Notes under the pieces: model-generated
Databases searched by the model: none
Seen by the model: the letters and a program-made list of their open reading frames with translations, nothing else
Told to the model about the DNA's origin: nothing
Origin: a virus
Lineage: Duplodnaviria; Heunggongvirae; Uroviricota; Caudoviricetes
Virus record (IMG/VR): IMGVR_UViG_2711768057_000002
Direction: 5' to 3' (one strand)
DNA length: 18,974 nucleotides
Part shown: one piece after another, positions 1-18,974 of the stretch
How positions within the stretch are numbered: position 1 is the stretch's first letter
Layout: each line of letters begins with the position of its first letter
Program-made: the position numbers and the translations under genes

Positions 1-825
1 CTATTTCTTCTCTGTAATTTTTACACTGTTTTCCAACTGCTTGATGCTGACCTGCGGGGTCGGCAACTCCTCAGGCATGGTTCCGCCAAGTTCCTGAATG
101 GTTTGCCTCACCTTGCTACCCACGTCAAAGTGTGTGGTATTAGCTTGCTGTTTTGAATTCACGCCATCCCGCTTGAGTTTTTCTTCTGTTTGGGTAGCTC
201 GAAAGAGATTAGCCGCCAGTTCTGTTGAACCCATATGATCCAGGATCTTCTGACTCTTTTTCAGCCCCTTCAGTTGGTGGATGGCTTTCTGATCTAATCC
301 ACCATACAGCCCCTGGTAACCATGATTCTGAAATATGGCGAAATCAGTAGCTGTCGCTACCCCAGCTTGCTGTGCTGCCTCAACCAATTGTTTGTTATGT
401 TCTTTCAACTCATTTCTCAGAAACAGACGCTTTTCGTCTTCACGAAGTTGCTTAAATGCTTCATCGTCAGCAAGCTCCTGCCGTCGGGTCTGGATAGCAA
501 AATAAGTCTGCCCTGCCGCAATGACCGGTTTCGCAGGGTCGCCGTTTTGTACTACCAGGTAACAGGCATAGCGGGAGAGATGAACATCTTCAAGTTCTCG
601 TTGAGCCCCTGAACCTAATACAACCATTTTGGTGGTTTCAACGAAATGGTCAGATGCAGCTTGATTGCTGGCTTCGCACGCTTGAGTCGCGCGGGCCAGT
701 ACCTTTTGAAAATTGCGCCAGTCCCGATAATCCAGTAACGGTGCCAATTCTCTAGCTGACCAAAATTCTTGCCCTTCAGTGCCATAATGCCGTATTTCTT
801 CAAAAGGTTGATGATGTTCGTTCAT
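1..825 (-). CDS. dinD: DNA-damage-inducible protein DinD (complete; likely start is the 5th codon of the 278-aa ORF, giving 274 aa)
   Basis: ORF translation from MNEHHQPFEEIRHYGTEGQEFWSARELAPLLDYRDW matches my recollection of E. coli DinD; canonical LexA box lies 46 bp upstream of this start; stop TAG at 1-3. Confidence 0.92.
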   Translation of the reverse strand: MNEHHQPFEEIRHYGTEGQEFWSARELAPLLDYRDWRNFQKVLARATQACEASNQAASDHFVETTKMVVLGSGAQRELEDVHLSRYACYLVVQNGDPAKPVIAAGQTYFAIQTRRQELADDEAFKQLREDEKRLFLRNELKEHNKQLVEAAQQAGVATATDFAIFQNHGYQGLYGGLDQKAIHQLKGLKKSQKILDHMGSTELAANLFRATQTEEKLKRDGVNSKQQANTTHFDVGSKVRQTIQELGGTMPEELPTPQVSIKQLENSVKITEKK

Positions 826-870
826 TGCCCACTCCATGTGATATCGATTGCAAAGAAAGTAAATCTGTAA

Positions 871-886
871 CTGTATTTATATACAG
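871..886. promoter_or_regulatory. LexA (SOS) box of dinD: CTGTATTTATATACAG
   Basis: Perfect CTGT-N8-ACAG palindrome with AT-rich spacer; the extended site AACTGTATATAAATACAGTT (read on minus strand) matches the dinD SOS box as I remember it. Confidence 0.85.
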
Positions 887-969
887 TTGTGAGTATCTCA
901 CGTTCTCAGTGTGCTGGGCAAAAAAACATCGCAAAATCTGGAGCAGGCACGCAAAACAGAATTGAAGTT

Positions 970-1011
970 GCGGGGAAGAAAAATGCCGCTCTGTTTGAGT
1001 GGGCGGCATTT
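970..1011 (-). terminator. Putative rho-independent terminator (minus strand) upstream of the dinD promoter
   Basis: Inverted repeat AAATGCCGC(981-989)/GCGGCATTT(1003-1011) with 13-nt loop; on the minus strand the stem is followed by TTTTCTTCCCC. Confidence 0.4.
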
Positions 1012-1514
1012 GTGAAGGCTGAAAAGTAAGAATTAGTGTTACGAGTTACTCAATATTGAATCTGTTTGTAGAGTGTTGGCTTCAATGCCGCATTGTAGCT
1101 GGTTTCTTTCTAATGTGGTTTTTGATTATGTACACCCTTATGTACACAGTTTTTTCTGGTGCTATCCGCGCAATTGAAGGTGTGGGCATAATTTTGCCTC
1201 TATTGTGATAATCACAATTCTTCTTGTGTTGTGCTCATCATCCAGTTCATCGAGTTTCTACCAAGAGCGTTTTACGCGCTGGCCGAAGCTATTTTGGTTG
1301 CTTTGGCCTGAAGCCATTACCTACATCCCTCATGATTGAGGTGTGTAACCATGTTCAGGCTCGTTGTCCTGTGCGCGCGTATTGCTCGTGAAATTGCTGT
1401 ACACAATTAAGCTCTGCGATATTAGGTTTTATAAGGTTCTCGCATCCTTGTGAGGCGGCAGAATCAGTAACTACCTGATATTCCCGCCAACGAAAAAATG
1501 CGTTGGCTGGCAGA

Positions 1515-1614
1515 GTGCAAATTTGCACGATGACCTAACCCATTGATTCTTTCGAAAACCCCCATTGGGGGAAAAGCCTAACCCATTGGTTTTCCCACAA
1601 TCCTCAATTTGAGG
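1515..1614. repeat. Structured noncoding segment: palindrome GTGCAAATTTGCAC (1515-1528), direct repeat CCTAACCCATTG x2 (1534-1545, 1577-1588), hairpin CCCCC-ATT-GGGGG (1559-1571), palindrome CCTCAA-T-TTGAGG (1602-1614)
   Basis: Read directly from sequence; no ORF of 60 aa or more in 1010-1687 on either strand. Confidence 0.5.
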
Positions 1615-1687
1615 AATGTACCTAAAACCATTTTTATAGCTCCGATCCCTTCAAAGTGAGGGGTAATTTGCCAAAACAGAGAGAGCA

Positions 1688-1975
1688 TTACTGTCTCTGG
1701 CAATCTTTATAGCGATAACGCCTGAAGTACCCTCTCGCTTCCTCATCCATACCAAGAGCCGAATGAGTCCGCTTAACTGCCTGTCTTAAATCTCCGAATC
1801 TGTCTGTAGTTGCTGGTGGGCGTGCCGCCTTACGGATACATTCAGATCGTCTGTTTGCTGCATGTTCACGTTCTTTATCGCCATCTGCCAGCATCATGAC
1901 TTCTGCCCATCGTGCGGCAGCTCTCCGGTATAGCCCTTTTGACTCCAGCTCTTCAGCTTTCCTGTCCCTTATCAT
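1688..1975 (-). CDS. Small basic regulator, PerC-family-like (95 aa)
   Basis: N-terminus MIRDRKAEELESKGLYRRAAARWAEVM resembles the PerC-family pattern (AE-LE-KGL-RRAA-RW) from memory; SD GAGAGG 6 nt upstream of ATG; TATATAAT -10-like element about 20 nt further upstream. Confidence 0.6.
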   Translation of the reverse strand: MIRDRKAEELESKGLYRRAAARWAEVMMLADGDKEREHAANRRSECIRKAARPPATTDRFGDLRQAVKRTHSALGMDEEARGYFRRYRYKDCQRQ

Positions 1976-2011
1976 TTCTGCCTCTCAGATTATATAGATA
2001 AGCAAAAAGGT

Positions 2012-2132
2012 GTTGGTTCAGTTGGTTCAGTTGGTTCAATTTGTAAAGAGCGTTGTTTTTATTGTGTTTTTTCTAAAATATTGAACCAACATCAACTCAT
2101 TTTGAACCAACACAGCCCAGCTCTGAACCAAC
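2012..2132. promoter_or_regulatory. Operator/iteron array: GTTGGTTCA x3 in tandem (2012-2038) and its reverse complement TGAACCAAC x3 (2092-2100, 2103-2111, 2124-2132)
   Basis: Six exact copies of a 9-mer forming a large dyad in the divergent intergenic region between the PerC-like gene (minus) and the RHH/HTH gene (plus). Confidence 0.7.
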
Positions 2133-2185
2133 AACACAGCGATAGATTTGTGATTGGTCCGTTATTTTCTGGCTGATATTTGAGC

Positions 2186-2217
2186 GTATAACAGTGTTAT
2201 ACAGTGGTATACTGTAT
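2186..2217. promoter_or_regulatory. Tandem palindromes ATAACA-G-TGTTAT (2188-2200) and ATACAGT-GGTAT-ACTGTAT (2199-2217) just upstream of the 2235 start
   Basis: Perfect inverted repeats read from sequence, 18-47 nt upstream of the plus-strand ORF start; position is typical of an autoregulatory operator. Confidence 0.45.
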
Positions 2218-2234
2218 GGATATTACTCACTGAT

Positions 2235-2675
2235 ATGGTCTTTGCAATGAGCAAATCTAATCTGATCGCGTTCCGCATCCCATCTGAATTGCAGGATGAG
2301 TTTAATCGGTCTGTTCTCGCTTCTGGAGGGGATAAAACCTCCTGGCTTGTTGATGCGATTCGCATGAAGCTGAGACAGACGGAAAAGTCTATTGATTTAC
2401 GAATGCTTGGGCTGGTGGAGCGCATGGAAAAAGCCGCAGCATCGCTTATTGCCGGAAAGCCGAACATCCCACCAAAGCCATATAACGAAACGGCAGTTAT
2501 AAAGATCATTGCCGATACCATCCGACAGGGATTTGATAATGGGCGTGTGATAGCTGAACGGCTCAATGAAGCAGGCTACCAAACAAAAGCTGGTAAAGCG
2601 TGGGATAAAGACATTTACAGCGCGTGGAAGCGTCAGGGTAACAATATTAAAAGAATCAATACGCTGCTTCAGTAA
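2235..2675 (+). CDS. Small DNA-binding regulator: RHH-like N-terminus plus recombinase-type HTH-like C-terminus (146 aa; start may be ATG at 2247)
   Basis: N-terminal LIAFRIPSELQDEFNRSV is a strand-helix pattern typical of ribbon-helix-helix proteins; C-terminal IAERLNEAGYQTKAGKAWDKDIYSAWKR resembles the DNA-binding 'recombinase' motif of serine-recombinase-type proteins; the overlapping antisense ORF 2162-2566 looks non-protein-like. Confidence 0.6.
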   Translation: MVFAMSKSNLIAFRIPSELQDEFNRSVLASGGDKTSWLVDAIRMKLRQTEKSIDLRMLGLVERMEKAAASLIAGKPNIPPKPYNETAVIKIIADTIRQGFDNGRVIAERLNEAGYQTKAGKAWDKDIYSAWKRQGNNIKRINTLLQ

Positions 2676-2704
2676 TTGATCAGTGTATAAATGATATTTA
2701 TCGC

Positions 2705-3682
2705 TCAATCGCTCCCTTTCCGCCCTTCAGCTACAGGGTCGTTGTCGGCGATAACAAAACCTAAGTCCTGAGAGAATCTCTCTCGTGGGAATCCTTTGGC
2801 AGGTAAACCCATTGAATCATATCCACATCCGGGAACATTTGGTTTAGAGTCAATAAGGTCTGCAATTTGCCGAAGCCATGTTGATCCCGGACCAAGTTGT
2901 TTAACTAAGTACCAGATAATACAGATCGCGCTAAAAATCCTCTCGCAACTCTCTGGATGGAGATTAAGTCCGTCAAAGTATTCATTATCCGGTACTGGAA
3001 CTCGGGGATGCTTTCTATTCCATATTCTGGAATGGTGAGCGCAACGATTCCTTATGAGATTAAGGCACTTCAACCATTTTGCAAATGTCTGCTTATTATC
3101 AATGCCAAAACGACGTATAATTTTCCCCTGCATATGACCATTAAGCATCGCATAATATTTAGACATCTGACCAAAATCCCAGGTCTCCACCGCCACCCAA
3201 AATGGAATCTCCTTGCCTTGGCTTCGATGCCATTCAATACAGTCATCTCTGCTTTCGTCTAATTTTACTTTTTGCTTATACACCCAATGCTCGAAGGCAG
3301 ATGAGAATTTTGGATTAATGTATTTTGATGACATGTAGGCAAGTGGATCATTGCGACCAACCTCATGCGCGATGACTGAACGAACATGAATCTCTATTCT
3401 TTCGATAGCATCAATCATCAAAAGACGCAGTTTTTTGTCAAAAAGATATAGATCGTACGTCTTCTCGAAACTGGTACCAGCAAGAAATCGGTCTGTTCTG
3501 TACGAAAGACCTTTATCTGTTGTCGCAATAATTCTTGATGGGTACCAAAAACCTGACAATCGATAATATCCAACCTGCGACAGCTTACGTATCGCACGAT
3601 TTCGATCATTGATAATCATGCCACGTTCAAGTAGCAATCCTAGCAATTCGTGATAGTCCTTATGAGGCTTTGCGGCAATCAT
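2705..3682 (-). CDS. Abi_2-family abortive infection protein (AbiD/AbiF-like), about 325 aa from ATG at 3682 (ORF track extends to a GTG at 3727)
   Basis: Hallmark Abi_2 motifs: N-terminal HELLGLLLERGMIINDRNRAIRKLSQVGYYRLSGFWYP, central LYLFDKKLRLLMIDAIERIEIHVRSVIAH, C-terminal LIRNRCAHHSRIWNRK; AT-rich relative to flanks. Confidence 0.8.
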   Translation of the reverse strand: MIAAKPHKDYHELLGLLLERGMIINDRNRAIRKLSQVGYYRLSGFWYPSRIIATTDKGLSYRTDRFLAGTSFEKTYDLYLFDKKLRLLMIDAIERIEIHVRSVIAHEVGRNDPLAYMSSKYINPKFSSAFEHWVYKQKVKLDESRDDCIEWHRSQGKEIPFWVAVETWDFGQMSKYYAMLNGHMQGKIIRRFGIDNKQTFAKWLKCLNLIRNRCAHHSRIWNRKHPRVPVPDNEYFDGLNLHPESCERIFSAICIIWYLVKQLGPGSTWLRQIADLIDSKPNVPGCGYDSMGLPAKGFPRERFSQDLGFVIADNDPVAEGRKGSD

Positions 3683-3852
3683 AGTGGCGAAACAAAAGAT
3701 AATAAAAGGCCCGACCGTGAAACTCACATGCCTGAAATCGGCGGCGGAGAAACAGAGGATCGGGCTCGGTTGCCCGTAACTCTATCCGAAGTTATCCACA
3801 TGTCAATGCACAGTTACTTAGGAAACTAACATAGATACTATCATCACTCACG

Positions 3853-3875
3853 AAAAACCACTATATGTGGTTTTT
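3853..3875. terminator. Bidirectional rho-independent terminator-like hairpin AAAAACCAC-TATAT-GTGGTTTTT
   Basis: 8-bp stem flanked by an A-tract and a T-tract, so it reads as stem plus U-run on either strand; sits between the 4156 ORF end and the Abi gene start. Confidence 0.5.
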
Positions 3876-4155
3876 ATTCATATCGTTATCCACTACAGGC
3901 TGTGTCAATAATTTTTACCTATTAATTGGGTAATTTCTACATTTTCCTATGCTGGCTAGTTTCTCTACTGAAAAGTTGGCACTCCTTAATCGCTTTTCGG
4001 TTAATACTATCGGTCTTCATATTGCCAGCAGCATACGCCATCCGATAATTTCGATGCTACGCGCGCGTACTTGTCGCAAAATATCAGGCAAAGGCCAGAT
4101 TCAGAACGTCGTGATAACCACCAGCACAACATGAGATGTCATGTAACACGATTTA

Positions 4156-4473
4156 TCACACCAGATACATGTGATTGGTGTACCCGCATAAAACATTGTC
4201 ATAGCGCGTCCTGTGCGCATATACGCCGATAATCAACACATCGCCACCACTCTGACTTATGTAGAGAACAGTTTTATGGTACTCCCCTCCATCGTGCGCG
4301 TACTTGTCTCGAAATTGGTGTTTTGCTGTGGCAGTGATATCAGAAAAATCTTCCTGTTTCACATAAAGCGGATATGCGCGTACTGTAACGGCCCCATCAA
4401 CTGGGAGCGGATTTGAAATCCCGACCCAAGCTATGTACCAAATGCCATGTCTTGGATATATGATGATTGCCAT
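4156..4473 (-). CDS. Hypothetical protein (start uncertain; ORF open to 4602)
   Basis: C-terminal about 80 aa have protein-like composition, but no SD precedes either candidate ATG and the 5' part overlaps the better-supported plus-strand membrane ORF. Confidence 0.25.
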   Translation of the reverse strand: MAIIIYPRHGIWYIAWVGISNPLPVDGAVTVRAYPLYVKQEDFSDITATAKHQFRDKYAHDGGEYHKTVLYISQSGGDVLIIGVYAHRTRYDNVLCGYTNHMYLV

Positions 4474-4501
4474 TCTAAACAAAGCTAAAGGGAGGGTTGG
4501 T

Positions 4502-4858
4502 GTGAGGGGGCAGGCAGTTATAATTATTTTGTTGGGTTTAATTGTCGCAAAGTTATACCCGACTTTATCGATGGTGTTTTTTGCCATTATTGGCGCAGCC
4601 ATCTTTACTTATATCATTAAACATACCGCCTTGTGGTTCTATAAAATTGATATAGTTCAGAAGTTTGTACGTCCTGTGTCGATGTTATTACTAGCATTAA
4701 TACCAATTGGTGTTGCTTATGTAATTGATGTTTTTTACCCTTCGGACACTGAAAGGTGGTTGATAGTTTTGTATTGTTATATTGGTGTAGCTCTCTTTTG
4801 TGGATTTCATTGGTGTTTCGAAAAGATCAATGACTCTATTTCAAAGAATAAAGATTGA
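4502..4858 (+). CDS. Small integral membrane protein, about 4 predicted TM helices (118 aa from GTG at 4502)
   Basis: Strong SD AAGGGAGGG (4489-4497) 5-6 nt before GTG; four hydrophobic stretches (AVIIILLGLIVAKL, MVFFAIIGAAIFTYII, VSMLLLALIPIGVAYVI, WLIVLYCYIGVALFCGF); long open frame in AT-rich DNA; convergent with the 705-aa gene; GGCCA-TCCG-TGGCC hairpin right after the stop. Confidence 0.5.
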   Translation: MRGQAVIIILLGLIVAKLYPTLSMVFFAIIGAAIFTYIIKHTALWFYKIDIVQKFVRPVSMLLLALIPIGVAYVIDVFYPSDTERWLIVLYCYIGVALFCGFHWCFEKINDSISKNKD

Positions 4859-4877
4859 GGCCATCCGTGGCCATTCA

Positions 4878-6995
4878 CTAGTCATTATCTGGATCATTAG
4901 ATAGCCAAGTAATGATGCCCAGTCTGGCGATGGTCCGTTTTTCCTGTTCAGGAAGAGAGTTAAAAAAACTCTTCCATTGAGGGGAGCGCCTGATACGTGA
5001 ATCAACAATGTGCCCAGGCGCTTTTCCGTGTAGATTTTTTACTGCGCTCTGGAAGGCTGGCGAGGCAATTAATTTATCCGCAGCATCAGCCGCCCCTGCT
5101 CCACCAGCTAATCGAGCTTTACTCGCCAATCTTGCTCCAATATCAGCCCCAGCAATGGCTCCAAGCGATCCAAAATGAGCGCCTACCATCGTGCCTATTT
5201 TTTGAATGTGTTTTGCTGCTAGTTCGTATGGAGCTGTTACCCGATTAAATCTGTTTACAAACTCATTCAGCTTACCAGTAGATATTTCATGCGCTTTAGC
5301 ATTTTTTATTGCTCTGGCAACTTTGTATACATCATATAGTCCGCTCATTGTTTCTTTTGGCAAATGTTCAGCCAAAGTCTTTAGCTGTCCACTGTGTTGC
5401 AAGTTTTGCCACCAATCTGCAAAGCCAGATGGATTAAAGTCGGCCCCACGCTTCCCAGAGGAAAGCATATCTCTTAATGCTGTTCCTACTAGCTCCCTTC
5501 GCAATGTTCTTGATGGAGTATTTTGCATAATCTCACGAAACCCTCTCGCATCACCTTTTGCCATAGATTGAAGAGAATTCGTTACTTTATACGCTATATC
5601 CCCATTAAGTGTTTTCCCGCGAAGATTTACCATTTGCCTTTCTAAGTTTTTTCTCATAGCTACAAGGCGTTGTGCGACTTCGAAATCTCGCAAGTATCCA
5701 GTATTGGATAAGACAGATTTTTGGTCTTCAGCTAAAGCTCCATATAGTCTTGATAGCGCTTCTTTATCAGCATCTTTGTATGGCCCCTGCTTTTTATTTA
5801 GGGCATCACCAACTAAACGCCTTTGCCTGTTTAAATTTGCATACGTTAGGATGCTATCTGGGCCGGGGTTTATTGCTGTAAAAACTCGCTTTTCTATTGG
5901 GTCAAGATTATCCCACCCTCCTAAATCATCAGCGATTTTTTCCAGCATAGTGCTTGTGTTATTTGCTTCGACTTTTGTTCTTGGTGATAGAGCGGAATCA
6001 ACACGTTTATATAACTGATCACTACGGTTTTTTAGTGCTTCCATTCTACTATTTATCTGATAAATATATTTTTCGCTCATAGCTAACGCATCTGGCGCAC
6101 CAGCAACATCATCGATTATCTTGCCAGCACTAGAGGCTAATTCGCTTATTGCTTTATCTTCTTGAGCTTTTAACGCTGATCCTGTCCGTGACTTTAGGGC
6201 TTGCTCTACAGCTTGGTATTGCTCATTTCCTGATAAATGAGAAGGAAGAACTGAATCAACATGAAGCCTATTTGCAGCCTCAACAATTTCTTTCTGAGGT
6301 TTTAGATCTAGCCCTTCAAGCGAAGAGGCAAGATTTGGGTTGCCTTGTGCAGATAACTTACGAATTTTCTCTTCGGCAGGAGTAATCCCCTCAATATCTG
6401 GAATCGAAGAAACATTCTTCTTGGTTAATTTCCCAGCTATTTTATTAATTGCAGGGCCAGCAAGTTCGGCTACAGGGCCAGCCACAGCGCCAATAGCAGC
6501 GCCGGAAGCAACATCGCTATTTGTTCCATTGGCTACAATAGCCCCTTCTCCAGCACCAAGCCCTGCGGCGGCAGCCAGTCTTGCCGCCCCTTTGGGAACC
6601 TGAGAAATAATCCCACCACCACTAACAAATGGCGCTGCTTGTCCAACGAACTCACCAACATCTTGTGCGGTTGATGGTTTTGCCGCTAACTTCTGCTGTA
6701 GAGACTGAATTGCGGCTTGCTCTTCTGGTGTCATATCCTGAAACAGGCCAACACCTTTACCAACATCCATCAATCCACTGAGAACGCCATACATAAAACG
6801 GTCGAAACCGTTAGCATTATTAACAACATTTTCCTGTCTGGAATTTTCCTCTGGTGAAACCAAAGGTGATTGCTGCTGTTCTGGTTGGGCATCAAGCACA
6901 AAACCATCAGGAAGCTGTGAACTATCAGGAAACTGTGAGTTATCAGGTTGTTCATCGAGCACAAAACCTTCCGGTAAGATTACATTTGCTGCCAT
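4878..6995 (-). CDS. Hypothetical 705-aa protein: acidic Pro-rich N-terminus with tandem repeat, Gly/Ala-rich hydrophobic segments
   Basis: Long ORF; its ATG overlaps the upstream gene's stop by 16 nt (translational coupling); no catalytic motif recognised. Confidence 0.8.
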   Translation of the reverse strand: MAANVILPEGFVLDEQPDNSQFPDSSQLPDGFVLDAQPEQQQSPLVSPEENSRQENVVNNANGFDRFMYGVLSGLMDVGKGVGLFQDMTPEEQAAIQSLQQKLAAKPSTAQDVGEFVGQAAPFVSGGGIISQVPKGAARLAAAAGLGAGEGAIVANGTNSDVASGAAIGAVAGPVAELAGPAINKIAGKLTKKNVSSIPDIEGITPAEEKIRKLSAQGNPNLASSLEGLDLKPQKEIVEAANRLHVDSVLPSHLSGNEQYQAVEQALKSRTGSALKAQEDKAISELASSAGKIIDDVAGAPDALAMSEKYIYQINSRMEALKNRSDQLYKRVDSALSPRTKVEANNTSTMLEKIADDLGGWDNLDPIEKRVFTAINPGPDSILTYANLNRQRRLVGDALNKKQGPYKDADKEALSRLYGALAEDQKSVLSNTGYLRDFEVAQRLVAMRKNLERQMVNLRGKTLNGDIAYKVTNSLQSMAKGDARGFREIMQNTPSRTLRRELVGTALRDMLSSGKRGADFNPSGFADWWQNLQHSGQLKTLAEHLPKETMSGLYDVYKVARAIKNAKAHEISTGKLNEFVNRFNRVTAPYELAAKHIQKIGTMVGAHFGSLGAIAGADIGARLASKARLAGGAGAADAADKLIASPAFQSAVKNLHGKAPGHIVDSRIRRSPQWKSFFNSLPEQEKRTIARLGIITWLSNDPDND

Positions 6996-8323
6996 TTTCC
7001 GTTCCTGTAAATGATTTTCTGACCAGTTTTAGGGTTGGTTGCCGTTGCGCCTTCTGATATTCCTCCGGTTGCCGCTTTTGCCTGTCCAGTGCCAGCCTGT
7101 GATGTAGGCTGCCCGGAAACATCGTCAAATAGCTTCGCTTTCCTTCTTTCAAGGCTTTTTCTTAGCCCCTGAGGAATAGTTTCTCCATATGTATCGAGAT
7201 ACTCGTCAACCTGCTGGTTAAACTGCTGCCCCATAGCATTGGCGTTGATTTTTGCGGCGTTAACAATGTTATCCTTTGCCTCCTGCGACAGGCCGTTTCC
7301 AGCATTAAGCTGGTCTATGTATCCTTTGATTTGTCCCCATATGCCATCAGACCGCATTACCTGAACCTGTTCGCCTTCACGAACGACTGACTGCGGGTCA
7401 AGAGATTTCATGTAGTTGAAGATAATCCCAAGTTGGGCAGCGCCAGTATTTACCTTGCTAAGGGCTTGCAGAGAGTTTGCCGCCGCTCTGACAGAGTTAT
7501 AATTTTTGCCAAAATTGGTAATGTCAGAATTTAATCCCTTAATTAAGTCTGCTGACGGCTTACCTTTTTGCCCCAGCTCCATTAGCTTCAATCCCATCTC
7601 ATCTGAGTGAATTTGTGCTCGCTGAGCCCTGTCTAGTTGAGCGTTCTGGATATTTGCCCATCCTCTCGCGTTCTCCATGTCAGCCTGACGCATACTTTCA
7701 TCCAGTCGCCCTTGCTCAAGTCGACGACCTTCCATTTGATCTTTGATATCGAAATACTTCTCATGACCGAGAGAAAACAGCGCCAGATTACCTGCGAAAT
7801 GCTGGAAGCCCTGCGGGTCATTAACCTGCATTTCAGCAATAGTTTCTGGAGGGATACCTAAACGACGCATCTCCTGCTCATTATCCATCATGAACCTGCC
7901 AAATGCGCCCTGACCAAGCGATGAGGCTACCTGTGCTTTGAGCGCCAGATTGCCATAATCATCCCTTTGAGCATCATCGACATAACTCATCCCTTTACGG
8001 ACTTCCTCAAACTCTTCTGGGAATGCTGTAATAAGATTACGCATCTGCTCCCTGTCACCGGACGCATAAGCATCTGCATAACCTTTCTGGAATGCCGCTT
8101 TACGCTCCTGCTGTTGCTGCTGCTTATAAATATCAGCAACTCCAGCCAGACCTCGAAGACCTGTCAGACCAACGTTATTTGCACCTGAGCGAGCCAGTTC
8201 ATTGTTTTCGCGGATCAGACCAAGCGTTGCGTTAATGTCGCTTGCCTTTGGCGCATTCTCATTTTGCGCACCAATGCCAGCCAGAAAACCACCAGAATTA
8301 ATACCCTGTTTCCACGTAGCCAT
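6980..8323 (-). CDS. Hypothetical 447-aa protein, Gln/Asn/Ala-rich, probably largely helical (start ATG 8323; track shows GTG 8335)
   Basis: ATG at 8323 lies 4 nt after the stop of the 57-aa ORF (TAAATCAATG); MATWKQGINSGG N-terminus; no Walker or nuclease motifs seen. Confidence 0.8.
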   Translation of the reverse strand: MATWKQGINSGGFLAGIGAQNENAPKASDINATLGLIRENNELARSGANNVGLTGLRGLAGVADIYKQQQQQERKAAFQKGYADAYASGDREQMRNLITAFPEEFEEVRKGMSYVDDAQRDDYGNLALKAQVASSLGQGAFGRFMMDNEQEMRRLGIPPETIAEMQVNDPQGFQHFAGNLALFSLGHEKYFDIKDQMEGRRLEQGRLDESMRQADMENARGWANIQNAQLDRAQRAQIHSDEMGLKLMELGQKGKPSADLIKGLNSDITNFGKNYNSVRAAANSLQALSKVNTGAAQLGIIFNYMKSLDPQSVVREGEQVQVMRSDGIWGQIKGYIDQLNAGNGLSQEAKDNIVNAAKINANAMGQQFNQQVDEYLDTYGETIPQGLRKSLERRKAKLFDDVSGQPTSQAGTGQAKAATGGISEGATATNPKTGQKIIYRNGKWQQM

Positions 8324-8327
8324 TGAT

Positions 8328-8501
8328 TTACCCACGTCCAGTTAAAGTGTAAGCCAGCGCCTTATCCATTAATCCCCGAGCAATTTCGTGGATCGTTGGC
8401 GCAACTCCTACCTCTGATTTTTTACGCTGCTCCTCCTGAATTTTCTTTATCGCTTCCATTTGCTTCTCACTTATCAATACCGGCTTTACTGAAATAGCCA
8501 T
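8328..8501 (-). CDS. Small 57-aa protein MAISVKPVLISEKQMEAIKKIQEEQRKKSEVGVAPTIHEIARGLMDKALAYTLTGRG (not in ORF track; below its size cut-off)
   Basis: Translated by hand from the minus strand; strong SD AAGGGGG 5 nt upstream of ATG 8501; stop TAA 8328-8330; strand-then-helices pattern compatible with a small RHH-like DNA-binding protein (inference). Confidence 0.5.
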   Translation of the reverse strand: MAISVKPVLISEKQMEAIKKIQEEQRKKSEVGVAPTIHEIARGLMDKALAYTLTGRG

Positions 8502-8516
8502 AACGCCCCCTTAGAA

Positions 8517-8563
8517 CTGTATAAAACAACAGTCATTATAGTTTCATAAAACGCAATATTCAT
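8517..8563 (-). promoter_or_regulatory. Candidate sigma70 promoter (-35 ATGAAT 8563-8558, 17-nt spacer, -10 TATAAT 8540-8535) overlapped at the transcription start by a LexA-box-like site CTGTATAAAACAACAG (8517-8532)
   Basis: Perfect TATAAT hexamer on the minus strand; CTGT-N8-ACAG with one perfect CTGTAT half-site, 3 nt downstream of the -10 and 16 nt upstream of the ATG at 8501. Confidence 0.4.
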
Positions 8564-8594
8564 CATTGTGATTGCAAAATATGAAACAAATAGC

Positions 8595-8629
8595 ACAAAA
8601 AAATGCCACCGCTCAGTAGCTGGTGGCAT
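8595..8629 (-). terminator. Rho-independent terminator (minus strand): ATGCCACC-11 nt loop-GGTGGCAT followed by TTTTTTTG
   Basis: Perfect 8-bp GC-rich stem (8603-8610 / 8622-8629) followed on the minus strand by a run of 7 T; separates the upstream genes from the SOS-box promoter. Confidence 0.6.
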
Positions 8630-8994
8630 CGTTCTGTATGTCAGGTTTTGACAGGTTTTTTATGGACTCTAAAAACTATATTTACGATGTCGCATTACTC
8701 TTCACGGCAGGCGCTTTCCAGTTCTGCCCTTGCTTCTGGCTCCATTGGTAATTTGATTCGCGATCAGCTATGCGGATGGTTTGCTGAACAGGCATAACAA
8801 CATCTCAGAGGCTATTTTTTGAACTACGAAAATTTCGTAGGTCTCTCCTTCAAAAACGTCACGCCCTTGTACACTGGATTTTACAAAAGTCTCGTAAAAC
8901 TCTTTGCTGTTCTGGGCTATGTGCCAAACCGCAGCGAATACCTCCGTCTGCCAGATGAGCAAAACATACCTTATAAAGAAAATCGCTGTTTTTG

Positions 8995-9098
8995 CTGTAC
9001 CACCTGTACCACCATGTCACAAACCCTTGTGTGACGCGGCCTGCAGGTGGTACAGGTGGGTAAAAATGACCTCTCCCCACCTGTACAGACCTGTACCA
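8995..9098. repeat. Iteron cluster A: TGTACCACC x2 direct (8996-9013), inverted copy GGTGGTACAGGTGG (9047-9060), ACCTGTAC(C) x2 (9078-9097); internal palindrome GTCACA-N8-TGTGAC (9016-9035)
   Basis: Read directly from sequence; same core motif (ACCTGTACCACC / GGTGGTACAGGT) as cluster B about 1.1 kb away. Confidence 0.6.
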
Positions 9099-9103
9099 TT
9101 TAT

Positions 9104-9841
9104 TTAATTTTTACCCATAGCAGCACATAATCCCTTTTTTGAAATATTGAAAAATGCGTTCATTCTTCCCGCTGGCTTAACCTTGTAGCCGCTTGCCACC
9201 ATCGCCGCAATAAATGCTCCGTTGGGGATATAGTGCGGGTGATCACTGTGCTGGTGGTTTATCTGGTTATATCGCTCCACTTCATGCTTCAACGTGTCAG
9301 ATGTGGGGTTATCCTGCGGGAAGCTCTCAATCTGGGCATTACTCATCCCGTTGTCTCTGATCCATCTCAGGCAGCTTTTCGCCGATACGATAAATGACGG
9401 GTTATCAAGCGGGTTTTCCCAGTCCGCATTCCGGTTGTGGAGCGCCAGTCCGTCAAGGTTAAATTGTGGGTATTCAGCGGTAATTACTGTCACTGCGTGG
9501 CGGATTTCAGTCTCGTCACAACATGGCTCATCTCCCACACCAGCAGGGTAATAATCTGAACCACCGGGACTGATACAGCGTTTACCACTGAAAGGCCATT
9601 GCTTCGCCATTTCGGGTGTTGAGTGATTACCGTCGCTCCGTTCGCGCTGTGCCTCTGTCCACTGGCTGGCATATTCAGTAAATGAAACCCTTTGCCCCTG
9701 ACGCATCCAGTGCGCAATCATAATTAAAGTGCGTTCCAGACTTTGGATGTCGCCAGCATTCCCGCACTGTGTAGCGAAACTTTTTAATTCTTCGCGCTCC
9801 GTTCTGGTCATTCCCTGCGGTATGCAATAGTTATTGCTCAT
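9104..9841 (-). CDS. Hypothetical 245-aa protein
   Basis: SD GAGAGG 7 nt upstream of ATG 9841; start overlaps the upstream 76-aa ORF stop (translational coupling). Confidence 0.65.
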   Translation of the reverse strand: MSNNYCIPQGMTRTEREELKSFATQCGNAGDIQSLERTLIMIAHWMRQGQRVSFTEYASQWTEAQRERSDGNHSTPEMAKQWPFSGKRCISPGGSDYYPAGVGDEPCCDETEIRHAVTVITAEYPQFNLDGLALHNRNADWENPLDNPSFIVSAKSCLRWIRDNGMSNAQIESFPQDNPTSDTLKHEVERYNQINHQHSDHPHYIPNGAFIAAMVASGYKVKPAGRMNAFFNISKKGLCAAMGKN

Positions 9842-10058
9842 GTTTTACCTCTCTGATTTCTGCTGCCATATCTGTTGGCTCTATACAGCCGTCCCGACTT
9901 GCCACGCAGGGAATAATGATTTCAACGGTATCGCCGTCAATACACATTTCAACATTCGCCCATGCCGCAATGGGTAGCCAGTCTGAACGCCCCTCAAACC
10001 GTAGCTGCCAGCCAGAGGAAGAAGCTAACTGGCGCACTTTGTAAAATGGTGTGCTCAT
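9831..10058 (-). CDS. Hypothetical small protein (75-76 aa; ATG at 10058 or 10061)
   Basis: SD GAGAGGA 9-12 nt upstream of the tandem ATGs; stop overlaps the downstream gene's start. Confidence 0.5.
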   Translation of the reverse strand: MSTPFYKVRQLASSSGWQLRFEGRSDWLPIAAWANVEMCIDGDTVEIIIPCVASRDGCIEPTDMAAEIREVKHEQ

Positions 10059-10104
10059 CATTGGTTGTTTCCTCTCAGCCAGCCAGAAGAAATGCGTTTG
10101 TTAA

Positions 10105-10210
10105 TGGTATAGGTGGTACAGGTCTGGTATAGGTAAGATATTGACCTGTACCACTATAACGCACTGTTTTTAATACTGAATTAGCAAAGTGGTATAGGTG
10201 GTACAGGTAA
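10105..10210. repeat. Iteron cluster B (putative replication-origin-like element): GGTGGTACAGGT at 10112-10123 and 10197-10208, inverted ACCTGTACCAC at 10144-10154, flanking TGGTATAGGT repeats; A-rich stretch 10209-10255 follows
   Basis: Read from sequence; lies immediately downstream of the primase-helicase stop (10238), the position where P4 carries its ori iterons (recalled knowledge). Confidence 0.55.
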
Positions 10211-10237
10211 AAACGATCTTCTTGTAAAAAGACTATA

Positions 10238-12589
10238 TTAAAAAACATCATAACCCCCCATACCGATCAGACGGGCAAACGCAGCCTGTAGAACTCCGAC
10301 CTCTGGTAGTTCGTAGAACACGCCATTCCCTCGGTCTGGTCTTCCATGCTTCACCAGCCCCATTTGTGCAAGTGATTTACCCAGTAGTGATCTGGCTGCT
10401 GGCTCTTTAAGCTTTTCCCCACGCTCAAGCGACCACGCTACAAATCGACTAACCATATCCTTTGCAAACAAACGGACTTCGCCATTAAACGGAGGTTCAT
10501 TGATTAGCTCGCCATAAAGAAACAATTCAACGCCAGACAGCCCCAGCAAGATTTCTTCACGTAAGGCATCGGTCTGTGGCGCTCGTTGAGGGTCAAAACC
10601 TGAGAGATCCACCCCTTTAAGATGCCAAAGCAACTTTGCGGCACCGCCATCATTAAGCCAACTGTACAGCCGATCAAAATACTCCCGACTCTGTGCTTTT
10701 TCAGGAGATGGCTCAAGCACGAGATAGCGACGCTCTCTTATCCCTGCCTGTAATACCTGTGTGCTGTTACTGGCAAATATCAACCGGGCAAAATTCGGCA
10801 TTGGTTCAGCATCAATTCCCTTGCGCTCAAGGTTAAACGTCGGTTCGCTAATAATCGCTTTAAGTCTGTCAGCTTCAGACGGCTTGTGGATCGTCACTTC
10901 GTCAGCAAATACCAGTAGCTTGTTAGCAAGTATTGAATTGAAGCGCCCTGAAATATGTCCCGCCCCGTTAATGTGGGCGGCGTACTGCCCCAGTATTTGC
11001 AGCAGCGGTTTAACCGTTGTGCCTTTCCCTGTGCCCGGGACAGATTTCATCACGATTGCCACGGACGGTTTTTCATCAGGCTTTTGGATAATGTGCGCCA
11101 TCCACTGGATAAGATATTGGTATGCCTCCTCATTACCGGCACAGACAACCTGCAACAGGTGATTAAGGTATACCGTGCAATCTCCTTCAATTGGTTCCAG
11201 TGCCAGCCCCTCATACAGATTAAAAACATCGTCAGGGCATTTGTCTGGTACTGGATAAAATCCTACGCCTCCTGGCTTGTAGTTCTTCCCACTCCATGAC
11301 AGCCACGCCGATCCCGCCAGCTTTCTGGCGACTCTCGGTTTATGATGAAAATAATGCTGAAATTGTGATAAATCCTCGAAAACGTGCGATACACCGCCGG
11401 TTTGAGAAGGCTTTAGCGACACCACCTTGTGTTTCCCGCCGATGGTGACATGCGTAAACGTCCGGTTGATTTCTTCGAGGACAGCAATTTCATCATCGCT
11501 TAACACCTCGCCAGAACTGATCTCATTCAGCGCCCCGACTGACTGTTTGTGATTTTTCACCTGCGCCCCTTTCCCCCGTGGCTGGTACATCGAATCTTTA
11601 AATGCTGCTGTGGCTGCCGCCAGCCCGTGTTGTTGGTGATAGTCGTTCCAGTCGGCTTTATAGTCAGTCGGTGGCAGAGACACCCAGCCAGCTACGGAAA
11701 TAGCGGCCCTCTCTGCGGCATCTTTCCCCGTGTTGATCCCTCCACTTTCTGAGTCTCCTTGCTGGTGATCGTTATCTGCGGCAATGATTATTTGTGCCTG
11801 CGGATATGTTCTGCGCATGACTTCCGCTACTGGCAACAGGTTGCCAGCGTCGATTGCTGCCACTGTCATTGCGTCAGGGCGAATTAAATGGCACGACAGG
11901 GCGGTAGCCACCCCCTCAGCAATTATGATGCTGTGAGGTCGTTTCTGTGCGTTTATGGCGTGATATGCCCCCCGCTTTGCCGAACCTGTCAGGAGTCTTT
12001 TTTCACCATGTGGGGTAATAGTCTGTGCTGCTGTGACTGCGCCGGATTTATCCACCAGCGCCAGCAACAGAGATCCATCGGGCAACACGGGGAATGTAAA
12101 ATCACCTACCCCTTTCGCAACCAGATAATCAGATTTGCCGTTTACAGCCTTTCTGCGCATGTCATCAAACTGACGGGAAAACGTATCCCGTCTTTGTTGT
12201 TCGTCCTTCTCTGCCCTTTTCAGGCGCTCCTGTTCGCGTCGCTGGCGCTCGGTTTCCAGTTGTTCCCGTTTCTGGCTGGTGGCTTCTGGTGTTTCCGTTG
12301 TCCGGTAATCAATACCCAGAACATCAGCGGCAAGAAGCGCCGCCTCTGTTGTGTCGCAGTTATTTACGCGTTTAATTAAATCCAGCCCATCACCAGCGCC
12401 GCACTGATTACAGATGAAGCTACCGCGCCCGTTGTCATCGAACCGGAATCGATCTTTGCCCCCACATGCAGGGCAGGGAGCATGACGGCGCGGAGAGTCA
12501 GGGACATTTATGTTCAGGCAGCCCAGCACATGAGGCCAGTTGTTTTCAGACGCACTGATAACCTGACGGATAAGATCAATGTTTCGCAT
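10238..12589 (-). CDS. P4-alpha-like primase-helicase (zinc-finger/Toprim primase domain plus P4-family NTPase domain), 783 aa
   Basis: N-terminal Cys motif CPACGGKDRFRF...FICNQCG; Toprim-like IIIAEGVATALS and AADNDH; Walker A MKSVPGTGKGTT and Walker B LLVFADEV; size close to P4 alpha (777 aa); SD GGGGG upstream of ATG. Confidence 0.92.
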   Translation of the reverse strand: MRNIDLIRQVISASENNWPHVLGCLNINVPDSPRRHAPCPACGGKDRFRFDDNGRGSFICNQCGAGDGLDLIKRVNNCDTTEAALLAADVLGIDYRTTETPEATSQKREQLETERQRREQERLKRAEKDEQQRRDTFSRQFDDMRRKAVNGKSDYLVAKGVGDFTFPVLPDGSLLLALVDKSGAVTAAQTITPHGEKRLLTGSAKRGAYHAINAQKRPHSIIIAEGVATALSCHLIRPDAMTVAAIDAGNLLPVAEVMRRTYPQAQIIIAADNDHQQGDSESGGINTGKDAAERAAISVAGWVSLPPTDYKADWNDYHQQHGLAAATAAFKDSMYQPRGKGAQVKNHKQSVGALNEISSGEVLSDDEIAVLEEINRTFTHVTIGGKHKVVSLKPSQTGGVSHVFEDLSQFQHYFHHKPRVARKLAGSAWLSWSGKNYKPGGVGFYPVPDKCPDDVFNLYEGLALEPIEGDCTVYLNHLLQVVCAGNEEAYQYLIQWMAHIIQKPDEKPSVAIVMKSVPGTGKGTTVKPLLQILGQYAAHINGAGHISGRFNSILANKLLVFADEVTIHKPSEADRLKAIISEPTFNLERKGIDAEPMPNFARLIFASNSTQVLQAGIRERRYLVLEPSPEKAQSREYFDRLYSWLNDGGAAKLLWHLKGVDLSGFDPQRAPQTDALREEILLGLSGVELFLYGELINEPPFNGEVRLFAKDMVSRFVAWSLERGEKLKEPAARSLLGKSLAQMGLVKHGRPDRGNGVFYELPEVGVLQAAFARLIGMGGYDVF

Positions 12590-12601
12590 TCTGGCCCCCG
12601 T

Positions 12602-13204
12602 TTAGTGCGTCACTGGTGCTTCTGGGATGCCGTTTTCGTTTAGTTCGGCAATAAAGCTGTTGTGAAGATCGGCAAGCACTTCTCGCCCAAACGAAGTGAG
12701 TGTTCCCTGTTCGACATCGAACATGTTGCTGTAAAAAATGATGGCATTCTTTGTTCCGACATCAACACCATATTTCTCGATCATTGCGCCCTCAATGTTG
12801 TTTGCCATAGCGAGGCGCTCTGCTACTGGATACAGCGGCATGGCGACGATGCCATTGGAATAAACAGAAACCACGGAATGATTGCCACTGTCATCAATAA
12901 TGCTGACGGTGCCGTTTTCCTTTCTCATTTCATTGATGAATGCTGTTGCTATCAGCCAGCGCCACATAATCACGTGATGCTGTGATGTGTAATCGAAATA
13001 TCCCTGGTTGCCGCCACTGGCAATAGCGAGATGTATAAACATGCCTTCATCTGGTTTATCGTCATAATCCCCGGCATCCAGACGATTTACGGCATCAATA
13101 TATGAGACGGTCTCAACGCGTTCTGTCATGCCATCGTTGCTGCGGTGCATGATGTTTACGCCGTCAGGCGTTGCTTCTGCATGGAAAGTTAAGAAATTAT
13201 TCAT
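12602..13204 (-). CDS. Hypothetical 200-aa protein immediately upstream of the primase (start ATG 13204; track extends to 13309)
   Basis: ATG 13204 preceded by SD GAGG 7 nt upstream and located 2 nt after the stop of the upstream ORF (ATGAATAA overlap). Confidence 0.65.
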   Translation of the reverse strand: MNNFLTFHAEATPDGVNIMHRSNDGMTERVETVSYIDAVNRLDAGDYDDKPDEGMFIHLAIASGGNQGYFDYTSQHHVIMWRWLIATAFINEMRKENGTVSIIDDSGNHSVVSVYSNGIVAMPLYPVAERLAMANNIEGAMIEKYGVDVGTKNAIIFYSNMFDVEQGTLTSFGREVLADLHNSFIAELNENGIPEAPVTH

Positions 13205-13418
13205 GTTTCGCCTCGCCTGAATGATTCTGTAACTCATATTTGCCCAACAATTCGTCTGCTTCCTGAATAGCTTCTGGTACGCCATTGAGCAGTGACATAA
13301 CCGCGCCAATCATTAACTTGTCTCTGTTGCTGGGGCTGGCCCCTTCAAGCCAGAACCCTAAAACAGTCTGAACCTGTTCGATGCGACATTGCGCTTCAAT
13401 GAGCTGGATGTTGGTCAT
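13197..13418 (-). CDS. Hypothetical 73-aa protein
   Basis: SD GGAGAG 7 nt upstream; ATGA start/stop overlap with the upstream ORF. Confidence 0.55.
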   Translation of the reverse strand: MTNIQLIEAQCRIEQVQTVLGFWLEGASPSNRDKLMIGAVMSLLNGVPEAIQEADELLGKYELQNHSGEAKHE

Positions 13419-13678
13419 TTCGCACTCTCCACATCGATTAAACCGATATCTATCAGGGAGGTAACTTTTTGTAGCCAGCTATTGATTACTGTCGCCTGTT
13501 CCCCTCCCACCGAGGGAACAATCTCATTCATCACATGAACCAGACCTGTGCGCGCTCTGGTAAGCCGTTCAGTCGCGCAATCTGCGGGAGTGAATGTGTC
13601 TGGATATGGCTCTTCGCGCCCCAGCAATGATTCAATTTCCAGCTCACACGGATGACGATAAATTAAGTTGATATTCAT
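13415..13678 (-). CDS. Hypothetical 87-aa protein
   Basis: SD GGGGGTG 5 nt upstream; ATGA overlap with the upstream ORF. Confidence 0.55.
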   Translation of the reverse strand: MNINLIYRHPCELEIESLLGREEPYPDTFTPADCATERLTRARTGLVHVMNEIVPSVGGEQATVINSWLQKVTSLIDIGLIDVESAK

Positions 13679-13869
13679 TTTTCACCCCCAAGAATTACCA
13701 GCTCGGCACGGGCATCGTTAACCAAAGATGAGCACGCTTTAATCGCATCCACGACATCAGCAGCGTCCATTTCTTCAGCCGAAAGACTGACAGCAATCAG
13801 GACAGCCGCTGCTTGCTCGATTAATTGAAGTGCGGACGTAAGGCGAGGGGTATTAATTGAGTTATTCAT
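13675..13869 (-). CDS. Hypothetical 64-aa protein
   Basis: SD GGGGG 6-7 nt upstream; start overlaps the stop of the 342-aa ORF (ATGAATAA). Confidence 0.55.
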   Translation of the reverse strand: MNNSINTPRLTSALQLIEQAAAVLIAVSLSAEEMDAADVVDAIKACSSLVNDARAELVILGGEK

Positions 13870-14890
13870 TGGTTGCCCCCGTTTTTACTGGCATTTCGCC
13901 ACCTTCCAGCAGGAAATGAACGTCACGAACGGCGAGATCCAATATCGCGAGTAACGCCTTCAGTCTTTCGTCTCGTGAGGGAGAGTTGCTCACCAGAATG
14001 TCGTTAATCACTTCTGTCAGTGTGATGATCTGGCTTGTGCGTTCGAGGGGATCCATATGCACATCGTAGGTTTTAATCATGTGCCACCTCCATGCGGATA
14101 CGACCAGCAAAAAAGCAGACGTGATCGCGCACCAGAGAACGGCGAGCATCGCGTTCAGACTCGGCAGCAATATGATGAATTTTGGCGGTAATTGTCGGGC
14201 AATCGCGGCGAACTGCGGCGATAATCCAGATAAATTGCGGTTTTTGGGTAGGGGTAGTAGCCAGCATGTGGCAGCCTCCTTGATTGATGGTTTATAGCCA
14301 CCGCCCAAGAGACCAATCTTGCTGGCGGTGGACTGTACGGAGTTGGCCTTACTGGCAATCAAGGAAACCAGCCTACCCGAAGGTAGCCCCATACAGCCCA
14401 CCATTGATAAGGTGTGCGTGTGCGCCGATACAAAAAAAGACGCTGGCGCGTCATGTATCGCCTCGATTGTCAGCGGGAGGCCAATCCCGGCACCCGTTTT
14501 ATGAGGTGCCTTATAACCATAAACCGTGTTGCCGCATAACGGCAAGCTCTTTTTTATGGACTCCGAAAACTCACTATTGGAAGCACCAGATGCACAATAC
14601 ATCGCGCTCATTTCGTTAACGTCACGCGCATGGACGAAGGTTTTTGTGGAGTCACTACACGAGCGGAAGACATCATCTACGACCAGAAATTTTCTGGCGC
14701 AGCCGCTGACCTTCTCAATGCTAATATCATCGCCCGAGATTTCTGGTATGGTTAAGGCATCCGTTCCGACCACCAGCAAATGATAAACTTTGCTTGTATC
14801 TGCTGTATTAATGCCTGACTTTGCCGTCATATTGCTGGATTTTGGCGACATACCAGCCAGTGAAAATGTCTTCTTCTGGACGGGTATCAT
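13862..14890 (-). CDS. Hypothetical ORF (342 aa as drawn; possibly composite, see findings)
   Basis: Start at 14890 well supported (SD GGAGG 7 nt upstream, ATGA overlap with upstream gene); the central part has odd composition and an in-frame ATG at 14080 has its own strong SD GGAGGTG. Confidence 0.45.
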
Positions 14891-15066
14891 TGGTTAACCT
14901 CCGCGAACTCCTTCATGAAACGCGCCAGCGGTTGTACGCATGGCGATTGATACCCGTCGCGATAAAACGTCACTCGGTTGTGAGACACGCTTTCGACAGT
15001 AACGAGTGCTCCGTGGGCATCTTTGTAGCGTTTTTGTGGTTGTGGTATTCCTGTTGGCTTAGACAT
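14887..15066 (-). CDS. Hypothetical 59-aa protein (track ORF 14887-15153 trimmed to ATG 15066)
   Basis: SD GGAGG 7 nt upstream of ATG 15066, which overlaps the stop of the antirepressor-like gene (ATGTCTAA). Confidence 0.5.
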   Translation of the reverse strand: MSKPTGIPQPQKRYKDAHGALVTVESVSHNRVTFYRDGYQSPCVQPLARFMKEFAEVNQ

Positions 15067-15892
15067 TGAGCGCCTCCAGACGCTTGGCGAGCCAGCGTTG
15101 CGACAGGCGGGTGAGTTCTCCTTTGCGCTGCTCATATTCCATGCCCATATCAATTAACGTGATATTGGTGCTTTCGAGATATGAGAGGTGCTCAAGCTGT
15201 TCTGCGTTCATATGGTCGCGAGGTTCGCCAGAATAGCCATTTATCCGCGCCCACTGCTTAGCAGTTAGCCCACCAAGAACGATACGAGAAATCATATTGC
15301 TCTCGTTTGTGTAGTGGTGTTGCTGCGTCGTTTTCCCCATCTCGGCACGGGCCATATTCAGCGCATCGCACATTGGCTTAAAGTTGTTTGCGGCACTGAT
15401 ACGGGCTTTTAGCTGGCGACGATAGCGGGCGGCGATTTCAGGCACGCTACGCTGTAATTCTTCCTCGCACTGGATGAAATAACGACGGATAGCGCGACCC
15501 TGATCATTGCGTTCGATCATTGCCAGTTCTTTCGCCATTCCGACACTTAACAGATAGTCTTTGCCGGGTCTGCCAGAGTGCTTAATCTTGCTGTAAGCCG
15601 CGCCATTCGGGCTTTTCCCCAAATTTGGGGAAATTGTTTTATGGACTGAGTAATCGTGCCCAATGGTGAAGTCATATTCAGAGATGCGATCAGTGATCCA
15701 TGTAGAGAAGTCTTTTCCCACGCCCAACGCTTTGTGTAACGCTTTTGCGCTAACAATATTGGTTTCACGCCCACCTATATGACCAGAAATAACCGGGACA
15801 ATTGCGGCAAATTCATTACCGTTAATTGTGCTCAGAGAGGCGTTCAGATGAGGGGCGGCCTCAGAAATTAATCTGCTTTTTTCGATGTTCAT
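15059..15892 (-). CDS. Phage antirepressor-like protein (AntA-type N-terminal domain), 277 aa
   Basis: VSAKALHKALGVGKDFSTWITDRISEYDFTIGHDY matches the AntA/AntB antirepressor N-terminal motif from memory; SD GGAG 8 nt upstream. Confidence 0.65.
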   Translation of the reverse strand: MNIEKSRLISEAAPHLNASLSTINGNEFAAIVPVISGHIGGRETNIVSAKALHKALGVGKDFSTWITDRISEYDFTIGHDYSVHKTISPNLGKSPNGAAYSKIKHSGRPGKDYLLSVGMAKELAMIERNDQGRAIRRYFIQCEEELQRSVPEIAARYRRQLKARISAANNFKPMCDALNMARAEMGKTTQQHHYTNESNMISRIVLGGLTAKQWARINGYSGEPRDHMNAEQLEHLSYLESTNITLIDMGMEYEQRKGELTRLSQRWLAKRLEALNV

Positions 15893-15904
15893 TTTCAGTC
15901 TCCG

Positions 15905-16336
15905 TTAGGCGGCGTTAAACGCGTCCGGGTAGAGTTTCAGAATGTCGGCAATTTCCTGCTGAGAAAGTCCGTTGTGATCATTTATGTTCGCAAGATGGTT
16001 AACATGAGTGATCACTTTCAGAACATCACCACGGCAGGAGAAACGGTAGCGAAGGTGTGTTCCGATACCATCAGGATTCTTTTCGTCGATACGCTCCAGA
16101 GTGATTCCAAGCTGGCGTTCTAACTCTGTTGCATAGTTACGACCAGAAGACAGACGGCAGTAGCGAAGAATGTCATTTTCTGTCCATCCCTCTATACCAG
16201 TACGCAGCATATAGACTCTGGCACGATGCTTTTTCGGTGTGCGCTTTGGTGCTTGAAGGGATTTTGTCAGGGGCGTAACATCAGATACGCGAATATCTGA
16301 ATTAGCCGCCTGTAATGGGCGGTTTTTCTTTTCCAT
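15905..16336 (-). CDS. Hypothetical 143-aa basic protein
   Basis: Start ATG shares one nucleotide with the alpA stop (TGATG overlap). Confidence 0.6.
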   Translation of the reverse strand: MEKKNRPLQAANSDIRVSDVTPLTKSLQAPKRTPKKHRARVYMLRTGIEGWTENDILRYCRLSSGRNYATELERQLGITLERIDEKNPDGIGTHLRYRFSCRGDVLKVITHVNHLANINDHNGLSQQEIADILKLYPDAFNAA

Positions 16337-16539
16337 CAGGCCACCTTCCCGCGGCGTTCTGCTAGCCAGTTGTGAATCTCAACCGCATCAAACGCAGTTA
16401 TTTTTTCTCCCAGCTTTACCGGACGTGGTAGTGAACCGTTTCTTACTTTACGGTCGATGGTGGATACACTAACGCCCAGCAATTCAGCCAGGCGGAAGCG
16501 TCTGATATAGCCTTTTGTAGGAATAGTGTCGGTGTTCAT
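16336..16539 (-). CDS. alpA: AlpA-family phage regulatory protein / excisionase-like HTH protein (67 aa)
   Basis: RFRLAELLGVSVSTIDRKVRNGSLPRPVKLGEKITAFDAVEIHNWL matches the AlpA/Vis-type HTH family pattern. Confidence 0.85.
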   Translation of the reverse strand: MNTDTIPTKGYIRRFRLAELLGVSVSTIDRKVRNGSLPRPVKLGEKITAFDAVEIHNWLAERRGKVA

Positions 16540-16540
16540 G

Positions 16541-16588
16541 CTTCCCGTAACCTCTTAGCGATAGTTGTTGCTTCGTTACGGGAGGAAG
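16541..16588. promoter_or_regulatory. Imperfect inverted repeat CTTCCCGTAAC (16541-16551) / GTTACGGGAGGAAG (16575-16588) in the alpA leader
   Basis: Arms flank a 23-nt loop; the left arm ends 2 nt upstream of the alpA ATG, so in mRNA the SD region could be sequestered; alternatively a DNA operator. Confidence 0.35.
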
Positions 16589-16606
16589 TATCTGTACATA
16601 TATGGA

Positions 16607-16638
16607 CAATAAAAAGGCACAGTAATGATACTGTGCCT
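16607..16638 (-). terminator. Rho-independent terminator (minus strand) after the 321-aa gene: AGGCACAGTA-ATGA-TACTGTGCCT followed by TTTTTATT
   Basis: Perfect 10-bp stem, 4-nt loop, then T-tract on the minus strand; 16 nt downstream of the stop at 16654. Confidence 0.65.
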
Positions 16639-16653
16639 GAATAGTTAGCTACT

Positions 16654-17619
16654 CTACCCCTTACCGTTGGCGGCAGCACGTAAGTGTCTCAAAATCACAT
16701 CTTCATTTGTGATTGCTAACGGTGGAATTTCGTCTTTATGAGCCACTATGCAATCCCGCCACTTCTCAGGGCTTATTTCTTTCTTTTTGCCACGGCATTC
16801 ATCAGGATACTTTGACAAAAGATATATTGCTGATTTGAAAAGTTTTTCCCTGTTTTCAGCATGTCTCTCGGCATTATGGTTGCTATTTTTTATTTCAGGT
16901 ATTAGTTCCTGTTCTACCGCCATTTCGTATCGTTTTTTGCTCTTAGCTGCGTCAAAACTTCCATTAACCTTTGCGTCGTGAAGATATTCTAAATCAGCCT
17001 TTGTTATATAAATGTTTTTATCTGACAGGCTACTCAGGTGAATCTGGGAACTTTGCATTTTGAATTTATATAGATCACAATCAAATGTTGCTTCAAGTCG
17101 CACATATGGCTCTCCACATTCTTGTGAATGATAATGTCGTGTTGTACTACCGCGTACACGCAACAATCCGCATGCAATTGATTTTCTTACAATAAAAGAG
17201 TTTTTGCCAATTTGTTCAAAAACATTTTTATTGTCTCTGTCTTCAACTGTCAGTGGTTTATGTGCATAAAATAGCTCATAAGCACCGCTTTCAGATGCTG
17301 GGATATAAACTTCGTTGCTTGCGCTGGTAATAAGAAAAGGAAATGTAAACCTTACTTCTTCTGGGTACATAAGTAATAAATCAGTTATAAAATCAGCATC
17401 TTTTTTGAAGTGGATGGCGGCATCAGCTTCAATGAAATCAAGAAAGTCAGCATAGACATAAAAGTCTATATGTAGTCTATCTTTCCAATGCCATATATCA
17501 TCAATTTCACAATTTAATAATTTTGATGCTCGCTCTATCGTGCAGTAGTCCAAAGGTGGAATACCTGATTCCTGCCATAAATTTCTATGCACCGCAGTTG
17601 TTTCATGAGAGTCGTTCAT
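16654..17619 (-). CDS. Hypothetical 321-aa protein, AT-rich gene between int and alpA
   Basis: SD AAGGTG 7 nt upstream of ATG 17619; own terminator; markedly AT-rich versus neighbours; no family recognised. Confidence 0.7.
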   Translation of the reverse strand: MNDSHETTAVHRNLWQESGIPPLDYCTIERASKLLNCEIDDIWHWKDRLHIDFYVYADFLDFIEADAAIHFKKDADFITDLLLMYPEEVRFTFPFLITSASNEVYIPASESGAYELFYAHKPLTVEDRDNKNVFEQIGKNSFIVRKSIACGLLRVRGSTTRHYHSQECGEPYVRLEATFDCDLYKFKMQSSQIHLSSLSDKNIYITKADLEYLHDAKVNGSFDAAKSKKRYEMAVEQELIPEIKNSNHNAERHAENREKLFKSAIYLLSKYPDECRGKKKEISPEKWRDCIVAHKDEIPPLAITNEDVILRHLRAAANGKG

Positions 17620-17714
17620 TGCGTCACCTTTTACGCTGCGCCTTATTTTGTGATTGAGCCAGGCGGTAAGGCTTCCCGCTTTTCGCCCCGTCGAGCTAGG
17701 CTCAATCTATTCAG

Positions 17715-18974
17715 TTAGTTCGCCCTTCTGAGAGGCGTTACGTTGTAGTCTTTTCCGCTTTCCAGTGCCACCAGCAGATCAGCCCACTGTGCCAGTGCTG
17801 CTTTACGCTCATCAAAATACTGATGGCGGTTATAAATCCCCTCTACGCCCTTAATGCGATGATTGAGGCATCGTTCCGCCACAACAGGATCAACACCCAA
17901 CGCTGCTAAATGAGTACGTGCGGTGCGTCGGAAGTCGTGAATCGTGAAATTAGGCACATCCGGCATTTCGGCGCGAACCTTAGCCAGTGCTACGGGTAAA
18001 GTGCTTTCCTGAATATGTGGGATCATTCTGTTTTGCATCTTCCTGGCCGGAAGCACCCATGCGCTATTACATGAAAAGGTGTGTAGCTCTCTCAACCATT
18101 CAACGGCTGGGGAAGGTAGAGGTATATCAATAGGGTCTCCGTTTTTGCTGCGTTCTTCCGGCAAATGCCATACCGCACCATCTAAATCAAACTCTTCCCA
18201 TCGTGCGGCGCATAACTCCATCTTACGAACGCATAGTGCCAGCAATAGCTTAAATGTCAGTTCGTTCTGGCGGCTGAATCCTTTTGCGGTGCGCATAGCC
18301 TCGAATAGCCTGATAAGCTCATCGCGAGTTAGCCAACGGTCGCGGGAAACCTCTTTACCACCAGCATCAGATACTTCAAACGCTGAACAAGGGTTTATCT
18401 CCAGAGCGTGGCGTTTTATCCCATAGTCAAAGATACGGCGTGTCCAGCGTAATACATCTGTTGCTATCGTTGGTGCTCCTCGGTCAACGATACCTTTCAA
18501 CATGTCGTCAATGTGGCGTGGCTTAACGTCCTCTACCTTCATATGCCCAATGCAGGGGTTAATATCCTTATCAATTCTCCGGCGAAGGATATCGGGATGT
18601 TTCCATCTCGGAAGTATCTGGCGCTCGAAGTATTCGGAGGCCAGATCTGAAACACGCATGGCGTTTTTCTCAGCCTCCATTTTTGCCAGTGCTTCAGCTT
18701 TTCGTTCCTGTTTCTCTGCTGCTACGTCATAGCCAAGAGCAACTCTGGCTGACAGCTCTTTTGCTGTTTCTCTGGCTTTTGATAGTGACAGTTCGGAGTA
18801 AGAGCCTATAACCATAGCCCGCTGCTTTCCTGCGAGCTTATAGCGGAATCGCCAGAACGGGACTGTGTAGTTTTTGGGGTAGCAAATATAAAGGCCGTTG
18901 CCGTCTGCCTTGCCATCAAATCTGTCTCCCGCCTTTATCCATGCGCGGATCTGCATATCTGTGAGTTTTGGCAT
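17715..18974 (-). CDS. Tyrosine site-specific integrase, P4/CP4-57 family (419 aa, start codon is the last 3 nt of the window)
   Basis: N-terminus MPKLTDMQIRAWIKAG...GLYICYPKNYTVPFWRFRYKLAGKQRAMVIGSYSELSLSKARE is the typical P4-like integrase arm-binding domain; C-terminal catalytic region HDFRRTARTHLAALGV...LNHRIKGVEGIYNRHQY carries the R...H-x-x-R...Y signature. Confidence 0.95.
   Translation of the reverse strand: MPKLTDMQIRAWIKAGDRFDGKADGNGLYICYPKNYTVPFWRFRYKLAGKQRAMVIGSYSELSLSKARETAKELSARVALGYDVAAEKQERKAEALAKMEAEKNAMRVSDLASEYFERQILPRWKHPDILRRRIDKDINPCIGHMKVEDVKPRHIDDMLKGIVDRGAPTIATDVLRWTRRIFDYGIKRHALEINPCSAFEVSDAGGKEVSRDRWLTRDELIRLFEAMRTAKGFSRQNELTFKLLLALCVRKMELCAARWEEFDLDGAVWHLPEERSKNGDPIDIPLPSPAVEWLRELHTFSCNSAWVLPARKMQNRMIPHIQESTLPVALAKVRAEMPDVPNFTIHDFRRTARTHLAALGVDPVVAERCLNHRIKGVEGIYNRHQYFDERKAALAQWADLLVALESGKDYNVTPLRRAN

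Follow-up and report, generated by a model that had tools for sequence, protein, structure and literature searches.

A probable phage-inducible chromosomal island of the EcCIMP1 family at yicC encodes predicted P22-type ejection proteins

EcCIMP1 is a phage-inducible chromosomal island (PICI) whose induction and transfer by the P22-like phage Kapi1 were reported in 2025 (PMC11773190). Excision occurs only with Kapi1, which also transfers the island; alpA and int are required, alpA for excision and transfer alike (PMC11773190). Transfer is very inefficient, and according to the same authors most strains that carry EcCIMP1 do so without a Kapi1-like prophage (PMC11773190). The DNA analysed here (the window, 18,974 nucleotides) contains, from about position 1046 to beyond 18974, what we consider with a probability of roughly 0.8 to be an approximately 18.1-kb PICI of the EcCIMP1 family and a satellite of P22-like (Lederbergvirus) temperate phages. 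The element is a genuine island and a genuine satellite, and it belongs with the EcCIMP1-type PICIs (PMC11773190) rather than with P4-like satellites. Its gene order is that of EcCIMP1, its backbone proteins are 85–97% identical to their EcCIMP1 counterparts, and all ORFs of the window copy are intact. It differs from EcCIMP1 in its integrase/AlpA module, its helicase/origin module and its two-gene ejection module. Instead of capsid-shrinking genes, the island brings its own versions of the DNA-injection proteins of P22-like phages.

The island is modular (Table 1), consisting of int with a cargo slot and alpA, a conserved regulatory block, the primase-helicase with two inverted iteron clusters, the ejection operon, and cargo; int, the cargo slot and alpA are exchanged as one unit that depends on the attachment site. 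To the regulatory block belong the AntA antirepressor, the DUF4222 protein, the C4/CI and isrK RNAs, the icd-like ORF and small ORFs, and to the cargo the envelope protein, AbiD and PerC. The architecture is shared by all 20 family contexts collected via two different marker genes, among which there are two types of integrase, two of helicase, two chromosomal sites and many gp20/gp16 alleles.

Table 1. Features of the window, with coordinates, strand and basis of assignment
Feature	Position	Strand	Basis
dinD, host gene outside island	1..825	-	annotated dinD in L001 8001-8825 = window 1-825; K-12 synteny
dinD SOS (LexA) box in native dinD-yicC spacer (826-1045)	870..887	.	ACTGTATTTATATACAGT
Decayed att core copy, displaced native yicC 3' end; junction far from int	1046..1064	.	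TTACTCAATATTGAATCTG vs K-12 TTATTCGATGTTCTGAATCTG
Island att arm (P arm)	1065..1687	.	arm-type repeats and 40-nt direct repeat
PerC-family regulator, cargo, conserved distal gene of family	1688..1975	-	PF06069 E 5.9e-33
146-aa ORF, cargo region	2235..2675	+	weak match phrog_30270, E 1e-4; ORF annotated here in relatives
AbiD/Abi_2 abortive-infection gene, defence cargo	2705..3682	-	PF07751 E 2.3e-52; PADLOC AbiD E 5.7e-58
131-aa predicted membrane protein, convergent with gp16-like gene	4463..4858	+	annotated in L001
705-aa P22 gp16-type ejection (DNA transfer) protein	4878..6995	-	phrog_770 E 1.2e-50; phrog_6704 full length E 1e-174
447-aa P22 gp20-type ejection protein, periplasmic channel subunit	6980..8323	-	PF16928 (P22 gp20 injectosome translocase) E 1.5e-73
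57-aa ORF, head of ejection-protein operon	8328..8501	-	precedes gp20
Predicted SOS-controlled promoter of ejection operon	8516..8540	-	-10 TATAAT (8540-8535), LexA box ACTGTTGTTTTATACAGT (8533-8516), SD 8512-8506
Terminator-like hairpin and T-run between replication and ejection operons	8597..8627	-	sequence
Iteron cluster 1, GGTGGTACAGG and variants, putative origin element	8989..9103	.	repeat search
245-aa and 76-aa ORFs between iteron clusters	9104..10061	-	co-occur with DUF5906-type helicase domain
Iteron cluster 2, inverted relative to cluster 1	10105..10212	.	repeat search
Primase-helicase, N-terminal half related to P4 alpha	10238..12589	-	Zn_Ribbon_Prim, Toprim_3, DUF5906
Conserved small backbone ORFs (200, 73, 87, 64 aa)	12602..13869	-	homologues in EcCIMP1/L001
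P4/P1-type RNA immunity region	14073..14509	-	wholly within 342-aa 'Ash' ORF (13862-14890)
icd-like ORF	14073-14267	-	Icd-like CDS annotated in W284 and MP1
C4/CI antisense RNA	14321-14408	-	Rfam C4 79.2 bits (gathering score 45)
isrK-like RNA	14433-14509	-	Rfam isrK 65 bits (gathering score 50)
DUF4222 protein	14887-15066	-	Pfam
AntA-family antirepressor	15059-15892	-	Pfam; 97% identical to EcCIMP1 protein
143-aa conserved protein	15905-16336	-	one homologue named 'PM1773 family' by NCBI
AlpA-family regulator/excisionase	16336..16539	-	PF05930
321-aa low-GC ORF, variable int/alpA slot, cargo	16654..17619	-	GC 0.35-0.41
int-alpA RNA motif	17640..17706	-	Rfam RF02996, 60.6 bits (gathering score 35.8)
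Tyrosine integrase specific for yicC 3' end	17715..18974	-	phrog_1 E 1.5e-63

The preliminary description left the 447/705-aa pair as unknowns and saw no candidate helper-exploitation genes. Both statements need correcting, as profile matches identify the pair as P22-type ejection proteins (Table 1), which point to a P22-like helper. By sequence the two are homologues of P22 gp20 and gp16; both form mosaics with P22-like phages and evolve under purifying selection. In tblastn searches the 705-aa protein is 63% identical to the gp16 of Sf101 and APC_JM3.2 over residues 204-701 and, at full length, 41-44% identical to that of E212, EC.P3 and Kapi1; identity to the gp16 of one P22-like prophage is 26% (E 1e-17). 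The 447-aa protein is 75% identical to Kapi1 gp20 (dN/dS 0.09-0.10) and has a mosaic make-up: its residues 1-200 match a sibling island at 98.5% identity, and for residues 201-447 the identity to Kapi1 is 91.9%. Its breakpoints, at about residues 70 and 200, coincide with domain borders of P22 gp20. All listed P22 residues that contact gp7 (Q6, S10, N21, N23, D29) and all those listed for the outer membrane (V51, L53, L56, L59, V62, I65, Y66) are kept. The closest phage relatives of the ejection proteins (Kapi1, SEN22, Sf101, E212) are all Lederbergvirus-type. Within the family, gp20 lies 3' of the primase in 20/20 contexts, directly so in one deleted island, and is followed by an intact gp16 in 18. 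Some copies (L013, L014, L019) have a broken gp16, so persistence does not strictly depend on the module.

In the assembly collection, 21,056 blocks contain the 57-aa ORF as an exact sequence, and it is followed by the gp20 gene in 10 of the 10 contexts listed. Foldseek and Pfam returned no match for its product, which the AF2 model (pLDDT 77.6) renders as an extended N-terminus and two helices (12-28 and 37-53); it is possibly a ribbon-helix-helix regulator. Upstream lies a predicted LexA box. The window holds two ACTGT-N8-ACAGT sites against 0.03 expected, this one and that of dinD. The box is invariant in 8/8 aligned islands, EcCIMP1 included, an invariance that is not specific to it, conservation being 97% over the entire 150-bp region. 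We found no earlier description of this conserved box in the literature on these islands.

We propose that induction of a resident P22-like helper would switch on alpA, that AlpA and Int would excise the island, and that the primase would replicate it from the iterons. The helper terminase would then package it by headful, at about 2.3 island copies per P22-like head, with no terS or cos of its own; these steps are modelled on the EcCIMP1 experiments and on knowledge of the family. Neither terS nor a convincing pac site was found in the window; the sole hint is an 18-nt match to Kapi1 terS (E 0.04). LexA would repress the ejection operon, and the SOS signal that induces the helper would also release it. 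Island gp20 and gp16 would be built into helper procapsids, and the particles would therefore carry an injection channel of an allele unlike the helper's. The N-terminal gp20 residues that would dock into phage gp7 are retained, and its periplasmic and inner-membrane-proximal parts appear to be freely exchanged with phages. The most likely benefit of a different channel allele would be entry into cells with SieA-type exclusion. SieA escape mutations lie in the C-terminal regions of gp16 and gp20 (PMC10883804).

Beside gp16, the 131-aa protein occupies a variable slot at the position of P22 sieA, and we found no earlier description of this envelope-protein slot in the literature on these islands. 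The protein's N-terminus (MIAILNxAKGRVGVN) is common to otherwise unrelated sibling-island proteins. SieA-family proteins fill the slot in three islands (L008, L020, L026); the window protein has no similarity to the SieA-like protein of L008. This bears on an unlikely reading, in which the element is a satellite whose gp20 and gp16, perhaps with the envelope protein, act in the resident cell by blocking the channel of incoming P22-like phage, to the effect of superinfection exclusion or helper interference. Such a role would suit the SieA-family occupants of the slot and the superinfection immunity that EcCIMP1, in which no known defence systems were found, adds against Kapi1; a preprint also states that P22 gp16 can act in trans from outside the cytoplasm (bioRxiv 10.64898/2026.09.03.749273). 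However, under a promoter repressed by LexA, as predicted, the operon would be silent before induction, which is when exclusion matters. Full length, gp7-docking residues and phage-like mosaic exchange are as expected of working channel subunits, and the envelope-protein slot alone could account for exclusion.

The island has entered yicC at its 3' end by a clean site-specific insertion within the final 21 bp of the gene, with the core TTATTCGATATTCTGAATCTG. Boundaries were drawn from the K-12 empty site, from occupied sites and from a stand-alone public record with a joined attP; the right junction lies beyond the window and was placed by reference to genomes whose adjoining sequence is 99.5-100% identical. 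In K-12, yicC indeed neighbours dinD, as the preliminary description had it, across a 220-bp spacer, and alignment there defined the junction and the att core. The preliminary description had deduced insertion with loss or replacement of yicC. Insertion is borne out; loss or replacement is refuted, since yicC is intact 189 bp past the window's right end, the integrase start, in every related genome, near-identical ones included. In strain cq9 an integrase 100% identical to that of the window has an intact yicC beside it. The island carries a synonymous copy of the last six yicC codons, and thus yicC stays intact. The displaced native end is decaying beside the dinD promoter; this core copy is nearly intact in L003, and other lineages show different deletions. 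The same core is present at the yicC-side junction, beyond 18974, and in attP.

The ORF-free, repeat-rich stretch 1010-1687 does contain repeats but is composite, with native spacer to 1045 (826-1045 aligns with the K-12 empty site) followed by the decayed core and the att arm, so the island starts at about 1046/1065 and not at 838. In every occupied site, and likewise in the attP of L019, the core is directly followed by TTTGTAGAG at the start of the arm. The arm has an exact pair of TATGTACAC arm-type repeats (1127-1135 and 1139-1147) and, within 1534-1616, a 40-nt direct repeat (1534-1573, 1577-1616). The int-side arm (188 bp), with further TGTACA repeats, and its core lie beyond the window. 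No tRNA was found in the window, in keeping with the earlier view. The predicted attP occurs exactly in the circularly permuted record NZ_LT599831.1, an excised or concatemeric form.

That record also bears on a very improbable reading, in which a P4-like int-alpA-primase remnant and a decayed P22-like prophage fragment (genes 20-16) were joined by chance into a dead mosaic, immobile and with no helper. Pfam and PHROG profile searches found no capsid, portal, terminase, tail or lysis genes in the window, and the few copies with broken gp16 would fit decay. Some sibling islands use thrW, where K-12 holds degenerate P4-like remnants (CP4-6). A chance fusion is countered by the recurrence of the architecture in 20/20 contexts with different integrases, sites, helicases and alleles, by the intact ORFs, by the dN/dS of about 0.09, by the excised or concatemeric form with its precise attP, and by the mobility in experiment of the closely related EcCIMP1 (PMC11773190).

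The int-alpA-primase-iteron backbone recognised earlier is confirmed. The integrase, whose start codon is at the window's last base, adjoins yicC in every locus inspected, occurs in 335 of 5426 complete E. coli genomes and is 25% identical to P4 Int (E 8e-19). The 321-aa ORF in the int/alpA slot has no match in Pfam, PHROGs, NCBIfam or PADLOC; sibling islands have there a 216-, 281-, 293- (DUF6387) or 316-aa protein, or nothing. AlpA, the presumed master activator, is matched by P4 orf88 (E 1e-6) and is only 36% identical to EcCIMP1 AlpA; its type co-varies with integrase type. P4 alpha residues 5-314 match the primase-helicase at 34% identity (E 5e-41). Over its first 351 aa the window's primase-helicase shares 85% identity with the EcCIMP1 primase; the C-terminal domain is unrelated. 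The iteron GGTGGTACAGG has 16 matches at ≤2 mismatches against 2.4 expected, a number reached in 0/200 shuffles. The 245-aa and 76-aa ORFs, with no match in the families searched, are confined to islands whose primase is the 783-aa DUF5906 one and are missing from DUF927-type islands. These P4 matches in Int, alpha and AlpA, with the C4/CI immunity RNA, are what a P4-like satellite of P2-like helpers with sid, delta and psu diverged beyond recognition would offer, a reading that is hardly credible given that sid, delta, psu and eps searched at E up to 10 gave nothing above noise, that the P2/P4 cos 19-mer was not found in the window within 5 mismatches, that the genes run in one direction from int, as in PICIs and unlike P4, that the only virion-related genes are P22-type, and that for the nearest relative a P22-like podovirus has been demonstrated to be the helper (PMC11773190). 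The reported lack of sid, psu and delta is upheld: when every P4 protein was searched by tblastn against the window in six frames, E stayed above 0.1 for sid, delta, psu, eps, cnr, orf151, gop, beta and cII, and neither Pfam nor PHROG matched sid, delta or psu there.

In the regulatory block, the 342-aa 'Ash' ORF has a Phage_ASH Pfam match, and window 14426-14463 is 90% identical to P4 8608-8646. We found no earlier description, in the literature on these islands, of P4-type C4/CI and isrK RNAs inside this ORF. Among the small backbone proteins, the 200-aa protein is 85% identical to its EcCIMP1 homologue, and the 73-aa protein has one accession (WP_000181940.1) in both EcCIMP1 and L001, a locus that shares 99.5% identity with the window. 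In the assembly collection, 46,971 blocks contain this 73-aa sequence exactly. The stretch 2646-3752 has no blastn match to L001, so the AbiD allele there probably differs. The PerC-family gene sits at this place in EcCIMP1 too, as it does in all relatives seen.

The island in this window belongs to a satellite family that was described only recently and is very widespread; it is an ordinary member, with an integrase and attachment site other than those of EcCIMP1. EcCIMP1 (Pick, Stadel & Raivio, ISME J 2025; PMC11773190) is a 19,963-bp PICI at thrW of E. coli MP1, and its family was placed as a phylogenetic outgroup to the classical Gram-negative PICIs. EcCIMP1 excises only with the P22-like phage Kapi1, requires alpA and int to do so, is transferred by Kapi1 at low frequency and adds to superinfection immunity against it (PMC11773190). 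Genes of the window were assigned by profile searches against Pfam, PHROGs and PADLOC; NCBIfam gave no match for ten island proteins. All credible island genes except two lie on the minus strand. From the right end the order is int, a low-GC 321-aa ORF, AlpA, a 143-aa conserved protein, an AntA-family antirepressor and DUF4222; next a 342-aa ORF with a Phage_ASH match, four small ORFs, the primase-helicase, ORFs of 76 and 245 aa and one of 57 aa; and last a 447- and 705-aa pair, a small membrane protein (plus strand), AbiD, a 146-aa ORF (plus strand) and PerC.

Coordinates of island features and of the flanking gene in the window
Feature	Position	Strand	Basis or remark
dinD	1-825
PerC	1688-1975	-	Pfam
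gp16 homologue, 705 aa	4878-6995	-
gp20 homologue, 447 aa	6980-8323	-
LexA box ACTGTTGTTTTATACAGT	8533-8516	-	followed by Shine-Dalgarno and ATG of 57-aa ORF
Perfect TATAAT	8540-8535	-
Terminator-like hairpin and T-run	8627-8605	-	precedes ejection operon
Chimeric primase and co-travelling ORFs	9104-10061, 10238-11500	-
Primase-helicase (Zn-ribbon, Toprim, DUF5906)	10238-12589	-	Pfam
icd-like ORF	14073-14267	-	separately annotated in other genomes
C4/CI-type antisense RNA	14321-14408	-	Rfam RF01695, 79.2 bits
isrK-like RNA	14433-14509	-	Rfam, 65 bits
AlpA	16336-16539	-	Pfam
Candidate cargo/defence ORF, 321 aa	16654-17619	-	GC 0.35-0.41; variable slot between int and alpA
int-alpA RNA motif	17640-17706	-	Rfam, 60.6 bits; directly downstream of int
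Tyrosine integrase	17715-18974	-	Pfam/PHROGs

EcCIMP1 shares the order int, alpA, 143-aa protein, AntA, DUF4222, Ash/icd region, small ORFs and primase, and after the primase the succession of a short ORF, ejection-protein genes, cargo and PerC. The window copy has the marks of an EcCIMP1-like PICI: a co-oriented homologous backbone, ejection genes directly downstream of primase and origin, and flanking att repeats. AntA is 97% identical between them, a 200-aa protein 85%, and residues 1-351 of the primase 85%; a 73-aa backbone protein has one accession in EcCIMP1 and in strain G3X16-2, whose locus is nearly identical to the window, and about 47,000 blocks of the assembly collection contain it. 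Both islands also have the same promoter/LexA-box region ahead of the ejection module. The differences are modular. EcCIMP1 lies at thrW (tRNA-Thr, between proA and yagU) whereas the window copy lies in the 3' end of yicC, and the integrases differ; the AlpA proteins are 36% identical. The helicase domain is DUF927 in EcCIMP1 and an unrelated DUF5906 here, with the additional 76- and 245-aa ORFs. The ejection module comprises gp14-gp7-gp20-gp16 in EcCIMP1 and gp20 and gp16 only in the window, the gp20 proteins being 24% identical and the gp16 of EcCIMP1 having 906 aa and an SLT domain. AbiD is present in the window copy, and a second alpA/xis-like gene of EcCIMP1 is absent from it.

The preliminary description had placed yicC next to dinD in E. 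coli K-12, which is correct (the spacer is 220 bp), and had presumed yicC to be lost or replaced at the island, which is refuted: the gene is intact, just outside the window, in all the relatives' loci inspected. In G3X16-2 (99.5% identical to the window) it lies 189 bp past the integrase start, beyond the last base of the window, and it has the same place in ISHS7, in five more assemblies and in strain cq9, whose integrase is 100% identical. On the other side, homology to K-12 extends from dinD to position 1045. Positions 1046-1064 hold TTACTCAATATTGAATCTG, a degenerate copy of the last six codons and stop of yicC (TTATTCGATGTTCTGAATCTG in K-12), and island DNA begins at 1065 with TTTGTAGAG. 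When seven occupied sites are aligned, the displaced yicC end is nearly intact in one lineage and carries different small deletions elsewhere, as expected of a non-coding leftover. At the int-side junction the island supplies TTATTCGATATTCTGAATCTG, which restores the YicC C-terminus with one synonymous change. The att core of 21 bp is therefore present at both junctions, degenerate on the dinD side, and K-12 has the empty site. The island measures about 18.1 kb, made up of window positions 1065-18974 and, outside the window, an arm of 188 bp plus the core. As first described, the window has no detectable tRNA.

A stand-alone record of 19,226 bp (NZ_LT599831.1, "phage_14408_2") represents a sibling island, circularly permuted so that PerC is joined to int. 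At this junction the int-side arm is followed by TTATTCGATATTCTGAATCTG and then TTTGTAGAG, precisely the attP that was predicted, and the record suggests an excised or replicating form in the sequenced culture. The gp16 gene of this record is frameshifted and split by the record ends. Repeats of the TATGTACAC type occur in both att arms and are likely integrase arm sites. The 3' end of yicC is in this way defined as a satellite attachment site with known core and attP, and a yicC-type integrase was found in 335 of 5426 complete E. coli genomes. A 15-kb prophage-like element has been listed at yicC in an O157:H7 strain (PMC7609406), and a full-text literature search gave nothing direct on yicC/dinD islands or on satellites with ejection proteins. 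Two 40-nt direct repeats beginning CCTAACCCATTG lie at 1534-1616 in the att arm, downstream of PerC, each followed by a short palindrome (CCCCCATTGGGGG and CCTCAATTTGAGG). The non-coding DNA between AbiD and the membrane-protein gene contains, at 4096-4107 (minus strand), 12 nt of the att core in inverted orientation (GTTCTGAATCTG); about 0.002 such copies are expected by chance, for a match that was spotted by eye post hoc.

Attachment site and backbone are separable. Strain W284 (NZ_CP162987.1) has a near-identical island body at thrW, with a thrW-type integrase and an AlpA of the EcCIMP1 type; in its ejection genes W284 agrees with the window at 100% identity, and its primase has the same accession as that of G3X16-2. 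So int and alpA are exchanged as a unit with the remainder of the island in common, and W284 shows that the int-alpA module was recently swapped from one attachment site to another. One island body moves between yicC and thrW by this route, so that the att site is a swappable module and no family-defining feature. The primase is chimeric in the same sense: its N-terminal 351 residues are those shared with EcCIMP1, its C-terminal part is the DUF5906 type, and the latter is always accompanied by the 76- and 245-aa ORFs and by the iteron set found in the window. The iterons first noticed by inspection are real: with up to 2 mismatches allowed, GGTGGTACAGG has 16 copies where 2.4 are expected, a number attained by none of 200 shuffles, and the copies form two inverted clusters at 8989-9103 and 10105-10212.

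The 447- and 705-aa proteins, initially regarded as unknowns, are homologues of P22 gp20 and gp16 (PF16928, phrog_770). The first matches PF16928 (P22 gp20 injectosome translocase) with E 1.5e-73 over profile positions 1-208 of 218; the second matches phrog_770 (DNA transfer protein) with E 1.2e-50 and phrog_6704 over its full length. Precomputed hits for this 705-aa type of gp16 contain no PF26808, and PDB sequence searches with gp16 and gp20 gave nothing useful. All close phage relatives of the pair are P22-like. gp20 is 75% identical to that of Kapi1 and 72% to that of SEN22. By tblastn, gp16 matches Sf101 and APC_JM3.2 at 63% identity over 500 residues and, at full length, E212, EC.P3 and Kapi1 at 41-44%. 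The module resembles the Lederbergvirus 14-7-20-16-sieA cluster (14-7-20-16 in Kapi1) in the order of gp20 and gp16, in their 16-nt overlap, which is the same in Kapi1 and the island, and in intragenic mosaicism as described for these phages. Unlike that cluster, it belongs to a satellite and has a LexA-box promoter to itself instead of being part of a phage late operon, and genes 14 and 7 are absent from the window copy. The authors of the EcCIMP1 study saw in three genes a resemblance to DUF2824 and "DNA transfer" proteins and proposed that these act in packaging (PMC11773190).

The module recurs across the family. Exact-protein look-ups with two proteins, the 57-aa ORF and the backbone 73-aa ORF, showed 20 places. 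gp20 follows the primase in 20 of the 20 (one deleted island without primase has gp20 directly after alpA), and an intact gp16 follows gp20 in 18, being split in one locus (L013) and not called in another (L014). About one third of the contexts also hold gp14 (DUF2824) and gp7. A gp20 search of the contigs of a one-genome-per-species collection found one partial locus. The module defines the EcCIMP1-type family and looks functional. In many E. coli genomes a gene annotated as "phage DNA ejection protein" lies outside prophages, an annotation otherwise unexplained. The islands sit at yicC or thrW, the latter being the att site of P22, and two of them are in tandem with a P22-like prophage: at L008 (1-6459) and L023 (1-4737), thrW-type islands directly adjoin the right end of prophages that carry a tailspike, gtrABC and Arc/Mnt/Ant. 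These two loci would each join a satellite to its putative helper.

A conserved ORF of 53-57 aa (57 aa in the window) heads the ejection genes in EcCIMP1-like PICIs. In the AF2 model its product forms a hairpin of two helices after an extended N-terminus. A ribbon-helix-helix fold would agree with this model, which we offer as a guess; Foldseek against the PDB gave no match.

The gp20 of the window is mosaic: its first 200 residues share 98.5% identity with a sibling island and 53.5% with Kapi1, whereas residues 201-447 share 91.9% with Kapi1 and 18% with the same sibling. At the nucleotide level, identity to Kapi1 is 89-94% over the first ~190 nt, 41-58% over codons 70-200, and 79-99% thereafter. 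In the in-situ structure of P22 gp20 (bioRxiv 10.64898/2026.09.03.749273), residues 1-47 lie in the gp7 ring, 51-66 form the outer-membrane helix, PP1 comprises 68-185 and PP2 186-255, and the plinth, which contacts gp16 at the inner membrane, is built from 256-435. The mosaic breakpoints coincide with these domain borders. Assuming co-linear N-termini, the window protein has all the gp7-contact residues listed there (Q6, S10, N21, N23, D29) and all the membrane residues (V51, L53, L56, L59, V62, I65, Y66), most of them invariant across seven island and phage sequences. Relative to Kapi1, dN/dS amounts to 0.10 over codons 1-69 and to 0.086 over codons 201-447 (dS 0.34-0.44). The low dN/dS, the kept residues and the mosaic at domain borders argue that gp20 is maintained as what would be a working channel subunit able to dock on phage gp7; docking on phage gp7 fits, because the window copy has no gp7 of its own. 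We regard this structural reading of the mosaic as a modest new lead. A second one is the SOS box of the ejection operon. With its preceding terminator-like hairpin, -10 hexamer and LexA box, the operon is a predicted transcription unit of its own. ACTGT-N8-ACAGT occurs at two sites in the window against 0.03 expected, the other being the genuine SOS box of dinD. The ejection-operon box is invariant in 8 of 8 islands, EcCIMP1 included, a conservation that is unspecific since the whole 150 bp is 97% conserved. From the sequence we infer that LexA represses the ejection operon; LexA is not mentioned in the EcCIMP1 paper (PMC11773190).

SieA blocks DNA injection by P22-like phages, its gene lies between genes 16 and 9 in P22-like prophages, and mutations that escape it map to the C-terminal regions of gp16 and gp20 (PMC10883804). 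Both proteins are encoded by the island; they are the two determinants of the sensitivity of P22-like phages to SieA exclusion. The sieA position is occupied in the window by a small gene convergent with gp16 (4463-4858, plus strand), and this position is a cassette slot. Slot products (genes compared: L003 10570-10968; L004 10529-10966; L008 13740-14354; L010 13769-14158, all sibling-island loci) share the N-terminus MIAILNxAKGRVGVN over their first ~15 residues and then diverge completely; the SieA-like protein of L008 is without it. The contents range from the membrane protein of the window through likely exported proteins to SieA-family proteins (L008, L020, L026). The 131-aa membrane protein of the window was rejected as a SieA, having no similarity to the SieA-like protein of L008, so that a role in exclusion is argued by position only. 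It has no FxRYPxEAxxFNK motif of SieA (PMC10883804) and no phage match, with a sub-threshold Bax1-I hit only.

The family is without genes for capsid size or packaging, yet has a conserved and apparently SOS-controlled operon for gp20 and gp16. We propose, tentatively and at a probability of roughly one in four, that EcCIMP1-type satellites re-arm the virions they steal. In the most likely mechanism, excision and transfer would, by analogy with EcCIMP1, depend on a P22-like helper and on AlpA. LexA would repress the ejection operon until the DNA-damage signal that induces P22-like prophages released it. Island gp20 and gp16, SOS-controlled, gp7-compatible and of alleles unlike those of the helper, would be loaded into helper procapsids, and the different channel would pass SieA-type exclusion in lysogens. 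The SieA-protected lysogens would be the cells that the satellite most needs to reach, and in other copies the operon would contribute gp14 and gp7 as well. The alleles of the one proven satellite-helper pair are very different (EcCIMP1 and Kapi1 gp20 are 24.9% identical), and in one case of prophage and island in tandem, the gp16 of the prophage ends in 249 residues that have no detectable similarity to the island gp16. If true, satellite piracy would here act on DNA delivery and not on capsid size or packaging specificity, and delivery would become one more point at which satellites intervene in the life cycle of phages. Such a mechanism might further explain why EcCIMP1 is transferred at low frequency and why it adds to superinfection immunity. 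The main alternative is that the module serves the resident cell, where it would exclude or interfere with phages, a role that fits the immunity phenotype of EcCIMP1 but sits poorly with a promoter predicted to be repressed by LexA.

A cryptic P4-like satellite is a poorly supported reading, although the island shares several features with P4 (PMC8628076): a related integrase, an AlpA/Vis-type regulator, an alpha-type primase domain, iteron-based origin elements and a C4/CI RNA immunity region upstream of the replication genes. With all P4 proteins as tblastn queries, four matched the window: Int (25% identity, E 8e-19), the primase domain only of alpha (residues 5-314; 34% identity, E 5e-41), orf88/AlpA (E 1e-6) and an ORF overlapping the cI region (E 4e-7). 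This last region in the window is of the P4/P1 style. The C4/CI RNA, the isrK-like RNA and the icd-like ORF all lie within the 342-aa "ash family protein" ORF, which is probably an over-call across the RNA immunity region. Unlike P4 (PMC8628076), the island has no sid, delta, psu, epsilon, cnr or cos. The absence of sid, delta and psu, noted at the outset, holds by tblastn (E > 0.1 in the window) and by Pfam and PHROGs; epsilon (best E 4.1, with the AntA-family antirepressor present instead), cnr, orf151, gop, beta and cII had no tblastn match in the window, and the P2/P4 cos 19-mer GGCGAGGCGGGGAAAGCAC had none within 5 mismatches on either strand. The island core genes are all co-oriented from int, unlike those of P4. 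The predicted helper is a P22-like podovirus and not the P2-like myovirus of P4, and the P4 capsid genes would be absent because of this P22-type helper.

The unidirectional int-alpA-primase layout and the 10-20 kb size are instead those of EcCICFT073 and EcCIEDL933 (PMC6092414, PMC6739421). An AlpA activator, PerC-type accessory regulators and the lack of morphogenesis and lysis genes, the two ejection-protein genes excepted, are likewise as in classical Gram-negative PICIs, although the Rpp/cos packaging module that these carry downstream of the primase is replaced here by the ejection genes. The cf-PICIs encode capsid, portal, protease, connector and terminase, and only tails are taken from the helper. 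The island is like them in supplying some virion proteins itself and unlike them in encoding only internal ejection proteins, so that the rest of the particle must be taken. A dead prophage remnant is poorly supported. The region does not qualify as a P22-like prophage, complete or remnant, since the 22 ORFs scanned had no match to the terminase, portal, scaffold, coat, tail hub/needle or tailspike families represented in Kapi1.

Neither terS nor cos was found in the island. A 23-nt direct repeat (4060-4082 and 4293-4315, with a weaker copy at 1372-1394) is centred on GCGACAAGTACGCG, a core that agrees over 14-18 nt with part of the small-terminase gene of Kapi1; the 18-nt match between Kapi1 terS and the repeat (4064-4077/4297-4314) is borderline (E 0.04). 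The 148-aa ORF overlapping the repeat has only a 12-residue patch in common with Kapi1 TerS, and the P22 pac sequence had no good match (at least 6 mismatches). The repeat may be a pac-like site or a gene fragment, or its match may be due to chance.

The cargo of the island is variable. The 321-aa ORF had no match in four profile libraries, and the slot that it fills between int and alpA holds other, unrelated proteins in sibling islands. The AbiD-bearing stretch at 2646-3752 has no blastn match to the G3X16-2 island, elsewhere 99.5% identical; G3X16-2 carries a different Abi allele at this position, and the defence gene looks like the product of a cassette exchange.

Follow-up and report, generated by a model that had tools for sequence, protein, structure and literature searches.

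An AbiF-type gene with a structured leader RNA and its convergent neighbour, probably independent units at the distal defence hotspot of a predicted phage-inducible chromosomal island

A gene for an abortive-infection protein of the AbiF type and a small gene facing it occupy, tail-to-tail, the distal end of an island bounded by an integrase gene, within a stretch of DNA of 18,974 nucleotides whose full length is referred to here as the window. It was originally predicted that the two could work as a regulated module or as antitoxin-like partners. The tail-to-tail arrangement was confirmed, the two stop codons being 29 nt apart, but the pairing itself found no support, since the small gene is a conserved backbone gene that mostly occurs without Abi, since Abi homologues often occur without the small gene or beside a truncated remnant of it, since the only copy of the small-gene operator in the window is away from the abi promoter, and since abi has its own promoter and a universal structured leader, which matches the published AbiF antitoxin (PMC12373285, PMC12737573). 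Instead, the pair is probably to be read as two independent units, an AbiF-leader module and a core gene of the island, which adjoin at a site of recombination within the defence hotspot at the distal end of an EcCIMP1-like phage-inducible chromosomal island (PICI).

The island integrase is encoded at 17715-18974 and chromosomal dinD occupies positions 1-837, the gene order being yicC-int ... PerC-dinD and the insertion site lying between yicC and dinD. Genes for AlpA, Ant, Ash, a primase and ejection proteins, one of them gp20-like, are included, and the int-alpA RNA (RF02996) was found in the window by an Rfam search. The published description of EcCIMP1 reports the same gene content as that found here (PMC11773190). 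The features that define PICIs were all found, namely an integrase, AlpA, a primase-replicase, regulators, the lack of capsid, tail and lysis genes, a size of about 15-20 kb and a fixed attachment site, and the host element is an EcCIMP1-like PICI at yicC–dinD, with predicted induction and packaging by a helper phage.

Immune systems have been described at the 5' or the 3' end of PICIs (PMC11364771), and the location originally claimed for the pair, at the distal island end where anti-phage cargo is expected, was borne out, whereas the claimed AT-richness proved to be mild (GC of 0.41-0.44 vs 0.45-0.54 for most of the island). Elsewhere, the slot beside the small gene holds ShosTA (Shosta), SoFic, RnlAB, PDC-M18, ImmA/capP-like, PsyrA or PIN_12 cargo. 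The small gene stands at one edge of this slot, constant in position and orientation in the loci examined, and the first downstream cargo ORF is found on either strand depending on the locus. The recombination junction lies inside the last ~30 nt of the small gene, and matches to this gene in E. coli genomes without Abi end at nt 411 of 441. The same kind of variable end slot, placed between backbone genes and occupied by many defence systems, is known from other phage-satellite hotspots, such as the PICI 5'/3' regions and P4-like elements (PMC11364771, PMC9122126), from which the present one differs in its flank, an RHH-HTH gene at the position of mnt in P22; no description of such a flank was found in the literature searched.

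The small ORF (2235-2675, plus strand) has the 146 codons originally reported, but the likely start of the gene is ATG 2247, because homologues start at MSKSNL, so that the island backbone gene flanking the cargo hotspot, which is placed outside the Abi system, encodes 142 aa (2247-2675, plus strand). The claim of a two-domain DNA-binding protein held, with both the RHH and the HTH assigned through indirect evidence: the protein plausibly comprises an RHH of the Arc/Mnt kind at its N-terminus, joined by a linker helix to a recombinase-like HTH (HTH_62 / Recombinase) at its C-terminus. The RHH had no Pfam match, a HMMER profile of the small-protein family had no match among PDB sequences, and tblastn of the protein against 50,697 phage genomes gave no match. 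The protein matched PHROG 30270, of unknown function (E=1.3e-4), and was aligned by hhalign in register with Mnt, at a probability of only 7%, while its AF2 monomer showed an extended N-terminus followed by helices at residues 13-25 and 30-42, with low pLDDT. The putative C-terminal HTH is nearly invariant and the 3' part of the gene is highly conserved. A homologue is listed in one public record as 'Arc-like DNA binding domain protein'. The surroundings of the small gene resemble immI of P22 in the order of a gp20-like gene, a second ejection gene, an opposite-strand membrane ORF and an RHH gene, the last with the same position and orientation relative to the gp20-like gene, and the protein shares an FR-P-E ... 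G ... S/T pattern in register with Mnt residues 7-49. In contrast to Mnt and Arc, it has no significant match to these proteins, is twice as long and bears the putative extra recombinase-like HTH, and in contrast to immI no ant gene adjoins it. When P22 gp16, SieA, Mnt, Arc and gp20 were compared with the window by BLAST, only gp20 matched significantly.

As originally claimed, the small gene has its own operator palindromes, and its operator and promoter were placed at 2186-2217 (plus strand) from the palindromes, the footprint and covariation with the β-strand. The palindrome GTATAAC-AGT-GTTATAC (2186-2202) is composed of two 10-bp-spaced half-sites, the second palindrome, ATACAGT/ACTGTAT, spans 2199-2217, and the operator directly adjoins an extended -10 element (TG, 2205-2206; TATACT, 2208-2213), overlapping the promoter of its own gene as the operators of Mnt and Arc do. 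It always begins 56-70 nt ahead of the start codon, and no second copy was found in the whole window, the Abi promoter included. The operator type tracks the RHH β-strand type in 50 of 51 loci, NL(I/V)AFR occurring with GTATAAC-N3-GTTATAC in 30 (A/A) and (L/I)SVTFR with GTCTTAC-N3-GTCTTAC in 20 (B/B), without mixed cases, although the statistical weight of this pairing is limited because both classes may reflect one evolutionary switch. The GTTGGTTCA iteron array at 2012-2132 was also considered as an operator of the small protein and rejected, since its 9-mer occurs with both β-strand classes and is missing from many loci, and since a second copy of the array adjoins a DUF927-type replicase elsewhere.

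On the opposite strand, the Abi ORF (2705-3727, minus strand) can be read as 340 aa from GTG 3727 or as 325 aa from ATG 3682. The GTG start was rejected because it falls within the conserved leader RNA and because homologues begin at MIAAKP, and public collections hold the 325-aa form (P0121, 100% identical; RefSeq 'Abi family protein'). The gene at 2705-3682 is thus annotated as abiF-type (Abi_2/AbiD/AbiF), encoding a predicted HEPN RNase toxin, on the basis of profile, structure homology and motifs. The original assignment to the Abi_2 family was verified by a profile search, in which Pfam PF07751 matched with E=2e-52 and 178.6 bits (cut-off 25.6) over profile positions 2-184 of 184; PADLOC AbiD (E=4.9e-58) and PHROG 2158 (E=1.6e-56) also matched, and the profile of the Abi family aligned with AbiF in the PDB (8VZ6_A, E=6e-45) over residues 5-306, which corresponds to full-length homology. 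The YYRLSG (residues 39-44) and RNRCAHH (211-217) signatures are both present and at least 97% conserved among 112 homologues; the latter contains the HEPN Rx4H motif R211-N-R-C-A-H216, which aligns with the same motif in 8VZ6, with R211, N212, A215, H216 and H217 each conserved in at least 97% of the homologues. By these matches, the 325-aa protein is a clear member of the Abi_2/AbiD/AbiF family.

The abi gene is preceded by a sigma-70-type promoter, TTGACA-16-TAGAGT (3779-3806, minus strand; 10/12 matches in a promoter scan), whose predicted transcription start lies at about the first base of a conserved motif, and across the diverse Abi loci the TTGACA nearly always lies at a constant distance from this motif. 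The motif corresponds to a structured 5' leader RNA of ~79 nt (3695-3773, minus strand), delimited by regex, covariance model and covariation, in which an outer 8-bp stem (P1) encloses an inner stem (P2) and a variable hairpin and is followed by a U-rich tract. By regex the leader was detected in 86 of 88 Abi loci, and the covariance model R1 gave exactly one sense-strand match upstream of the Abi ORF in all 79 metagenomic loci having DNA upstream of that ORF, as well as in 13/13 other Abi loci, with no strong matches in loci where the small gene occurs without Abi. Covariation support was strong: 113 double-change cells were counted vs 34.5 in shuffles (0/500 shuffles reached 113), and 91.9% of cells were paired vs 32-46% in slid controls. 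The folding of the window leader alone was no better than that of shuffles (z = -0.73).

No family in Rfam matched the leader. The abiF family RF03085 had no match at E<=10 in the leader of the window or in that of a further Abi locus (L105), and none at gathering score across 20 loci; the best Rfam match, lactis-plasmid RNA, reached 18 bits vs a gathering score of 70 and was dismissed as chance level. RNA antitoxins have been documented for Abi_2 proteins (PMC12373285, PMC12737573). The present locus resembles AbiF/AbiFr (Prevotellaceae PbAbiF, 8VZ6; C. difficile AbiFCd/RCd22) in the Abi_2 domain, the HEPN Rx4H motif and full-length homology, in a structured ncRNA between promoter and ORF within one transcript, ending in a stem and a U-rich stretch, and in its carriage on a phage-related mobile element. 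It differs from them in that it sits in a PICI accessory hotspot rather than in a prophage lysis module. Since RF03085 misses the leader and since it is present in one copy whereas RCd22 has two abiF motifs, its equivalence to AbiFr is an analogy. By this analogy, the leader may be an AbiFr/RCd22-like antitoxin encoded in cis, an attenuator, or both, and Abi with its leader would most likely be an RNA-antitoxin (type III-like) HEPN RNase module carried as cargo. The Abi system is of an ordinary, known kind, with a leader RNA variant that is mildly new.

It could be argued that the leader acts only in cis, as an attenuator or translational switch, and not as a trans-acting antitoxin that binds the protein. 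This would agree with the sequence downstream of the GC-rich 8-bp P1, which reads CUUUUAUUAUCUUUUGUUU, the U-rich tract lying 13-20 nt before the start codon and no Shine-Dalgarno sequence being evident for Abi in the window; with the single copy per locus, as no tandem repeats of the leader, such as those of type III antitoxins, were found in the 79 and 13 Abi loci; and with the precedent of lactococcal AbiD1, for which a regulatory 5'UTR, a short prematurely terminated transcript and phage-activated translation mediated by that 5'UTR are reported in PMC12373285. The plasmid-borne, single-gene lactococcal AbiD/AbiD1/AbiF systems belong to the same family and likewise have a single protein-coding gene, but here the host is Gram-negative, the carrier is a chromosomal satellite and sequence identity is low. 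A terminator scan of the window did not call P1 as a terminator. However, the leader contains nucleotides that are both invariant and unpaired (CAA..G, CC.CUG, UUAyG, CCUUCU) over 43-100% protein identity, which points to a surface contacted by protein and not to a simple terminator, and the homologous AbiF was solved bound to its ncRNA (8VZ6), so that control in cis only appears unlikely. As regards the small protein, a dedicated regulator or protein antitoxin of Abi would make a two-gene system of the pair, and the tail-to-tail arrangement across a 29-nt gap could be taken in its favour, the more so as RHH proteins are common antitoxins. Of 5426 E. coli genomes, 360 contain the small gene and 74 the present Abi, which adjoins the small gene in 73/74, and a second Abi allele, 51% identical, occupies the same slot in 55 E. 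coli genomes, with adjacency seen in the two cases inspected; the small gene is adjacent and convergent in 21 of the 68 metagenomic Abi loci with downstream DNA. However, 286/360 E. coli genomes with the small gene are without the present Abi, ~20% carrying it, and 44/46 small-gene loci from other species have no Abi and other cargo instead; in most genomes and species the small gene has no Abi beside it and is found next to unrelated, self-contained defence systems. Conversely, 44/68 metagenomic Abi loci have no small gene and 3/68 only a remnant, the Abi ORF being uninterrupted in the remnant loci checked (L073, L077) and also in L048, whose small gene lacks its 5' part, and the small gene is found with 0/29 Abi homologues below 49.5% identity. 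The two genes are convergent with separate promoters, no operator copy is found near that of Abi, and the documented antitoxin of the family is an RNA, of which a conserved form is present here. A two-gene system is thus very improbable. In Edwardsiella (L058), the gene that converges on Abi encodes 141 aa; it was examined and is unrelated to the small protein.

The small gene might also affect any slot cargo generically, for instance if convergent transcription yielded antisense RNA that damps the cargo until island induction. No terminator-like site is found in the 29-nt gap, and the constant position and orientation of the gene at the slot edge would agree with such a role. However, the proposal is conjectural, expression of the small gene is probably weak and under autorepression, and several loci have cargo that is co-directional or separated from the gene by hundreds of bases, which makes the effect improbable. 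Abi and the small gene are frequently adjacent within Enterobacterales, even as both diverge, and a facultative interaction may occur; their adjacency in E. coli probably reflects hotspot architecture and not function.

Under the preferred reading of two independent units, the first would be a self-contained AbiF module, with its own sigma-70 promoter, the ~79-nt leader and the 325-aa HEPN RNase. The homologous AbiF-ncRNA complex and C. difficile AbiF/RCd22 suggest that the leader most likely has two roles: it would attenuate read-through into the toxin ORF by means of the P1 stem and the U-rich tract, and it would bind the RNase and neutralise it in the manner of a type III-like RNA antitoxin. 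An infecting phage would then upset the leader/RNase balance, freeing the RNase and aborting the infection. In the second unit, the small protein would bind the 10-bp-spaced repeat at its own promoter through the RHH β-strand and repress itself, as suggested by footprint and covariation; its C-terminal HTH, more speculatively, would probably bind a conserved partner from the island or a helper phage, and the conserved 3' part of its gene would serve as a homology arm for the exchange of cargo cassettes. It can be proposed, tentatively, that the leader represents an AbiF antitoxin RNA class of its own in proteobacteria, single-copy, starting at +1, built of P1/P2, missed by RF03085 and strictly coupled to a large Abi_2 clade (43-100% identity), and at the same time that the RHH-HTH protein is an Mnt-like regulator specific to satellites, whose gene would mark the defence hotspot across Enterobacterales and act as its recombination arm, whose two operator specificities would track three β-strand residues, and whose invariant second DNA- or protein-binding domain could sense helper phage. 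Neither this leader class nor this regulator was found described in the literature searched.

The case shows that tight local adjacency can mislead, and the small gene offers a handy marker for mining the satellite-borne defence hotspot in Enterobacterales. The leader alignment, of 63 distinct sequences, could widen the Rfam coverage of AbiF-associated RNAs, whose interest lies in the proposal that Cas13 and crRNA descend from AbiF and its RNA. When Abi is cloned, the 125 bp upstream, comprising promoter and leader, should be included, as the ORF without them is likely toxic or misregulated. Upstream of the abi promoter, a bidirectional terminator-like hairpin was read from the sequence at 3852-3877 (AAAAACCAC-TATAT-GTGGTTTTT, with A/T runs on both sides); other Abi loci of enterobacteria have similar hairpins in this position, and the one here may keep transcription of the ejection-protein genes from running into abi.

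The ORF at 2705-3727 (minus strand) encodes 340 aa from a GTG or 325 aa from the ATG at 3682, and, as the original prediction had placed them, it lies tail-to-tail with the small ORF at 2235-2675 (plus strand, 146 aa), with 29 nt separating the two stop codons. The assignment of the 325-aa product to Abi_2 was borne out by the PF07751 profile (E=2e-52; 178.6 bits, cut-off 25.6), and the protein also matches PADLOC AbiD (E=4.9e-58) and a PHROG labelled abortive-infection protein. Among 112 homologues, the YYRLSG signature named in the prediction (residues 39-44) and RNRCAHH (211-217), which includes the HEPN RNase motif R211-x4-H216, are at least 97% conserved. RefSeq already labels the product 'Abi family protein', so that neither the gene's family nor the kind of site it occupies is new. 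A 50% identical Abi_2 homologue of 440 aa (P0179) was found fused to HTH_3/HTH_37 (XRE-type) domains, indicating that some family members have a covalently linked DNA-binding domain.

When the DNA upstream of Abi homologues in unrelated contexts was aligned, a conserved block was observed directly 5′ of the ORF, recovered by a simple pattern in 86 of 88 loci and located in the window at 3773-3695 (minus strand), before the ATG at 3682. The 63 distinct sequences of this leader align well, and RNAalifold folds them into two stems, an outer one of 8 bp and an inner one of 7 bp, that enclose a variable hairpin, with double compensatory changes in 10 of the 15 pairs (the outer stem occurs, for example, as CCCGA/UCGGG, CCCAA/UUGGG, CCCGG/CCGGG, CUUAA/UUAAG and CCUGA/UCAGG). 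Paired cells amounted to 91.9%, compared with 80.1% after shuffling and 32-46% for slid controls, cells changed on both sides to 113 against 34.5 in shuffles, and the covariation score to 0.414 against 0.203, values that none of 500 shuffles reached. A covariance model built from this alignment gave exactly one sense-strand match just upstream of the ORF in all 79 metagenomic loci with upstream DNA, two of which were not in the training set. The further 13 Abi loci were all matched, and P22 and the small-gene loci without Abi scored no higher than 21 bits. The leader matches none of the families in Rfam 15, abiF (RF03085) included, and as an RNA class outside Rfam it appears to be new. These comparisons show that the RNA exists, is conserved and structured, and is strictly linked to the Abi gene.

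A TTGACA –35 and a –10 hexamer (3806-3779 in the window, minus strand) stand at a constant distance from the leader motif, and the transcript is therefore predicted to start at about its first base. In many enterobacterial loci (L072-L079, L095, L098, L108, L111, L060 and L048), a perfect 12-bp palindrome, GTGACATGTCAC or its variant GTGACCGGTCAC, abuts the 5′ side of this –35, which suggests that a dimeric regulator may act at some Abi promoters; neither the window (3807-3825) nor the second Abi allele of E. coli has it.

Published work has shown that Abi_2/AbiF proteins, which are HEPN RNases, have their toxicity neutralised by an ncRNA encoded in cis upstream of them (PMC12373285; PMC12737573). 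For RCd22 of C. difficile, premature termination in cis and protein binding in trans were described (PMC12373285), and PbAbiF was solved as a dimer with AbiFr RNA bound (8VZ6; PMC12737573). The window protein is a full-length homologue of PbAbiF in that structure, the family profile matching chain A with E=6e-45 over almost the full length. Considering this homology and the universally conserved, covarying leader, the locus is most likely an RNA-controlled (type III-like) toxin module, in which the leader RNA would bind and neutralise the Abi protein, the outer stem and its U tract would attenuate transcription, and phage infection would free the RNase.

The original prediction had instead proposed that the Abi gene and the small gene form a regulated or antitoxin-like pair, and their adjacency is indeed common in Enterobacterales. 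However, in a set of 5426 complete E. coli genomes, 360 carry the small gene and 74 this Abi. Metagenomic Abi loci with 500 nt or more of downstream DNA number 68, of which 44 have no small gene, 21 have it intact and convergent, and 3 have a remnant only (3′ fragments of 30 codons in both L073 and L077, and in L092 a degenerate copy), while the Abi ORF is uninterrupted next to both fragments and full-length in L048, where the small gene is 5′-truncated. The small gene was found in none of 29 loci whose Abi homologue is below 49.5% identity. Abi homologues are present in unrelated islands too, and in 4 of the 7 contexts examined no copy of the small gene lies nearby. Moreover, the putative operator of the small gene occurs once only in the window (up to 3 mismatches), with no copy near the Abi promoter. 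On these findings, the proposed pair is not supported.

Such adjacency would result from a shared hotspot whose homology arm lies within the small gene. Between Abi and non-Abi E. coli islands, DNA identity breaks at nt 411 of the 441 of the small gene, which places the junction with variable DNA within its last ten codons, the only variable part of its protein. The slot holds an ImmA/IrrE pair or small hypothetical genes in the sampled non-Abi genomes. In the two cases inspected, it holds a second Abi allele, which is only 51% identical and which 55 E. coli genomes carry. A collection with one genome per species has 46 loci for the small protein, with Abi downstream in only two (Raoultella and Rahnella); elsewhere the first downstream ORFs match PADLOC PDC-M18, ShosTA, SoFic, PsyrA, capP-like peptidases, PDC-S42 and PDC-S24, or Pfam RnlA/RnlB, PIN_12 and Fic. 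The slot is a defence hotspot with the small gene as conserved flank, and the identification of this RHH-HTH gene as both flank and recombination arm appears to be new. The last ~30 codons of the small gene move with the Abi cassette (L073 3576-3665, L077 3498-3587, L048 7998-8174, window 2646-2675), and fragments consisting of this piece alone lie 3′ of Abi genes that are not part of an intact island backbone. Many hotspot ORFs have no PADLOC or Pfam assignment (e.g., L002 6461-7327); since known defence systems otherwise occupy the slot, these ORFs are candidate defence genes of kinds not yet described.

The small protein itself is most likely an autorepressed island regulator. Its homologues start at MSKSNL, so the true start is probably the ATG at 2247, giving 142 aa. 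There are 369 of them at E≤1e-3, with lengths of about 143 aa and identities of 60% or more, almost all from Enterobacterales where a source organism is listed; no Pfam domain is recorded for them, and none was found among 50,697 phage genomes. AlphaFold models an extended N-terminus followed by helices 13-25 and 30-42, which is a ribbon-helix-helix pattern, at the low confidence to be expected when a dimeric fold is modelled as a monomer, then a linker helix (50-68) and a C-terminal domain of four helices with very high confidence (pLDDT 96.9 for this domain modelled by itself). The strongest support for RHH-type DNA binding is comparative and suggestive. The upstream palindromes noted in the prediction are real. 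In 50 of 51 loci, a 17-bp element begins 56-70 nt before the start codon, abutting a TGnTAnnnT extended –10 within otherwise unalignable DNA, and it is read as a putative autorepressor operator. The β-strand (N/T)L(I/V)AFR is paired with GTATAAC-N3-GTTATAC in 30 loci and (L/I)SVTFR with GTCTTAC-N3-GTCTTAC in 20, with no mixed case, although a single switch in an ancestor may account for both classes, which makes this covariation suggestive rather than proof. The proposed two-domain DNA-binding protein with an operator of its own is supported. As a guess, the invariant C-terminal domain might target a conserved site on the island or a protein of the helper phage.

Comparison with E. coli EPSSH018, which has a near-identical region, identified the window as an integrative island between yicC and chromosomal dinD, encoding, from yicC, an integrase, an AlpA-like HTH protein, an AntA/B antirepressor, an Ash-family protein, a primase-helicase, two phage DNA-ejection genes, Abi, the small gene and PerC. 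This set, which includes a 451-aa protein with 53% identity to the N-terminal 212 residues of P22 gp20, agrees with EcCIMP1, a PICI mobilised by a P22-like helper (PMC11773190). Since immune systems are reported at the 5′ or 3′ ends of PICIs (PMC11364771), the predicted location of anti-phage cargo at the island end is correct and conventional; the surrounding DNA, described as AT-rich, is only mildly so. The gene order at 4433-8335 mirrors P22 genes 20-16-sieA-mnt (L066 10069-14770), with a gp20-like gene, a second 'DNA transfer' gene, an opposite-strand membrane ORF, a variable slot and an opposite-strand RHH gene, the gp16 and SieA assignments being PHROG labels and precomputed Pfam labels of the L059 neighbours only. 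The small gene holds the position that mnt has beside the ejection genes of P22, and carrying its own ejection proteins is unusual for a satellite.

Rfam matches above the gathering thresholds were obtained on the minus strand for int-alpA RNA (17640-17706, 61 bits), C4 antisense RNA (14321-14408, 79 bits) and the Hfq-binding isrK RNA (14433-14509, 65 bits). The latter two fall within the 342-aa 'Ash-like' ORF call (13862-14890), which is therefore probably over-extended, and the downstream antirepressor may be under the control of a P1/P7-type c4-ant immunity circuit. Divergent from the small gene, the PerC-family gene (1688-1975, minus strand; Pfam E=5.9e-33) shows a weak, sub-threshold match (26 bits, threshold 32) to the ANR family of negative regulators; its EcCIMP1 homologue reportedly repressed the LEE instead of activating it (PMC11773190). 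The intergenic region between them carries an iteron array (2012-2132) in which GTTGGTTCA occurs three times directly (9-bp spacing) and three times inverted (21-bp spacing), six copies against 0.18 expected. A sister island has an identical second array just beyond the 3′ end of a DUF927-type primase-helicase, a pair resembling the ori/crr pair of P4; iteron sites were located at 18513-18625 and 27901-28003 in L001, a compared locus, and also at 8995-9098 and 10105-10211 in the window. The window replicase differs in its C-terminal half and is flanked by TGGTAYAGGT iterons, also in two clusters, so that the GTTGGTTCA array looks like an orphan of mosaic recombination.

Follow-up and report, generated by a model that had tools for sequence, protein, structure and literature searches.

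The region from position 4502 to position 8563 of an 18,974-nucleotide stretch of viral DNA (IMG/VR record IMGVR_UViG_2711768057_000002; the whole stretch is referred to hereafter as the window) raises the question of what a short operon of large proteins, placed behind an apparent SOS promoter, encodes and whether the element that carries it gains by it. An earlier note had described genes for 57-aa, 447-aa and 705-aa proteins in this operon, with a gene for a small membrane protein converging on its end, and had called the proteins unrecognised. The ORF coordinates, the TAAATCAATG junction between operon genes and the 16-nt overlap at 6980-6995 were all confirmed. The large proteins, however, are recognisable: Pfam, PHROG and RefSeq identify the 447-aa protein, and PHROG together with synteny identifies the 705-aa protein. 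Homology and gene order establish the region as a virion-protein operon of a PICI of the EcCIMP1 family, mosaic with P22-like phages, and the last and most hedged guess of the note, a satellite-encoded ejection pair recalling gp20 and gp16 of P22, proved correct.

The two large proteins and their P22 counterparts

By profile and pairwise comparison, the 447-aa protein (6980-8323; all features of the operon lie on the complementary strand) is clearly a homologue of P22 gp20, which forms the periplasmic conduit tube. Residues 12-219 matched the Pfam family PF16928 (Inj_translocase) with 247.5 bits (E = 1.5e-73; gathering cut-off 29.7), and the protein matched phrog_917 at E = 4e-132. Identity to P22 gp20 was 53% over residues 1-212 (E = 3e-72), and the RefSeq label already reads 'phage DNA ejection protein'. 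The mechanical list of ORFs extends the reading frame to a GTG at 8335; the alignment with P22 gp20 begins at MATW, so the true start is the ATG at 8323. The protein was 74.7% identical to gp20 of the P22-like phage Kapi1 and is mosaic: in a windowed identity profile, residues 1-50 and 200-447 were 92-100% identical to the Kapi1 protein and residues 50-200 were divergent.

The 705-aa protein (4878-6995) is, on PHROG profiles and synteny, the 'DNA transfer protein' that P22-like phages encode at the gp16 position; gp16 of P22 is the DNA transfer protein of the inner membrane. It matched phrog_6704 over its full length (E = 1.4e-174) and phrog_770, 'DNA transfer protein', at E = 1.2e-50, and no Pfam family, PF26808 included, reached its cut-off. 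BLASTP against P22 gp16 gave E = 0.49, which amounts to no similarity; gp16 proteins are reported to be mutually only 22-26% identical (PMC10461980). The window allele has no transglycosylase domain. Its N-terminal ~150 residues were 78-100% identical to Kapi1 and E212, and the remainder is unique. Full-length relatives (41-45% identity) come after gp20 in the Lederbergvirus phages Kapi1 and E212 and in Salmonella P22-like prophages, where the gp20 and gp16 genes overlap in the same layout.

Compared with the 14-7-20-16-<sieA module of P22-like phages (Lederbergvirus), the operon has the same gp20 domain, the syntenic gp16 position, the 16-nt overlap and a converging membrane gene. It differs in being satellite-borne, on an island without coat, portal or tail genes and with gp14 and gp7 missing upstream of gp20, in having its own promoter with a LexA box instead of belonging to a phage late operon, and in starting with a 57-aa leader gene that is missing from the phages.

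The island and the distribution of its operon

Judged by its gene content, the host element is a PICI of the EcCIMP1 family and not a prophage, and the satellite host supposed in the note is thus borne out by the backbone. The island lies between dinD and yicC and carries int, AlpA, a C4 RNA/Icd/AntA module, Ash, primase, Abi (Abi_2/AbiD) and PerC; no capsid, tail or lysis genes were present in the gene content examined. An integrase, AlpA, a primase/replication module, accessory genes, a size of ~18-20 kb and a specific attachment site, which are the marks of a PICI, were all found. EcCIMP1, the PICI of E. coli MP1 that is mobilised by Kapi1 (Pick, Stadel and Raivio, ISME J 2025, PMC11773190), shares the backbone of AlpA, AntA, DUF4222, Ash/Icd, primase and PerC, and both islands have the promoter, the LexA box and the leader before P22-type E-protein genes. 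While EcCIMP1 is integrated at thrW and carries gp14-gp7-gp20-gp16(SLT) with a lipoprotein gene, the window island, at dinD/yicC, has only gp20-gp16, in alleles unrelated to those of EcCIMP1 (23% and 16% identity), and adds the gene for the four-TM protein and Abi_2. The authors of the EcCIMP1 study noted 'DNA transfer'-like proteins and guessed at a packaging role; the words 'LexA' and 'ejection' are both missing from the text of their paper (PMC11773190).

The promoter and leader were present in 499 of 5426 complete E. coli genomes (~9%), and in ~95% of these an E-protein cassette follows at the same junctions, 217 continuing directly into gp20-gp16 and 258 into gp14-gp7-gp20-gp16. Serratia islands have the same layout of leader, gp20, gp16 and convergent small gene, and in Raoultella islands the same leader heads genes for an injection-transglycosylase-like protein and terS-like genes. 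The gp20/gp16 alleles are very diverse (16-51% identity between islands), and gp7 is invariant in the three islands compared. Most substitutions, both relative to phage copies and from one island copy to another, are synonymous; the purifying selection relative to phage copies could have acted wholly in phages before a recent capture. The note had expected confident homology to ejection proteins, with no effect on phage or host, to reduce the locus to ordinary prophage cargo. The homology is confident, yet that conclusion does not follow: the genes reside on a PICI, and by its distribution among the islands the module is a hallmark that this PICI family has conserved, not debris.

The same distribution bears on whether the genes serve the island at all. 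They could be passenger DNA, captured by recombination between satellite and helper and persisting by hitch-hiking and repeated exchange, with no benefit to the island. Such a history agrees with the mosaic identity with Kapi1-like phages over ~1.2 kb across the gp20/gp16 junction, with the near clonality of the full-length 705-aa allele (at least 99.4% identity in 84 E. coli genomes) and with the disruption of some copies (in MB10 gp16 is a pseudogene, and others carry IS1 insertions). We nevertheless consider it unlikely, given that nearly all of the 499 islands keep the cassette at the same junctions, that Serratia has the same architecture with conserved LexA box and leader, and that several unrelated alleles with intact ORFs occupy the same slot. 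Codons 200-447 of the 447-aa gene also argue against it; with dS of 0.44 and dN/dS of 0.086 relative to Kapi1, the gene is not a very recent copy of the Kapi1 gene.

Control of the operon and a possible role in DNA delivery

The first gene of the operon encodes the 57-aa leader (8328-8501) and has the strong Shine-Dalgarno sequence that had been claimed for it, GGGGG at 8506-8510. The leader is part of the island backbone, not a gene of phage origin; searches of a phage collection by tblastn, Pfam and PHROG gave no match. The ORF is a real gene (dN/dS 0.057 relative to Serratia and 0.096 relative to the EcCIMP1 type) and always comes first after the conserved TATAAT and LexA box. Residues 1-50 are conserved and the tail varies with the downstream junction, and in strain MB10 an identical protein (WP_001018522.1) is encoded ahead of another gp20 allele. 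Its place in the operon had been made to depend on its presence in homologous loci; the ORF was found in every homologous island locus examined and therefore stays in the operon. An AF2 model (pLDDT 74) has an extended N-terminus and helices at residues 12-28 and 37-53, a predicted shape whose resemblance to a ribbon-helix-helix protein is unproven. The best Foldseek match had an E value of 1.5, with the ribbon-helix-helix protein ParD appearing only at E = 8, Pfam and PDB profile searches gave no match, and hhalign against Arc and Mnt gave probabilities below 1%.

Upstream of the leader, both promoter elements described previously, a perfect TATAAT and a LexA-like CTGT-N8-ACAG site, were found. 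The -10 hexamer (8535-8540) is invariant across the E. coli, Serratia and Raoultella island loci examined. A predicted LexA (SOS) box, GACTGTTGTTTTATACAGTT (8515-8534), starts 2 nt after the hexamer, has its core at 8532-8517 and forms a 20-bp palindrome of the TACTG(TA)5CAGTA type that overlaps the promoter. The core pattern occurs twice in the window (0.21 copies expected), the other copy being the genuine SOS box of dinD. On a PWM derived from 23 genuine E. coli SOS boxes, which themselves range from 7.5 to 25.8 bits, the operon box reached 17.7 bits, inside that range; the dinD box scored 26.6 and the site ranked third in the window 8.0, and among 200 shuffled windows only 3 attained 17.6 bits. 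All eight E. coli island loci compared have the same core. Serratia islands keep CTGT and ACAG with a different spacer (20.8 bits), and Raoultella islands, which carry other cargo, have a degraded box.

A consensus promoter scan did not call the promoter at this TATAAT because the -35 element is weak. The poor -35 suggests an activator-dependent promoter, and a second activator may therefore dominate control. An inverted repeat, GTTTCATATTTTGCAAT-N13-ATTGCGTTTTATGAAAC (8541-8587), abuts the -10 element, covers the -35 region and may be an operator or activator site. The exact half-site, ATTGC-N5-RTGAAAC, is confined within the window to this repeat, and TTTCAT and (A/G)TGAAAC elements recur at corresponding positions in Serratia and Raoultella islands. 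The alpA gene of EcCIMP1 is responsive to the helper, not to DNA damage in itself (PMC11773190). Farther upstream, an intrinsic terminator (8596-8638) ends the primase-side transcription unit and provides the insulation that the note had proposed. Its core stem, GAUGCCACC...GGUGGCAU, is followed by a U-run at 8603-8597; the fold has an energy of -24.1 kcal/mol (z = -5.5), which none of 200 shuffles equalled, and was also listed as terminator-like in a second scan.

Our preferred reading, to which we assign a probability of about 0.5, is that an SOS-timed virion operon would load the satellite's co-adapted gp20/gp16 pair into helper particles. LexA would repress the operon, and DNA damage would both induce a P22-like helper prophage and lead to cleavage of LexA. 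The island, replicating by then, would produce its own gp20/gp16 pair, which would enter helper procapsids in trans, and particles carrying island DNA would build an island-type trans-envelope channel with helper gp7. Foreign E-proteins are known to be incorporated into P22 virions, and in P22/Sf6 hybrids genes 16 and 20 function only if exchanged as a pair, gene 7 being interchangeable (PMC10461980). SieA escape mutations likewise map to gp16 and gp20, not to gp7. EcCIMP1 was excised only with the Kapi1 prophage present and was transduced by Kapi1 lysogens (PMC11773190); its alleles share 23% (gp20) and 18% (gp16) identity with those of this helper. These comparisons suggest, short of proof, that the satellite may equip the helper's particles with a DNA-delivery channel of its own.

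If this is true, DNA delivery would be independent of the helper's own gp20/gp16 allele, and the particles might escape SieA-type exclusion in recipients that carry P22-like prophages, which are the hosts the satellite needs. SieA types A and B still excluded hybrids with very different E-proteins, only the HK620 set escaping in part (PMC10461980), so a divergent allele alone does not mean escape. Excision and transfer have been demonstrated only for EcCIMP1 with Kapi1, the frequency of transduction was low, and no test of these E-protein genes is reported in that paper (PMC11773190). A LexA-regulated precedent is operon I of the SaPIs, with packaging and capsid-size functions (PMC3152322; Ubeda 2007, through a citing paper). 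It too is a satellite operon that exploits helper virions, is under LexA and fires with SOS induction of the helper (PMC3152322). It differs in consisting of terS and capsid-size factors with no sequence relation to the present genes and in its Gram-positive setting, and its LexA control is experimental while that of the window operon is predicted.

The pair could instead act against the helper. Helper interference is common among satellites (PICIs, SaPIs, P4), and island gp20 and gp16 that co-assembled with an incompatible helper pair would poison the particles and give poor DNA delivery. Particles with mismatched gp16 and gp20 do assemble and are non-infectious (PMC10461980), and the EcCIMP1 alleles are only 18-23% identical to those of Kapi1. 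Subunit poisoning is improbable, however, as the Kapi1 titre on induction was unchanged by EcCIMP1 (PMC11773190), as satellite particles use the same protein pool and would be poisoned too, and as the island has the complete co-adapted pair that a working channel needs, not a lone poison subunit. As regards the preferred reading, in which the pair serves delivery, the proteins of one cell would load helper and satellite particles alike, and any benefit would therefore be shared with the helper. Mixing of two incompatible gp20/gp16 pairs could also do harm.

The convergent membrane-protein gene

A gene for a 118-aa protein (4502-4858, forward strand) converges on the gp16-like gene, and hydropathy agrees with the four TM segments predicted for its product. 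Two observations support the GTG at 4502 as the true start: a GGGAGGG Shine-Dalgarno sequence (4490-4496, forward strand) is conserved across islands, and in one island the same start gives a textbook signal peptide. Conserved island sequence gives way to variable cargo at this Shine-Dalgarno sequence; four islands resemble one another as far as the GTG, and immediately beyond it the 98221 island differs. Besides near-identical E. coli copies, the only homologues of the four-TM protein are Salmonella proteins (45% identity), whose genes, in P22-like prophages, follow a phrog_6704 gp16 immediately and precede the Arc/Ant/tailspike region. The gene thus occupies the sieA position of P22. Its convergent layout is inherited from P22-like phages, since sieA and other envelope genes converge on gene 16 there. 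A hairpin between the convergent stop codons was no better than in shuffled sequence (z = -0.11).

P22 SieA (types A-C) resembles the four-TM protein in being a small multi-TM inner-membrane protein whose gene lies directly after gene 16 and is convergent with it, and SieA acts on the gp20/gp16 conduit. SieA proteins are longer, however (164-212 aa). The four-TM protein was rejected as a SieA homologue; BLASTP against type A (P22) and type B (HS1) gave E values of at least 0.049, and the C-terminal SieA motif FxRYPxEAxxFNK is missing. The protein is probably an envelope 'moron' and may, by its position, be an exclusion protein that is made in the resident state.

It would be a larger step to see the whole module as protection of the resident cell by superinfection exclusion or defence, with the four-TM protein blocking incoming P22-like DNA and the E-proteins acting perhaps as decoys or sensors. 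The sieA position, which the only distant homologues also occupy in Salmonella P22-like prophages, and the adjoining Abi_2/AbiD gene point that way, as does the contribution that EcCIMP1 as a whole makes to superinfection immunity against Kapi1. Such protection can account for the four-TM gene but not for the two large genes; a LexA-repressed operon would be silent in the resident state, at the time exclusion is required, and gp20 and gp16 have no recognised export signal. With the missing similarity to SieA types A and B, these points make the explanation quite improbable, and the anti-phage module proposed in the note found no counterpart in PADLOC, whose models of known and candidate defence systems matched none of the four genes.

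The bacteriocin and immunity locus that the note had also considered, an SOS-induced toxin with a convergent immunity gene, is extremely improbable: it shares with pore-forming colicin operons a promoter with a LexA box and, at the operon end, a small multi-TM gene of opposite orientation, and gp16 is reported to be membrane-associated (PMC10461980), but both large proteins are orthologous to virion-internal proteins, so that the resemblance is superficial, no colicin pore, toxin, receptor-binding, translocation or lysis family was found at Pfam E <= 0.1, and the convergent layout also occurs in P22-like prophages, where gene 16 lies within the late operon. The slot of the convergent gene is itself variable. 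Other islands carry a different protein of 3-4 TM segments, a secreted protein or a lipoprotein at this place, and the two membrane-protein types share only the first helix (~20 aa).

Ejection proteins in an EcCIMP1-type island

The two large proteins of the operon, which the earlier note had called unrecognised, both belong to known families. The 447-aa protein matched Pfam PF16928 (Inj_translocase, "DNA/protein translocase of phage P22 injectosome") with an E value of 1.5e-73 and PHROG 917 with an E value of 4e-132, and its RefSeq name is already "phage DNA ejection protein". Its first 212 residues share 53% identity with gp20 of P22, and the first 60 are nearly identical. For the 705-aa protein the matches were phrog_6704, over the whole length (E 1.4e-174), and phrog_770, "DNA transfer protein" (E 1.2e-50). 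In the Lederbergvirus phages Kapi1 and E212 and in P22-like prophages of Salmonella, full-length relatives come immediately behind gp20; the gene order there is 14-7-20-16 and the same 16-nt overlap is found. The absence of detectable similarity between the 705-aa protein and P22 gp16 itself is expected, since the gp16 proteins of different P22-like phages are mutually just 22-26% identical (PMC10461980).

Both genes are mosaic. Residues 1-50 and 200-447 of gp20 and residues 1-150 of gp16 are 78-100% identical to Kapi1 or E212, and identity over the remaining parts is 20-60%. The copies of the operon in the window and in strain G3X16-2 differ at 12 of 3624 positions (7 synonymous, 3 non-synonymous), a comparison that is underpowered for telling selection in an island from selection in a phage by dN/dS.

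The DNA that carries the operon is from E. coli. The chromosomal dinD region fills positions 1-1064; what follows is an island between dinD and yicC, inserted at approximately 1057-1064 in the intergenic region. The island encodes a tyrosine integrase with an adjoining int-alpA RNA, a 321-aa protein, AlpA, an AntA-type antirepressor, DUF4222, an Ash/Icd region with C4 and isrK RNAs, a 783-aa primase, the operon, Abi_2/AbiD and PerC; no capsid, tail or lysis genes were found in it. This backbone is that of EcCIMP1, the PICI of E. coli MP1. EcCIMP1 excises only in the presence of the P22-like phage Kapi1, which transduces it (Pick, Stadel and Raivio 2025, PMC11773190). EcCIMP1_017-019 were likened by those authors to "DNA transfer proteins" as well as DUF2824 proteins, and a role in packaging was guessed; the words "LexA" and "ejection" are absent from their text and no test of EcCIMP1_017-019 is reported (PMC11773190).

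Several other features of the island were recorded. Rfam placed the C4 antisense RNA and isrK at 14321-14408 and 14433-14509 (minus strand), within the region of a 342-aa 'Ash' ORF, and the int-alpA RNA at 17640-17706 (minus strand) beside the integrase gene; with these three RNAs, a P1/P7/P4-type c4-icd-ant immunity module therefore seems to be present upstream of the AntA antirepressor. RefSeq splits or fuses Ash/Icd differently from genome to genome. A cluster of direct and inverted repeats (GGTGGTACAGGTGG / CCACCTGTACC) at 8995-9098, between a 245-aa gene and the terminator and downstream of the primase, is a candidate replication origin with iterons. The accessory end of the island holds an Abi_2/AbiD-type abortive-infection gene (2705-3727, minus strand) and a PerC-family regulator (1688-1975, minus strand); silencing of LEE expression has been reported for the PerC homologue of EcCIMP1.

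Promoter, predicted SOS box and leader gene

The ORFs, overlap, TATAAT, palindrome and terminator described in the earlier note are all present on the minus strand. The segment 8596-8638 is a strong intrinsic terminator (-24.1 kcal/mol, z -5.5) with a U-run behind it. Next comes a 17-nt inverted repeat at 8541-8587, which adjoins the operon promoter's -10 element, a perfect TATAAT (8535-8540). The CTGT-N8-ACAG palindrome occupies 8517-8532, and a G-rich Shine-Dalgarno sequence lies between it and the 57-aa ORF (8501-8328). The 447-aa ORF (8323-6980) begins four bases after the 57-aa ORF and overlaps the 705-aa ORF (6995-4878) by 16 nt. The promoter was missed by a consensus promoter scan because its -35 element is poor.

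CTGT-N8-ACAG occurs twice in the 18,974-base window, compared to 0.21 occurrences expected. The second copy, at 871-886, lies in the well-known SOS box of dinD (869-888, AACTGTATATAAATACAGTT; the gene itself occupies 1-837, minus strand), which served as the internal positive control. Sites were scored with a PWM built from 23 E. coli SOS boxes, which themselves scored 7.5 to 25.8 bits when left out one at a time. The site at the operon promoter scored 17.7 bits, the dinD box 26.6 bits and the third-best site in the window 8.0 bits; a score of 17.6 bits was reached anywhere in 3 of 200 shuffled windows. The predicted LexA core is unchanged across 8 E. coli island loci while the flanking bases vary. 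In Serratia islands CTGT and ACAG are kept with a different spacer (20.8 bits), and in Raoultella islands one base of spacing is lost (3.6-9.5 bits).

The elements of the inverted repeat, TTTCAT and (A/G)TGAAAC, are seen again in matching places of the Serratia and Raoultella islands, and no further copy of the exact half-site was found elsewhere in the island. This points to the repeat at 8541-8587 as a candidate site for a second regulator; AlpA and the 57-aa protein are our guesses for what might bind it.

The 57-aa ORF is a genuine gene and belongs to the island backbone. In strain MB10 an identical protein stands before a different gp20 allele. Residues 1-50 are conserved across genera and the last few residues vary with the downstream junction; for the gene, dN/dS was 0.057 in the comparison with Serratia and 0.096 in that with the EcCIMP1 type. 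The protein has no phage homologue (tblastn against phages was empty at E <= 1) and no family assignment. An origin as a gp7 remnant was rejected on that tblastn result and on the lack of similarity to Kapi1 gp7. The predicted shape, an extended N-terminus and two helices (pLDDT 74), would fit a ribbon-helix-helix monomer. A PDB-sequence profile search, Foldseek, hhalign against Arc/Mnt and Pfam at E <= 10 gave negative or insignificant results for that fold.

Distribution and alleles of the operon

Of 5426 complete E. coli genomes, 499, among them ETEC H10407 and EAEC 042, had the promoter and 57-aa gene at an identity of at least 90%. A 241-nt probe for the leader-to-gp20 junction was at least 80% covered in 217 genomes and a probe for the leader-to-gp14 (DUF2824) junction was covered in 258, so approximately 95% of these islands have P22-type ejection-protein genes. 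Two forms were seen: gp14-gp7-gp20-gp16 in EcCIMP1 and in strains 042 and 98221, and gp20-gp16 in the window, W284, G3X16-2, MB10 and ETEC H10407. A minority of the E. coli islands have a 223-aa protein behind the leader and no ejection proteins (in E. coli 600029, at 8311-8982 of the locus); two tandem copies of dinD stand at the border of the 600029 island.

Relatives of the island family occur in Serratia, Klebsiella/Raoultella, Erwinia and Salmonella. Islands of the same backbone in Serratia contain the leader, gp20, a gp16 that bears an SLT domain, and a small convergent gene. Raoultella/Klebsiella islands carry the same leader (9001-9186), a 605-aa phrog_7694 protein with a C-terminus similar to "tail injection transglycosylase" families, and terS-like genes. 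This cargo, together with the altered spacing of the LexA box, suggests that the slot adapts to a different type of helper. With ejection genes in E. coli and Serratia and injection-type and terS-like genes in Raoultella, the slot is thus the virion-exploitation operon of the island.

Between islands, identity was 22-51% for gp20 and 16-24% for gp16, and gp7 was identical in all three of the four-gene islands compared. EcCIMP1 and its proven helper Kapi1 are just 23% identical in gp20 and 18% in gp16. The mosaicism of the two genes in the window, and the occasional pseudogene, would agree with the operon being passenger DNA. This is the best placed of the alternatives that we considered, and we nevertheless regard it as unlikely: it is at odds with retention in ~95% of the islands, with conservation across genera and with divergence that is mostly synonymous.

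A proposed delivery cassette and the convergent gene

Work by the Casjens and Teschke laboratories on P22/Sf6 hybrid phages showed that gene 7 can be exchanged by itself, that genes 16 and 20 function only if swapped together, and that very divergent foreign ejection proteins still enter P22 virions and function there (PMC10461980). The two-gene module in the window is therefore exactly the minimal portable, self-compatible ejection unit of the P22 type. SieA, an inner-membrane exclusion protein, is overcome via changes in gp16 and gp20, not in gp7 (PMC10461980).

The analysis shows what the genes are, where they lie, that they are conserved and that an SOS box is predicted before them; the timing of their expression, the loading of their products into virions and the selective benefit are inferred. 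Our best explanation, to which we give a probability of about one half, is an SOS-timed operon that loads the island gp20/gp16 pair into helper procapsids. The operon would be held off by LexA and turned on by SOS induction, with the helper prophage induced likewise; the LexA-regulated operon I of staphylococcal SaPIs is a parallel (PMC3152322). Once the pair had entered helper procapsids, particles with island DNA would build an island-type channel using the gp7 of the helper. The most plausible payoff would be delivery independent of the helper allele, and it may include escape from SieA-type exclusion in recipients already holding a P22-like prophage.

Known satellites alter the capsid size, packaging specificity, late gene expression or tails of their helpers. 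In the literature searched no satellite is described as supplying ejection proteins, and the EcCIMP1 paper alone touches the subject. As an instance the operon is not new, because the island family was described in 2025 and both large proteins belong to known families. That literature does not interpret the module as an ejection-protein set, complete or minimal, and does not describe its SOS box, the leader gene specific to the island, the prevalence of the module or its link to gp16/gp20 co-adaptation and SieA. We rate the operon as one through which a satellite exploits virions, with a cargo of a new type. Should the cassette function in the proposed way, it would account for gp16 and gp20 being the most mosaic virion genes of P22-like phages, would let genetics approach directly the question of how the gp20/gp16 conduit is read by SieA-type exclusion, and would tie SOS-inducing antibiotics to the spread of islands that bear Abi defences and virulence regulators of the PerC type. 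Failing that, hundreds of genomes still gain a useful re-annotation of their "hypothetical proteins".

A bolder proposal, which we offer tentatively, is that P22-like phages have satellites that refit the particles built by the helper with a DNA-delivery channel of the satellite's own. A minimal, LexA-controlled and SOS-fired cassette of co-adapted gp20 and gp16 would swap the ejection machinery and so give entry into cells that exclude the helper channel type, such as SieA-bearing lysogens, the future helper hosts. Were this true, molecular piracy would act at genome delivery, not at capsid size or packaging specificity, and PICIs would be a major store of the hypervariable gp16/gp20 genes and a platform for exchanging them.

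The incompatibility of gp16 and gp20 from different sources would also agree with island subunits that poison the helper. We consider poisoning improbable, ranking just after passenger DNA, as the titre of Kapi1 is unchanged with EcCIMP1 and satellite particles would be hurt equally. Exclusion of phages by the resident cell comes next and is doubtful as an account of the operon, for it leaves LexA-repressed cytoplasmic ejection proteins unexplained; it may hold for the convergent gene at the operon end, as EcCIMP1 adds to immunity against Kapi1. The bacteriocin-like analogy of the earlier note is without domain support and very improbable. None of the four genes (leader, gp20, gp16 and convergent gene) was matched by PADLOC, which matched the neighbouring Abi_2/AbiD gene alone.

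The convergent gene (4502-4858, plus strand) does run toward the operon end, and its 118-aa product has four hydrophobic segments. The GTG at 4502 was upheld as its start. The islands are alike through the GGGAGGG Shine-Dalgarno sequence and this GTG, immediately past which the island of strain 98221 diverges, and the two types of membrane protein have just the first helix (~20 aa) in common. Longer versions, from 4433 or from the RefSeq start used in G3X16-2 (131 aa, ~4466 in the window), were rejected because the upstream MIAILNKAKGRVGV is conserved DNA of islands whose proteins then diverge and because the equivalent GTG in 98221 gives a clean, classic signal peptide. Depending on the island, the slot holds the 4-TM protein, another protein with 3-4 TM segments, a secreted phrog_2651 protein or a lipoprotein.

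Besides near-identical E. coli copies, the only homologues of the 4-TM protein found were proteins of Salmonella P22-like prophages (45% identity). Their genes follow a phrog_6704 gp16 directly and precede the Arc/Ant/tailspike region, the place that sieA has in P22. Homology to SieA was rejected at the sequence level. The 4-TM protein's only family matches, to Bax1-I and CBO0543, were sub-threshold, and no phage match was obtained. A hairpin between the convergent stops was unsupported as a bidirectional terminator (z -0.11).

Head-to-head with the 4-TM gene, and divergent from it, lies a conserved 104-aa ORF (4156-4470, minus strand) with no family match; other islands have an insertion of ~50 nt inside it. 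RefSeq annotates either this ORF (W284) or an over-long plus-strand ORF (G3X16-2), never both. In EcCIMP1, a 232-aa predicted lipoprotein (6632-7330 of that locus) is encoded after gp16 on the same strand, and is a candidate for the protein behind the superinfection immunity reported in the EcCIMP1 paper.

Follow-up and report, generated by a model that had tools for sequence, protein, structure and literature searches.

The window, which is the whole 18,974-nt stretch of DNA that was analysed, contains at 4502–4858 a small plus-strand gene, hereafter called the target, whose orientation is opposite to that of both flanking genes. Downstream it faces two genes for ejection proteins, from which it is separated by a hairpin, and upstream it is preceded by a conserved flank that also contains most of a minus-strand ORF (Table 1). 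The GC content of the target is 35.0%, compared with 46.3% for the window, and in a near-identical annotated RefSeq record the island has just two plus-strand CDS, of which the target is one. An earlier, sequence-only reading of this DNA had described the gene as AT-rich, as opposed in orientation to its neighbours and as one of only two plus-strand genes in the element, and these descriptions are borne out.

Table 1. Features of the target locus, with positions numbered from the first letter of the window. Membrane segments and loops are predicted.
Feature	Position	Strand	Description
Conserved 5' flank	3995–4501	+	Untranslated leader, common to the target, P0014-type and sieA-like cassettes
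Minus-strand ORF	4156–4602	-	148 aa; 105 aa from the conserved Met at 4473
Target CDS	4502–4858	+	118 aa, GTG start; small polytopic membrane protein (predicted)
TM1	4508–4567	+	Residues 3–22, hydrophobic
TM2	4568–4618	+	Residues 23–39, hydrophobic
Basic cytoplasmic loop	4619–4675	+	K/R-rich, residues ~40–57
TM3	4676–4726	+	Residues 59–75, hydrophobic
Conserved acidic periplasmic loop	4727–4756	+	DVFYPSDTER, residues 76–85
TM4	4757–4807	+	Residues 86–102, hydrophobic
Basic C-tail	4808–4855	+	K/R-rich
Hairpin	4859–4872		GGCCATCCGTGGCC, in the 19 nt that separate the convergent stop codons
gp16 analog	4878–6995	-	705 aa, ejection (E) protein, converges on the target
gp20 homolog	6980–8335	-	451 aa, ejection protein

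The open plus-strand frame spans 4433–4858, and GTG 4502 is supported as the start codon of the target by the strength of its Shine–Dalgarno (SD) sequence, the N-termini of homologs, an identity breakpoint and the reading frame of a sibling locus. The SD sequence, GGGAGGG at 4490–4496 (+), lies 5 nt before the GTG. The sequence-only reading had counted this SD among the strongest in the window; at −11.8 kcal/mol, its anti-SD duplex is the strongest of the 26 candidate starts. The corresponding energies of the alternative starts are −3.1 kcal/mol for ATG 4463, which is used by PGAP, and +0.1 kcal/mol for ATG 4433, which opens the longest ORF. The homologs P0008 (MQGQ) and P0015 (MKGQ) start at the residue equivalent to GTG 4502 and have in-frame stops 4–5 codons upstream of their start. 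In comparisons with the sibling loci, the identity is ~98% up to GTG 4502 and drops directly past it. A 2-nt indel within the SD region of the sibling L066 shifts all of the upstream ATGs out of frame, and in-frame stops are found before the shared GTG. The RefSeq entry for the target, WP_001363070.1, is a “hypothetical protein” of 131 aa that begins at ATG 4463. Based on the sequence comparisons above, this start is probably wrong, and the 13 N-terminal residues of the RefSeq version, MIAILNKAKGRVG, are probably untranslated leader that includes the SD. The start at 4502 proposed by the sequence-only reading is therefore preferred to that of RefSeq.

The comparison of the target with P0008, to which it is 48% identical at the amino acid level, gives a pN of 0.34 and a pS of 0.82, the best contrast among the six frames. 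In the first 21 codons, 13/21 differences between the target and the P0014-type allele (described below) fall at codon position 3. These patterns indicate that the target is under purifying selection. The target is a real gene that has been annotated only as hypothetical and probably from the wrong start.

The minus-strand ORF overlapping the start of the target has no SD (−1.0 / +0.5 kcal/mol), no PGAP annotation in the E. coli records inspected, and no match in Pfam, PHROG, PADLOC or NCBIfam. Its copies carry several lesions. The window has a 54-nt in-frame deletion (4298–4303) relative to the L006-type loci, L007 has two 1-nt deletions, and L009 has a 7-nt duplication. The homologs found for it are fragments of 74–207 aa from E. 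coli or Salmonella, many of which are frameshifted or truncated. The sole conserved Met of this ORF, at 4473, falls short of 4502, and the ORF read from this Met does not overlap the target. The sequence-only reading had held that the target would be refuted if the minus-strand ORF proved to be the translated frame. As the frame translated over 4502–4602, the ORF is rejected on account of the missing SD and annotation and of the frameshifts and indels in its copies, and the target frame stands. From its sequence, the minus-strand ORF is judged to be a decaying relic within the conserved leader region. Its C-terminal half (…GGDVLIIGVYAHRTRYDDV…) presumably has a vague likeness to RelE/ParE-type toxins, with no library match behind it.

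The conserved 5' flank probably holds the promoter of the cassettes that follow it. Outside the 54-nt indel, the flank is ~98% identical to L006, L007 and L009–L011, and BLAST gives 85–87% with the indel included. The leader of sieA in Salmonella phage P22, ACAAAACTAAGGAGGTTGGTGTG, and the leader of the window, ACAAAGCTAAAGGGAGGGTTGGTGTG, are alike, including the RBS and the GTG, and this likeness covers the last ~25 nt of the flank. A promoter and terminator scan gave generic promoter-like sites at chance frequency only and no canonical terminator, an Rfam scan of 3600–5000 gave no match, and no tRNA was found in the window. The best sigma-70-like site of the region, TTGCCA-16-GATAAT (10/12 matches), is located at 4022–4049 and is overlapped by a 61-aa ORF at 3949–4134 (+) with no family match. 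The homology of L013 to the window starts at 4051, just past this site. In the database variant P0002, ~4022–4480 is deleted and the 61-aa ORF is fused to the leader of the slot gene, the gene that lies downstream of the flank.

The target protein has four hydrophobic segments, and these fit a predicted topology of four TM helices that follows the positive-inside rule. The K/R-rich loop at residues 40–57 and the K/R-rich C-tail predict that both termini are on the inside (N-in/C-in). This prediction agrees with the four-TM membrane protein of the sequence-only reading, which had suggested a topology prediction as a check. The AlphaFold2 model of the target also consists of four helices, with low confidence (pLDDT 64), and a Foldseek search of this low-confidence model against BFVD returned nothing below E 0.98. 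The most conserved parts of the target family are TM1 and the stretch formed by TM3, the following loop and TM4, with the pattern IPxGxAYxID..(Y/F)P...ERW.

Scans of the target and its homologs against Pfam, PHROGs, PADLOC and NCBIfam gave sub-threshold matches only, which were inconsistent between members, and the target has no PHROG or PADLOC model match at E <= 0.1. The sub-threshold matches (Bax1-I, CBO0543, DUF7937 and others) are rejected as noise from hydrophobic composition. The match to the 7-TM Bax inhibitor-1/YccA family (PF01027) scores 23.8 bits for the 141-aa form of the target and 18.8 bits for the 118-aa form, against a cut-off of 34.1; it covers the model only in part and is not reproduced by P0008. 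The CBO0543 family (NF041644) gives 23.7 bits for the target, against a cut-off of 35, and no match at E <= 1 for P0008 and P0014. In size and TM count, the target resembles the GtrA-like flippases (4-TM, ~120 aa, involved in O-antigen conversion and found in P22-like phages). This assignment was rejected, as the target has no GtrA-family match at E <= 1 and no glycosyltransferase neighbours.

Both minus-strand neighbours are, from their sequences, identified as ejection proteins of P22-like podophages (genus Lederbergvirus). The gp16 analog matches phrog_6704 (1.4e-174) and phrog_770, “DNA transfer protein”. It belongs to the clade of E212, Kapi1 and Sf101 and not to the P22 clade defined by PF26808, and it has no BLAST similarity to P22 gp16. 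Matches to it were found with tblastn in Lederbergvirus phages, the closest relatives being those of Sf101, E212 and Kapi1, and in these three phages the gp16 analog comes after gp7 and gp20. It is 62% identical to the gp16 of L012. The gp20 homolog matches PF16928 (Inj_translocase, 1.5e-73) and phrog_917 and is 58% identical to the gp20 of E212.

Some further observations concern this operon. The annotations of the gp16 analog clade in phage records vary between “transglycosylase”, “lytic tail fiber protein” and “DNA transfer protein”. An internal stop interrupts the gp20 gene that adjoins the gp16 analog in strain SEC470 (L014). The operon is headed by a 57-aa ORF at 8328–8501 (-), which has the second-strongest SD in the window (−11.1 kcal/mol) and 94% DNA identity to a copy in L066 that there precedes gp14.

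The hairpin between the convergent stop codons has a fold energy of −9.1 kcal/mol and no T-run. A GCCATCCnTGGC element is found past the slot gene in L006, L007, L015, L016, L066, Kapi1 and Sf101, and the P22 version is GCCGTCCTTGGC. This conserved hairpin at the 3' end of gene 16 in P22-like phages is likely to act as a bidirectional terminator. In P22, gene 16 is convergent, with a 22-nt gap, on sieA, whose superinfection-exclusion product keeps out the DNA of rival phages, and in the window the 19-nt gap holds the same conserved hairpin. The position that characterises SieA genes, next to and convergent with gene 16 and between genes homologous to P22 genes 16 and 9, is the one occupied by the target. 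The island of the window itself has no tailspike gene.

The relation of the target to sieA is clearest in L066, a sibling island in E. coli a15 that is 95% identical to 1464–4506 of the window. The shared backbone includes PerC, a 146-aa ORF, an Abi protein, a small ORF, a primase, Ash and AntA/B, and the homology ends at the start codon of the slot gene. From the identical GTG, L066 encodes a protein of 204 aa in which the SieA signature RYPGEA is present and which matches a SieA type A profile in hhalign with a probability of 93% (E 2.5e-7). The homology between the window and L066 resumes at ~8353. Between the breakpoints, L066 contains the sieA-like gene, a gp16 of the PF26808 type, gp20, gp7 and gp14, and the window contains the target, a gp16 of the E212 type and gp20. 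The block with the slot gene, gp16 and gp20 (plus gp7 and gp14 in L066) has been swapped as a unit, 4507–8352 of the window corresponding to 3400–8715 of L066. The flanks of the swapped block are 94–95% identical, with one breakpoint at the start codon (4506) and the other a little upstream of gp20 (~8353). Since a true SieA homolog is encoded in L066 from the same GTG and behind shared upstream DNA, the target is, by sequence comparison, an alternative cassette to sieA that uses the same 5' region in one element family.

A third allele of the slot is the P0014-type gene, which has the same leader as the target and the same first ~20 codons. It encodes a membrane protein of 116–130 aa in P22-like prophages of E. 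coli (WP_011703616.1, ATCC 11775) and occupies the same slot behind the same upstream DNA. Like the target, the P0014-type protein is uncharacterised, has four predicted TMs and shares the TM1 encoded by these first codons, but it diverges fully past codon ~21, so that the overall identity is 26%. Unlike the target, it pairs with the P22-type gp16 of PF26808. It is also more common, being present in 229 of 5426 complete E. coli genomes as opposed to 87 for the target.

SieA, a protein of the inner membrane, has a conserved cytoplasmic C-terminal motif, FxRYPxEAxxFNK, and is carried by 22 of 66 sequenced P22-like phages, about a third (Leavitt et al. 2024, PMC10883804). Mutations that allow escape from P22 SieA map to gp16 and gp20, and these two proteins must be a matched pair, while gp7 can be exchanged (PMC10883804). 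The target resembles the SieA proteins (PF26849; types A, B and C) in several respects. Both genes occupy the same slot and are convergent on gene 16 at a distance of 17–22 nt, and the P22 sieA locus has the same intergenic hairpin and a similar leader, RBS and GTG. Each product is a small polytopic protein of the inner membrane (a prediction in the case of the target), and both genes are linked to gp16 and gp20, the genetic targets of SieA. The two differ in size and layout, as the target has 118 aa and four close-packed TMs and SieA has 162–205 aa, three to four TMs and a long soluble loop. They also differ in the gp16 partner, which belongs to a non-P22 clade for the target and to the PF26808 clade for SieA.

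The target itself is ruled out as a SieA homolog. BLASTP of the target against P22 SieA gives E 2.1, and hhalign of the target family against the SieA type A profile gives a probability of 0.2%, compared with 93% for the L066 protein as the positive control. PF26849 is present in the precomputed annotations of SieA matches and absent (“-”) from all of the target-family matches. The target lacks the FxRYPxEAxxFNK motif; its C-terminus is FHWCFEKINDSISKNKD, and RYPxEA occurs nowhere in the protein. The layout of the helices argues against homology as well. Other small envelope proteins have been proposed to block DNA entry, namely HK97 gp15, T4 Imm, Lactococcus Sie2009 and Streptococcus Ltp (PMC10883804). 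Like the target, they are small, are encoded by prophages or phages and would act after adsorption, but they have no homology to the target in the PHROG and PADLOC scans (E <= 0.1), affect long-tailed phages or myophages and are found in other genomic contexts.

The target family is small. A profile search of 1.84 billion cluster representatives returned the cluster of the target, P0008 (118 aa, 48% identity to the target), P0015 (147 aa, 35% identity) and fragments only. Searches of 50,697 phage genomes with the target and P0014 (tblastn) and with the 5' flank (blastn) gave no match, and prophages and islands are the only known sources of the family. P0008 and P0015 both occupy the sieA position of P22-like prophages. 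The P0008 gene follows four co-oriented genes of the Arc family (PF03869, the family of P22 Mnt), lies beside an antirepressor and is convergent on gp16, and the P0015 gene lies between a tailspike gene and gp16. The target, P0008 and P0015 are all paired with the non-P22 gp16 clade, and SieA (P22 and L066; types A and B-like) and P0014 are paired with the PF26808 gp16; this covariation of the target family with the gp16 clade has n = 3, and physical linkage confounds it. A profile scan of genome contigs with gp16 found only two Symbiopectobacterium loci.

Of 5426 complete E. coli genomes, 87 (~1.6%) contain the allele-specific part of the target, and in at least 68 of these 87 genomes the target lies within the island context. 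The content of the slot is much more varied than the three alleles described above. Across 43 IMG/VR loci whose gp16 belongs to the clade found in the window, the slot holds a ~99-aa signal-peptide protein in 14, peptides of 62–68 aa in 4, a soluble 140-aa protein in 2, the target in 2 and nothing within 120 nt in 20, and one locus is too short to score. The slot is thus a general hot-spot for morons, and position alone does not fix the function of its occupant. Further evidence for such a hot-spot comes from L016, a P22-like prophage in the E. coli type strain ATCC 11775, which carries a ClpP-like protease, a YafO-family toxin and a 188-aa hypothetical protein at 12203–14338, within the immI region that separates the Arc/Mnt-like genes from the P0014-type slot gene.

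The island that carries the target extends over ~1000–18974 of the window and has siblings in L013, L014, L066 and L007/L008. It contains an integrase, an AlpA-like HTH protein, AntA/B, DUF4222, Ash, a DUF5906 primase, small ORFs, gp20, gp16, the target, variable cargo and PerC, and it occurs in at least two chromosomal contexts, one beside dinD and the other beside pao and a LysR fragment. The island of the window lacks capsid, portal, terminase and tail genes, and it also lacks gp7 and gp14. The only virion genes are ejection genes of the P22 type, gp20 and gp16 in the window and gp14, gp7, gp20 and gp16 in L066 and L007. An AbiD/Abi_2 gene at 2705–3727 (-) lies between PerC and the slot gene (PF07751, 2.3e-52; PADLOC AbiD, 5.7e-58). 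In L013 and L014, AbiD is absent and a 66-aa ORF is found in its place, so this region behaves as a variable spot for defence cargo. A 321-aa ORF at 16654–17619 (-), in a patch of 35–36% GC beside the integrase, has no PHROG match, is annotated as hypothetical and may be another cargo gene.

Based on its position, we propose that the target is an inner-membrane superinfection-exclusion protein that blocks the DNA-injection conduit formed by gp20 and gp16, and we assign this reading a probability of about 0.5. The confidence is held at this level because the slot is a general hot-spot and because the covariation with the gp16 clade is seen in three linked pairs. The target would be a positional and regulatory replacement of sieA in the resident element. 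It would be expressed constitutively from the leader, RBS and GTG that drive the true sieA in the sibling element, and its product would be placed in the cytoplasmic membrane of the cell that bears the island. Once a P22-like podophage has adsorbed and discharged its ejection proteins, the target would hinder the assembly or the function of the trans-envelope conduit of gp20 and gp16, and the incoming DNA would be kept out of the cytoplasm. Candidate contact surfaces are the conserved second periplasmic loop (ID-V/I-x-Y/F-P-x-x-T/P-ERW; residues 76–85) and TM1. The pairing with a single gp16 clade would fit a protein that is matched to the type of conduit.

Strong positional support for exclusion comes from the sieA slot and the swap with L066. 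The likeness of the leaders, the positions of the relatives, the polytopic, positive-inside topology, the pairing with one gp16 clade, the purifying selection and the escape from P22 SieA through gp16 and gp20 also support it. Against it stand the lack of SieA similarity and of the SieA motif, and the arrangement of four tightly packed TMs in place of the three TMs and large loop of SieA. The sequence-only reading had named superinfection exclusion, a holin-like function and immunity as options. Exclusion gains from the sieA slot and the L066 swap, and the holin-like option loses, as there is no lysis cassette and the slot is expressed from the prophage. The same reading had considered these functions independently of the adjacent operon, which is misleading, as the target is linked to and swapped with gp16 and gp20, the targets of SieA in P22 (PMC10883804).

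An alternative that deserves some weight, although it is doubtful, is that the target is a membrane moron with another envelope function that merely shares its hot-spot with sieA. It could, for example, be an abortive-infection effector that depolarises the membrane, protect against a bacteriocin or a different class of phage, or contribute to host physiology. Many unrelated small proteins that are exported or sit in the membrane (Kapi1_059/060, for example) occupy the slot beside gene 16, the target has no SieA homology, and the island bears other variable defence cargo (AbiD, missing in L013 and L014). However, the replacement of a true sieA exactly at the start codon and the pairing with one gp16 clade point to a function that is tied to the ejection proteins, and the target matches no PADLOC model. 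A tie of a different kind, in which the target serves the ejection module of its own element, is improbable. It would then act as an immunity protein or chaperone that shields the membrane or wall of the producing cell from its own gp16 and gp20 while particles are assembled, or as a membrane receptor that favours the entry of particles with the matching gp16 and gp20. The exchange of the target in one block with gp16 and gp20 between conserved flanks (~4507–8352 relative to L066) and the pairing of its family with one gp16 clade would both suit such a role, as would the annotation of relatives of this gp16 clade as transglycosylase. But the target is transcribed opposite to the late operon, from a leader that is used by sieA, and sieA in P22 is expressed from the prophage and is non-essential. 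Most phages with this gp16 clade also lack the target protein, which shows that it is not needed for gp16 function.

A holin or an antiholin-like lysis protein would likewise be small, very hydrophobic and multi-TM with a charged C-tail, and Foldseek gave some very weak matches with holin names (E > 3). This identity is nevertheless very unlikely: neither the window nor the sibling loci contain an endolysin, a spanin or a lysis cassette, the lysis genes of P22-like phages lie elsewhere, the slot is expressed in the lysogen, no PHROG holin matches at E <= 0.1, and the fold matches are non-significant. It is more improbable still that the target ORF is non-functional and that the minus-strand ORF, or nothing, is expressed. 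Some gene callers do predict the minus-strand ORF at the locus, and the target allele is near-invariant in E. coli (87 genomes, all copies at least 99% identical), which makes a selection test within the species uninformative. Against this, the contrast between pN and pS in the comparison with P0008 is found in the plus frame only, the third-position bias begins at the GTG, the SD is strong, and two diverged homologs are full-length. The minus-strand ORF, for its part, lacks both an SD and a RefSeq annotation, and many of its copies are broken. After weighing these alternatives, an exclusion protein that is a new occupant of the sieA slot, unrelated to SieA, is most likely.

The island itself may be more than a carrier of this gene. 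It is possible to provide E proteins in trans (bioRxiv 10.64898/2026.09.03.749273), and this, together with the need of gp16 and gp20 to be a matched pair, makes it plausible that the island, with its own gp20/gp16 pair, is a satellite of P22-like phages. A broader proposal, which is speculative and more probably wrong than right, is that the slot gene, gp16 and gp20 (sometimes with gp7 and gp14) form a swappable cassette for the injection conduit and for exclusion. It would be carried by undescribed satellites of P22-like podophages in E. coli, marked by an integrase, an AlpA-like HTH protein, Ash and a primase. These satellites would load matched ejection proteins into the capsids of a helper and bar rival P22-like phages, and the target would found an exclusion family, unrelated to SieA, that is tuned to the non-P22 gp16 clade. 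The literature searched contained no paper on WP_001363070 and none on satellites or PICIs with P22 ejection-protein genes.

Among injection blockers that act on short-tailed phages, only SieA has been characterised, and the target, if the proposed function is true, would be a second case that is unrelated in sequence. Such a case would help to show how a tiny membrane protein jams the gp20/gp16 conduit, and it would test whether blockers match the type of conduit. A mobile island in which the only virion genes are podophage ejection genes, with exchanged cassettes of the sieA type, is a testable candidate for a new kind of satellite, and it adds an unannotated candidate defence gene in ~1.6% of complete E. 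coli genomes.

Follow-up and report, generated by a model that had tools for sequence, protein, structure and literature searches.

The 705-residue protein analysed here is, judged from its sequence, a P22-type gp16 ejection protein, and it is encoded together with its cognate partner gp20 in an EcCIMP1-like PICI satellite of E. coli rather than in a phage. Ejection proteins of this kind are already known, and their location in a satellite is a partly new context. We favour the joint explanation, to which we assign a probability of roughly 0.7, that a gp16-type ejection protein carried by a PICI serves the satellite by being co-packaged with gp20 and injecting the island DNA. The window, which is the whole 18,974-nt stretch of DNA analysed (IMG/VR record IMGVR_UViG_2711768057_000002), contains the features listed in Table 1.

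Table 1. Positions of the features of the gp20/gp16 cassette and its surroundings in the window
Feature	Position	Strand	Basis
gp16-type ejection (E) protein gene, 705 aa	4878..6995	-	ORF with ATG start; phrog_6704 and phrog_770 matches
N-terminal tandem motif module (LPEGFVLD, PDNSQF/PDSSQL, LPDGFVLD), residues 7-35	6891..6977	-	32-nt direct repeat and 18-nt tandem repeat
First Gly/Ala-rich low-charge region, residues 113-184, GxxxGxxxG at residue 165	6444..6659	-	Composition, hydropathy, low pLDDT
Second Gly/Ala stretch, residues 600-624, double glycine zipper G601xxxG605xxxG609 and G612xxxG616xxxG620	5124..5198	-	Conservation counts
All-alpha core, residues 205-705	4881..6383	-	AlphaFold2 pLDDT; core shared by cluster representatives
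gp20-type ejection protein, 447 aa from RefSeq ATG (mechanical ORF to GTG at 8335)	6980..8323	-	Pfam Inj_translocase, 1.5e-73
57-aa ORF heading the cassette, WP_001018522	8328..8501	-	RefSeq; island-only tblastn matches
Conserved non-coding region upstream of the cassette	8502..8903	.	Terminator-like hairpin, - strand, 8605-8620
141-aa protein with four predicted TM segments	4433..4858	+	Four KD19 windows of 1.9-2.3
pac-site-containing fragment of P22-type terS gene (island part)	14636..14742	+	Similarity to P22 and E. coli phage terS

Assignment of the 705-residue protein to the gp16 family

The PHROG profile phrog_6704 covers the full length of the protein (1.4e-174), and phrog_770, annotated as 'DNA transfer protein', matches residues 113-654 (1.2e-50). 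P22 gp16 is itself a member of phrog_770 (2.3e-266), and the common profile thus groups the two proteins at the level of the family. The family profile of the 705-residue protein matches residues 2-199 of P22 gp16 (1.9e-29; hhalign probability 99.2%), a link that reaches only the N-terminal ~200 residues of P22 gp16 and depends in part on alignment members with a P22-like N-terminal module. BLASTP detected no pairwise similarity of the two proteins (best E-value 0.49), which does not disqualify the assignment, because the published gp16 types are mutually only 22-26% identical (PMC10461980). The protein has no match in NCBIfam, in PADLOC, or in a Pfam set searched without the PF26808 model, and the PDB sequence search returned no meaningful match. 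Precomputed annotation places PF26808 (Phage_P22_gp16) on many homologues and gives '-' for cluster P0001, which contains the 705-residue protein; the homologues with precomputed PF26808 likewise have no match in the same reduced Pfam set.

The closest relative outside the islands is 79% identical and belongs to a complete P22-like phage, and two homologues, from Yersinia and Klebsiella, are located in ordinary P22-like prophages. In complete P22-like phages, the same gp20/gp16 gene pair is placed after gp14 and gp7. The PHROG matches, the overlapping upstream gp20 gene, and the occurrence of the same pair in P22-like phages together identify the protein as a predicted gp16 ejection protein. 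The first-pass annotation had considered membrane-inserting toxins, phage ejection proteins, and tape-measure proteins, and held that none could be assigned from the sequence alone. The profiles and the gene context do assign the P22 gp16 type; the ejection-protein candidate stands, whereas the other two are not supported.

The glycine-zipper stretches and the long helical body would also suit a toxin that inserts into membranes or a tail tape-measure protein, and one homologue gives a match to Tape_meas_lam_C that is very weak and below threshold (0.0098). Either identity is nevertheless extremely improbable: no toxin, tape-measure, or defence profile from Pfam, PHROG, NCBIfam, or PADLOC matches the protein, the genes of all informative relatives stand where short-tailed P22-like phages, a type without a tape measure, encode their ejection proteins, and P22 particles that deliver gp16 without gp20 are reported not to kill cells (bioRxiv 10.64898/2026.09.03.749273).

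Like P22 gp16 (609 residues), the 705-residue protein belongs to the same PHROG family at the profile level, is encoded immediately behind gp20, and falls in a similar size class. The two also share the N-proximal Gly/Ala-rich region, the glycine at the position of G532, and the absence of a classical transmembrane helix. They differ in the N-terminal module, which is MKVTANGKTF... in P22 gp16 and the tandem LPxGFVLD in the 705-residue protein, and the latter comes from a satellite that has no gp14 or gp7 beside it.

N-terminal tandem motif and mosaic build

The N-terminus of the protein carries the motif LPEGFVLD at residues 7-14 (nt 6954-6977) and LPDGFVLD at residues 28-35 (nt 6891-6914), which are the tandem peptide repeat described in the first-pass annotation. 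The corresponding DNA repeat, placed there near 6889-6914 and 6950-6975, was located correctly to within a few bases, and measures 32 nt: the direct repeats at 6880-6911 and 6943-6974 are 81% identical and spaced 63 nt apart. Between the motif copies there is an 18-nt tandem duplication (6902-6947, 2.6 copies, 85% matches) that encodes PDNSQF/PDSSQL. Both copies of the motif are retained in homologues with overall identities of 38-79%, in which the spacer lengths vary, and the tandem arrangement is therefore not due to chance. The LPxGFVLD module was seen only at the N-terminus of gp16 from P22-like phages, namely EC.P3, E212, S.Kent 1-2-1, Kapi1, and SEN22. The tandem motif is one of several interchangeable gp16 N-terminal modules and not a known linker.

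Residues 1-50 contain no lysine or arginine, have a net charge of -10, and consist of 14% proline and 14% glutamine. In the AlphaFold2 model, the pLDDT is below 50 for residues 1-65 and 105-204. The first ~50 residues are thus predicted to form an acidic, disordered N-terminal module, in agreement with the Pro/Gln-rich and probably disordered region proposed from the sequence.

The protein is a mosaic. Its N-terminal ~190 residues, including the tandem motif, are 84% identical to those of Kapi1, whereas residues 204-701 are 63% identical to Sf101 / APC_JM3.2; Sf101-type proteins have a different N-terminus. Over the full length, the gp16 proteins of Kapi1 (Kapi1_058), E212, and EC.P3 are homologues with 41-44% identity, the C-terminal 500 residues differ from Kapi1 by more than 50%, and Kapi1-type homologues lack the 18-nt duplication that extends the spacer in the 705-residue protein. 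The protein adds another allele to the highly mosaic gp16 family.

Gly/Ala-rich segments and helical core

Both Gly/Ala-rich, low-charge stretches noted from the sequence are present and glycine-zipper-like. Residues 111-200 contain 18% glycine and 22% alanine, residues 596-640 contain 20% and 29%, and GxxxGxxxG runs begin at residues 165, 601, and 612. According to the family profile, the first region aligns to residues ~119-192 of P22 gp16, and its G151 is invariant across 60 homologues. In the second stretch, the zipper glycines are conserved in most of the same 60 sequences (G601 in 58, G605 in 49, G609 in 59, G612 in 59, G616 in 50, and G620 in 49), and the nearby G631 in all of them. G605 is aligned with G532 of P22 gp16, in a column that contains glycine in 15 of 16 gp16 types, and the substitution G532W in P22 gp16 enables escape from SieA (PMC10461980). 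The double glycine zipper is homologous to the segment of P22 gp16 to which SieA-escape mutations map. The AlphaFold2 model places this stretch in a low-confidence predicted helix pair formed by residues 576-604 and 610-631.

The maximal Kyte-Doolittle hydropathy in 19-residue windows is 1.37 for the 705-residue protein and 1.18 for P22 gp16; no window of the former reaches 1.6, which is commonly taken as the threshold for a transmembrane helix. P22 gp16 is also reported to lack a classical transmembrane helix (bioRxiv 10.64898/2026.09.03.749273). The hydropathy of the 705-residue protein agrees with that expected of a membrane-active protein of this type.

Behind the predicted disordered part, the AlphaFold2 model proposed as a check in the first-pass annotation contains a core that is all-alpha over residues ~225-700. 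Beyond about residue 230 its pLDDT mostly exceeds 90, the exceptions being residues 511-520 and 571-620. The core is shared by 1051 cluster representatives (50% identity), in which it is always C-terminal, behind variable N-terminal extensions. The only structures that the core resembles in fold are predicted ones of large podovirus proteins, and a Foldseek search of the model against the PDB found no solved structure resembling the core and no tie to solved ejectosome structures. The gp16 of phage T7 (internal virion protein D) belongs to the same role class: its gene stands last in the ejection operon and is the largest there, and the protein reaches the inner membrane. T7 gp16 contains a transglycosylase domain; the 705-residue protein, half the size, has no SLT/transglycosylase domain in the Pfam search and matches the solved T7 gp16 structures neither in sequence nor in fold. 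An N-terminal SLT domain like that of T7 gp16 is present in many relatives that share the core (e.g. P0009).

The gp20 partner and the neighbouring genes

The 705-residue ORF starts 16 nt ahead of the stop codon of the upstream gp20 gene, in the same orientation; Kapi1 and the IMG/VR phage loci of the -16 class show the identical arrangement. The island gp20 is 75% identical to Kapi1 gp20 over its full length and 53% identical to residues 1-212 of P22 gp20, and it is the cognate partner of the 705-residue protein. The gp20 C-terminal half and gp16 are co-inherited in 72 gp20/gp16 pairs (Spearman 0.63-0.70), whereas the N-terminal half of gp20 is independent of both (Spearman 0.17-0.32). A specific coupling by docking of the tandem-motif module to the gp20 C-terminal domain was considered and rejected. 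Across the 72 pairs, the association of the gp16 N-terminal module with the gp20 C-terminal half (ARI 0.50, Spearman 0.70) is about equal to that of the gp16 N-terminus with its own C-terminus (ARI 0.43, Spearman 0.66), so that plain genetic linkage suffices to explain it. Furthermore, gp20 proteins with a C-terminal half of the Kapi1 type are also found beside gp16 of the MKVTANGKTF type.

No homologue of gp7, gp14, coat, or gp10 was found within the window, and gp20 and gp16 are the sole virion genes of the island; the pair is surrounded by island genes and not by a P22-like late operon with gp14 and gp7. The proteins gp16 and gp20 must match as a pair, whereas gp7 is exchangeable (PMC10461980), and an island that carries only gp20 and gp16 fits this requirement.

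The 57-residue ORF that heads the cassette has no family match. It is conserved in EcCIMP1, and its tblastn matches are confined to island loci, with none in phage loci. The non-coding region upstream of the cassette, taken with this ORF, is 93% identical to EcCIMP1 over 551 nt (8353-8903) despite the differing flanking genes. A helper late promoter, a qut site, and a terminator were sought in the conserved 600 nt upstream, and no similarity to P22 or Kapi1 was found; a sigma-70 scan of the conserved upstream region scored no better than shuffled sequence.

Directly downstream of the gp16 gene and converging with it lies the gene of the 141-residue protein with four predicted transmembrane segments. 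Its position and orientation are those of sieA in P22, which directly follows gene 16 on the opposite strand, and a related ORF with four transmembrane segments occupies the same position in two phage loci (L019 and L022). The sequence of this protein is not similar to that of SieA, and PADLOC returned no match.

A satellite island as the host of the gene pair

The gp20 and gp16 genes are located inside a ~17-kb EcCIMP1-like island of E. coli, between dinD and yicC, which also encodes an integrase, AlpA, AntA, Ash, a primase, and PerC. The domains recognized in the island are those of the integrase, Phage_AlpA, and a primase with Toprim and DUF5906. Co-oriented integrase, AlpA, and primase genes in an element of the 10-20 kb class characterize the island as a PICI. 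It is 93% nucleotide-identical to EcCIMP1 over 3.7 kb, and additionally shares the cassette leader. EcCIMP1, described by Pick, Stadel and Raivio (ISME J 2025, PMC11773190), is a PICI that was shown experimentally to be induced and transduced by the P22-like phage Kapi1. The authors reported that phage-like structural genes were not found; they did not settle how packaging works and speculated that the E-protein ORFs take part in it.

The two islands share the block of AlpA, Ant, Ash, and small ORFs at 93% identity, the conserved cassette leader with its small ORF, the PerC regulator, the pac-like terS fragment, and the placement of the E-protein genes after the primase. EcCIMP1 is integrated at tRNA-Thr and has a DUF927-type primase, whereas the island described here lies between dinD and yicC and has a DUF5906-type primase. 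The EcCIMP1 cassette comprises gp14, gp7, gp20, and a 906-residue gp16 with an SLT domain, compared with only gp20 and the 705-residue gp16 here. The terS fragment is identical in 92 of 107 nt to P22 coordinates 4-110, a match that begins with the initial base of the annotated pac site, and it shares 92.5% identity with the terS genes of P22-like phages from E. coli. It is present in all nine islands checked, EcCIMP1 included, and is at most indirect evidence that the island is excised, replicated, and packaged with a helper.

Selection, spread, and exchange of alleles

All five island copies of gp16 that were compared are intact. Relative to the most diverged copy (L090), the dN/dS is 0.19-0.23 for gp16 and 0.04-0.06 for gp20, and the island gp20/gp16 pair is under purifying selection. 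The exact allele pair occurs in 84 complete E. coli genomes, and the island-type cassette head in 213, about 4% of complete genomes; a single-protein search of species-representative genomes returned one locus. In sister islands with a 98%-identical backbone, the C-terminal half of gp20 and the whole of gp16 are swapped for an unrelated allele, with the junction at about gp20 residue 203, and the alternative gp20/gp16 allele is also found on the EcCIMP1-type backbone. Some island copies are decaying: L010 has a stop codon inside gp20, and in L007 gp16 is truncated and the primase deleted. Derivatives with deletions or fusions also occur, and the fusion proteins on record include P0003, P0004, and P0043.

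The pair could be an inert leftover of a P22-like prophage that recombined into the island and has no function there. The islands do recombine with P22-like phages, as seen from the mosaic junction inside gp20 and from the 89% DNA identity of window positions 6475-7741 to Kapi1, and the decayed copies and fusions would suit such an origin. We nevertheless consider a functionless remnant quite unlikely, since both long ORFs (447 and 705 residues) are intact in most copies and evolve under constraint, the pair and its cassette head are widespread, the cassette always stands behind the same 551-nt leader and 57-residue ORF in two backbones, and the alleles are exchanged as complete working units, the gp20 C-terminal half with gp16, and not eroded.

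Proposed role of the gene pair

In P22-like podoviruses, a few gp16 copies are built into the procapsid and expelled through the tail upon infection. They reach the cytoplasmic membrane and dock on the distal end of the dodecameric periplasmic tube of gp20. There, gp16 forms the portion of the DNA channel that spans the cytoplasmic membrane, and it acts in trans (bioRxiv 10.64898/2026.09.03.749273). We infer a corresponding role of the gp20/gp16 pair for the satellite. During the growth of a P22-like helper, the island gp20 and gp16 would be produced and co-packaged into capsids built by the helper. Particles containing island DNA would then inject it through a periplasmic and inner-membrane channel made from the island's proteins. 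The Gly/Ala segments may refold to insert into the membrane channel or to line it. The disordered N-terminal ~200 residues may act as modelled on the N-terminal part of T7 gp16, which has an elongated 'molecular tape' cementing gp15, the protein of the periplasmic tube (PMC8954989). Any role of the cassette in transfer is unproven, because EcCIMP1 left Kapi1 titres unaffected after induction and its transfer rate was low (PMC11773190).

Alternatively, the pair may act against phages, either by co-assembling into helper capsids and spoiling them through a mismatch with the helper's gp16/gp20 or by aiding superinfection exclusion together with the protein with four transmembrane segments. Interference of satellites with their helpers is common, a mismatched gp16 or gp20 enters P22 particles and renders them non-infectious (PMC10461980), and EcCIMP1, in which a known defence system was not found, adds superinfection immunity against Kapi1 (PMC11773190). 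The location of the four-segment protein at the sieA position beside gp16 also points in this direction. An anti-phage function is unlikely all the same. After induction, Kapi1 titres are not reduced by EcCIMP1, and the two island genes form a matched pair instead of one mismatched gene. It is also hard to see how proteins synthesized in the cytoplasm could act on a channel that an incoming phage assembles from the periplasmic side, and the four-segment protein resembles neither SieA nor any system in PADLOC.

To our knowledge, no satellite currently described carries its own ejection proteins for re-equipping hijacked virions. Helper lysogens are the recipients that a satellite most needs to enter. 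Extending delivery of island DNA by co-packaged gp20 and gp16, we tentatively propose, as a possibility that we hold with considerable doubt, that EcCIMP1-like PICIs re-equip the DNA-delivery machinery of stolen virions with a matched module of the gp20 C-terminal half and gp16, together with the adjacent Sie-like membrane protein, that is exchanged between islands and P22-like phages. The specificity of the channel would then be set by the satellite, which might, for example, make it insensitive to the Sie exclusion of helper lysogens, and the terS/pac fragment would supply packaging.

Implications for satellites and P22-like phages

In a satellite family that is common in E. coli, the gp20/gp16 pairs are complete, under selection, and exchangeable, and the conserved double glycine zipper of the 705-residue gp16 coincides with the SieA-escape position of P22. 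Should transducing particles make use of the pair, satellites can change both the way in which hijacked virions inject DNA and the recipients that they reach. This would bear on how PerC-type virulence regulators and Abi defences spread by horizontal transfer, and also on the arms race between gp16/gp20 and Sie and on the design of P22-like transducing particles.

The 705-residue protein is a gp16-type ejection protein

The 705-residue protein has no match in Pfam, NCBIfam or PADLOC. Among the PHROGs, phrog_6704 covers its full length (1.4e-174), and phrog_770, 'DNA transfer protein', matches residues 113–654 (1.2e-50); gp16 of phage P22 is a member of phrog_770 (2.3e-266). The product of the gene upstream matches Pfam Inj_translocase, 'DNA/protein translocase of phage P22 injectosome' (1.5e-73), and shares 75% identity with gp20 of Kapi1, a P22-like coliphage; over residues 1–212 of P22 gp20, the identity is 53%. 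The two genes overlap by 16 nt, as in Kapi1 and many P22-like contigs of IMG/VR. In complete P22-like phages, relatives of the protein occupy the gp14-gp7-gp20-gp16 slot, and the homologues in those records carry the precomputed Pfam assignment PF26808, Phage_P22_gp16. The PHROG matches, the upstream gp20 homologue and the slot of the relatives therefore identify the protein as a gp16-type ejection protein. Phage ejection proteins were one of three classes offered by the first-pass annotation, which described the protein correctly.

The protein is a mosaic. Over the N-terminal ~190 residues, its identity to Kapi1 gp16 is 84%; over residues 204–701 it is 63% to gp16 of Sf101 and APC_JM3.2, but only 27% to gp16 of Kapi1. 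A direct BLASTP comparison with P22 gp16 returned nothing, which agrees with the published 22–26% identity among gp16 types (PMC10461980). The protein is a mosaic gp16 allele and, as a protein, of a known kind.

Features of the window
Feature	Position	Strand	Remarks
PerC-family regulator	1688-1975	-	5.9e-33
AbiD-like gene	2645-3753	-	PADLOC AbiD, 5.7e-58
141-aa protein gene	4433-4858	+	four strongly hydrophobic segments; convergent with gp16, 19 nt past its stop
Swapped segment	4505-7725		11028-14000 in sister island L006
gp16 gene	4878-6995	-	705 residues
32-nt direct repeat	6880-6911 and 6943-6974		81% identical; spacing 63 nt
18-nt tandem duplication	6902-6947		between the two copies of the 32-nt repeat
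gp20 gene	6980-8323	-
57-aa ORF (MAISVKPVLISEKQMEAIKK...)	8328-8501	-	93% conserved with EcCIMP1 together with the upstream ~400 nt
Cassette leader	8502-8903		~400 nt
Hairpin, then T-run	8605-8620	-
GGTACAGGTGG-like motif copies	~8990-9105	minus-strand reading	several, direct and inverted
'ash family' ORF	13862-14890	-	342 aa as annotated; Pfam Ash domain confined to residues 124-219
P22-type small-terminase (terS) fragment	14636-14742	+	107 nt; 92/107 nt identical to P22
321-aa ORF	16526-17734	-	between AlpA and integrase

The N-terminal module is one of several alternatives

The N-terminus reads MAANVI-LPEGFVLD-EQ-PDNSQF-PDSSQ-LPDGFVLD, and the underlying DNA repeat lies within a few bases of where the first-pass annotation had placed it. 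Residues 1–50 lack Lys and Arg, carry a net charge of -10 and contain 14% Pro and 14% Gln. In an AlphaFold2 model built from a 60-sequence alignment, pLDDT is below 50 at residues 1–65 and 105–204, so that the proposed acidic, Pro/Gln-rich, disordered N-terminus is borne out. The tandem motif is retained, with spacers of varying length, in homologues that are only 38–79% identical overall, so it did not arise by chance and is kept by selection.

At the N-terminus, gp16 proteins have at least six alternative modules, among them the LPxGFVLD pair, which in the phage collection is restricted to gp16 proteins of P22-like phages. Others start with MKVTANGKTFTFPDGT; MAKAWKDVIASPQYQ; MAGPWEKYQ...GPWTKYQ; MDVLLPNGRT; MAYDREQLM; and MANFFDQFDE...NFFDQFDE. 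The GPWxKYQ and NFFDQFDE modules are likewise tandem pairs of a short aromatic-acidic motif.

The coupling of the module to the type of gp20 C-terminus was tested in 72 distinct gp20/gp16 pairs. The main recombination break falls between the two halves of gp20, and the C-terminal half travels together with gp16. Wherever the LPxGFVLD module occurs, the gp20 C-terminal half is of the Kapi1 type; the converse fails, as this type of half also pairs with MKVTANGKTF-type gp16. The association between module and gp20 C-terminus (ARI 0.50, Spearman 0.70) is not above that between the two ends of gp16 (0.43, 0.66). A role of the module in docking to gp20 or as a 'molecular tape', by analogy with T7 gp16-N (PMC8954989), is therefore allowed, not demonstrated, and a capsid-targeting signal is equally possible.

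The Gly/Ala-rich segments and the membrane channel

In P22, gp7*, gp20 and gp16 assemble sequentially into a ~50-nm channel through the cell envelope, in which a gp20 dodecamer spans the periplasm and gp16 alone crosses the cytoplasmic membrane; six copies of gp16 were modelled docked on the gp20 'club foot', and gp16 lacks a strongly predicted transmembrane helix and can act in trans (bioRxiv 10.64898/2026.09.03.749273). The 705-residue protein fits this picture. In its hydropathy pattern it is similar to P22 gp16: Gly/Ala segments of weak hydrophobicity lie close to both termini. None of its 19-residue windows reaches classical transmembrane hydropathy (maximum 1.37). In the model, residues 1 to ~205 are of low confidence, and the body (~230 to 700) is all-alpha; its pLDDT mostly exceeds 90, except at residues 511–520 and 571–620.

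Both Gly/Ala-rich stretches noted in the first-pass annotation are present and contain GxxxGxxxG runs, which begin at residues 165, 601 and 612. The second stretch lies in a predicted helix pair (576–604 and 610–631) that includes the 571–620 dip in pLDDT. Its glycines are among the best-conserved positions of the family (G601 in 58/60, G609 in 59/60, G612 in 59/60 and G631 in 60/60 homologues). When the last 170 residues of 16 gp16 types are aligned, G605 shares a column with P22 G532, which is Gly in 15 of the 16 types; by this alignment, G605 would correspond to the residue whose substitution G532W is one of those enabling P22 to escape SieA exclusion (PMC10461980). The segment with the second stretch may insert into the membrane or line the channel.

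No counterpart of the core was found in the PDB. Among predicted structures, the core matches large podovirus proteins, several with lysozyme-like or peptidase domains at the N-terminus. It occurs in 1051 cluster representatives (50% identity), always C-terminal, behind variable N-terminal extensions.

The gp20/gp16 pair is carried by a satellite island

The window matches E. coli chromosomes with a ~17-kb element between dinD and yicC. The island encodes, all on the minus strand, a P4-type integrase, the 321-aa ORF, AlpA, a 143-aa ORF, AntA/B, DUF4222, Ash, small ORFs, a primase-helicase (Zn-ribbon, Toprim, DUF5906), a 76-aa ORF and a 245-aa ORF. After a 600-nt gap follow the 57-aa ORF, gp20 and gp16, the oppositely oriented 141-aa gene, AbiD and PerC. 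No gp7, gp14, coat or tail genes are present in the window; the 705-aa gene sits in a satellite and not in a phage.

Over 3.7 kb, the backbone shares 93% identity with EcCIMP1, a PICI shown to excise, circularise and be transduced only when the P22-like helper Kapi1 is present (PMC11773190). Its authors did not identify phage-like structural genes, likened ORFs 017–019 to 'DNA transfer proteins' and suggested a packaging role (PMC11773190). The EcCIMP1 cassette consists of gp14, gp7, gp20 and a 906-aa SLT-gp16 behind the same conserved leader and small ORF. The leader is kept despite the different genes on either side and probably acts with the 57-aa ORF as regulatory head of the E-protein cassette. 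Separately, the GGTACAGGTGG-like copies immediately follow the 245-aa ORF, ahead of the leader, and may be iterons of the island replication origin.

At the position of the AbiD-like gene, otherwise near-identical islands carry an Abi gene that shares no nucleotide similarity with it. A protein 50% identical to the AbiD-like product occurs in locus L021. The site looks like a defence-gene swap hotspot adjoining the cassette. The 321-aa ORF, which has no family match, marks a second variable slot; sister islands have unrelated sequence there, with a 216-aa ORF annotated instead. The EcCIMP1 gene resembling the island PerC is a reported repressor of LEE virulence genes in Citrobacter rodentium (PMC11773190).

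The 141-aa protein is a candidate Sie-type exclusion protein. Its gene has the position and orientation of P22 sieA; two phage loci (L019, L022) have a related four-TM ORF there, and others have different small membrane proteins or SieA itself. The protein has no similarity to SieA, no PADLOC match and a weak, sub-threshold match to Bax1-I.

The island contains a pac-like terS fragment

The terS fragment begins exactly at base 1 of the annotated 22-bp pac site of P22; the pac region reads GAAGGTTTTTGTGGAGTCACTA in the window, GAAGGTTTTTCTGACGTCACAT in phage E212 and GAAGATTTATCTGAAGTCGTTA in P22. The fragment shares up to 92.5% identity with terS of the E. coli P22-like phages Bas106, Dewey, E212, EC.P3 and IME10, and occurs in each of the nine islands checked, EcCIMP1 among them. 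It is likely a satellite packaging signal. The window has no DNA similarity to the part of the Kapi1 genome holding terS, which may account for the low transduction of EcCIMP1 by Kapi1. The N-terminal extension of the Ash ORF runs antisense through the fragment, and its true start is probably further downstream than annotated.

Selection, allele replacement and proposed role of the pair

The gp16 gene is intact in all five island copies compared, and relative to L090, the most diverged copy, dN/dS is 0.19–0.23 for gp16 and 0.04–0.06 for gp20, from small counts. The pair is carried (at least 80% of length) by 84 of 5426 complete E. coli genomes, with all sampled copies at least 98.7% identical, and 213 of the 5426 contain the island-type cassette head (leader, 57-aa ORF and gp20 N-terminal domain). 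In strain 19451123, a sister island at the same locus matches this one at 98% identity from AlpA as far as about gp20 residue 203, inside the conserved N-terminal domain, where the left junction lies; beyond it, the remainder of gp20 and the entire gp16 are swapped for an unrelated allele (488 aa and a 701-aa MAKAWKD-type gp16). This second allele is also found on an EcCIMP1-type backbone (L017, L020). Selection, the number of copies and the clean replacement of alleles speak against the pair being an inert recombination remnant. Decay does occur elsewhere: in L007 gp16 is truncated and the primase deleted, in L010 a stop codon interrupts gp20, and in the database proteins P0003, P0004 and P0043 the C-terminal 46–59% of this gp16 follows either an integrase Arm domain or the N-terminus of gp20; these are decaying island derivatives.

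P22 accepts foreign E proteins only when gp16 and gp20 are paired, with gp7 freely exchangeable, and the E-protein alleles set sensitivity to SieA (Leavitt et al., PMC10461980). A satellite that carries just gp20 and gp16, and swaps just the gp20 C-terminal half with gp16, fits this pairing rule. Most economically, we infer that the pair would be expressed while the helper grows and be packaged into the procapsids that the helper builds; particles carrying the island would then use the island's own channel through periplasm and inner membrane for injection. In an attractive narrower version, the island would thereby enter cells guarded by a Sie-type exclusion protein, helper lysogens included. 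The pair could alternatively have an anti-helper or exclusion function, as mismatched E proteins poison P22 particles (PMC10461980) and EcCIMP1 adds superinfection immunity; however, EcCIMP1 does not lower the yield of Kapi1 (PMC11773190). Two points are new relative to the literature searched: a widespread PICI family has E-protein pairs as a module that is under selection and exchangeable, and these PICIs carry a pac-like terS fragment.

What the first reader, a model, noticed from the sequence alone, without database searches (positions are those of the whole stretch)
8995..10210. Two clusters of GGTGGTACAGGT iterons bracketing the genes downstream of the primase: candidate ori/crr pair
At least eight copies of a 9-12-bp motif in both orientations form two clusters 1.1 kb apart (8995-9098 and 10105-10210). 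Cluster B lies immediately downstream of the alpha-like primase-helicase stop and next to an A-rich stretch. In P4, alpha binds iterons in ori and a second cis replication region (crr); that knowledge is recalled, and applying it here is inference. The same sites could instead be operators for a satellite or helper regulator.
Basis: partly seen in the sequence, partly recalled or inferred. Interest (0 to 1): 0.6.

Follow-up and report, generated by a model that had tools for sequence, protein, structure and literature searches.

The report
Split replication origin of a phage satellite
The two repeat clusters are most likely the two halves of the replication origin of an E. coli phage-satellite island, bound by the island's own primase-helicase; this is a familiar design, here pulled 1 kb apart by two inserted genes.

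Summary
Eleven copies of a 9-bp unit, GGTAYAGGT (the 12-mer is two abutting units), form two clusters at 8993-9097 (A) and 10106-10208 (B). That is 13 hits in the window against about 2 expected (0 of 200 shuffles).

The window is an E. coli island between yicC and dinD with integrase, AlpA, primase-helicase and PerC. This matches a Gram-negative phage-inducible chromosomal island (PICI), not a true P4-like satellite.

- **What the motif follows.** It tracks the helicase plus winged-helix half of the 783-aa protein in 11 of 11 related loci, including a 7.6-kb Vibrio plasmid. It is absent from loci that share only the primase domain or only the 245-aa gene.
- **Sister island.** A sister E. coli island has swapped exactly window 8904-11567 for another helicase half with different iterons.
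- **Cluster B.** It has the layout of the P4 ori: 2 sites, an AT-rich spacer, 1 inverted site, 3 sites.
- **Cluster A.** It is an inverted copy of B with a GC-rich spacer.
- **Relatives.** In some, and in the experimentally validated EcCICFT073 ori, the two units are adjacent. Here two genes lie between them.

Verdict: a new member of a known kind of origin. Binding and origin activity are inferred, not tested.

The parts
10238..12589 (-). 783-aa primase-helicase, the presumed initiator (Pri-Rep): Zn-ribbon primase motif, Toprim_3 and a DUF5906 SF3-type helicase core
   Evidence: Pfam domains. PHROG 'DNA primase' families. The N-terminal aa 7-337 are 33% identical to P4 alpha, and nothing else aligns by BLASTP.
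10256..10543 (-). C-terminal winged-helix domain (about aa 683-778), the presumed iteron-recognition domain
8904..11567 (-). Exchangeable replication module: helicase plus winged-helix half (codons 341-783), cluster B, the 76-aa gene, the 245-aa gene and cluster A
   Evidence: The window and sister island L027 align at 94-98% identity on both sides (7725-8903 and 11568-15538) but not across this stretch. About 340 E. coli genomes share only 8700-8903 of the queried region 8700-10500.
10106..10208 (-). Cluster B, the ori-like unit. Read in primase sense: 2 abutting sites, a 38-nt spacer, 1 inverted site, then 3 sites (start-to-start gaps 9, 47, 18, 11, 9)
   Evidence: The site offsets from the stop codon are conserved in Buttiauxella, Pantoea and Raoultella. 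The layout is the same as the P4 ori and as the first unit of the EcCICFT073 ori.
10153..10190 (.). AT-rich 38-nt spacer inside cluster B (71% A+T against 54% for the window), the candidate melting region
   Evidence: The homologous spacers are 68-87% A+T in L002, L031 and L028. The P4 ori spacer is 35 nt and 83% A+T.
9831..10061 (-). 76-aa gene of unknown function, lying between the two origin units
   Evidence: ORF, translation, no Pfam or PHROG hit. Present in W, L002, L003, L031 and L028 and as a partial match in the L035 remnant. Absent from L034, L036, L037, L089 and L127, which still carry the motif.
9104..9841 (-). 245-aa gene of unknown function, lying between the two origin units. 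The model contains a winged-helix-like domain
8993..9097 (+). Cluster A, the crr-like second unit. It is an inverted paralogue of B: 2 abutting sites, a 38-nt spacer, 1 inverted site, a degenerate site, then 2 sites
   Evidence: Side-by-side comparison. Outer inverted-repeat arms 8989-9012 and 10189-10212 are 24 nt and 88% complementary. Conserved in Buttiauxella, Raoultella and Xenorhabdus. Lies directly next to the B unit in L089, L127 and EcCICFT073.
9011..9048 (.). GC-rich 38-nt spacer of cluster A (42% A+T), with the palindrome GTCACA-N8-TGTGAC at 9016-9035
   Evidence: A palindrome sits in the equivalent spacer of L089 and EcCICFT073.
2012..2132 (+). Orphan ori-like unit of the other specificity: 3x GTTGGTTCA, a 43-nt AT-rich spacer, then 3x TGAACCAAC. 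It lies upstream of perC
   Evidence: In sister island L027, whose DUF927-type replicase is followed by this same kind of unit, the perC-side copy is inverted relative to the unit after the primase gene and lies 6 kb away.

Best explanation
Clusters B and A are the two units of the iteron-type replication origin of a Gram-negative PICI.

Proposed mechanism:
1. After induction, the island's 783-aa primase-helicase recognises the 9-bp GGTAYAGGT sites through its C-terminal winged-helix domain.
2. It assembles on cluster B, melts the 38-bp AT-rich spacer there, loads itself as an SF3 helicase and primes synthesis with its own Toprim primase domain.
3. Cluster A is an inverted copy of the same unit with a GC-rich spacer, 1 kb away. 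It is a second binding region that acts in cis with B through a protein-mediated DNA loop, as crr does with ori in P4.
4. In relatives the two units are contiguous. In this lineage two genes (76 aa and 245 aa) sit between them.

Shown here:
- the sites, their statistics and their conservation;
- their linkage to the helicase/winged-helix half of the protein;
- the module swap with the sister island;
- the shared architecture with the P4 ori and the validated EcCICFT073 ori.

Inferred, not shown:
- binding by the winged-helix domain;
- melting at the B spacer;
- looping between B and A;
- any requirement for A.
For: 1. **Location rule.** Every locus with a full-length primase-helicase of this superfamily has an iteron array starting about 25-30 bp after the stop codon. 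The iteron sequence changes with the C-terminal half: GAACCAAC, ACGGGTTA, AGACAACA, ATCCCTAC, CGGTCACA, CTGTACCA.
2. **Co-occurrence.** The GGTACAG/ACAGGT motif family is found next to the helicase/winged-helix half in 11 of 11 loci: W, L002, L003, L031, L035, L028, L036, L037, pMP1/L034, L089 and L127. This holds whether or not the primase domain, the 76-aa gene or the 245-aa gene is present. The motif is absent from 22 loci that share only the primase domain, and from L029, L030 and L032, which share only the 245-aa gene.
3. **Concerted change.** In Xenorhabdus both clusters read GGTACAGWT.
4. **Module swap.** The window differs from sister island L027 exactly across 8904-11567. L027 has a DUF927 half and GTTGGTTCA iterons, while its regulators stay 94-97% identical.
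5. **Natural replicon.** The 7.6-kb plasmid pMP1 encodes a 34%-identical helicase/C-terminal protein as its only replication-type gene. It has about 10 GGGTACAGTTAA iterons in two inverted sets.
6. **Winged-helix C-terminus**.
7. **Architecture.** B has the P4 ori layout, and A is inverted like crr. EcCICFT073, whose cloned pri-rep-ori segment let a temperature-sensitive plasmid form colonies at the restrictive temperature, with far fewer colonies when rep or ori was deleted (PMC6092414), has the same B-like and A-like units side by side. L089 and L127 also have them adjacent.
8. **Footprint.** Sites are conserved while spacers diverge.
Against: - There is no experimental binding or replication data for this element.
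- The C-terminal half has no BLASTP similarity to P4 alpha and no Pox_D5 hit.
- The 245-aa protein between the clusters also models with a winged-helix-like domain, so a second DNA-binding factor cannot be excluded.
- The Pantoea locus L003 has cluster B but no cluster A. However, its primase gene is truncated, so the element may be decaying.
- The loci compared are related, so the co-occurrence counts are not independent events.
- No DnaA box or IHF consensus was found in 8900-10300. That is neutral.
Confidence: 0.75

Rival explanations
1. Cluster B alone is the origin. Cluster A is not required for initiation. It would be either a negative copy-control or incompatibility locus that titrates or 'handcuffs' the initiator (as incA does in P1 and incC in F; this comparison is from general knowledge), or a functionless leftover of a duplication.
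For: - A lacks the AT-rich spacer: 42% A+T against 71% in B.
- One of its sites is degenerate.
- L003 has B without A.
- Several DUF927-type loci have only one unit after the gene: L004, L006, L010, L018 and L020.
- The window tolerates an orphan unit of the other specificity at 2012-2132.
Against: - A is conserved site by site across genera: 76% of site columns invariant against 33% of other columns.
- It changed in concert with B in Xenorhabdus.
- It travelled with B in the module swap.
- It is part of the contiguous origin region in L089, L127 and EcCICFT073.
- A purely functionless relic would not keep five sites and a 38-nt spacer of exactly the same length.
Confidence: 0.2
2. The sites are transcriptional operators, bound by an island or helper-phage regulator or by the primase-helicase acting as an autoregulator. 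They would control the genes downstream of each cluster (76 aa and 245 aa; the 57-aa gene and the ejection-protein genes).
For: Both clusters lie in intergenic regions upstream of genes on the same strand. Iteron-binding initiators often also repress transcription (general knowledge).
Against: - No sigma-70-like promoter falls in either cluster: 1 hit in 8300-10400, inside the 76-aa gene, against 3.4 expected.
- The regulators AlpA, AntA, Ash and DUF4222 are 94-97% identical at the DNA level in sister island L027, which has quite different repeats at the same place.
- The motif occurs next to the helicase gene in pMP1, L036, L089 and L127, which lack these downstream genes.
- In L089 and L127 the two units are adjacent, with no gene between them.
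Confidence: 0.07
3. The sites are bound by the 245-aa protein (winged-helix-like) or the 76-aa protein encoded between the clusters, not by the primase-helicase.
Against: - A 67%-identical 245-aa homologue, with its C-terminal region highly conserved, sits in AAA_25-type replicons whose iterons are AAAGTGGGG and which have no GGTACAGGT cluster.
- pMP1, L036, L037, L089 and L127 carry the motif without either gene.
Confidence: 0.05
4. The two inverted clusters are the ends of a small mobile or invertible cassette carrying the two genes, that is, recombinase or transposase binding sites.
For: The clusters are inverted relative to each other with 24-nt outer arms. Gene content between them varies among relatives. 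An IS66 element sits near 8917 in L026.
Against: - No recombinase or transposase is encoded inside.
- No target-site duplication was looked for or seen.
- The units stand alone next to replicase genes in many loci, and adjacent to each other in L089, L127 and EcCICFT073.
- The sites covary with the replicase, not with any recombinase.
Confidence: 0.03

Closest known systems
Replication origin of Gram-negative PICIs, e.g. EcCICFT073 (Fillol-Salom et al. 2018, ISME J, PMC6092414)
   Same: - Island layout: integrase, AlpA, one-directional genes, pri-rep, accessory perC.
- The yicC-dinD attachment site is listed for a PICI in that paper's Table S1.
- The origin begins right after the rep stop codon, with sets of short iterons around an AT-rich region.
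- In the CFT073 sequence itself the origin consists of a B-like unit (2 sites, ~40-nt AT-rich spacer, 1 inverted site, 3 sites) followed by an A-like unit with a palindrome-bearing spacer.
   Different: - Iteron sequence: GGTAGAYAR there, GGTAYAGGT here.
- The Rep there is 584 aa with D5_N, DUF5906 and Pox_D5 and no Toprim primase. Here it is 783 aa with Zn-ribbon, Toprim_3 and DUF5906 and no Pox_D5 hit.
- The two units are contiguous there. Here 1.0 kb holding two genes separates them.
Satellite phage P4 ori and crr with the alpha protein (GenBank NC_001609 annotation; Flensburg & Calendar 1987 and Ziegelin et al. 1993, both recalled from memory)
   Same: - A multifunctional primase-helicase of about 780 aa with a C-terminal DNA-binding domain. 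The primase domain is 33% identical, and both proteins carry Zn_Ribbon_Prim, Toprim_3 and DUF5906.
- Two separate clusters of one short iteron, in both orientations.
- The P4 ori layout is 2 sites, a 35-nt spacer of 83% A+T, 1 inverted site and 3 sites. This matches cluster B.
- crr is inverted relative to ori, as A is to B.
- In the Xenorhabdus relative the B-like unit lies 4.9 kb upstream and the A-like unit downstream of the primase gene, which is the P4 arrangement.
   Different: - Iteron is TGTTCACC, not GGTAYAGGT.
- In P4 the cluster just after the alpha stop is crr and the ori is 4.7 kb upstream. Here the ori-like unit follows the stop and the second unit is 1 kb further downstream.
- P4 crr is a tandem pair of 120-bp units.
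- The helicase and C-terminal halves show no BLASTP similarity.
- The island lacks psu, sid and delta.
Sister E. coli islands with a TOPRIM + DUF927 primase-helicase (L027, NZ_CP086500)
   Same: Same island backbone at 94-98% DNA identity on both sides of the module. The origin follows the stop codon. A second, inverted copy of the origin unit lies 6 kb away next to perC.
   Different: Different helicase/C-terminal half. The iterons are GTTGGTTCA, arranged as 3 direct sites, an AT-rich spacer and 3 inverted sites. There are no 76-aa or 245-aa genes.
SaPI replication origins of Staphylococcus aureus (Ubeda et al. 2007, recalled from memory and as summarised in PMC6092414)
   Same: The origin lies immediately 3' of the rep gene, with iteron sets flanking an AT-rich region and an element-specific initiator helicase.
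   Different: Unrelated iteron sequences and hosts. No separated second unit is known to me.

Membership tests
Gram-negative PICI (Fillol-Salom et al. 2018) | Integrase at one end, at an attachment site used by PICIs and not by prophages | tested here: met
   Integrase at 17715-18974 (Pfam). The island lies between yicC and dinD, a site listed for EcCIRM13514 in Table S1 of PMC6092414. That island's 12-bp att core is not inside the window, which ends at the integrase gene.
Gram-negative PICI (Fillol-Salom et al. 2018) | AlpA-type regulator and genes transcribed in one direction | tested here: met
   Phage_AlpA hit for 16336-16539. From the integrase to the ejection-protein genes, all annotated genes are on the - strand.
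Gram-negative PICI (Fillol-Salom et al. 2018) | A pri-rep gene followed immediately by an origin made of iteron sets around an AT-rich region | tested here: met
   Cluster B starts 29 nt after the stop codon and has a 38-nt spacer of 71% A+T. The architecture is the same as in the EcCICFT073 sequence.
Gram-negative PICI (Fillol-Salom et al. 2018) | Induction by a helper phage, autonomous replication, and packaging into phage particles | not testable with these tools
   No lambda-type cosN sequence in the window. No Rpp or TerS homologue was identified. The helper phage is unknown.
P4-like satellites (Moura de Sousa & Rocha 2021, PMC8628076) | At least five of seven components: integrase, psu (PF07455), delta (PF04606), sid, alpA (PF05930), epsilon/Ash (PF10554), alpha (PF03288 Pox_D5) | tested here: not met
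   Integrase, AlpA and Ash are present. The primase-helicase has no Pox_D5 hit. No Psu, Delta or Sid domain was found in the ORFs scanned or in the RefSeq annotation of the same island. Four of seven components are missing.
P4-type ori/crr replication system | One iteron shared by two separated cis regions, in both orientations | tested here: met
   P4 reference annotation.
P4-type ori/crr replication system | The initiator's C-terminal domain binds the iterons of both regions, and the second region is required in cis | not testable with these tools
   Only indirect evidence exists: covariation of motif and C-terminal half, and a winged-helix model.
P4-type ori/crr replication system | The initiator is homologous to P4 alpha over its whole length | tested here: not met
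   BLASTP aligns only aa 7-337, at 33% identity. The domain order is shared (Zn-ribbon, Toprim_3, DUF5906), but D5_N and Pox_D5 are not detected in the window protein.

The most novel reading that the evidence does not exclude
A two-unit origin, with one ori-like unit and one inverted second unit, may be the general design of enterobacterial satellite replicons. The two units could lie anywhere from 16 bp to 6 kb apart, and P4's ori/crr would be one extreme of the series. On this reading, islands such as this one also keep orphan origin units of a foreign specificity (2012-2132). Through such a unit a co-resident satellite's initiator could replicate the island, or be titrated by it, which would amount to cross-talk or competition between satellites.
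Probability: 0.25. Interest if true: 0.55.

Novelty: new member of a known kind. Interest (0 to 1): 0.3.

Why it matters
- **Annotation.** It assigns the origin, and a likely initiator-iteron pair (GGTAYAGGT with a DUF5906 plus winged-helix C-terminal half), to an island carried by about 130 of 5,426 complete E. coli genomes.
- **Evolution of the replicon.** The helicase/origin-recognition half of the replicase and both origin units are exchanged as one cassette, with a junction inside the gene at codon 340.
- **Link between two known systems.** The adjacent, 1-kb, 4.9-kb and 6-kb spacings form a series that connects the contiguous PICI origin to the split ori/crr of P4. This offers a simple way to ask what the second unit does.
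- **Limits.** It does not reveal a new kind of system.

Tried and rejected
- **Phage collection by DNA similarity.** Megablast of 8700-10500 gave no match.
- **Host REP-like repeat.** Rejected. The motif's frequency outside the clusters is at chance level.
- **Scan of viral contigs with the 18-mer ACCTGTACCACCTRTACC.** It gave 120 hits, of which 117 are unrelated. These have no helicase homologue and no two-orientation cluster. Several are head-to-tail runs every 18 nt, probably Gly-rich coding repeats, although I did not verify this. The motif alone is therefore not diagnostic. Only L089, L098 and L127 were relevant.
- **PICI cos site with an Rpp protein.** Rejected. Rpp proteins are 139-154 aa and the PICI cos has no repeated R sequences (PMC9026076). 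There is no lambda cosN in the window.
- **Structured RNA.** Rfam gave only sub-threshold miRNA chance hits.
- **Promoter and terminator scans.** Nothing falls in the clusters.
- **DnaA box and IHF consensus.** None in 8900-10300.
- **Similarity of the C-terminal domain to the P4 origin-binding domain.** Not found by sequence or among the top fold hits.
- **Protein search with the last 220 aa.** It returned mostly fragments, which limited the depth of the alignment used for the model.
- **Literature search for the motif string.** It returned only unrelated papers.
Full report
**1.

Reading 8700-10500 and scanning the window confirms two clusters of one short motif.
- GGTACAGGT with up to one mismatch occurs 13 times against 1.98 expected. 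None of 200 shuffles reaches 13. Ten of the hits lie in 9002-9097 and 10106-10208.
- The repeat unit is a 9-mer, GGTA(C/T)AGGT.
- Counting one degenerate copy (8993-9001), there are five sites in cluster A and six in cluster B.
- Cluster B ends 29 nt from the stop codon of the 783-aa gene (10238-12589, - strand).
- The motif is not a host-wide repeat. Elsewhere in about 290 kb of fetched enterobacterial DNA, and in the E. coli chromosome flanking the island, it occurs at chance frequency.

**2. What the window is**

- The same 1.8 kb is present at 98.9% identity or more in 130 of 5,426 complete E. coli genomes.
- In NZ_CP191548 it lies in an island of about 18 kb between dinD and yicC.
- Reading along the - strand, the island carries: integrase, an AlpA-type regulator, AntA/B, DUF4222, an Ash-family protein, small ORFs, the 783-aa primase-helicase, two unknown genes (76 and 245 aa), two P22-type ejection proteins, an Abi protein and PerC.
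- This is the layout described for Gram-negative PICIs, and yicC-dinD is a listed PICI attachment site (PMC6092414).
- It is not a P4-like satellite by the seven-component definition (PMC8628076). Psu, Sid, Delta and the Pox_D5 marker of alpha are all missing.

**3. The protein**

- The 783-aa protein has Zn_Ribbon_Prim, Toprim_3 and DUF5906 domains.
- P4 alpha has the same three plus D5_N and Pox_D5.
- Only residues 7-337 align with alpha, at 33% identity.
- 'Alpha-like' is therefore fair for the domain plan and for the primase domain. It is not shown for the C-terminal half.

**4. The motif follows the helicase/winged-helix half**

- A search of one genome per species found 24 loci encoding relatives. 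Twenty-two share only the primase domain, and none of them has the motif cluster.
- The two that share the C-terminal half (Buttiauxella L002, Pantoea L003) have it, at the same offsets from the stop codon.
- Further loci extend this:

| Locus | Source |
|---|---|
| L031 | Raoultella |
| L028 | Xenorhabdus |
| L035, L037 | two remnants |
| L036 | small helicase-only satellite |
| L089, L127 | two viral contigs |
| L034 | 7.6-kb Vibrio vulnificus plasmid pMP1 |

- pMP1's only replication-type gene is a 34%-identical helicase/C-terminal protein. The plasmid carries about ten GGGTACAGTTAA repeats in two inverted sets.
- A tblastn table shows the motif family beside the helicase/winged-helix half in 11 of 11 loci. 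This holds with or without the primase domain, the 76-aa gene or the 245-aa gene.
- Conversely, a 67%-identical homologue of the 245-aa protein sits in replicons with an AAA_25 replicase and unrelated AAAGTGGGG repeats.
- The rule is general. All full-length relatives have repeats starting 25-30 bp after the stop codon, and the repeat sequence changes with the C-terminal variant.

**5. A natural swap experiment**

- A sister E. coli island (L027) is 94-98% identical to the window on both sides, but not across window 8904-11567.
- Its primase-helicase switches at codon 340 to a DUF927 half.
- That gene is followed by three GTTGGTTCA sites, an AT-rich spacer and three TGAACCAAC sites. There are no 76-aa or 245-aa genes.
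- The exchanged unit is therefore: helicase/winged-helix half, cluster B, two genes and cluster A.
- The regulators are shared between the two islands while the repeats are not. This argues against the operator reading.
- No promoter-like or terminator-like site falls in either cluster, and no RNA family matches.

**6. Architecture**

- Read in primase sense, B consists of two abutting sites, a 38-nt spacer of 71% A+T, one inverted site, 9 nt, and then three sites.
- Read on the opposite strand, A consists of two abutting sites, a 38-nt spacer of 42% A+T containing a palindrome, one inverted site, a degenerate site, and then two sites.
- A is thus an inverted paralogue of B. The outer arms 8989-9012 and 10189-10212 are 88% complementary.
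- Sites are far better conserved than spacers across genera.
- The P4 ori, read in alpha sense, has two sites, a 35-nt spacer of 83% A+T, one inverted site and three sites. This is the same plan as B. P4's crr units are inverted relative to its ori.
- The origin region of EcCICFT073 shows a B-like unit directly followed by an A-like unit with a palindrome in its spacer. In that paper's assay, deleting rep or ori sharply cut the colonies formed at the restrictive temperature (PMC6092414).
- L089 and L127 also have B and A only 16 nt apart.
- In the window, L002 and L031 the two genes lie between the units.
- In Xenorhabdus a full B-like unit lies 4.9 kb upstream, before the ash gene. Two vestigial sites remain after the primase stop codon, and the A-like unit lies between the 76-aa and 260-aa genes.
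- In the sister island a second inverted copy of its own unit lies 6 kb away next to perC. The window retains that copy, of the foreign specificity, at 2012-2132.

**7. Mechanism**

- Most likely (0.75): the primase-helicase binds the 9-mers through its winged helix and opens the AT-rich spacer of B. It then loads as a helicase and primes synthesis. A is the second unit of the same origin and acts in cis, probably by looping.
- The need for A is the weakest link. It could instead be a copy-control locus, or dispensable (0.2).
- Operators (0.07), binding by the 245-aa or 76-aa protein (0.05) and cassette ends (0.03) are less likely, for the reasons above.
- The 245-aa protein does model with a winged-helix-like domain weakly similar to RFX domains and to the P4 origin-binding domain. 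Its role near the origin remains open.

**8. Novelty and verdict**

- Iteron origins placed 3' of the replicase gene in PICIs, and the ori/crr pair of P4, are both established.
- New here are:
  - a specific motif-protein pairing;
  - evidence that the helicase half and both units move as one cassette;
  - a spacing series that links the contiguous PICI origin to the split P4 arrangement.
- This is a new member of a known kind, of modest interest (0.3).

Noticed in passing
window 2012-2132: A complete origin-like unit of a different specificity: 3x GTTGGTTCA, a 43-nt AT-rich spacer, then 3x TGAACCAAC. It sits upstream of perC, although the island has no DUF927-type replicase. In sister island L027 the same copy (4110-4224) is inverted relative to the unit after its primase gene (10251-10354), 6 kb away.
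   Followed up: partly
window 4878-8335 (- strand): Two P22-type DNA-ejection (injectosome) proteins of 451 and 705 aa (Pfam Inj_translocase; PHROGs 917 and 6704) are encoded in a satellite-like island that has no other virion genes. The sister island L027 shares them. Their role in a satellite is unexplained.
   Followed up: no
window 11567/11568 (codon 340 of the primase-helicase) and about 8904: Recombination junctions of the replication module. One falls inside the gene, between the Toprim primase domain and the helicase half. In L026 an IS66-family element is inserted near 8917, close to the other junction.
   Followed up: partly
[not shown]
   Followed up: partly
window 10070-10090; L027 about 10205-10225; L028 940-980, 5480-5520 and 5945-5985: A short element, CTGGCTGGC followed by AGAG(A)G, lies just beyond the origin unit in both replicon types. 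In Xenorhabdus a related element of about 40 nt (GCCAGCCAGAAAG...CTCTCTGGCG) occurs three times, each just before a gene start.
   Followed up: no
L028 (Xenorhabdus ehlersii) 815-935 and 5440-5470: The full B-like unit has moved to a position upstream of the ash gene, inside what the gene caller extended as coding sequence. Only two decayed sites (ATCTGTATCACAACTGTATCC) remain after the primase stop codon.
   Followed up: partly
L034 (plasmid pMP1) 2181-2480: Besides the GGGTACAGTTAA array at 6577-6929, the plasmid has a second family of repeats (TTCCACGTT / ATGGAAAAC, both orientations) directly after the helicase gene. Its function is unknown.
   Followed up: no
viral contigs L038-L157: The 18-mer made of two abutting sites occurs in more than 117 unrelated viral contigs. 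Several hits are head-to-tail runs every 18 nt, probably Gly-rich (GGT-NNN) coding repeats. I did not check this.
   Followed up: partly
window 8605-8620 (- strand): A terminator-like hairpin followed by a T-run lies about 370 nt beyond cluster A, in sequence shared with the sister island. It may mark the end of the replication operon.
   Followed up: no

Follow-up and report, generated by a model that had tools for sequence, protein, structure and literature searches.

The minus strand of the 18,974-nt stretch of viral DNA analysed here (IMG/VR record IMGVR_UViG_2711768057_000002), referred to below as the window, carries what we take to be the immunity/leader region of a P4-like satellite island from E. 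coli. Its 342-codon open reading frame (13862-14890), a long eta-like leader ORF taken from the ORF list, with its coordinates checked and with a Phage_ASH match, is in our view probably a P4-like immunity/leader region that is translated straight through, crossing the embedded icd gene in the +1 frame. This out-of-frame arrangement is a departure from the known P4 system, the layout of which is otherwise the same. The first-pass annotation of this DNA had suspected that the ORF is not one conventional gene, and this was borne out, as two RNAs, icd, and a further small gene, orf72, lie inside it; the start at 14890, the internal ATG with its Shine-Dalgarno (SD) sequence at 14080, the alternate-frame ORF at 14073-14267, and the overlap of stop and start were all found where it had placed them.

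The long ORF starts behind the SD sequence GGAGG (14902-14898), located 7 bases 5' of the ATG at 14890. Upstream of it lies a DUF4222 gene (14887-15066, minus strand; Pfam DUF4222, 1.2e-24; PGAP CDS mapped from locus L002), whose TGA (14889-14887) overlaps the ATG of the long ORF as ATGA, an overlap which suggests that the two are translationally coupled; an antA/AntB gene is found further upstream at 15892-15059. The sole protein-family match of the long ORF is to Pfam Phage_ASH (PF10554), covering amino acids 124-219, i.e., positions 14521-14234, with 50.5 bits against a gathering threshold of 26, and it coincides with the isrK and C4 RNA elements described below. Over this Ash part, which spans isrK and C4, pN/pS amounts to 1.0-1.06 when read in the ORF frame, and the other frames give equal values; the purifying selection on amino acids that a protein domain would show is absent from Phage_ASH here. 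The conservation of the "Ash" family seems to be owed to the RNA elements and the promoter, not to a folded domain. For the first 123 amino acids, no match was obtained in Pfam, NCBIfam, or PHROG. The N-terminal 381 nt display a weak periodicity, with 26, 17, and 31 changes at the three codon positions and a pN/pS of 0.52, and are weakly constrained at best; part of the N-terminal third is a fragment of a small-terminase gene, read backwards.

An Rfam scan, which covered the whole window, revealed both RNA elements inside the long ORF and on its strand. The first is an isrK/seqA-like element, the upstream target of C4 (14433-14509, minus strand; RF01394, 65 bits vs. a gathering score of 50). 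Its 3' end consists, according to a terminator scan, of a hairpin (14452-14439) and a T run (14438-14432), which together look like an intrinsic terminator. The second is a C4/CI-type antisense (immunity) RNA (14321-14408, minus strand; RF01695, 79.2 bits vs. a gathering score of 45), folding as in Rfam and showing compensatory double changes in 15 of its 28 pairs among 22 diverse homologues. The Rfam families RF01695 and RF03163 originate from Weinberg et al. 2010 (PMC2864571). For the Rfam model c4-a1b1, no match was found in the window at E ≤0.1, the site being covered by isrK; the model was detected in two relatives and stays below the gathering score in P4. The isrK-C4 block is also present in Stx phages and P1-like plasmids.

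The second loop of C4, at about 14366-14357 in the window, is variable and represents the specificity loop. Here it reads GGUUUCCUUGAUUG and is complementary to CAAUCAAGGAGGCU (14286-14273), which holds the SD sequence of icd; the corresponding seqC/a2b2-like target CAATCAAGGAGGCT (14273-14286, minus strand), read from the sequence, includes this SD sequence as GGAGG (14279-14275). Whole-molecule RNAduplex comparisons of C4 with its targets were discarded, since they returned long, meaningless duplexes, and a test of the loop segment on cognate and non-cognate partners was used instead. For the C4 loop and the icd leader (79 unique pairs), cognate partners reached a mean of -22.3 kcal/mol vs. 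-14.8 kcal/mol for non-cognate ones; the two covary across loci. The C4 loop segment and isrK gave a mean of -29.3 kcal/mol within their own locus vs. -18.7 kcal/mol for non-cognate combinations.

A conserved block 5' of isrK (14516-14545, minus strand) can be regarded as a putative PLE-like sigma-70 promoter, with a -35 element TTGCCG (14545-14540), an 18-nt spacer, and a -10 element TATGGT (14521-14516), ending 7 nt 5' of the first base of isrK. It is conserved in 86 unique loci, and P4 carries the counterpart TTGCCT-18-TATAGT in the same place; a generic promoter scan of the window did not report TTGCCG-18-TATGGT. Downstream of both RNAs, C exceeds G by 13 to 21% over about the first 100 nt of icd, both in the window and in the three further cases considered, P4 and two other loci. 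Such a C-rich, G-poor 5' part of icd is as expected for a candidate Rho loading (rut-like) site.

The icd/kil-like gene (14073-14267, minus strand) encodes 64 amino acids that match NCBIfam phage_ICD_like (NF033153), a family of host cell division inhibitor Icd-like proteins, with 71.7 bits (cut-off 25; 3.7e-20), and it has its own SD sequence, AAGGAGG, 7 bases before its ATG. When relatives are compared, the icd frame yields a pN/pS of 0.30 and the long-ORF frame one of about 2, the latter value holding whether or not the +1 frame belongs to a long ORF. This means that icd is a real, Icd/Kil-like gene and that the amino-acid sequence of the overlap between it and the long ORF is unconstrained. 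The central stretch of the 342-aa translation, previously suspected to be an out-of-frame reading, is indeed one, given the phage_ICD_like match in the other frame and the two pN/pS values. Seen from the long ORF, the gene is in -1, so that the long ORF passes through icd in +1. The window protein is 38% identical to P4 Kil, which matches NF033153 too; a tblastn search of Icd against the phage collection gave no match, P4 Kil being found via the P4 record.

Downstream of icd, and in the same frame as the long ORF, follows orf72 (13862-14080, minus strand), an independent small gene of 72 amino acids. The TAA of icd (14075-14073) overlaps the ATG of orf72 (14080-14078) in CACATGATTAA, while the SD sequence of orf72 (GGAGG, 14091-14087, with a 6-nt spacer) is situated within the last icd codons. 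All 35 unique homologues, 68-72 amino acids in length, start at this junction ATG and show a pN/pS of 0.53, and four loci carry orf72 although their long ORF ends at the icd stop. The last 72 codons, which the first-pass annotation had set apart as protein-like, are a gene of their own. No match of orf72 was found in Pfam, NCBIfam, or PHROG, nor any similarity to P4 epsilon, whose position it occupies; its stop overlaps a next ATG (13869). Ribosomes that crossed icd in +1 would be expected to make an orf72 fusion protein with an extension at its N-terminus.

Current annotations of this region differ. In RefSeq (PGAP), identical DNA is presented in some genomes as an "ash family protein" of 342 amino acids and in others as an Ash pseudogene accompanied by an Icd-like gene. 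The latter version has no annotation over the last 72 codons, and the isrK and C4 RNAs are absent from both styles.

The same layout is displayed by P4. Its ORF 8812-8168 (214 amino acids by first ATG) contains isrK (8692-8615), C4 (8507-8420), and Kil in the same order, ends in a 65-aa Kil segment, and reveals matches to Phage_ASH (82 bits, amino acids 37-161) and phage_ICD_like (73 bits). This ORF is eta, with kil as its last part, and by its sequence features the window region is the counterpart of the eta/kil/CI immunity region of P4. Both share a long ORF presumably coupled to the gene upstream, a putative internal promoter, isrK/seqA, C4/CI, kil/icd, and a next gene; epsilon, the gene after kil, starts 8 nt before the kil stop, just as orf72 does before that of icd, and the CI loop of P4 is likewise complementary to the kil leader. 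In P4, however, kil is in frame with eta, whereas the icd of the window is -1 relative to the long ORF, and the long ORF continues past the icd stop to 13862, merging in frame with orf72. Further differences are that the downstream gene of the window is unrelated to epsilon, that antA/AntB and DUF4222 genes lie upstream in the window but orf88 in P4, and that the immunity specificity, i.e., the loop sequence, is not the same.

The P4 immunity region, with nested eta and kil, the CI RNA, seqA, and seqC, was reportedly described by Forti et al. in 1999. The sections of PMC10111431 dealing with P4 place the CI immunity RNA within eta (citing Forti et al. 1999) and state that the Rfam C4 and isrK models pick up relatives of CI and seqA. 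The same sections describe Kil as a shortened version of Eta, the full-length form of which arises from an upstream promoter only and is coupled to the upstream gene, and they state that termination is prevented by Eta translation (PMC10111431).

The out-of-frame arrangement is not peculiar to the window. Loci were gathered with an Icd probe from 185,579 species genomes, IMG/VR, and metagenomes; 169 were analysed, and these hold 119 unique icd sequences. Since the loci are related to each other, mosaic, and recombining, the counts given below do not represent independent events; some metagenome contigs may also carry errors. The order isrK, C4, icd was seen in 19/19 genome loci from other Enterobacteriaceae. 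In 166 of the 169 loci, one frame is open across isrK and C4 up to the icd ATG; counted over unique sequences, this open frame coincides with that of icd in 67 and with +1 in 50, while the +2 frame alone was never observed. Members of the +1 class come from E. coli, Klebsiella, Leclercia, Pluralibacter, and Symbiopectobacterium as well as from metagenomes, and the distant satellite L008 shows the +1 pattern again. The two classes differ by a single base in the spacer between SD sequence and ATG (GGAGGCTGCCAC-ATG vs. GGAGGCTGCCGCT-ATG), a spacer one base shorter placing the long ORF in +1 relative to icd. For the in-frame relatives L111 and L137, both with a near-identical icd body, and the more distant L005, the difference reads GCCACATGCTGG vs. 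GCCATAATGG. The icd body of L111 is only one base away from that of the window, but this locus has another immunity type and an in-frame junction; in NH-21 (L005), the Ash and Icd parts are in frame within one 304-aa ORF.

Among unique full-length relatives, a long ORF of about 340-355 amino acids is kept open and colinear in 33/37. The long ORF is not open in the other four, and some of these exceptions may be assembly errors. At 80% or more of its length, the long ORF is present in 479/5426 complete E. coli genomes; a hit was obtained in 2,371 E. coli genomes. The first-pass annotation had named a conserved single protein of about 340 amino acids, colinear in homologous islands, as evidence against its reading: the ORF is in fact open and colinear in most of them, but the protein is not conserved, as judged by pN/pS.

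The frame is also open where its sequence is not shared. Upstream of isrK, the loci are not homologous to each other, and yet the long frame is open there over a median of 354 nt, vs. 44 and 1 nt in the other two frames. Its start overlaps the stop of the upstream ORF in 120/128 unique loci, and also in P4. The distances between the starts of isrK and C4 are 98, 101, 125, 128, and 140 nt, all of them 2 mod 3; the long ORF thus has a constant phase with respect to both RNAs, which indels between isrK and C4 always preserve. Upstream openness, start/stop overlap, and constant phase between isrK and C4 together argue that the ORF is maintained. These same features, namely the 2 mod 3 distances, the upstream openness, and the start/stop overlap, led us to drop the notion that the Ash ORF is no more than RNA genes translated spuriously.

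Over icd itself, the window alone is of little help, as codon resampling gave a probability of about 0.66 that its +1 frame is free of stops by chance (0.02 for the +2 frame), and only the comparison across loci indicates that the stop-free +1 frame is more than chance. In the +1 class, 49/50 unique sequences are stop-free across icd, with 0.53 expected from codon resampling, the exception being locus L135 with a stop inside icd. In the in-frame class, the +1 frame is stop-free in 13/67, close to the 0.20 expected, with stops at six or more positions. After clustering at 10% nucleotide distance, 7/7 clusters of the +1 class vs. 2/12 of the in-frame class are stop-free (hypergeometric, ~7e-4). 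Both frame classes are interleaved in the icd tree, with at least 16 switches. At the other end of icd, its stop and the next start form ATGnnTRR in 49/51 variants of the +1 class, a junction by which the long ORF carries on in frame to the end of the gene that follows. What is conserved in the long ORF is its openness and its phase, not its amino-acid sequence over the RNA genes and icd; evolution keeps this 342-codon frame open, mostly without conserving its protein sequence.

The serious rival to a translated read-through frame is an open frame with no role of its own, a by-product kept open by common descent and by the sequence constraints that the embedded elements impose, so that only the RNAs, icd, and orf72 would be functional. 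The pN/pS values of the long frame, about 1 for the Ash part and about 2 for icd, are in keeping with it, as are the chance probability of about 0.66 for the window and the frequent annotation of the Ash part as a pseudogene in PGAP. We nevertheless consider it unlikely, because such a by-product would account poorly for the openness of the long frame in non-homologous upstream sequence, for a start that so regularly overlaps the upstream stop, and for isrK-C4 indels that always preserve the phase; moreover, an excess of stop-free frames over icd is confined to the +1 class, the in-frame class being in line with its chance expectation.

Still less probable is a recent frameshift, i.e., a pseudogene or a sequencing error derived from an ancestral in-frame eta-kil gene, as the first-pass annotation had proposed among its options. 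The in-frame junctions of L111, L137, and L005 could be read this way, as could the PGAP flag on the Ash part ("incomplete; missing C-terminus"). However, 50 unique icd sequences, drawn from many genera, have the +1 arrangement, and 49 of them are stop-free; this breadth together with the stop-free persistence of the class argues against an error or a pseudogene. The abundance of the nearly full-length ORF in complete E. coli genomes speaks against it as well, the base change lies outside any homopolymer, the frame remains stop-free after the change, and icd retains its own SD sequence and ATG at a pN/pS of 0.30.

Programmed -1 ribosomal frameshifting, which would join the Ash frame to icd and yield an Eta-Kil fusion as in P4, is more improbable again. 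Such a fusion is encoded by the in-frame relatives, and an SD-like AGGAGG is found just 5' of the frame junction; this motif is, however, accounted for as the icd SD sequence and C4 target. No X_XXY_YYZ heptamer exists in the sole productive interval (about 14291-14240), and heptamers in the ORF frame are confined to 14555, 14438, and 14114. A shift at 14555 or 14438 would run into stops in the icd frame, and at 14114 just 13 icd codons are left. With no productive slippery heptamer and with an SD sequence and ATG of its own, icd does not need a shift, and this suggestion of the first-pass annotation was not upheld. A genuine 342-aa "Ash family" protein whose sequence matters throughout (PGAP WP_053286449.1) is the least credible explanation of all: the ORF is intact with a good SD sequence, Phage_ASH scores above its cut-off, and many RefSeq genomes are annotated in this way, but the Ash match coincides with isrK and C4 and lacks selection at the amino-acid level, the central stretch is an out-of-frame reading of icd, the last part belongs to a separate gene family that has a start of its own, and part of the N-terminal third is a small-terminase fragment in reverse. 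Of the interpretation offered initially, the presence of two genes in the ORF stands, while error, pseudogene, and frameshifting do not; isrK, C4, and the correspondence to P4 had been missed.

The region also shares features with other systems. The immI operon of P1 and P7, with the order c4-icd-ant, is said to have been worked out by Citron and Schuster in 1990 and Riedel et al. in 1993. Similar to what is expected for the window, it has a C4 antisense RNA processed from the same transcript, with two targets, a1b1 upstream and a2b2 over the icd ribosome-binding site, and a small icd coupled to the next gene; the P1-like plasmid L007 carries the same isrK-C4-icd block, with the long ORF in frame. 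In contrast to immI, no antirepressor follows icd in the window, where orf72 is found in this place and antA/AntB upstream, and the site modelled by c4-a1b1 gave no match there at the E-value cut-off mentioned above.

Gifsy-1 of Salmonella (isrK-orf45-anrP; PMC4825925) resembles the proposed layout of the window in its isrK sRNA with an own promoter and a leaky intrinsic terminator, in the read-through into a short ORF that is conserved in nucleotide but not in protein sequence, and in a next gene translationally coupled via overlapping stop and start. In Gifsy-1, the short IsrK RNA can act in trans on the read-through transcript, activating downstream translation, and the next gene is an antirepressor, unlike in the window (PMC4825925); the short isrK RNA of the window may or may not act in the same manner. 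The Bro-zone of Gram-negative PICIs and HE-PICIs, as treated in parts of PMC10111431, likewise has C4 and isrK matches inside genes of the Bro network, and P4-like immunity is proposed there for several such satellites; these parts of the study do not describe an out-of-frame arrangement or an avoidance of stop codons.

By analogy with P4, the long ORF is most likely a translated read-through frame by which the transcript is protected against Rho, in the way demonstrated for P4 eta. On transcripts of the upstream operon, ribosomes would translate from 14890 straight through the region and thereby block Rho. In the long frame, they would cover the C-rich 5' part of icd, and this cover should keep Rho and the C4 RNA from ending transcription; the termination avoided in this manner would lie before the replication genes. 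As the frame is +1 over icd, no Kil-type peptide should arise from the upstream ribosomes, which would instead continue as far as the stop of orf72. Transcripts started at the internal promoter, on the other hand, would be untranslated in this part and serve as the source of the short isrK RNA and, once processed, of the C4 RNA. C4 would then mask the ribosome-binding site of icd and shut off transcripts from the internal promoter, the untranslated C-rich RNA allowing Rho to halt transcription before the replication genes.

Whether the +1 design is an evolved alternative to nested eta/kil, providing protection from Rho and the immunity RNA without making Kil/Icd and delivering ribosomes into the next gene, is a more speculative matter, and we put this forward as a tentative idea that we hold to be rather doubtful at present. 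If it were true, read-through would have been separated from toxin production, and selection would act on nothing but the lack of stop codons in a frame that overlaps another gene. The +1 loci provide a natural test of the idea from P4 that it is the translation of the leader ORF that counts and not its product: a frame shifted off kil is still kept free of stops by evolution.

Comparison of the window (14073-14408) with the related loci L111 and L137 indicates that isrK, the antisense immunity RNA C4 and the leader are exchanged between loci as a module, with a breakpoint of the cassette near the start of icd. The icd body of L111 is only one base away from that of the window, its C4 loop is of a different type and the junction is in-frame. 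When the window is compared with relatives that are 87-92% identical, the isrK-C4 part is far more diverged than icd and orf72. An isrK-C4 block, 82-84% identical, also lies within genes of many Stx-converting phages (matches H92-H120 in the phage collection), namely those annotated as "Rha family" or "regulatory protein". The long ORF covering the RNA genes in these phages may likewise be an eta-like read-through frame.

Among the sequences of the +1 class, in which the long ORF is in the +1 frame of icd, the metagenome contig OLFT01001494.1 (L135) is the only one with a stop codon within icd in the long-ORF frame. At this position its Icd carries Ile in place of Thr25, the codon presumably having changed from ACA to ATA, creating TAA in the +1 frame. 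This stop may represent either a natural knock-out of the read-through or an assembly error. Annotation of the long ORF by RefSeq/PGAP is inconsistent even on identical or near-identical DNA of window 13862-14890 (L001, L002, L003, and L004). In this set, the DNA appears in one style as an "ash family protein" of 342 or 355 aa; the other style splits it into an Icd-like gene and a pseudogene labelled Ash, leaving orf72 without annotation. In all four records, isrK and C4 are absent from the annotation.

Two further elements were recognized in the window. An int-alpA RNA (Rfam RF02996; 60.6 bits, gathering score 35.8) is located on the minus strand at 17640-17706, between the ORF 16654-17619 and the ORF 17715-18974, the latter being taken to be a putative integrase gene. 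Within its first third, at 14636-14742, the long ORF contains a fragment of a small-terminase gene, of which 98 of 107 nt are identical, in antisense orientation, to a prophage gene of E. coli NRG857C annotated as "DNA-packaging protein". Only part of that gene is matched (TerS aa 90-125, read on the window's plus strand), and the homology breaks off abruptly. The operon transcript would therefore bear about 107 nt antisense to helper-type terS mRNA; the stretch may be a scar left by recombination, or it may serve to interfere with helper packaging.

The final codons of icd (...MEVAHD; window 14073-14091) encode the Shine-Dalgarno sequence of orf72 (GGAGGTGG), which may be a reason for the conserved Icd C-terminus "EVAH[AD]/EVAA". 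Stop/start overlaps like that between icd and orf72 run on through the small genes downstream (13197-14080, minus strand), with 8 nt shared by orf72 and orf64 (13869-13862) and 4 nt at each of the next two ORF junctions (13678-13675 and 13418-13415). This arrangement suggests that these genes are tightly coupled in translation towards the DUF5906/P4-type primase gene (12589-10238, minus strand), in whose direction the chain runs.

Follow-up and report, generated by a model that had tools for sequence, protein, structure and literature searches.

The locus examined here raises the question of what an integrase-adjacent gene does for a phage satellite, and whether it is passenger cargo or a part of the satellite's own excision and induction apparatus. 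The window (the whole stretch of DNA that was analysed, 18,974 nucleotides) carries int, alpA and, between them, a gene for a 321-aa protein that we call X, all three on the minus strand (Table 1). A sequence-only reading had described X as an AT-rich orphan that forms a separate transcription unit, inserted into the satellite backbone at a variable integrase-proximal slot, and had proposed it as candidate defence or regulatory cargo.

The window covers a whole island of ~18 kb at a site between yicC and dinD. The open reading frame at 1–837 is chromosomal dinD, and the ATG of int is the end of the window. Read from the int end, the gene order is int, X, alpA and a 143-aa gene, followed by AntA, DUF4222 and Ash (with C4 and isrK RNAs), a primase-helicase (Zn-ribbon, Toprim and DUF5906), homologues of P22 ejection proteins, and last Abi_2 and PerC. 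This order fits the four-zone plan of Gram-negative PICIs, with integration, Bro, replication and late zones (PMC10111431), and the island is also EcCIMP1-like, EcCIMP1 being a PICI that is mobilised by a phage of the P22 type (PMC11773190). Within this PICI-type satellite, X is the gene contiguous with the integrase gene and as such belongs to a known kind, the integrase-adjacent accessory genes of AlpA-type satellites. Near the other end of the island, Abi_2 is a typical variable cargo gene of the window island; the region around it (2645–3995) is missing from both sister islands, ETEC1731 and SFE8, and constitutes a separate cargo hotspot.

The open reading frame itself is as had been described, with a good Shine-Dalgarno sequence and a GC content of 0.375, compared with 0.496 for int and 0.50 for alpA. 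Sliding GC falls to 0.35–0.36 across 16801–17600, with flanks at 0.45–0.52. The same holds across the family: X genes have a GC content of 0.34–0.40 versus 0.45–0.57 for int in all ten of the loci where int and the neighbouring genes were also measured. The whole family is thus AT-rich, and this composition is therefore no mark of a recent insertion in the window island.

Table 1. Features of the int–X–alpA region, in order from the int end (positions in the window).
Feature	Position	Strand	Basis or remarks
int, tyrosine integrase, 419 aa	17715..18974	-	P4-type: Arm-DNA-bind_3 + Phage_int_M + Phage_integrase
int-alpA RNA motif, Rfam RF02996	17640..17706	-	60.6 bits vs gathering score 35.8; full-length model match
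X Shine-Dalgarno, AAGGTG	17625..17630	-	Read from sequence; 5 nt before ATG
X, 321 aa, unnamed family specific to int-alpA slot	16654..17619	-	ATG start
X residues 20–58, N-terminal winged helix-turn-helix, MerR/excisionase type, acidic	17446..17562	-	Predicted fold
X residues 59–200, hypervariable acidic beta-rich middle domain	17020..17445	-	Alignments A1 and A2; charge; DNA breakpoints
X residues 201–245, conserved 'DL-x-IT...L' strand + helix, then variable linker	16885..17019	-	Alignments, AlphaFold models
X residues 246–321, conserved C-terminal helical domain	16657..16884	-	Alignments, AlphaFold models
Intrinsic terminator after X	16606..16638	-	10-bp stem, 4-nt loop, TTTTTATTG
alpA leader hairpin, CCCGTAAC-N23-GTTACGGG core	16543..16583	-	MFE fold, covarying arms
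alpA, 67 aa	16336..16539	-	Phage_AlpA/HTH_17

Distribution and linkage of the X family

A word-indexed search returned 48 relatives of X, all from Enterobacterales. An HMM scan of 1.84 billion cluster representatives (clusters at 50 per cent identity) gave 615 clusters with E ≤ 1e-3, of which 179 reach E ≤ 1e-10. Most are 270–350 aa long and matched over their full length. The hosts are Enterobacterales and Aeromonas, and the genera include Escherichia, Salmonella, Enterobacter, Klebsiella, Xenorhabdus, Plesiomonas, Pectobacterium, Pantoea and Aeromonas. Every named member that we sampled is annotated as 'hypothetical protein'. With 615 clusters in its family X is no orphan; an anonymous protein becomes instead a defined and widespread family that occupies the int–alpA slot at every island locus examined.

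Scans of X against Pfam, NCBIfam, PHROGs and PADLOC gave nothing above noise, and fifty-seven diverse relatives gave no credible Pfam or PADLOC match. A PDB sequence profile search with X had no match at E ≤ 10, and Foldseek against the BFVD viral structures had none at E ≤ 0.001. The earlier remark that X has no recognisable domain holds at the sequence level (Pfam, NCBIfam, PHROGs and PDB sequences). The remote homology and structure predictions that had been proposed as a check did yield a large family and a predicted winged helix of the MerR/Xis type, though no named family. No match to X was found by tblastn in 50,697 phage genomes. Among 'plasmids', the family occurs in circular Klebsiella records of ~20 kb that resemble excised islands, and a scan of genome contigs added 4 loci.

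The order int, X, alpA on one strand was found in 31/31 tabulated loci (a set that contains some near-duplicates), and four later loci agree (35/35). The gap between int and X is −11 to 142 nt in 30/31 loci, the other being L010 with 1,368 nt; in relatives it is either −11 to 30 nt or ~91–142 nt, and in the window it is 95 nt. X and alpA are 102–128 nt apart in 27/31 loci, typically ~105 bp. This arrangement recurs at unrelated att sites (yicC, der, gcd-adjacent, tRNA-adjacent and others), and the family accompanies integrases that are only 25–27 per cent identical to that of the window (L011 and L019). A stand-alone relative of 273 aa on a Klebsiella chromosome lacks the C-terminal domain and has no annotated adjacent integrase, in a stretch where the gene table is incomplete. 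The prototype island EcCICFT073 has a 365-bp gap between int and alpA with no gene in it. Since this island excises and transfers (PMC6092414) with an empty slot, X is no universal requirement.

These results bear on two earlier suggestions. 'Cargo' is a poor description of a gene that accompanies int and alpA at every island locus examined, at several att sites, that is absent from the phage genomes searched and that has no credible match to a defence model. The sequence-only reading had also considered that X might prove to be a conserved core component of its satellite family with a recognisable fold. Half of this is borne out: the position is conserved and the fold is partly recognisable, but the gene is not universal, as the empty slot of EcCICFT073 attests.

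Slot alleles and cassette exchange

The window int is carried by ~320–335 of 5,426 complete E. coli genomes. In E. coli, the slot between int and alpA holds the 321-aa allele in 76–77 genomes, a 316-aa allele with the same C-terminal domain and another front part in 41, a 281-aa allele (a distant member of the X family) in 37–38, and, in 111–112, an unrelated 216-aa gene with a 4-nt int overlap. Islands with ~99 per cent identical int therefore contain at least four different genes in this slot, counted over ~270 sequenced genomes, as had been anticipated for a variable integrase-proximal slot among islands sharing int.

Several genes were tried as relatives of X and rejected. For the 216-aa gene that overlaps int in other yicC islands of E. 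coli, the hhalign probability is 0.2 per cent. YfjH (318 aa), between intA and alpA in the K-12 prophage CP4-57, lies on the opposite strand and has no BLASTP or hhalign similarity to X. EcCIMP1_002 was set aside by its description, at about one tenth the size of UvrB (PMC11773190), and SEN1998 of ROD21, an AlpA-like RDF, is encoded in another part of its island.

The islands of UMNK88, ETEC1731 and SFE8 have one common backbone. ETEC1731 is 96.7 per cent identical to the window over 11568–16582 and SFE8 93.5 per cent over 11568–16854, and their int genes are 99.3–99.4 per cent identical to that of the window. The 281-aa allele has its DNA breakpoints at 16582 and 17615, and the 316-aa allele at 16854 and 17727. 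These breaks lie at the edges of X or of the variable part of X, in a backbone that is otherwise shared. As judged from these alignments, islands that are 93–99 per cent identical elsewhere differ by cassette replacement of the N-terminal and middle parts of X. Given the breaks and the allele series, the polymorphism in this slot is mostly allelic replacement within one family. That X alleles vary while int and the backbone stay the same argues against X being a classical RDF that reads att DNA.

A slot that is polymorphic in a constant backbone, with an unrelated gene as one of its occupants, is among the main arguments for X as a single-gene anti-phage defence or as helper-interference cargo. 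X would then be a constitutive sensor-effector, its variable domain sensing phage and its C-terminal domain acting as effector. The other main arguments are that EcCICFT073 does without X, which is thus dispensable for the basic PICI cycle, and that EcCIMP1-like islands confer an immunity to superinfection that is unexplained and comes without any known defence system (PMC11773190). The hypervariable and acidic middle domain, the AT-richness of the gene and its plausible expression in the integrated state are also consistent with defence. One can add a weak match to the PADLOC-DB v2 model PDC-S31 (E = 0.002, 15.5 bits), but this is at noise level and was found in 1/57 family members. Against defence, the main argument is the exclusive linkage of X to int and alpA at every island locus examined, together with its absence from other hotspots and from phages, whereas defence genes usually shift between hotspots. 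The C-terminal domain is a 76-aa helical module without an enzymatic or membrane signature, and the window island already has variable cargo in Abi_2 (2705–3727), which is missing from the sister islands. On balance we consider a defence function a serious, though less likely, alternative to a role in the excision/induction switch.

The same allele series could also reflect immunity or incompatibility between satellites, with X alleles as 'immunity types' that block related incoming islands with the same int and att. Allelic diversification within one family, at one att site and next to near-identical int genes, would fit frequency-dependent selection, and both the strict linkage of X to the integration module and its apparent constitutive co-expression with int are in keeping with this. 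The idea is nevertheless conjecture with no precedent in the literature that we searched, and it explains the conserved C-terminal domain no better than the other models do. We regard it as very improbable.

Anatomy of the X protein

Two alignments (A1 and A2) and AlphaFold models were used to divide X into three parts, namely a winged helix, a variable middle and a conserved C-terminal domain. In the predicted structure, the winged helix-turn-helix fold (a strand, two helices and a wing) is recovered in the N-terminal domain. Sequence comparison is less clear. Neither X nor the fifty-seven relatives had a significant match to the HTH_17, Phage_AlpA or MerR profiles in the Pfam scan, and hhalign of X against AlpA sequences gave a probability of only 4–5 per cent, though the alignment is in register. 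The 'recognition helix' has the family consensus C-E-V-[DE]-D-L-L-H-W, the median charge of the N-terminal domain across the family is −2, and the median pI of the whole protein is 5.6. Because the winged helix is acidic, canonical DNA binding by this predicted domain is doubtful.

Known winged-helix proteins of the AlpA, Xis and MerR type (for example GIsul2 excisionase 8c3t, Pukovnik Xis, TorI and RdfS) differ from X in several respects. No significant sequence match links them to X. These proteins are 50–100 aa long with basic recognition surfaces, whereas X is acidic, has 321 aa, and adds a variable domain of ~140 residues and a conserved C-terminal domain. X has neither the basic, DNA-contacting recognition helix or wing nor the small single-domain size.

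The middle domain has a family median charge of −10 and is the part that is swapped between alleles. The C-terminal domain behaves in the opposite manner. Its consensus is AERHAxNREKLFKSAIYLLSKYPDECRG..KEISPEKWRDCI..H.DEIPPL.ITNEDVILKHLR, with R257 of X invariant across the family. Between genera, amino acid identity in this domain is 62–89 per cent, with pS of 0.69–1.05 and dN of 0.06–0.41, values that indicate strong purifying selection. Since synonymous sites are saturated, this conservation acts on the protein and not on an embedded DNA element, and DNA-level conservation is ruled out as the cause of the conserved 3' end of X. At the Pantoea locus L011, the C-terminal domain is 60 per cent identical to that of the window, compared with 27 per cent for int and 27 per cent for alpA; by this measure it is more conserved than either neighbour. 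A structure search with this domain gave no informative match. X pairs a constrained C-terminal module with a variable module that is exchanged as a cassette.

RNA elements and a proposed role in the excision/induction switch

The gap between int and X in the window is filled by the int-alpA RNA motif of Rfam, which extends from 8 nt after the int stop codon to 20 nt before the ATG of X. The motif is identically placed in L002, L009, L013, L017 and L042, which differ in X allele and in integrase type. In these five loci it starts 7–9 nt past the int stop, and in 6/6 matches it lies between int and X, ending 18–22 nt before the start codon of X. It is absent from EcCICFT073, the island without X. 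The name of RF02996 has int and alpA as neighbours, whereas here the motif sits between int and X; an orphan Rfam motif thereby gains a genomic context.

No promoter-like or terminator-like site was found in the 95-nt gap. This, the RNA that fills the gap, and the shrinking of the gap to −11 to 30 nt in relatives leave the earlier claim of a separate, inserted transcription unit unsupported. Co-transcription of int and X, with int as the first gene of the proposed unit, is what we infer from the absence of consensus signals.

The terminator after X, which had been called near-perfect, is confirmed. Its stem (16638..16615) has 10 pairs, five of them G-C, is followed by TTTTTATTG, and begins 15 nt past the stop codon of X. 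The surrounding 65 nt have a folding energy of −21.5 kcal/mol (z = −3.7 relative to shuffles), and the pairing of the hairpin is kept in relatives through compensatory changes, so it is a selected structure. The palindrome after the stop codon was also considered as a LexA box and rejected, with half-sites in inverse order (ACAG-N8-CTGT) and a stem that covaries like that of an RNA or DNA hairpin. More probably than closing a unit of X alone, the terminator ends an int–X unit and insulates alpA. Beyond it lies a conserved, RBS-occluding hairpin in the alpA leader, whose arms covary in 13/15 non-redundant loci. The 3' arm of this hairpin falls between the Shine-Dalgarno sequence and the ATG of alpA, and in some relatives it includes the Shine-Dalgarno sequence. 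In the ~30 nt between the terminator and the leader hairpin, we saw no sequence that would make a convincing sigma-70 promoter for alpA.

The position of X immediately upstream of alpA, which is the first gene of the helper-inducible operon (PMC6092414; PMC11773190), suggests a further possibility. X could be a master repressor similar to Stl (Rpr), its winged helix binding at or near the alpA promoter until a helper protein on the variable domain relieves repression. A MerR/Xis-type winged helix is indeed predicted, no good sigma-70 promoter is seen for alpA, and ~70 bp between the X stop codon and the alpA leader hairpin move with the X allele in L013. Like X, Stl is satellite-encoded, plausibly expressed in the integrated state and next to integration and regulation modules, and it has an N-terminal helix-turn-helix followed by a highly variable sensor domain that differs between islands. 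However, there is no sequence relationship between the two, the helix-turn-helix of Stl is of the XRE type rather than acidic and of the MerR/Xis type, and X has an extra conserved C-terminal domain. The stl gene is divergent from the excision and replication operon, with int downstream on the repressor strand, whereas X, int and alpA are co-directional. The 'recognition helix' of X is acidic family-wide and the median net charge of the N-terminal domain is negative (−2); we identified no operator-like repeat, and alleles with very different winged helices have the same downstream hairpins. In addition, Gram-negative PICIs of the AlpA type are described as activator-driven (PMC6092414), and EcCICFT073 has no such gene. 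A repressor role therefore seems improbable to us, even though the inducer of alpA is an open matter in the literature (PMC6092414).

A family bound to int and alpA, with a front part that is swapped between islands, is probably part of an excision/induction switch rather than free-standing defence cargo. Our preferred reading, to which we give a probability of about 40 per cent, is that X may be a constitutive partner of Int and the specificity subunit of such a switch, as the positional counterpart of the iolg genes of Vibrio satellites. X would be made constitutively with Int in the integrated state, while the terminator would stop int–X transcription from entering the helper-inducible alpA operon. 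The conserved C-terminal domain of X might dock onto a partner that is itself conserved, be it a factor of the host or a surface on the Int/AlpA excision complex. The acidic winged helix and the hypervariable domain would recognise a fast-evolving ligand, most plausibly a protein of a helper phage or of a competitor, and X would thus act as the specificity or adaptor subunit of the satellite's switch.

Points that count for this switch reading are the int–X–alpA synteny, its persistence with integrases of 25–27 per cent identity, selection on the C-terminal domain, cassette exchange, the signal-free and RNA-filled gap between int and X, and the fact that X is not promiscuous (no phage, defence or Pfam matches). 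Points that count against it are the mobility of EcCICFT073 with an empty slot, the acidity of the winged helix, and the stand-alone Klebsiella relative without a C-terminal domain.

Precedents for X as a switch subunit would be the variable sensor domain of SaPI Stl and the iolg of PICMI115. The iolg (integrase-overlapping) and icg (integrase-contiguous) genes of PICMIs comprise thirteen families of unknown function in Vibrio satellites (Barcia-Cruz et al. 2024, PMC10803314). For PICMI115 it is proposed that int and iolg are expressed constitutively and that alpA is phage-induced; its iolg is required for helper-induced excision (PMC10803314). The likeness to X is positional: both occupy a slot directly downstream of int, co-oriented with it and before alpA, and both are very diverse, with fold and function unknown for iolg/icg. 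In relatives of X the distance to int falls to between −11 and 30 nt, and the 216-aa gene of the E. coli slot has a 4-nt overlap with int. The two differ in that X comes from Enterobacterales and Aeromonas islands of ~18–20 kb, has a three-part modular architecture with a conserved C-terminal domain and, in the window, is separated from int by 95 nt that hold a structured RNA.

A more specific form of the switch reading concerns the helper trigger of alpA, which is an open question in Gram-negative PICIs and PICMIs (PMC6092414; PMC10803314). X could be the missing helper-phage sensor of AlpA-type satellites, with a variable acidic domain that binds a helper protein and a C-terminal domain that then licenses Int/AlpA-dependent excision or alpA expression. 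The allele would set the range of mobilising phages, and the int-alpA RNA would be a leader controlling X synthesis. We consider this elaborated version a long shot, though it would be of high interest if X were indeed a helper-specificity element.

In the literature that we searched, we found neither the X family nor its modular architecture described, and no mention of the int-alpA RNA in connection with it. X is a testable candidate for a specificity element of satellite excision and induction, or else for a new satellite-borne defence. The near-isogenic islands of E. coli provide a natural allele series, with four alleles in ~270 genomes.

RNA elements around X and alpA

We located the int-alpA RNA (RF02996), an Rfam orphan motif, in the window and in several of the loci compared with it. 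In every match found (the window, L002, L009, L013, L017 and L042), the motif occupies the gap between int and the gene for the 321-aa protein X, encoded in the window at 16654-17619. The int stop lies 7-9 nt ahead of the motif, and 18-22 nt separate its end from the X start codon; its neighbours vary, with both different X alleles and different integrase types represented. When RF02996 was looked for in EcCICFT073, the prototype island without X, it was not found. X, rather than alpA, may be the gene that this motif serves as a leader or regulatory element.

The alpA gene has a conserved leader hairpin of its own, CCCGTAAC-N23-GTTACGGG, with the 3' arm placed downstream of the alpA Shine-Dalgarno sequence and ahead of the ATG. 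Complementarity of the arms is kept despite sequence change in 13/15 non-redundant loci; arm pairs among these loci include CCCCATAAC/GTTATGGGG, CCTGCCA/TGGCAGG and ATCTGCCGT/ACGGCAGAT, while the pair CCTCCTGT/ACAGGAGG takes in the Shine-Dalgarno sequence itself. This hairpin is probably an RNA switch that occludes the ribosome-binding site and so acts on alpA translation. Because no good sigma-70 promoter for alpA is visible, read-through of the X terminator is a candidate alternative route to alpA expression.

Coordinates of features in the window and in compared loci (L-numbers)
Feature	Locus	Coordinates	Strand	Remark
dinD (Bro-N ORF)	window	1-837	-	left end; chromosomal
PerC	window	1688-1975		
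Abi_2 gene	window	2705-3727	-	340-aa AbiD-like protein; inside segment 2645-3995
Ejection-protein genes	window	4878-8335	-	Inj_translocase homologue, then 705-aa protein
ash-family gene	window	13862-14890		
C4 antisense RNA	window	14321-14408	-	79.2 bits
isrK	window	14433-14509	-	65 bits
alpA leader hairpin	window	16543-16583	-	
int-alpA RNA (RF02996)	window	17640-17706	-	
int-alpA RNA	L002	7914-7979		
int-alpA RNA	L009	5330-5395		
int-alpA RNA	L013	1619-1685		
int-alpA RNA	L017	5916-5981		
int-alpA RNA	L042	4916-4983		
WP_071177718.1 gene	L041	4986-5807		273 aa, K. pneumoniae; between cupin gene and cynR
WP_001059729.1 gene	L014	1127-1777		216 aa, E. coli
WP_001059729.1 gene	L015	2326-2976		

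A second RNA pair, C4 and isrK, lies within the ash-family gene. This is the P4 CI/seqA-type immunity RNA pair, as described for PICI Bro zones, and it was also found in L004, L017, L022 and L044.

Relatives of X and another occupant of its slot

A stand-alone chromosomal relative of X, WP_071177718.1, matches it across the N and middle domains (hhalign probability 99.4%) and has no counterpart of the conserved X C-domain. No adjoining integrase is annotated in L041, for which the gene table is incomplete. Residues conserved across the X family (C26, C37, H44, C54 and C275) are found in the N-domain as well as the C-domain, with C37 and C275 near-invariant among the cysteines. These Cys/His residues could make up a metal site shared by the two domains, or a contact between them that is redox-sensitive.

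The X slot is filled in 111-112 E. coli genomes by WP_001059729.1, which is unrelated to X. Its gene and the int stop overlap by 4 nt, an iolg-like feature, and a 474-bp AT-rich non-coding stretch separates it from alpA.

Island ends, cargo and probable circular forms

The left-end ORF is dinD of the chromosome, with 100% identity to the L045 dinD over the first 151 nt. The window therefore takes in the entire island, running from the dinD side up to the int start codon, and attR is expected somewhere between about 837 and 1690. Segment 2645-3995, which carries Abi_2 and adjoins PerC, is missing in the sister islands L045 and L046, which have the same backbone; it looks like the island's real variable hotspot for defence cargo.

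Like EcCIMP1, the island has ejection-protein genes in its PICI late zone, among them one for a 451-aa protein homologous to the injectosome translocase of P22 (Inj_translocase, E = 1.5e-73). Their presence there suggests a P22-like helper phage.

X also occurs in Klebsiella 'plasmids' that are 19-23 kb long and have been typed as non-mobilizable. L022 (CP031371.2, circular, 21,845 bp) was inspected for gene content and has X, alpA, an antirepressor gene and DUF4222; NZ_CP033626.1, CP031370.2 and LR134256.1 are known only as tblastn matches to X. These records are probably excised circular satellite genomes caught in assemblies.
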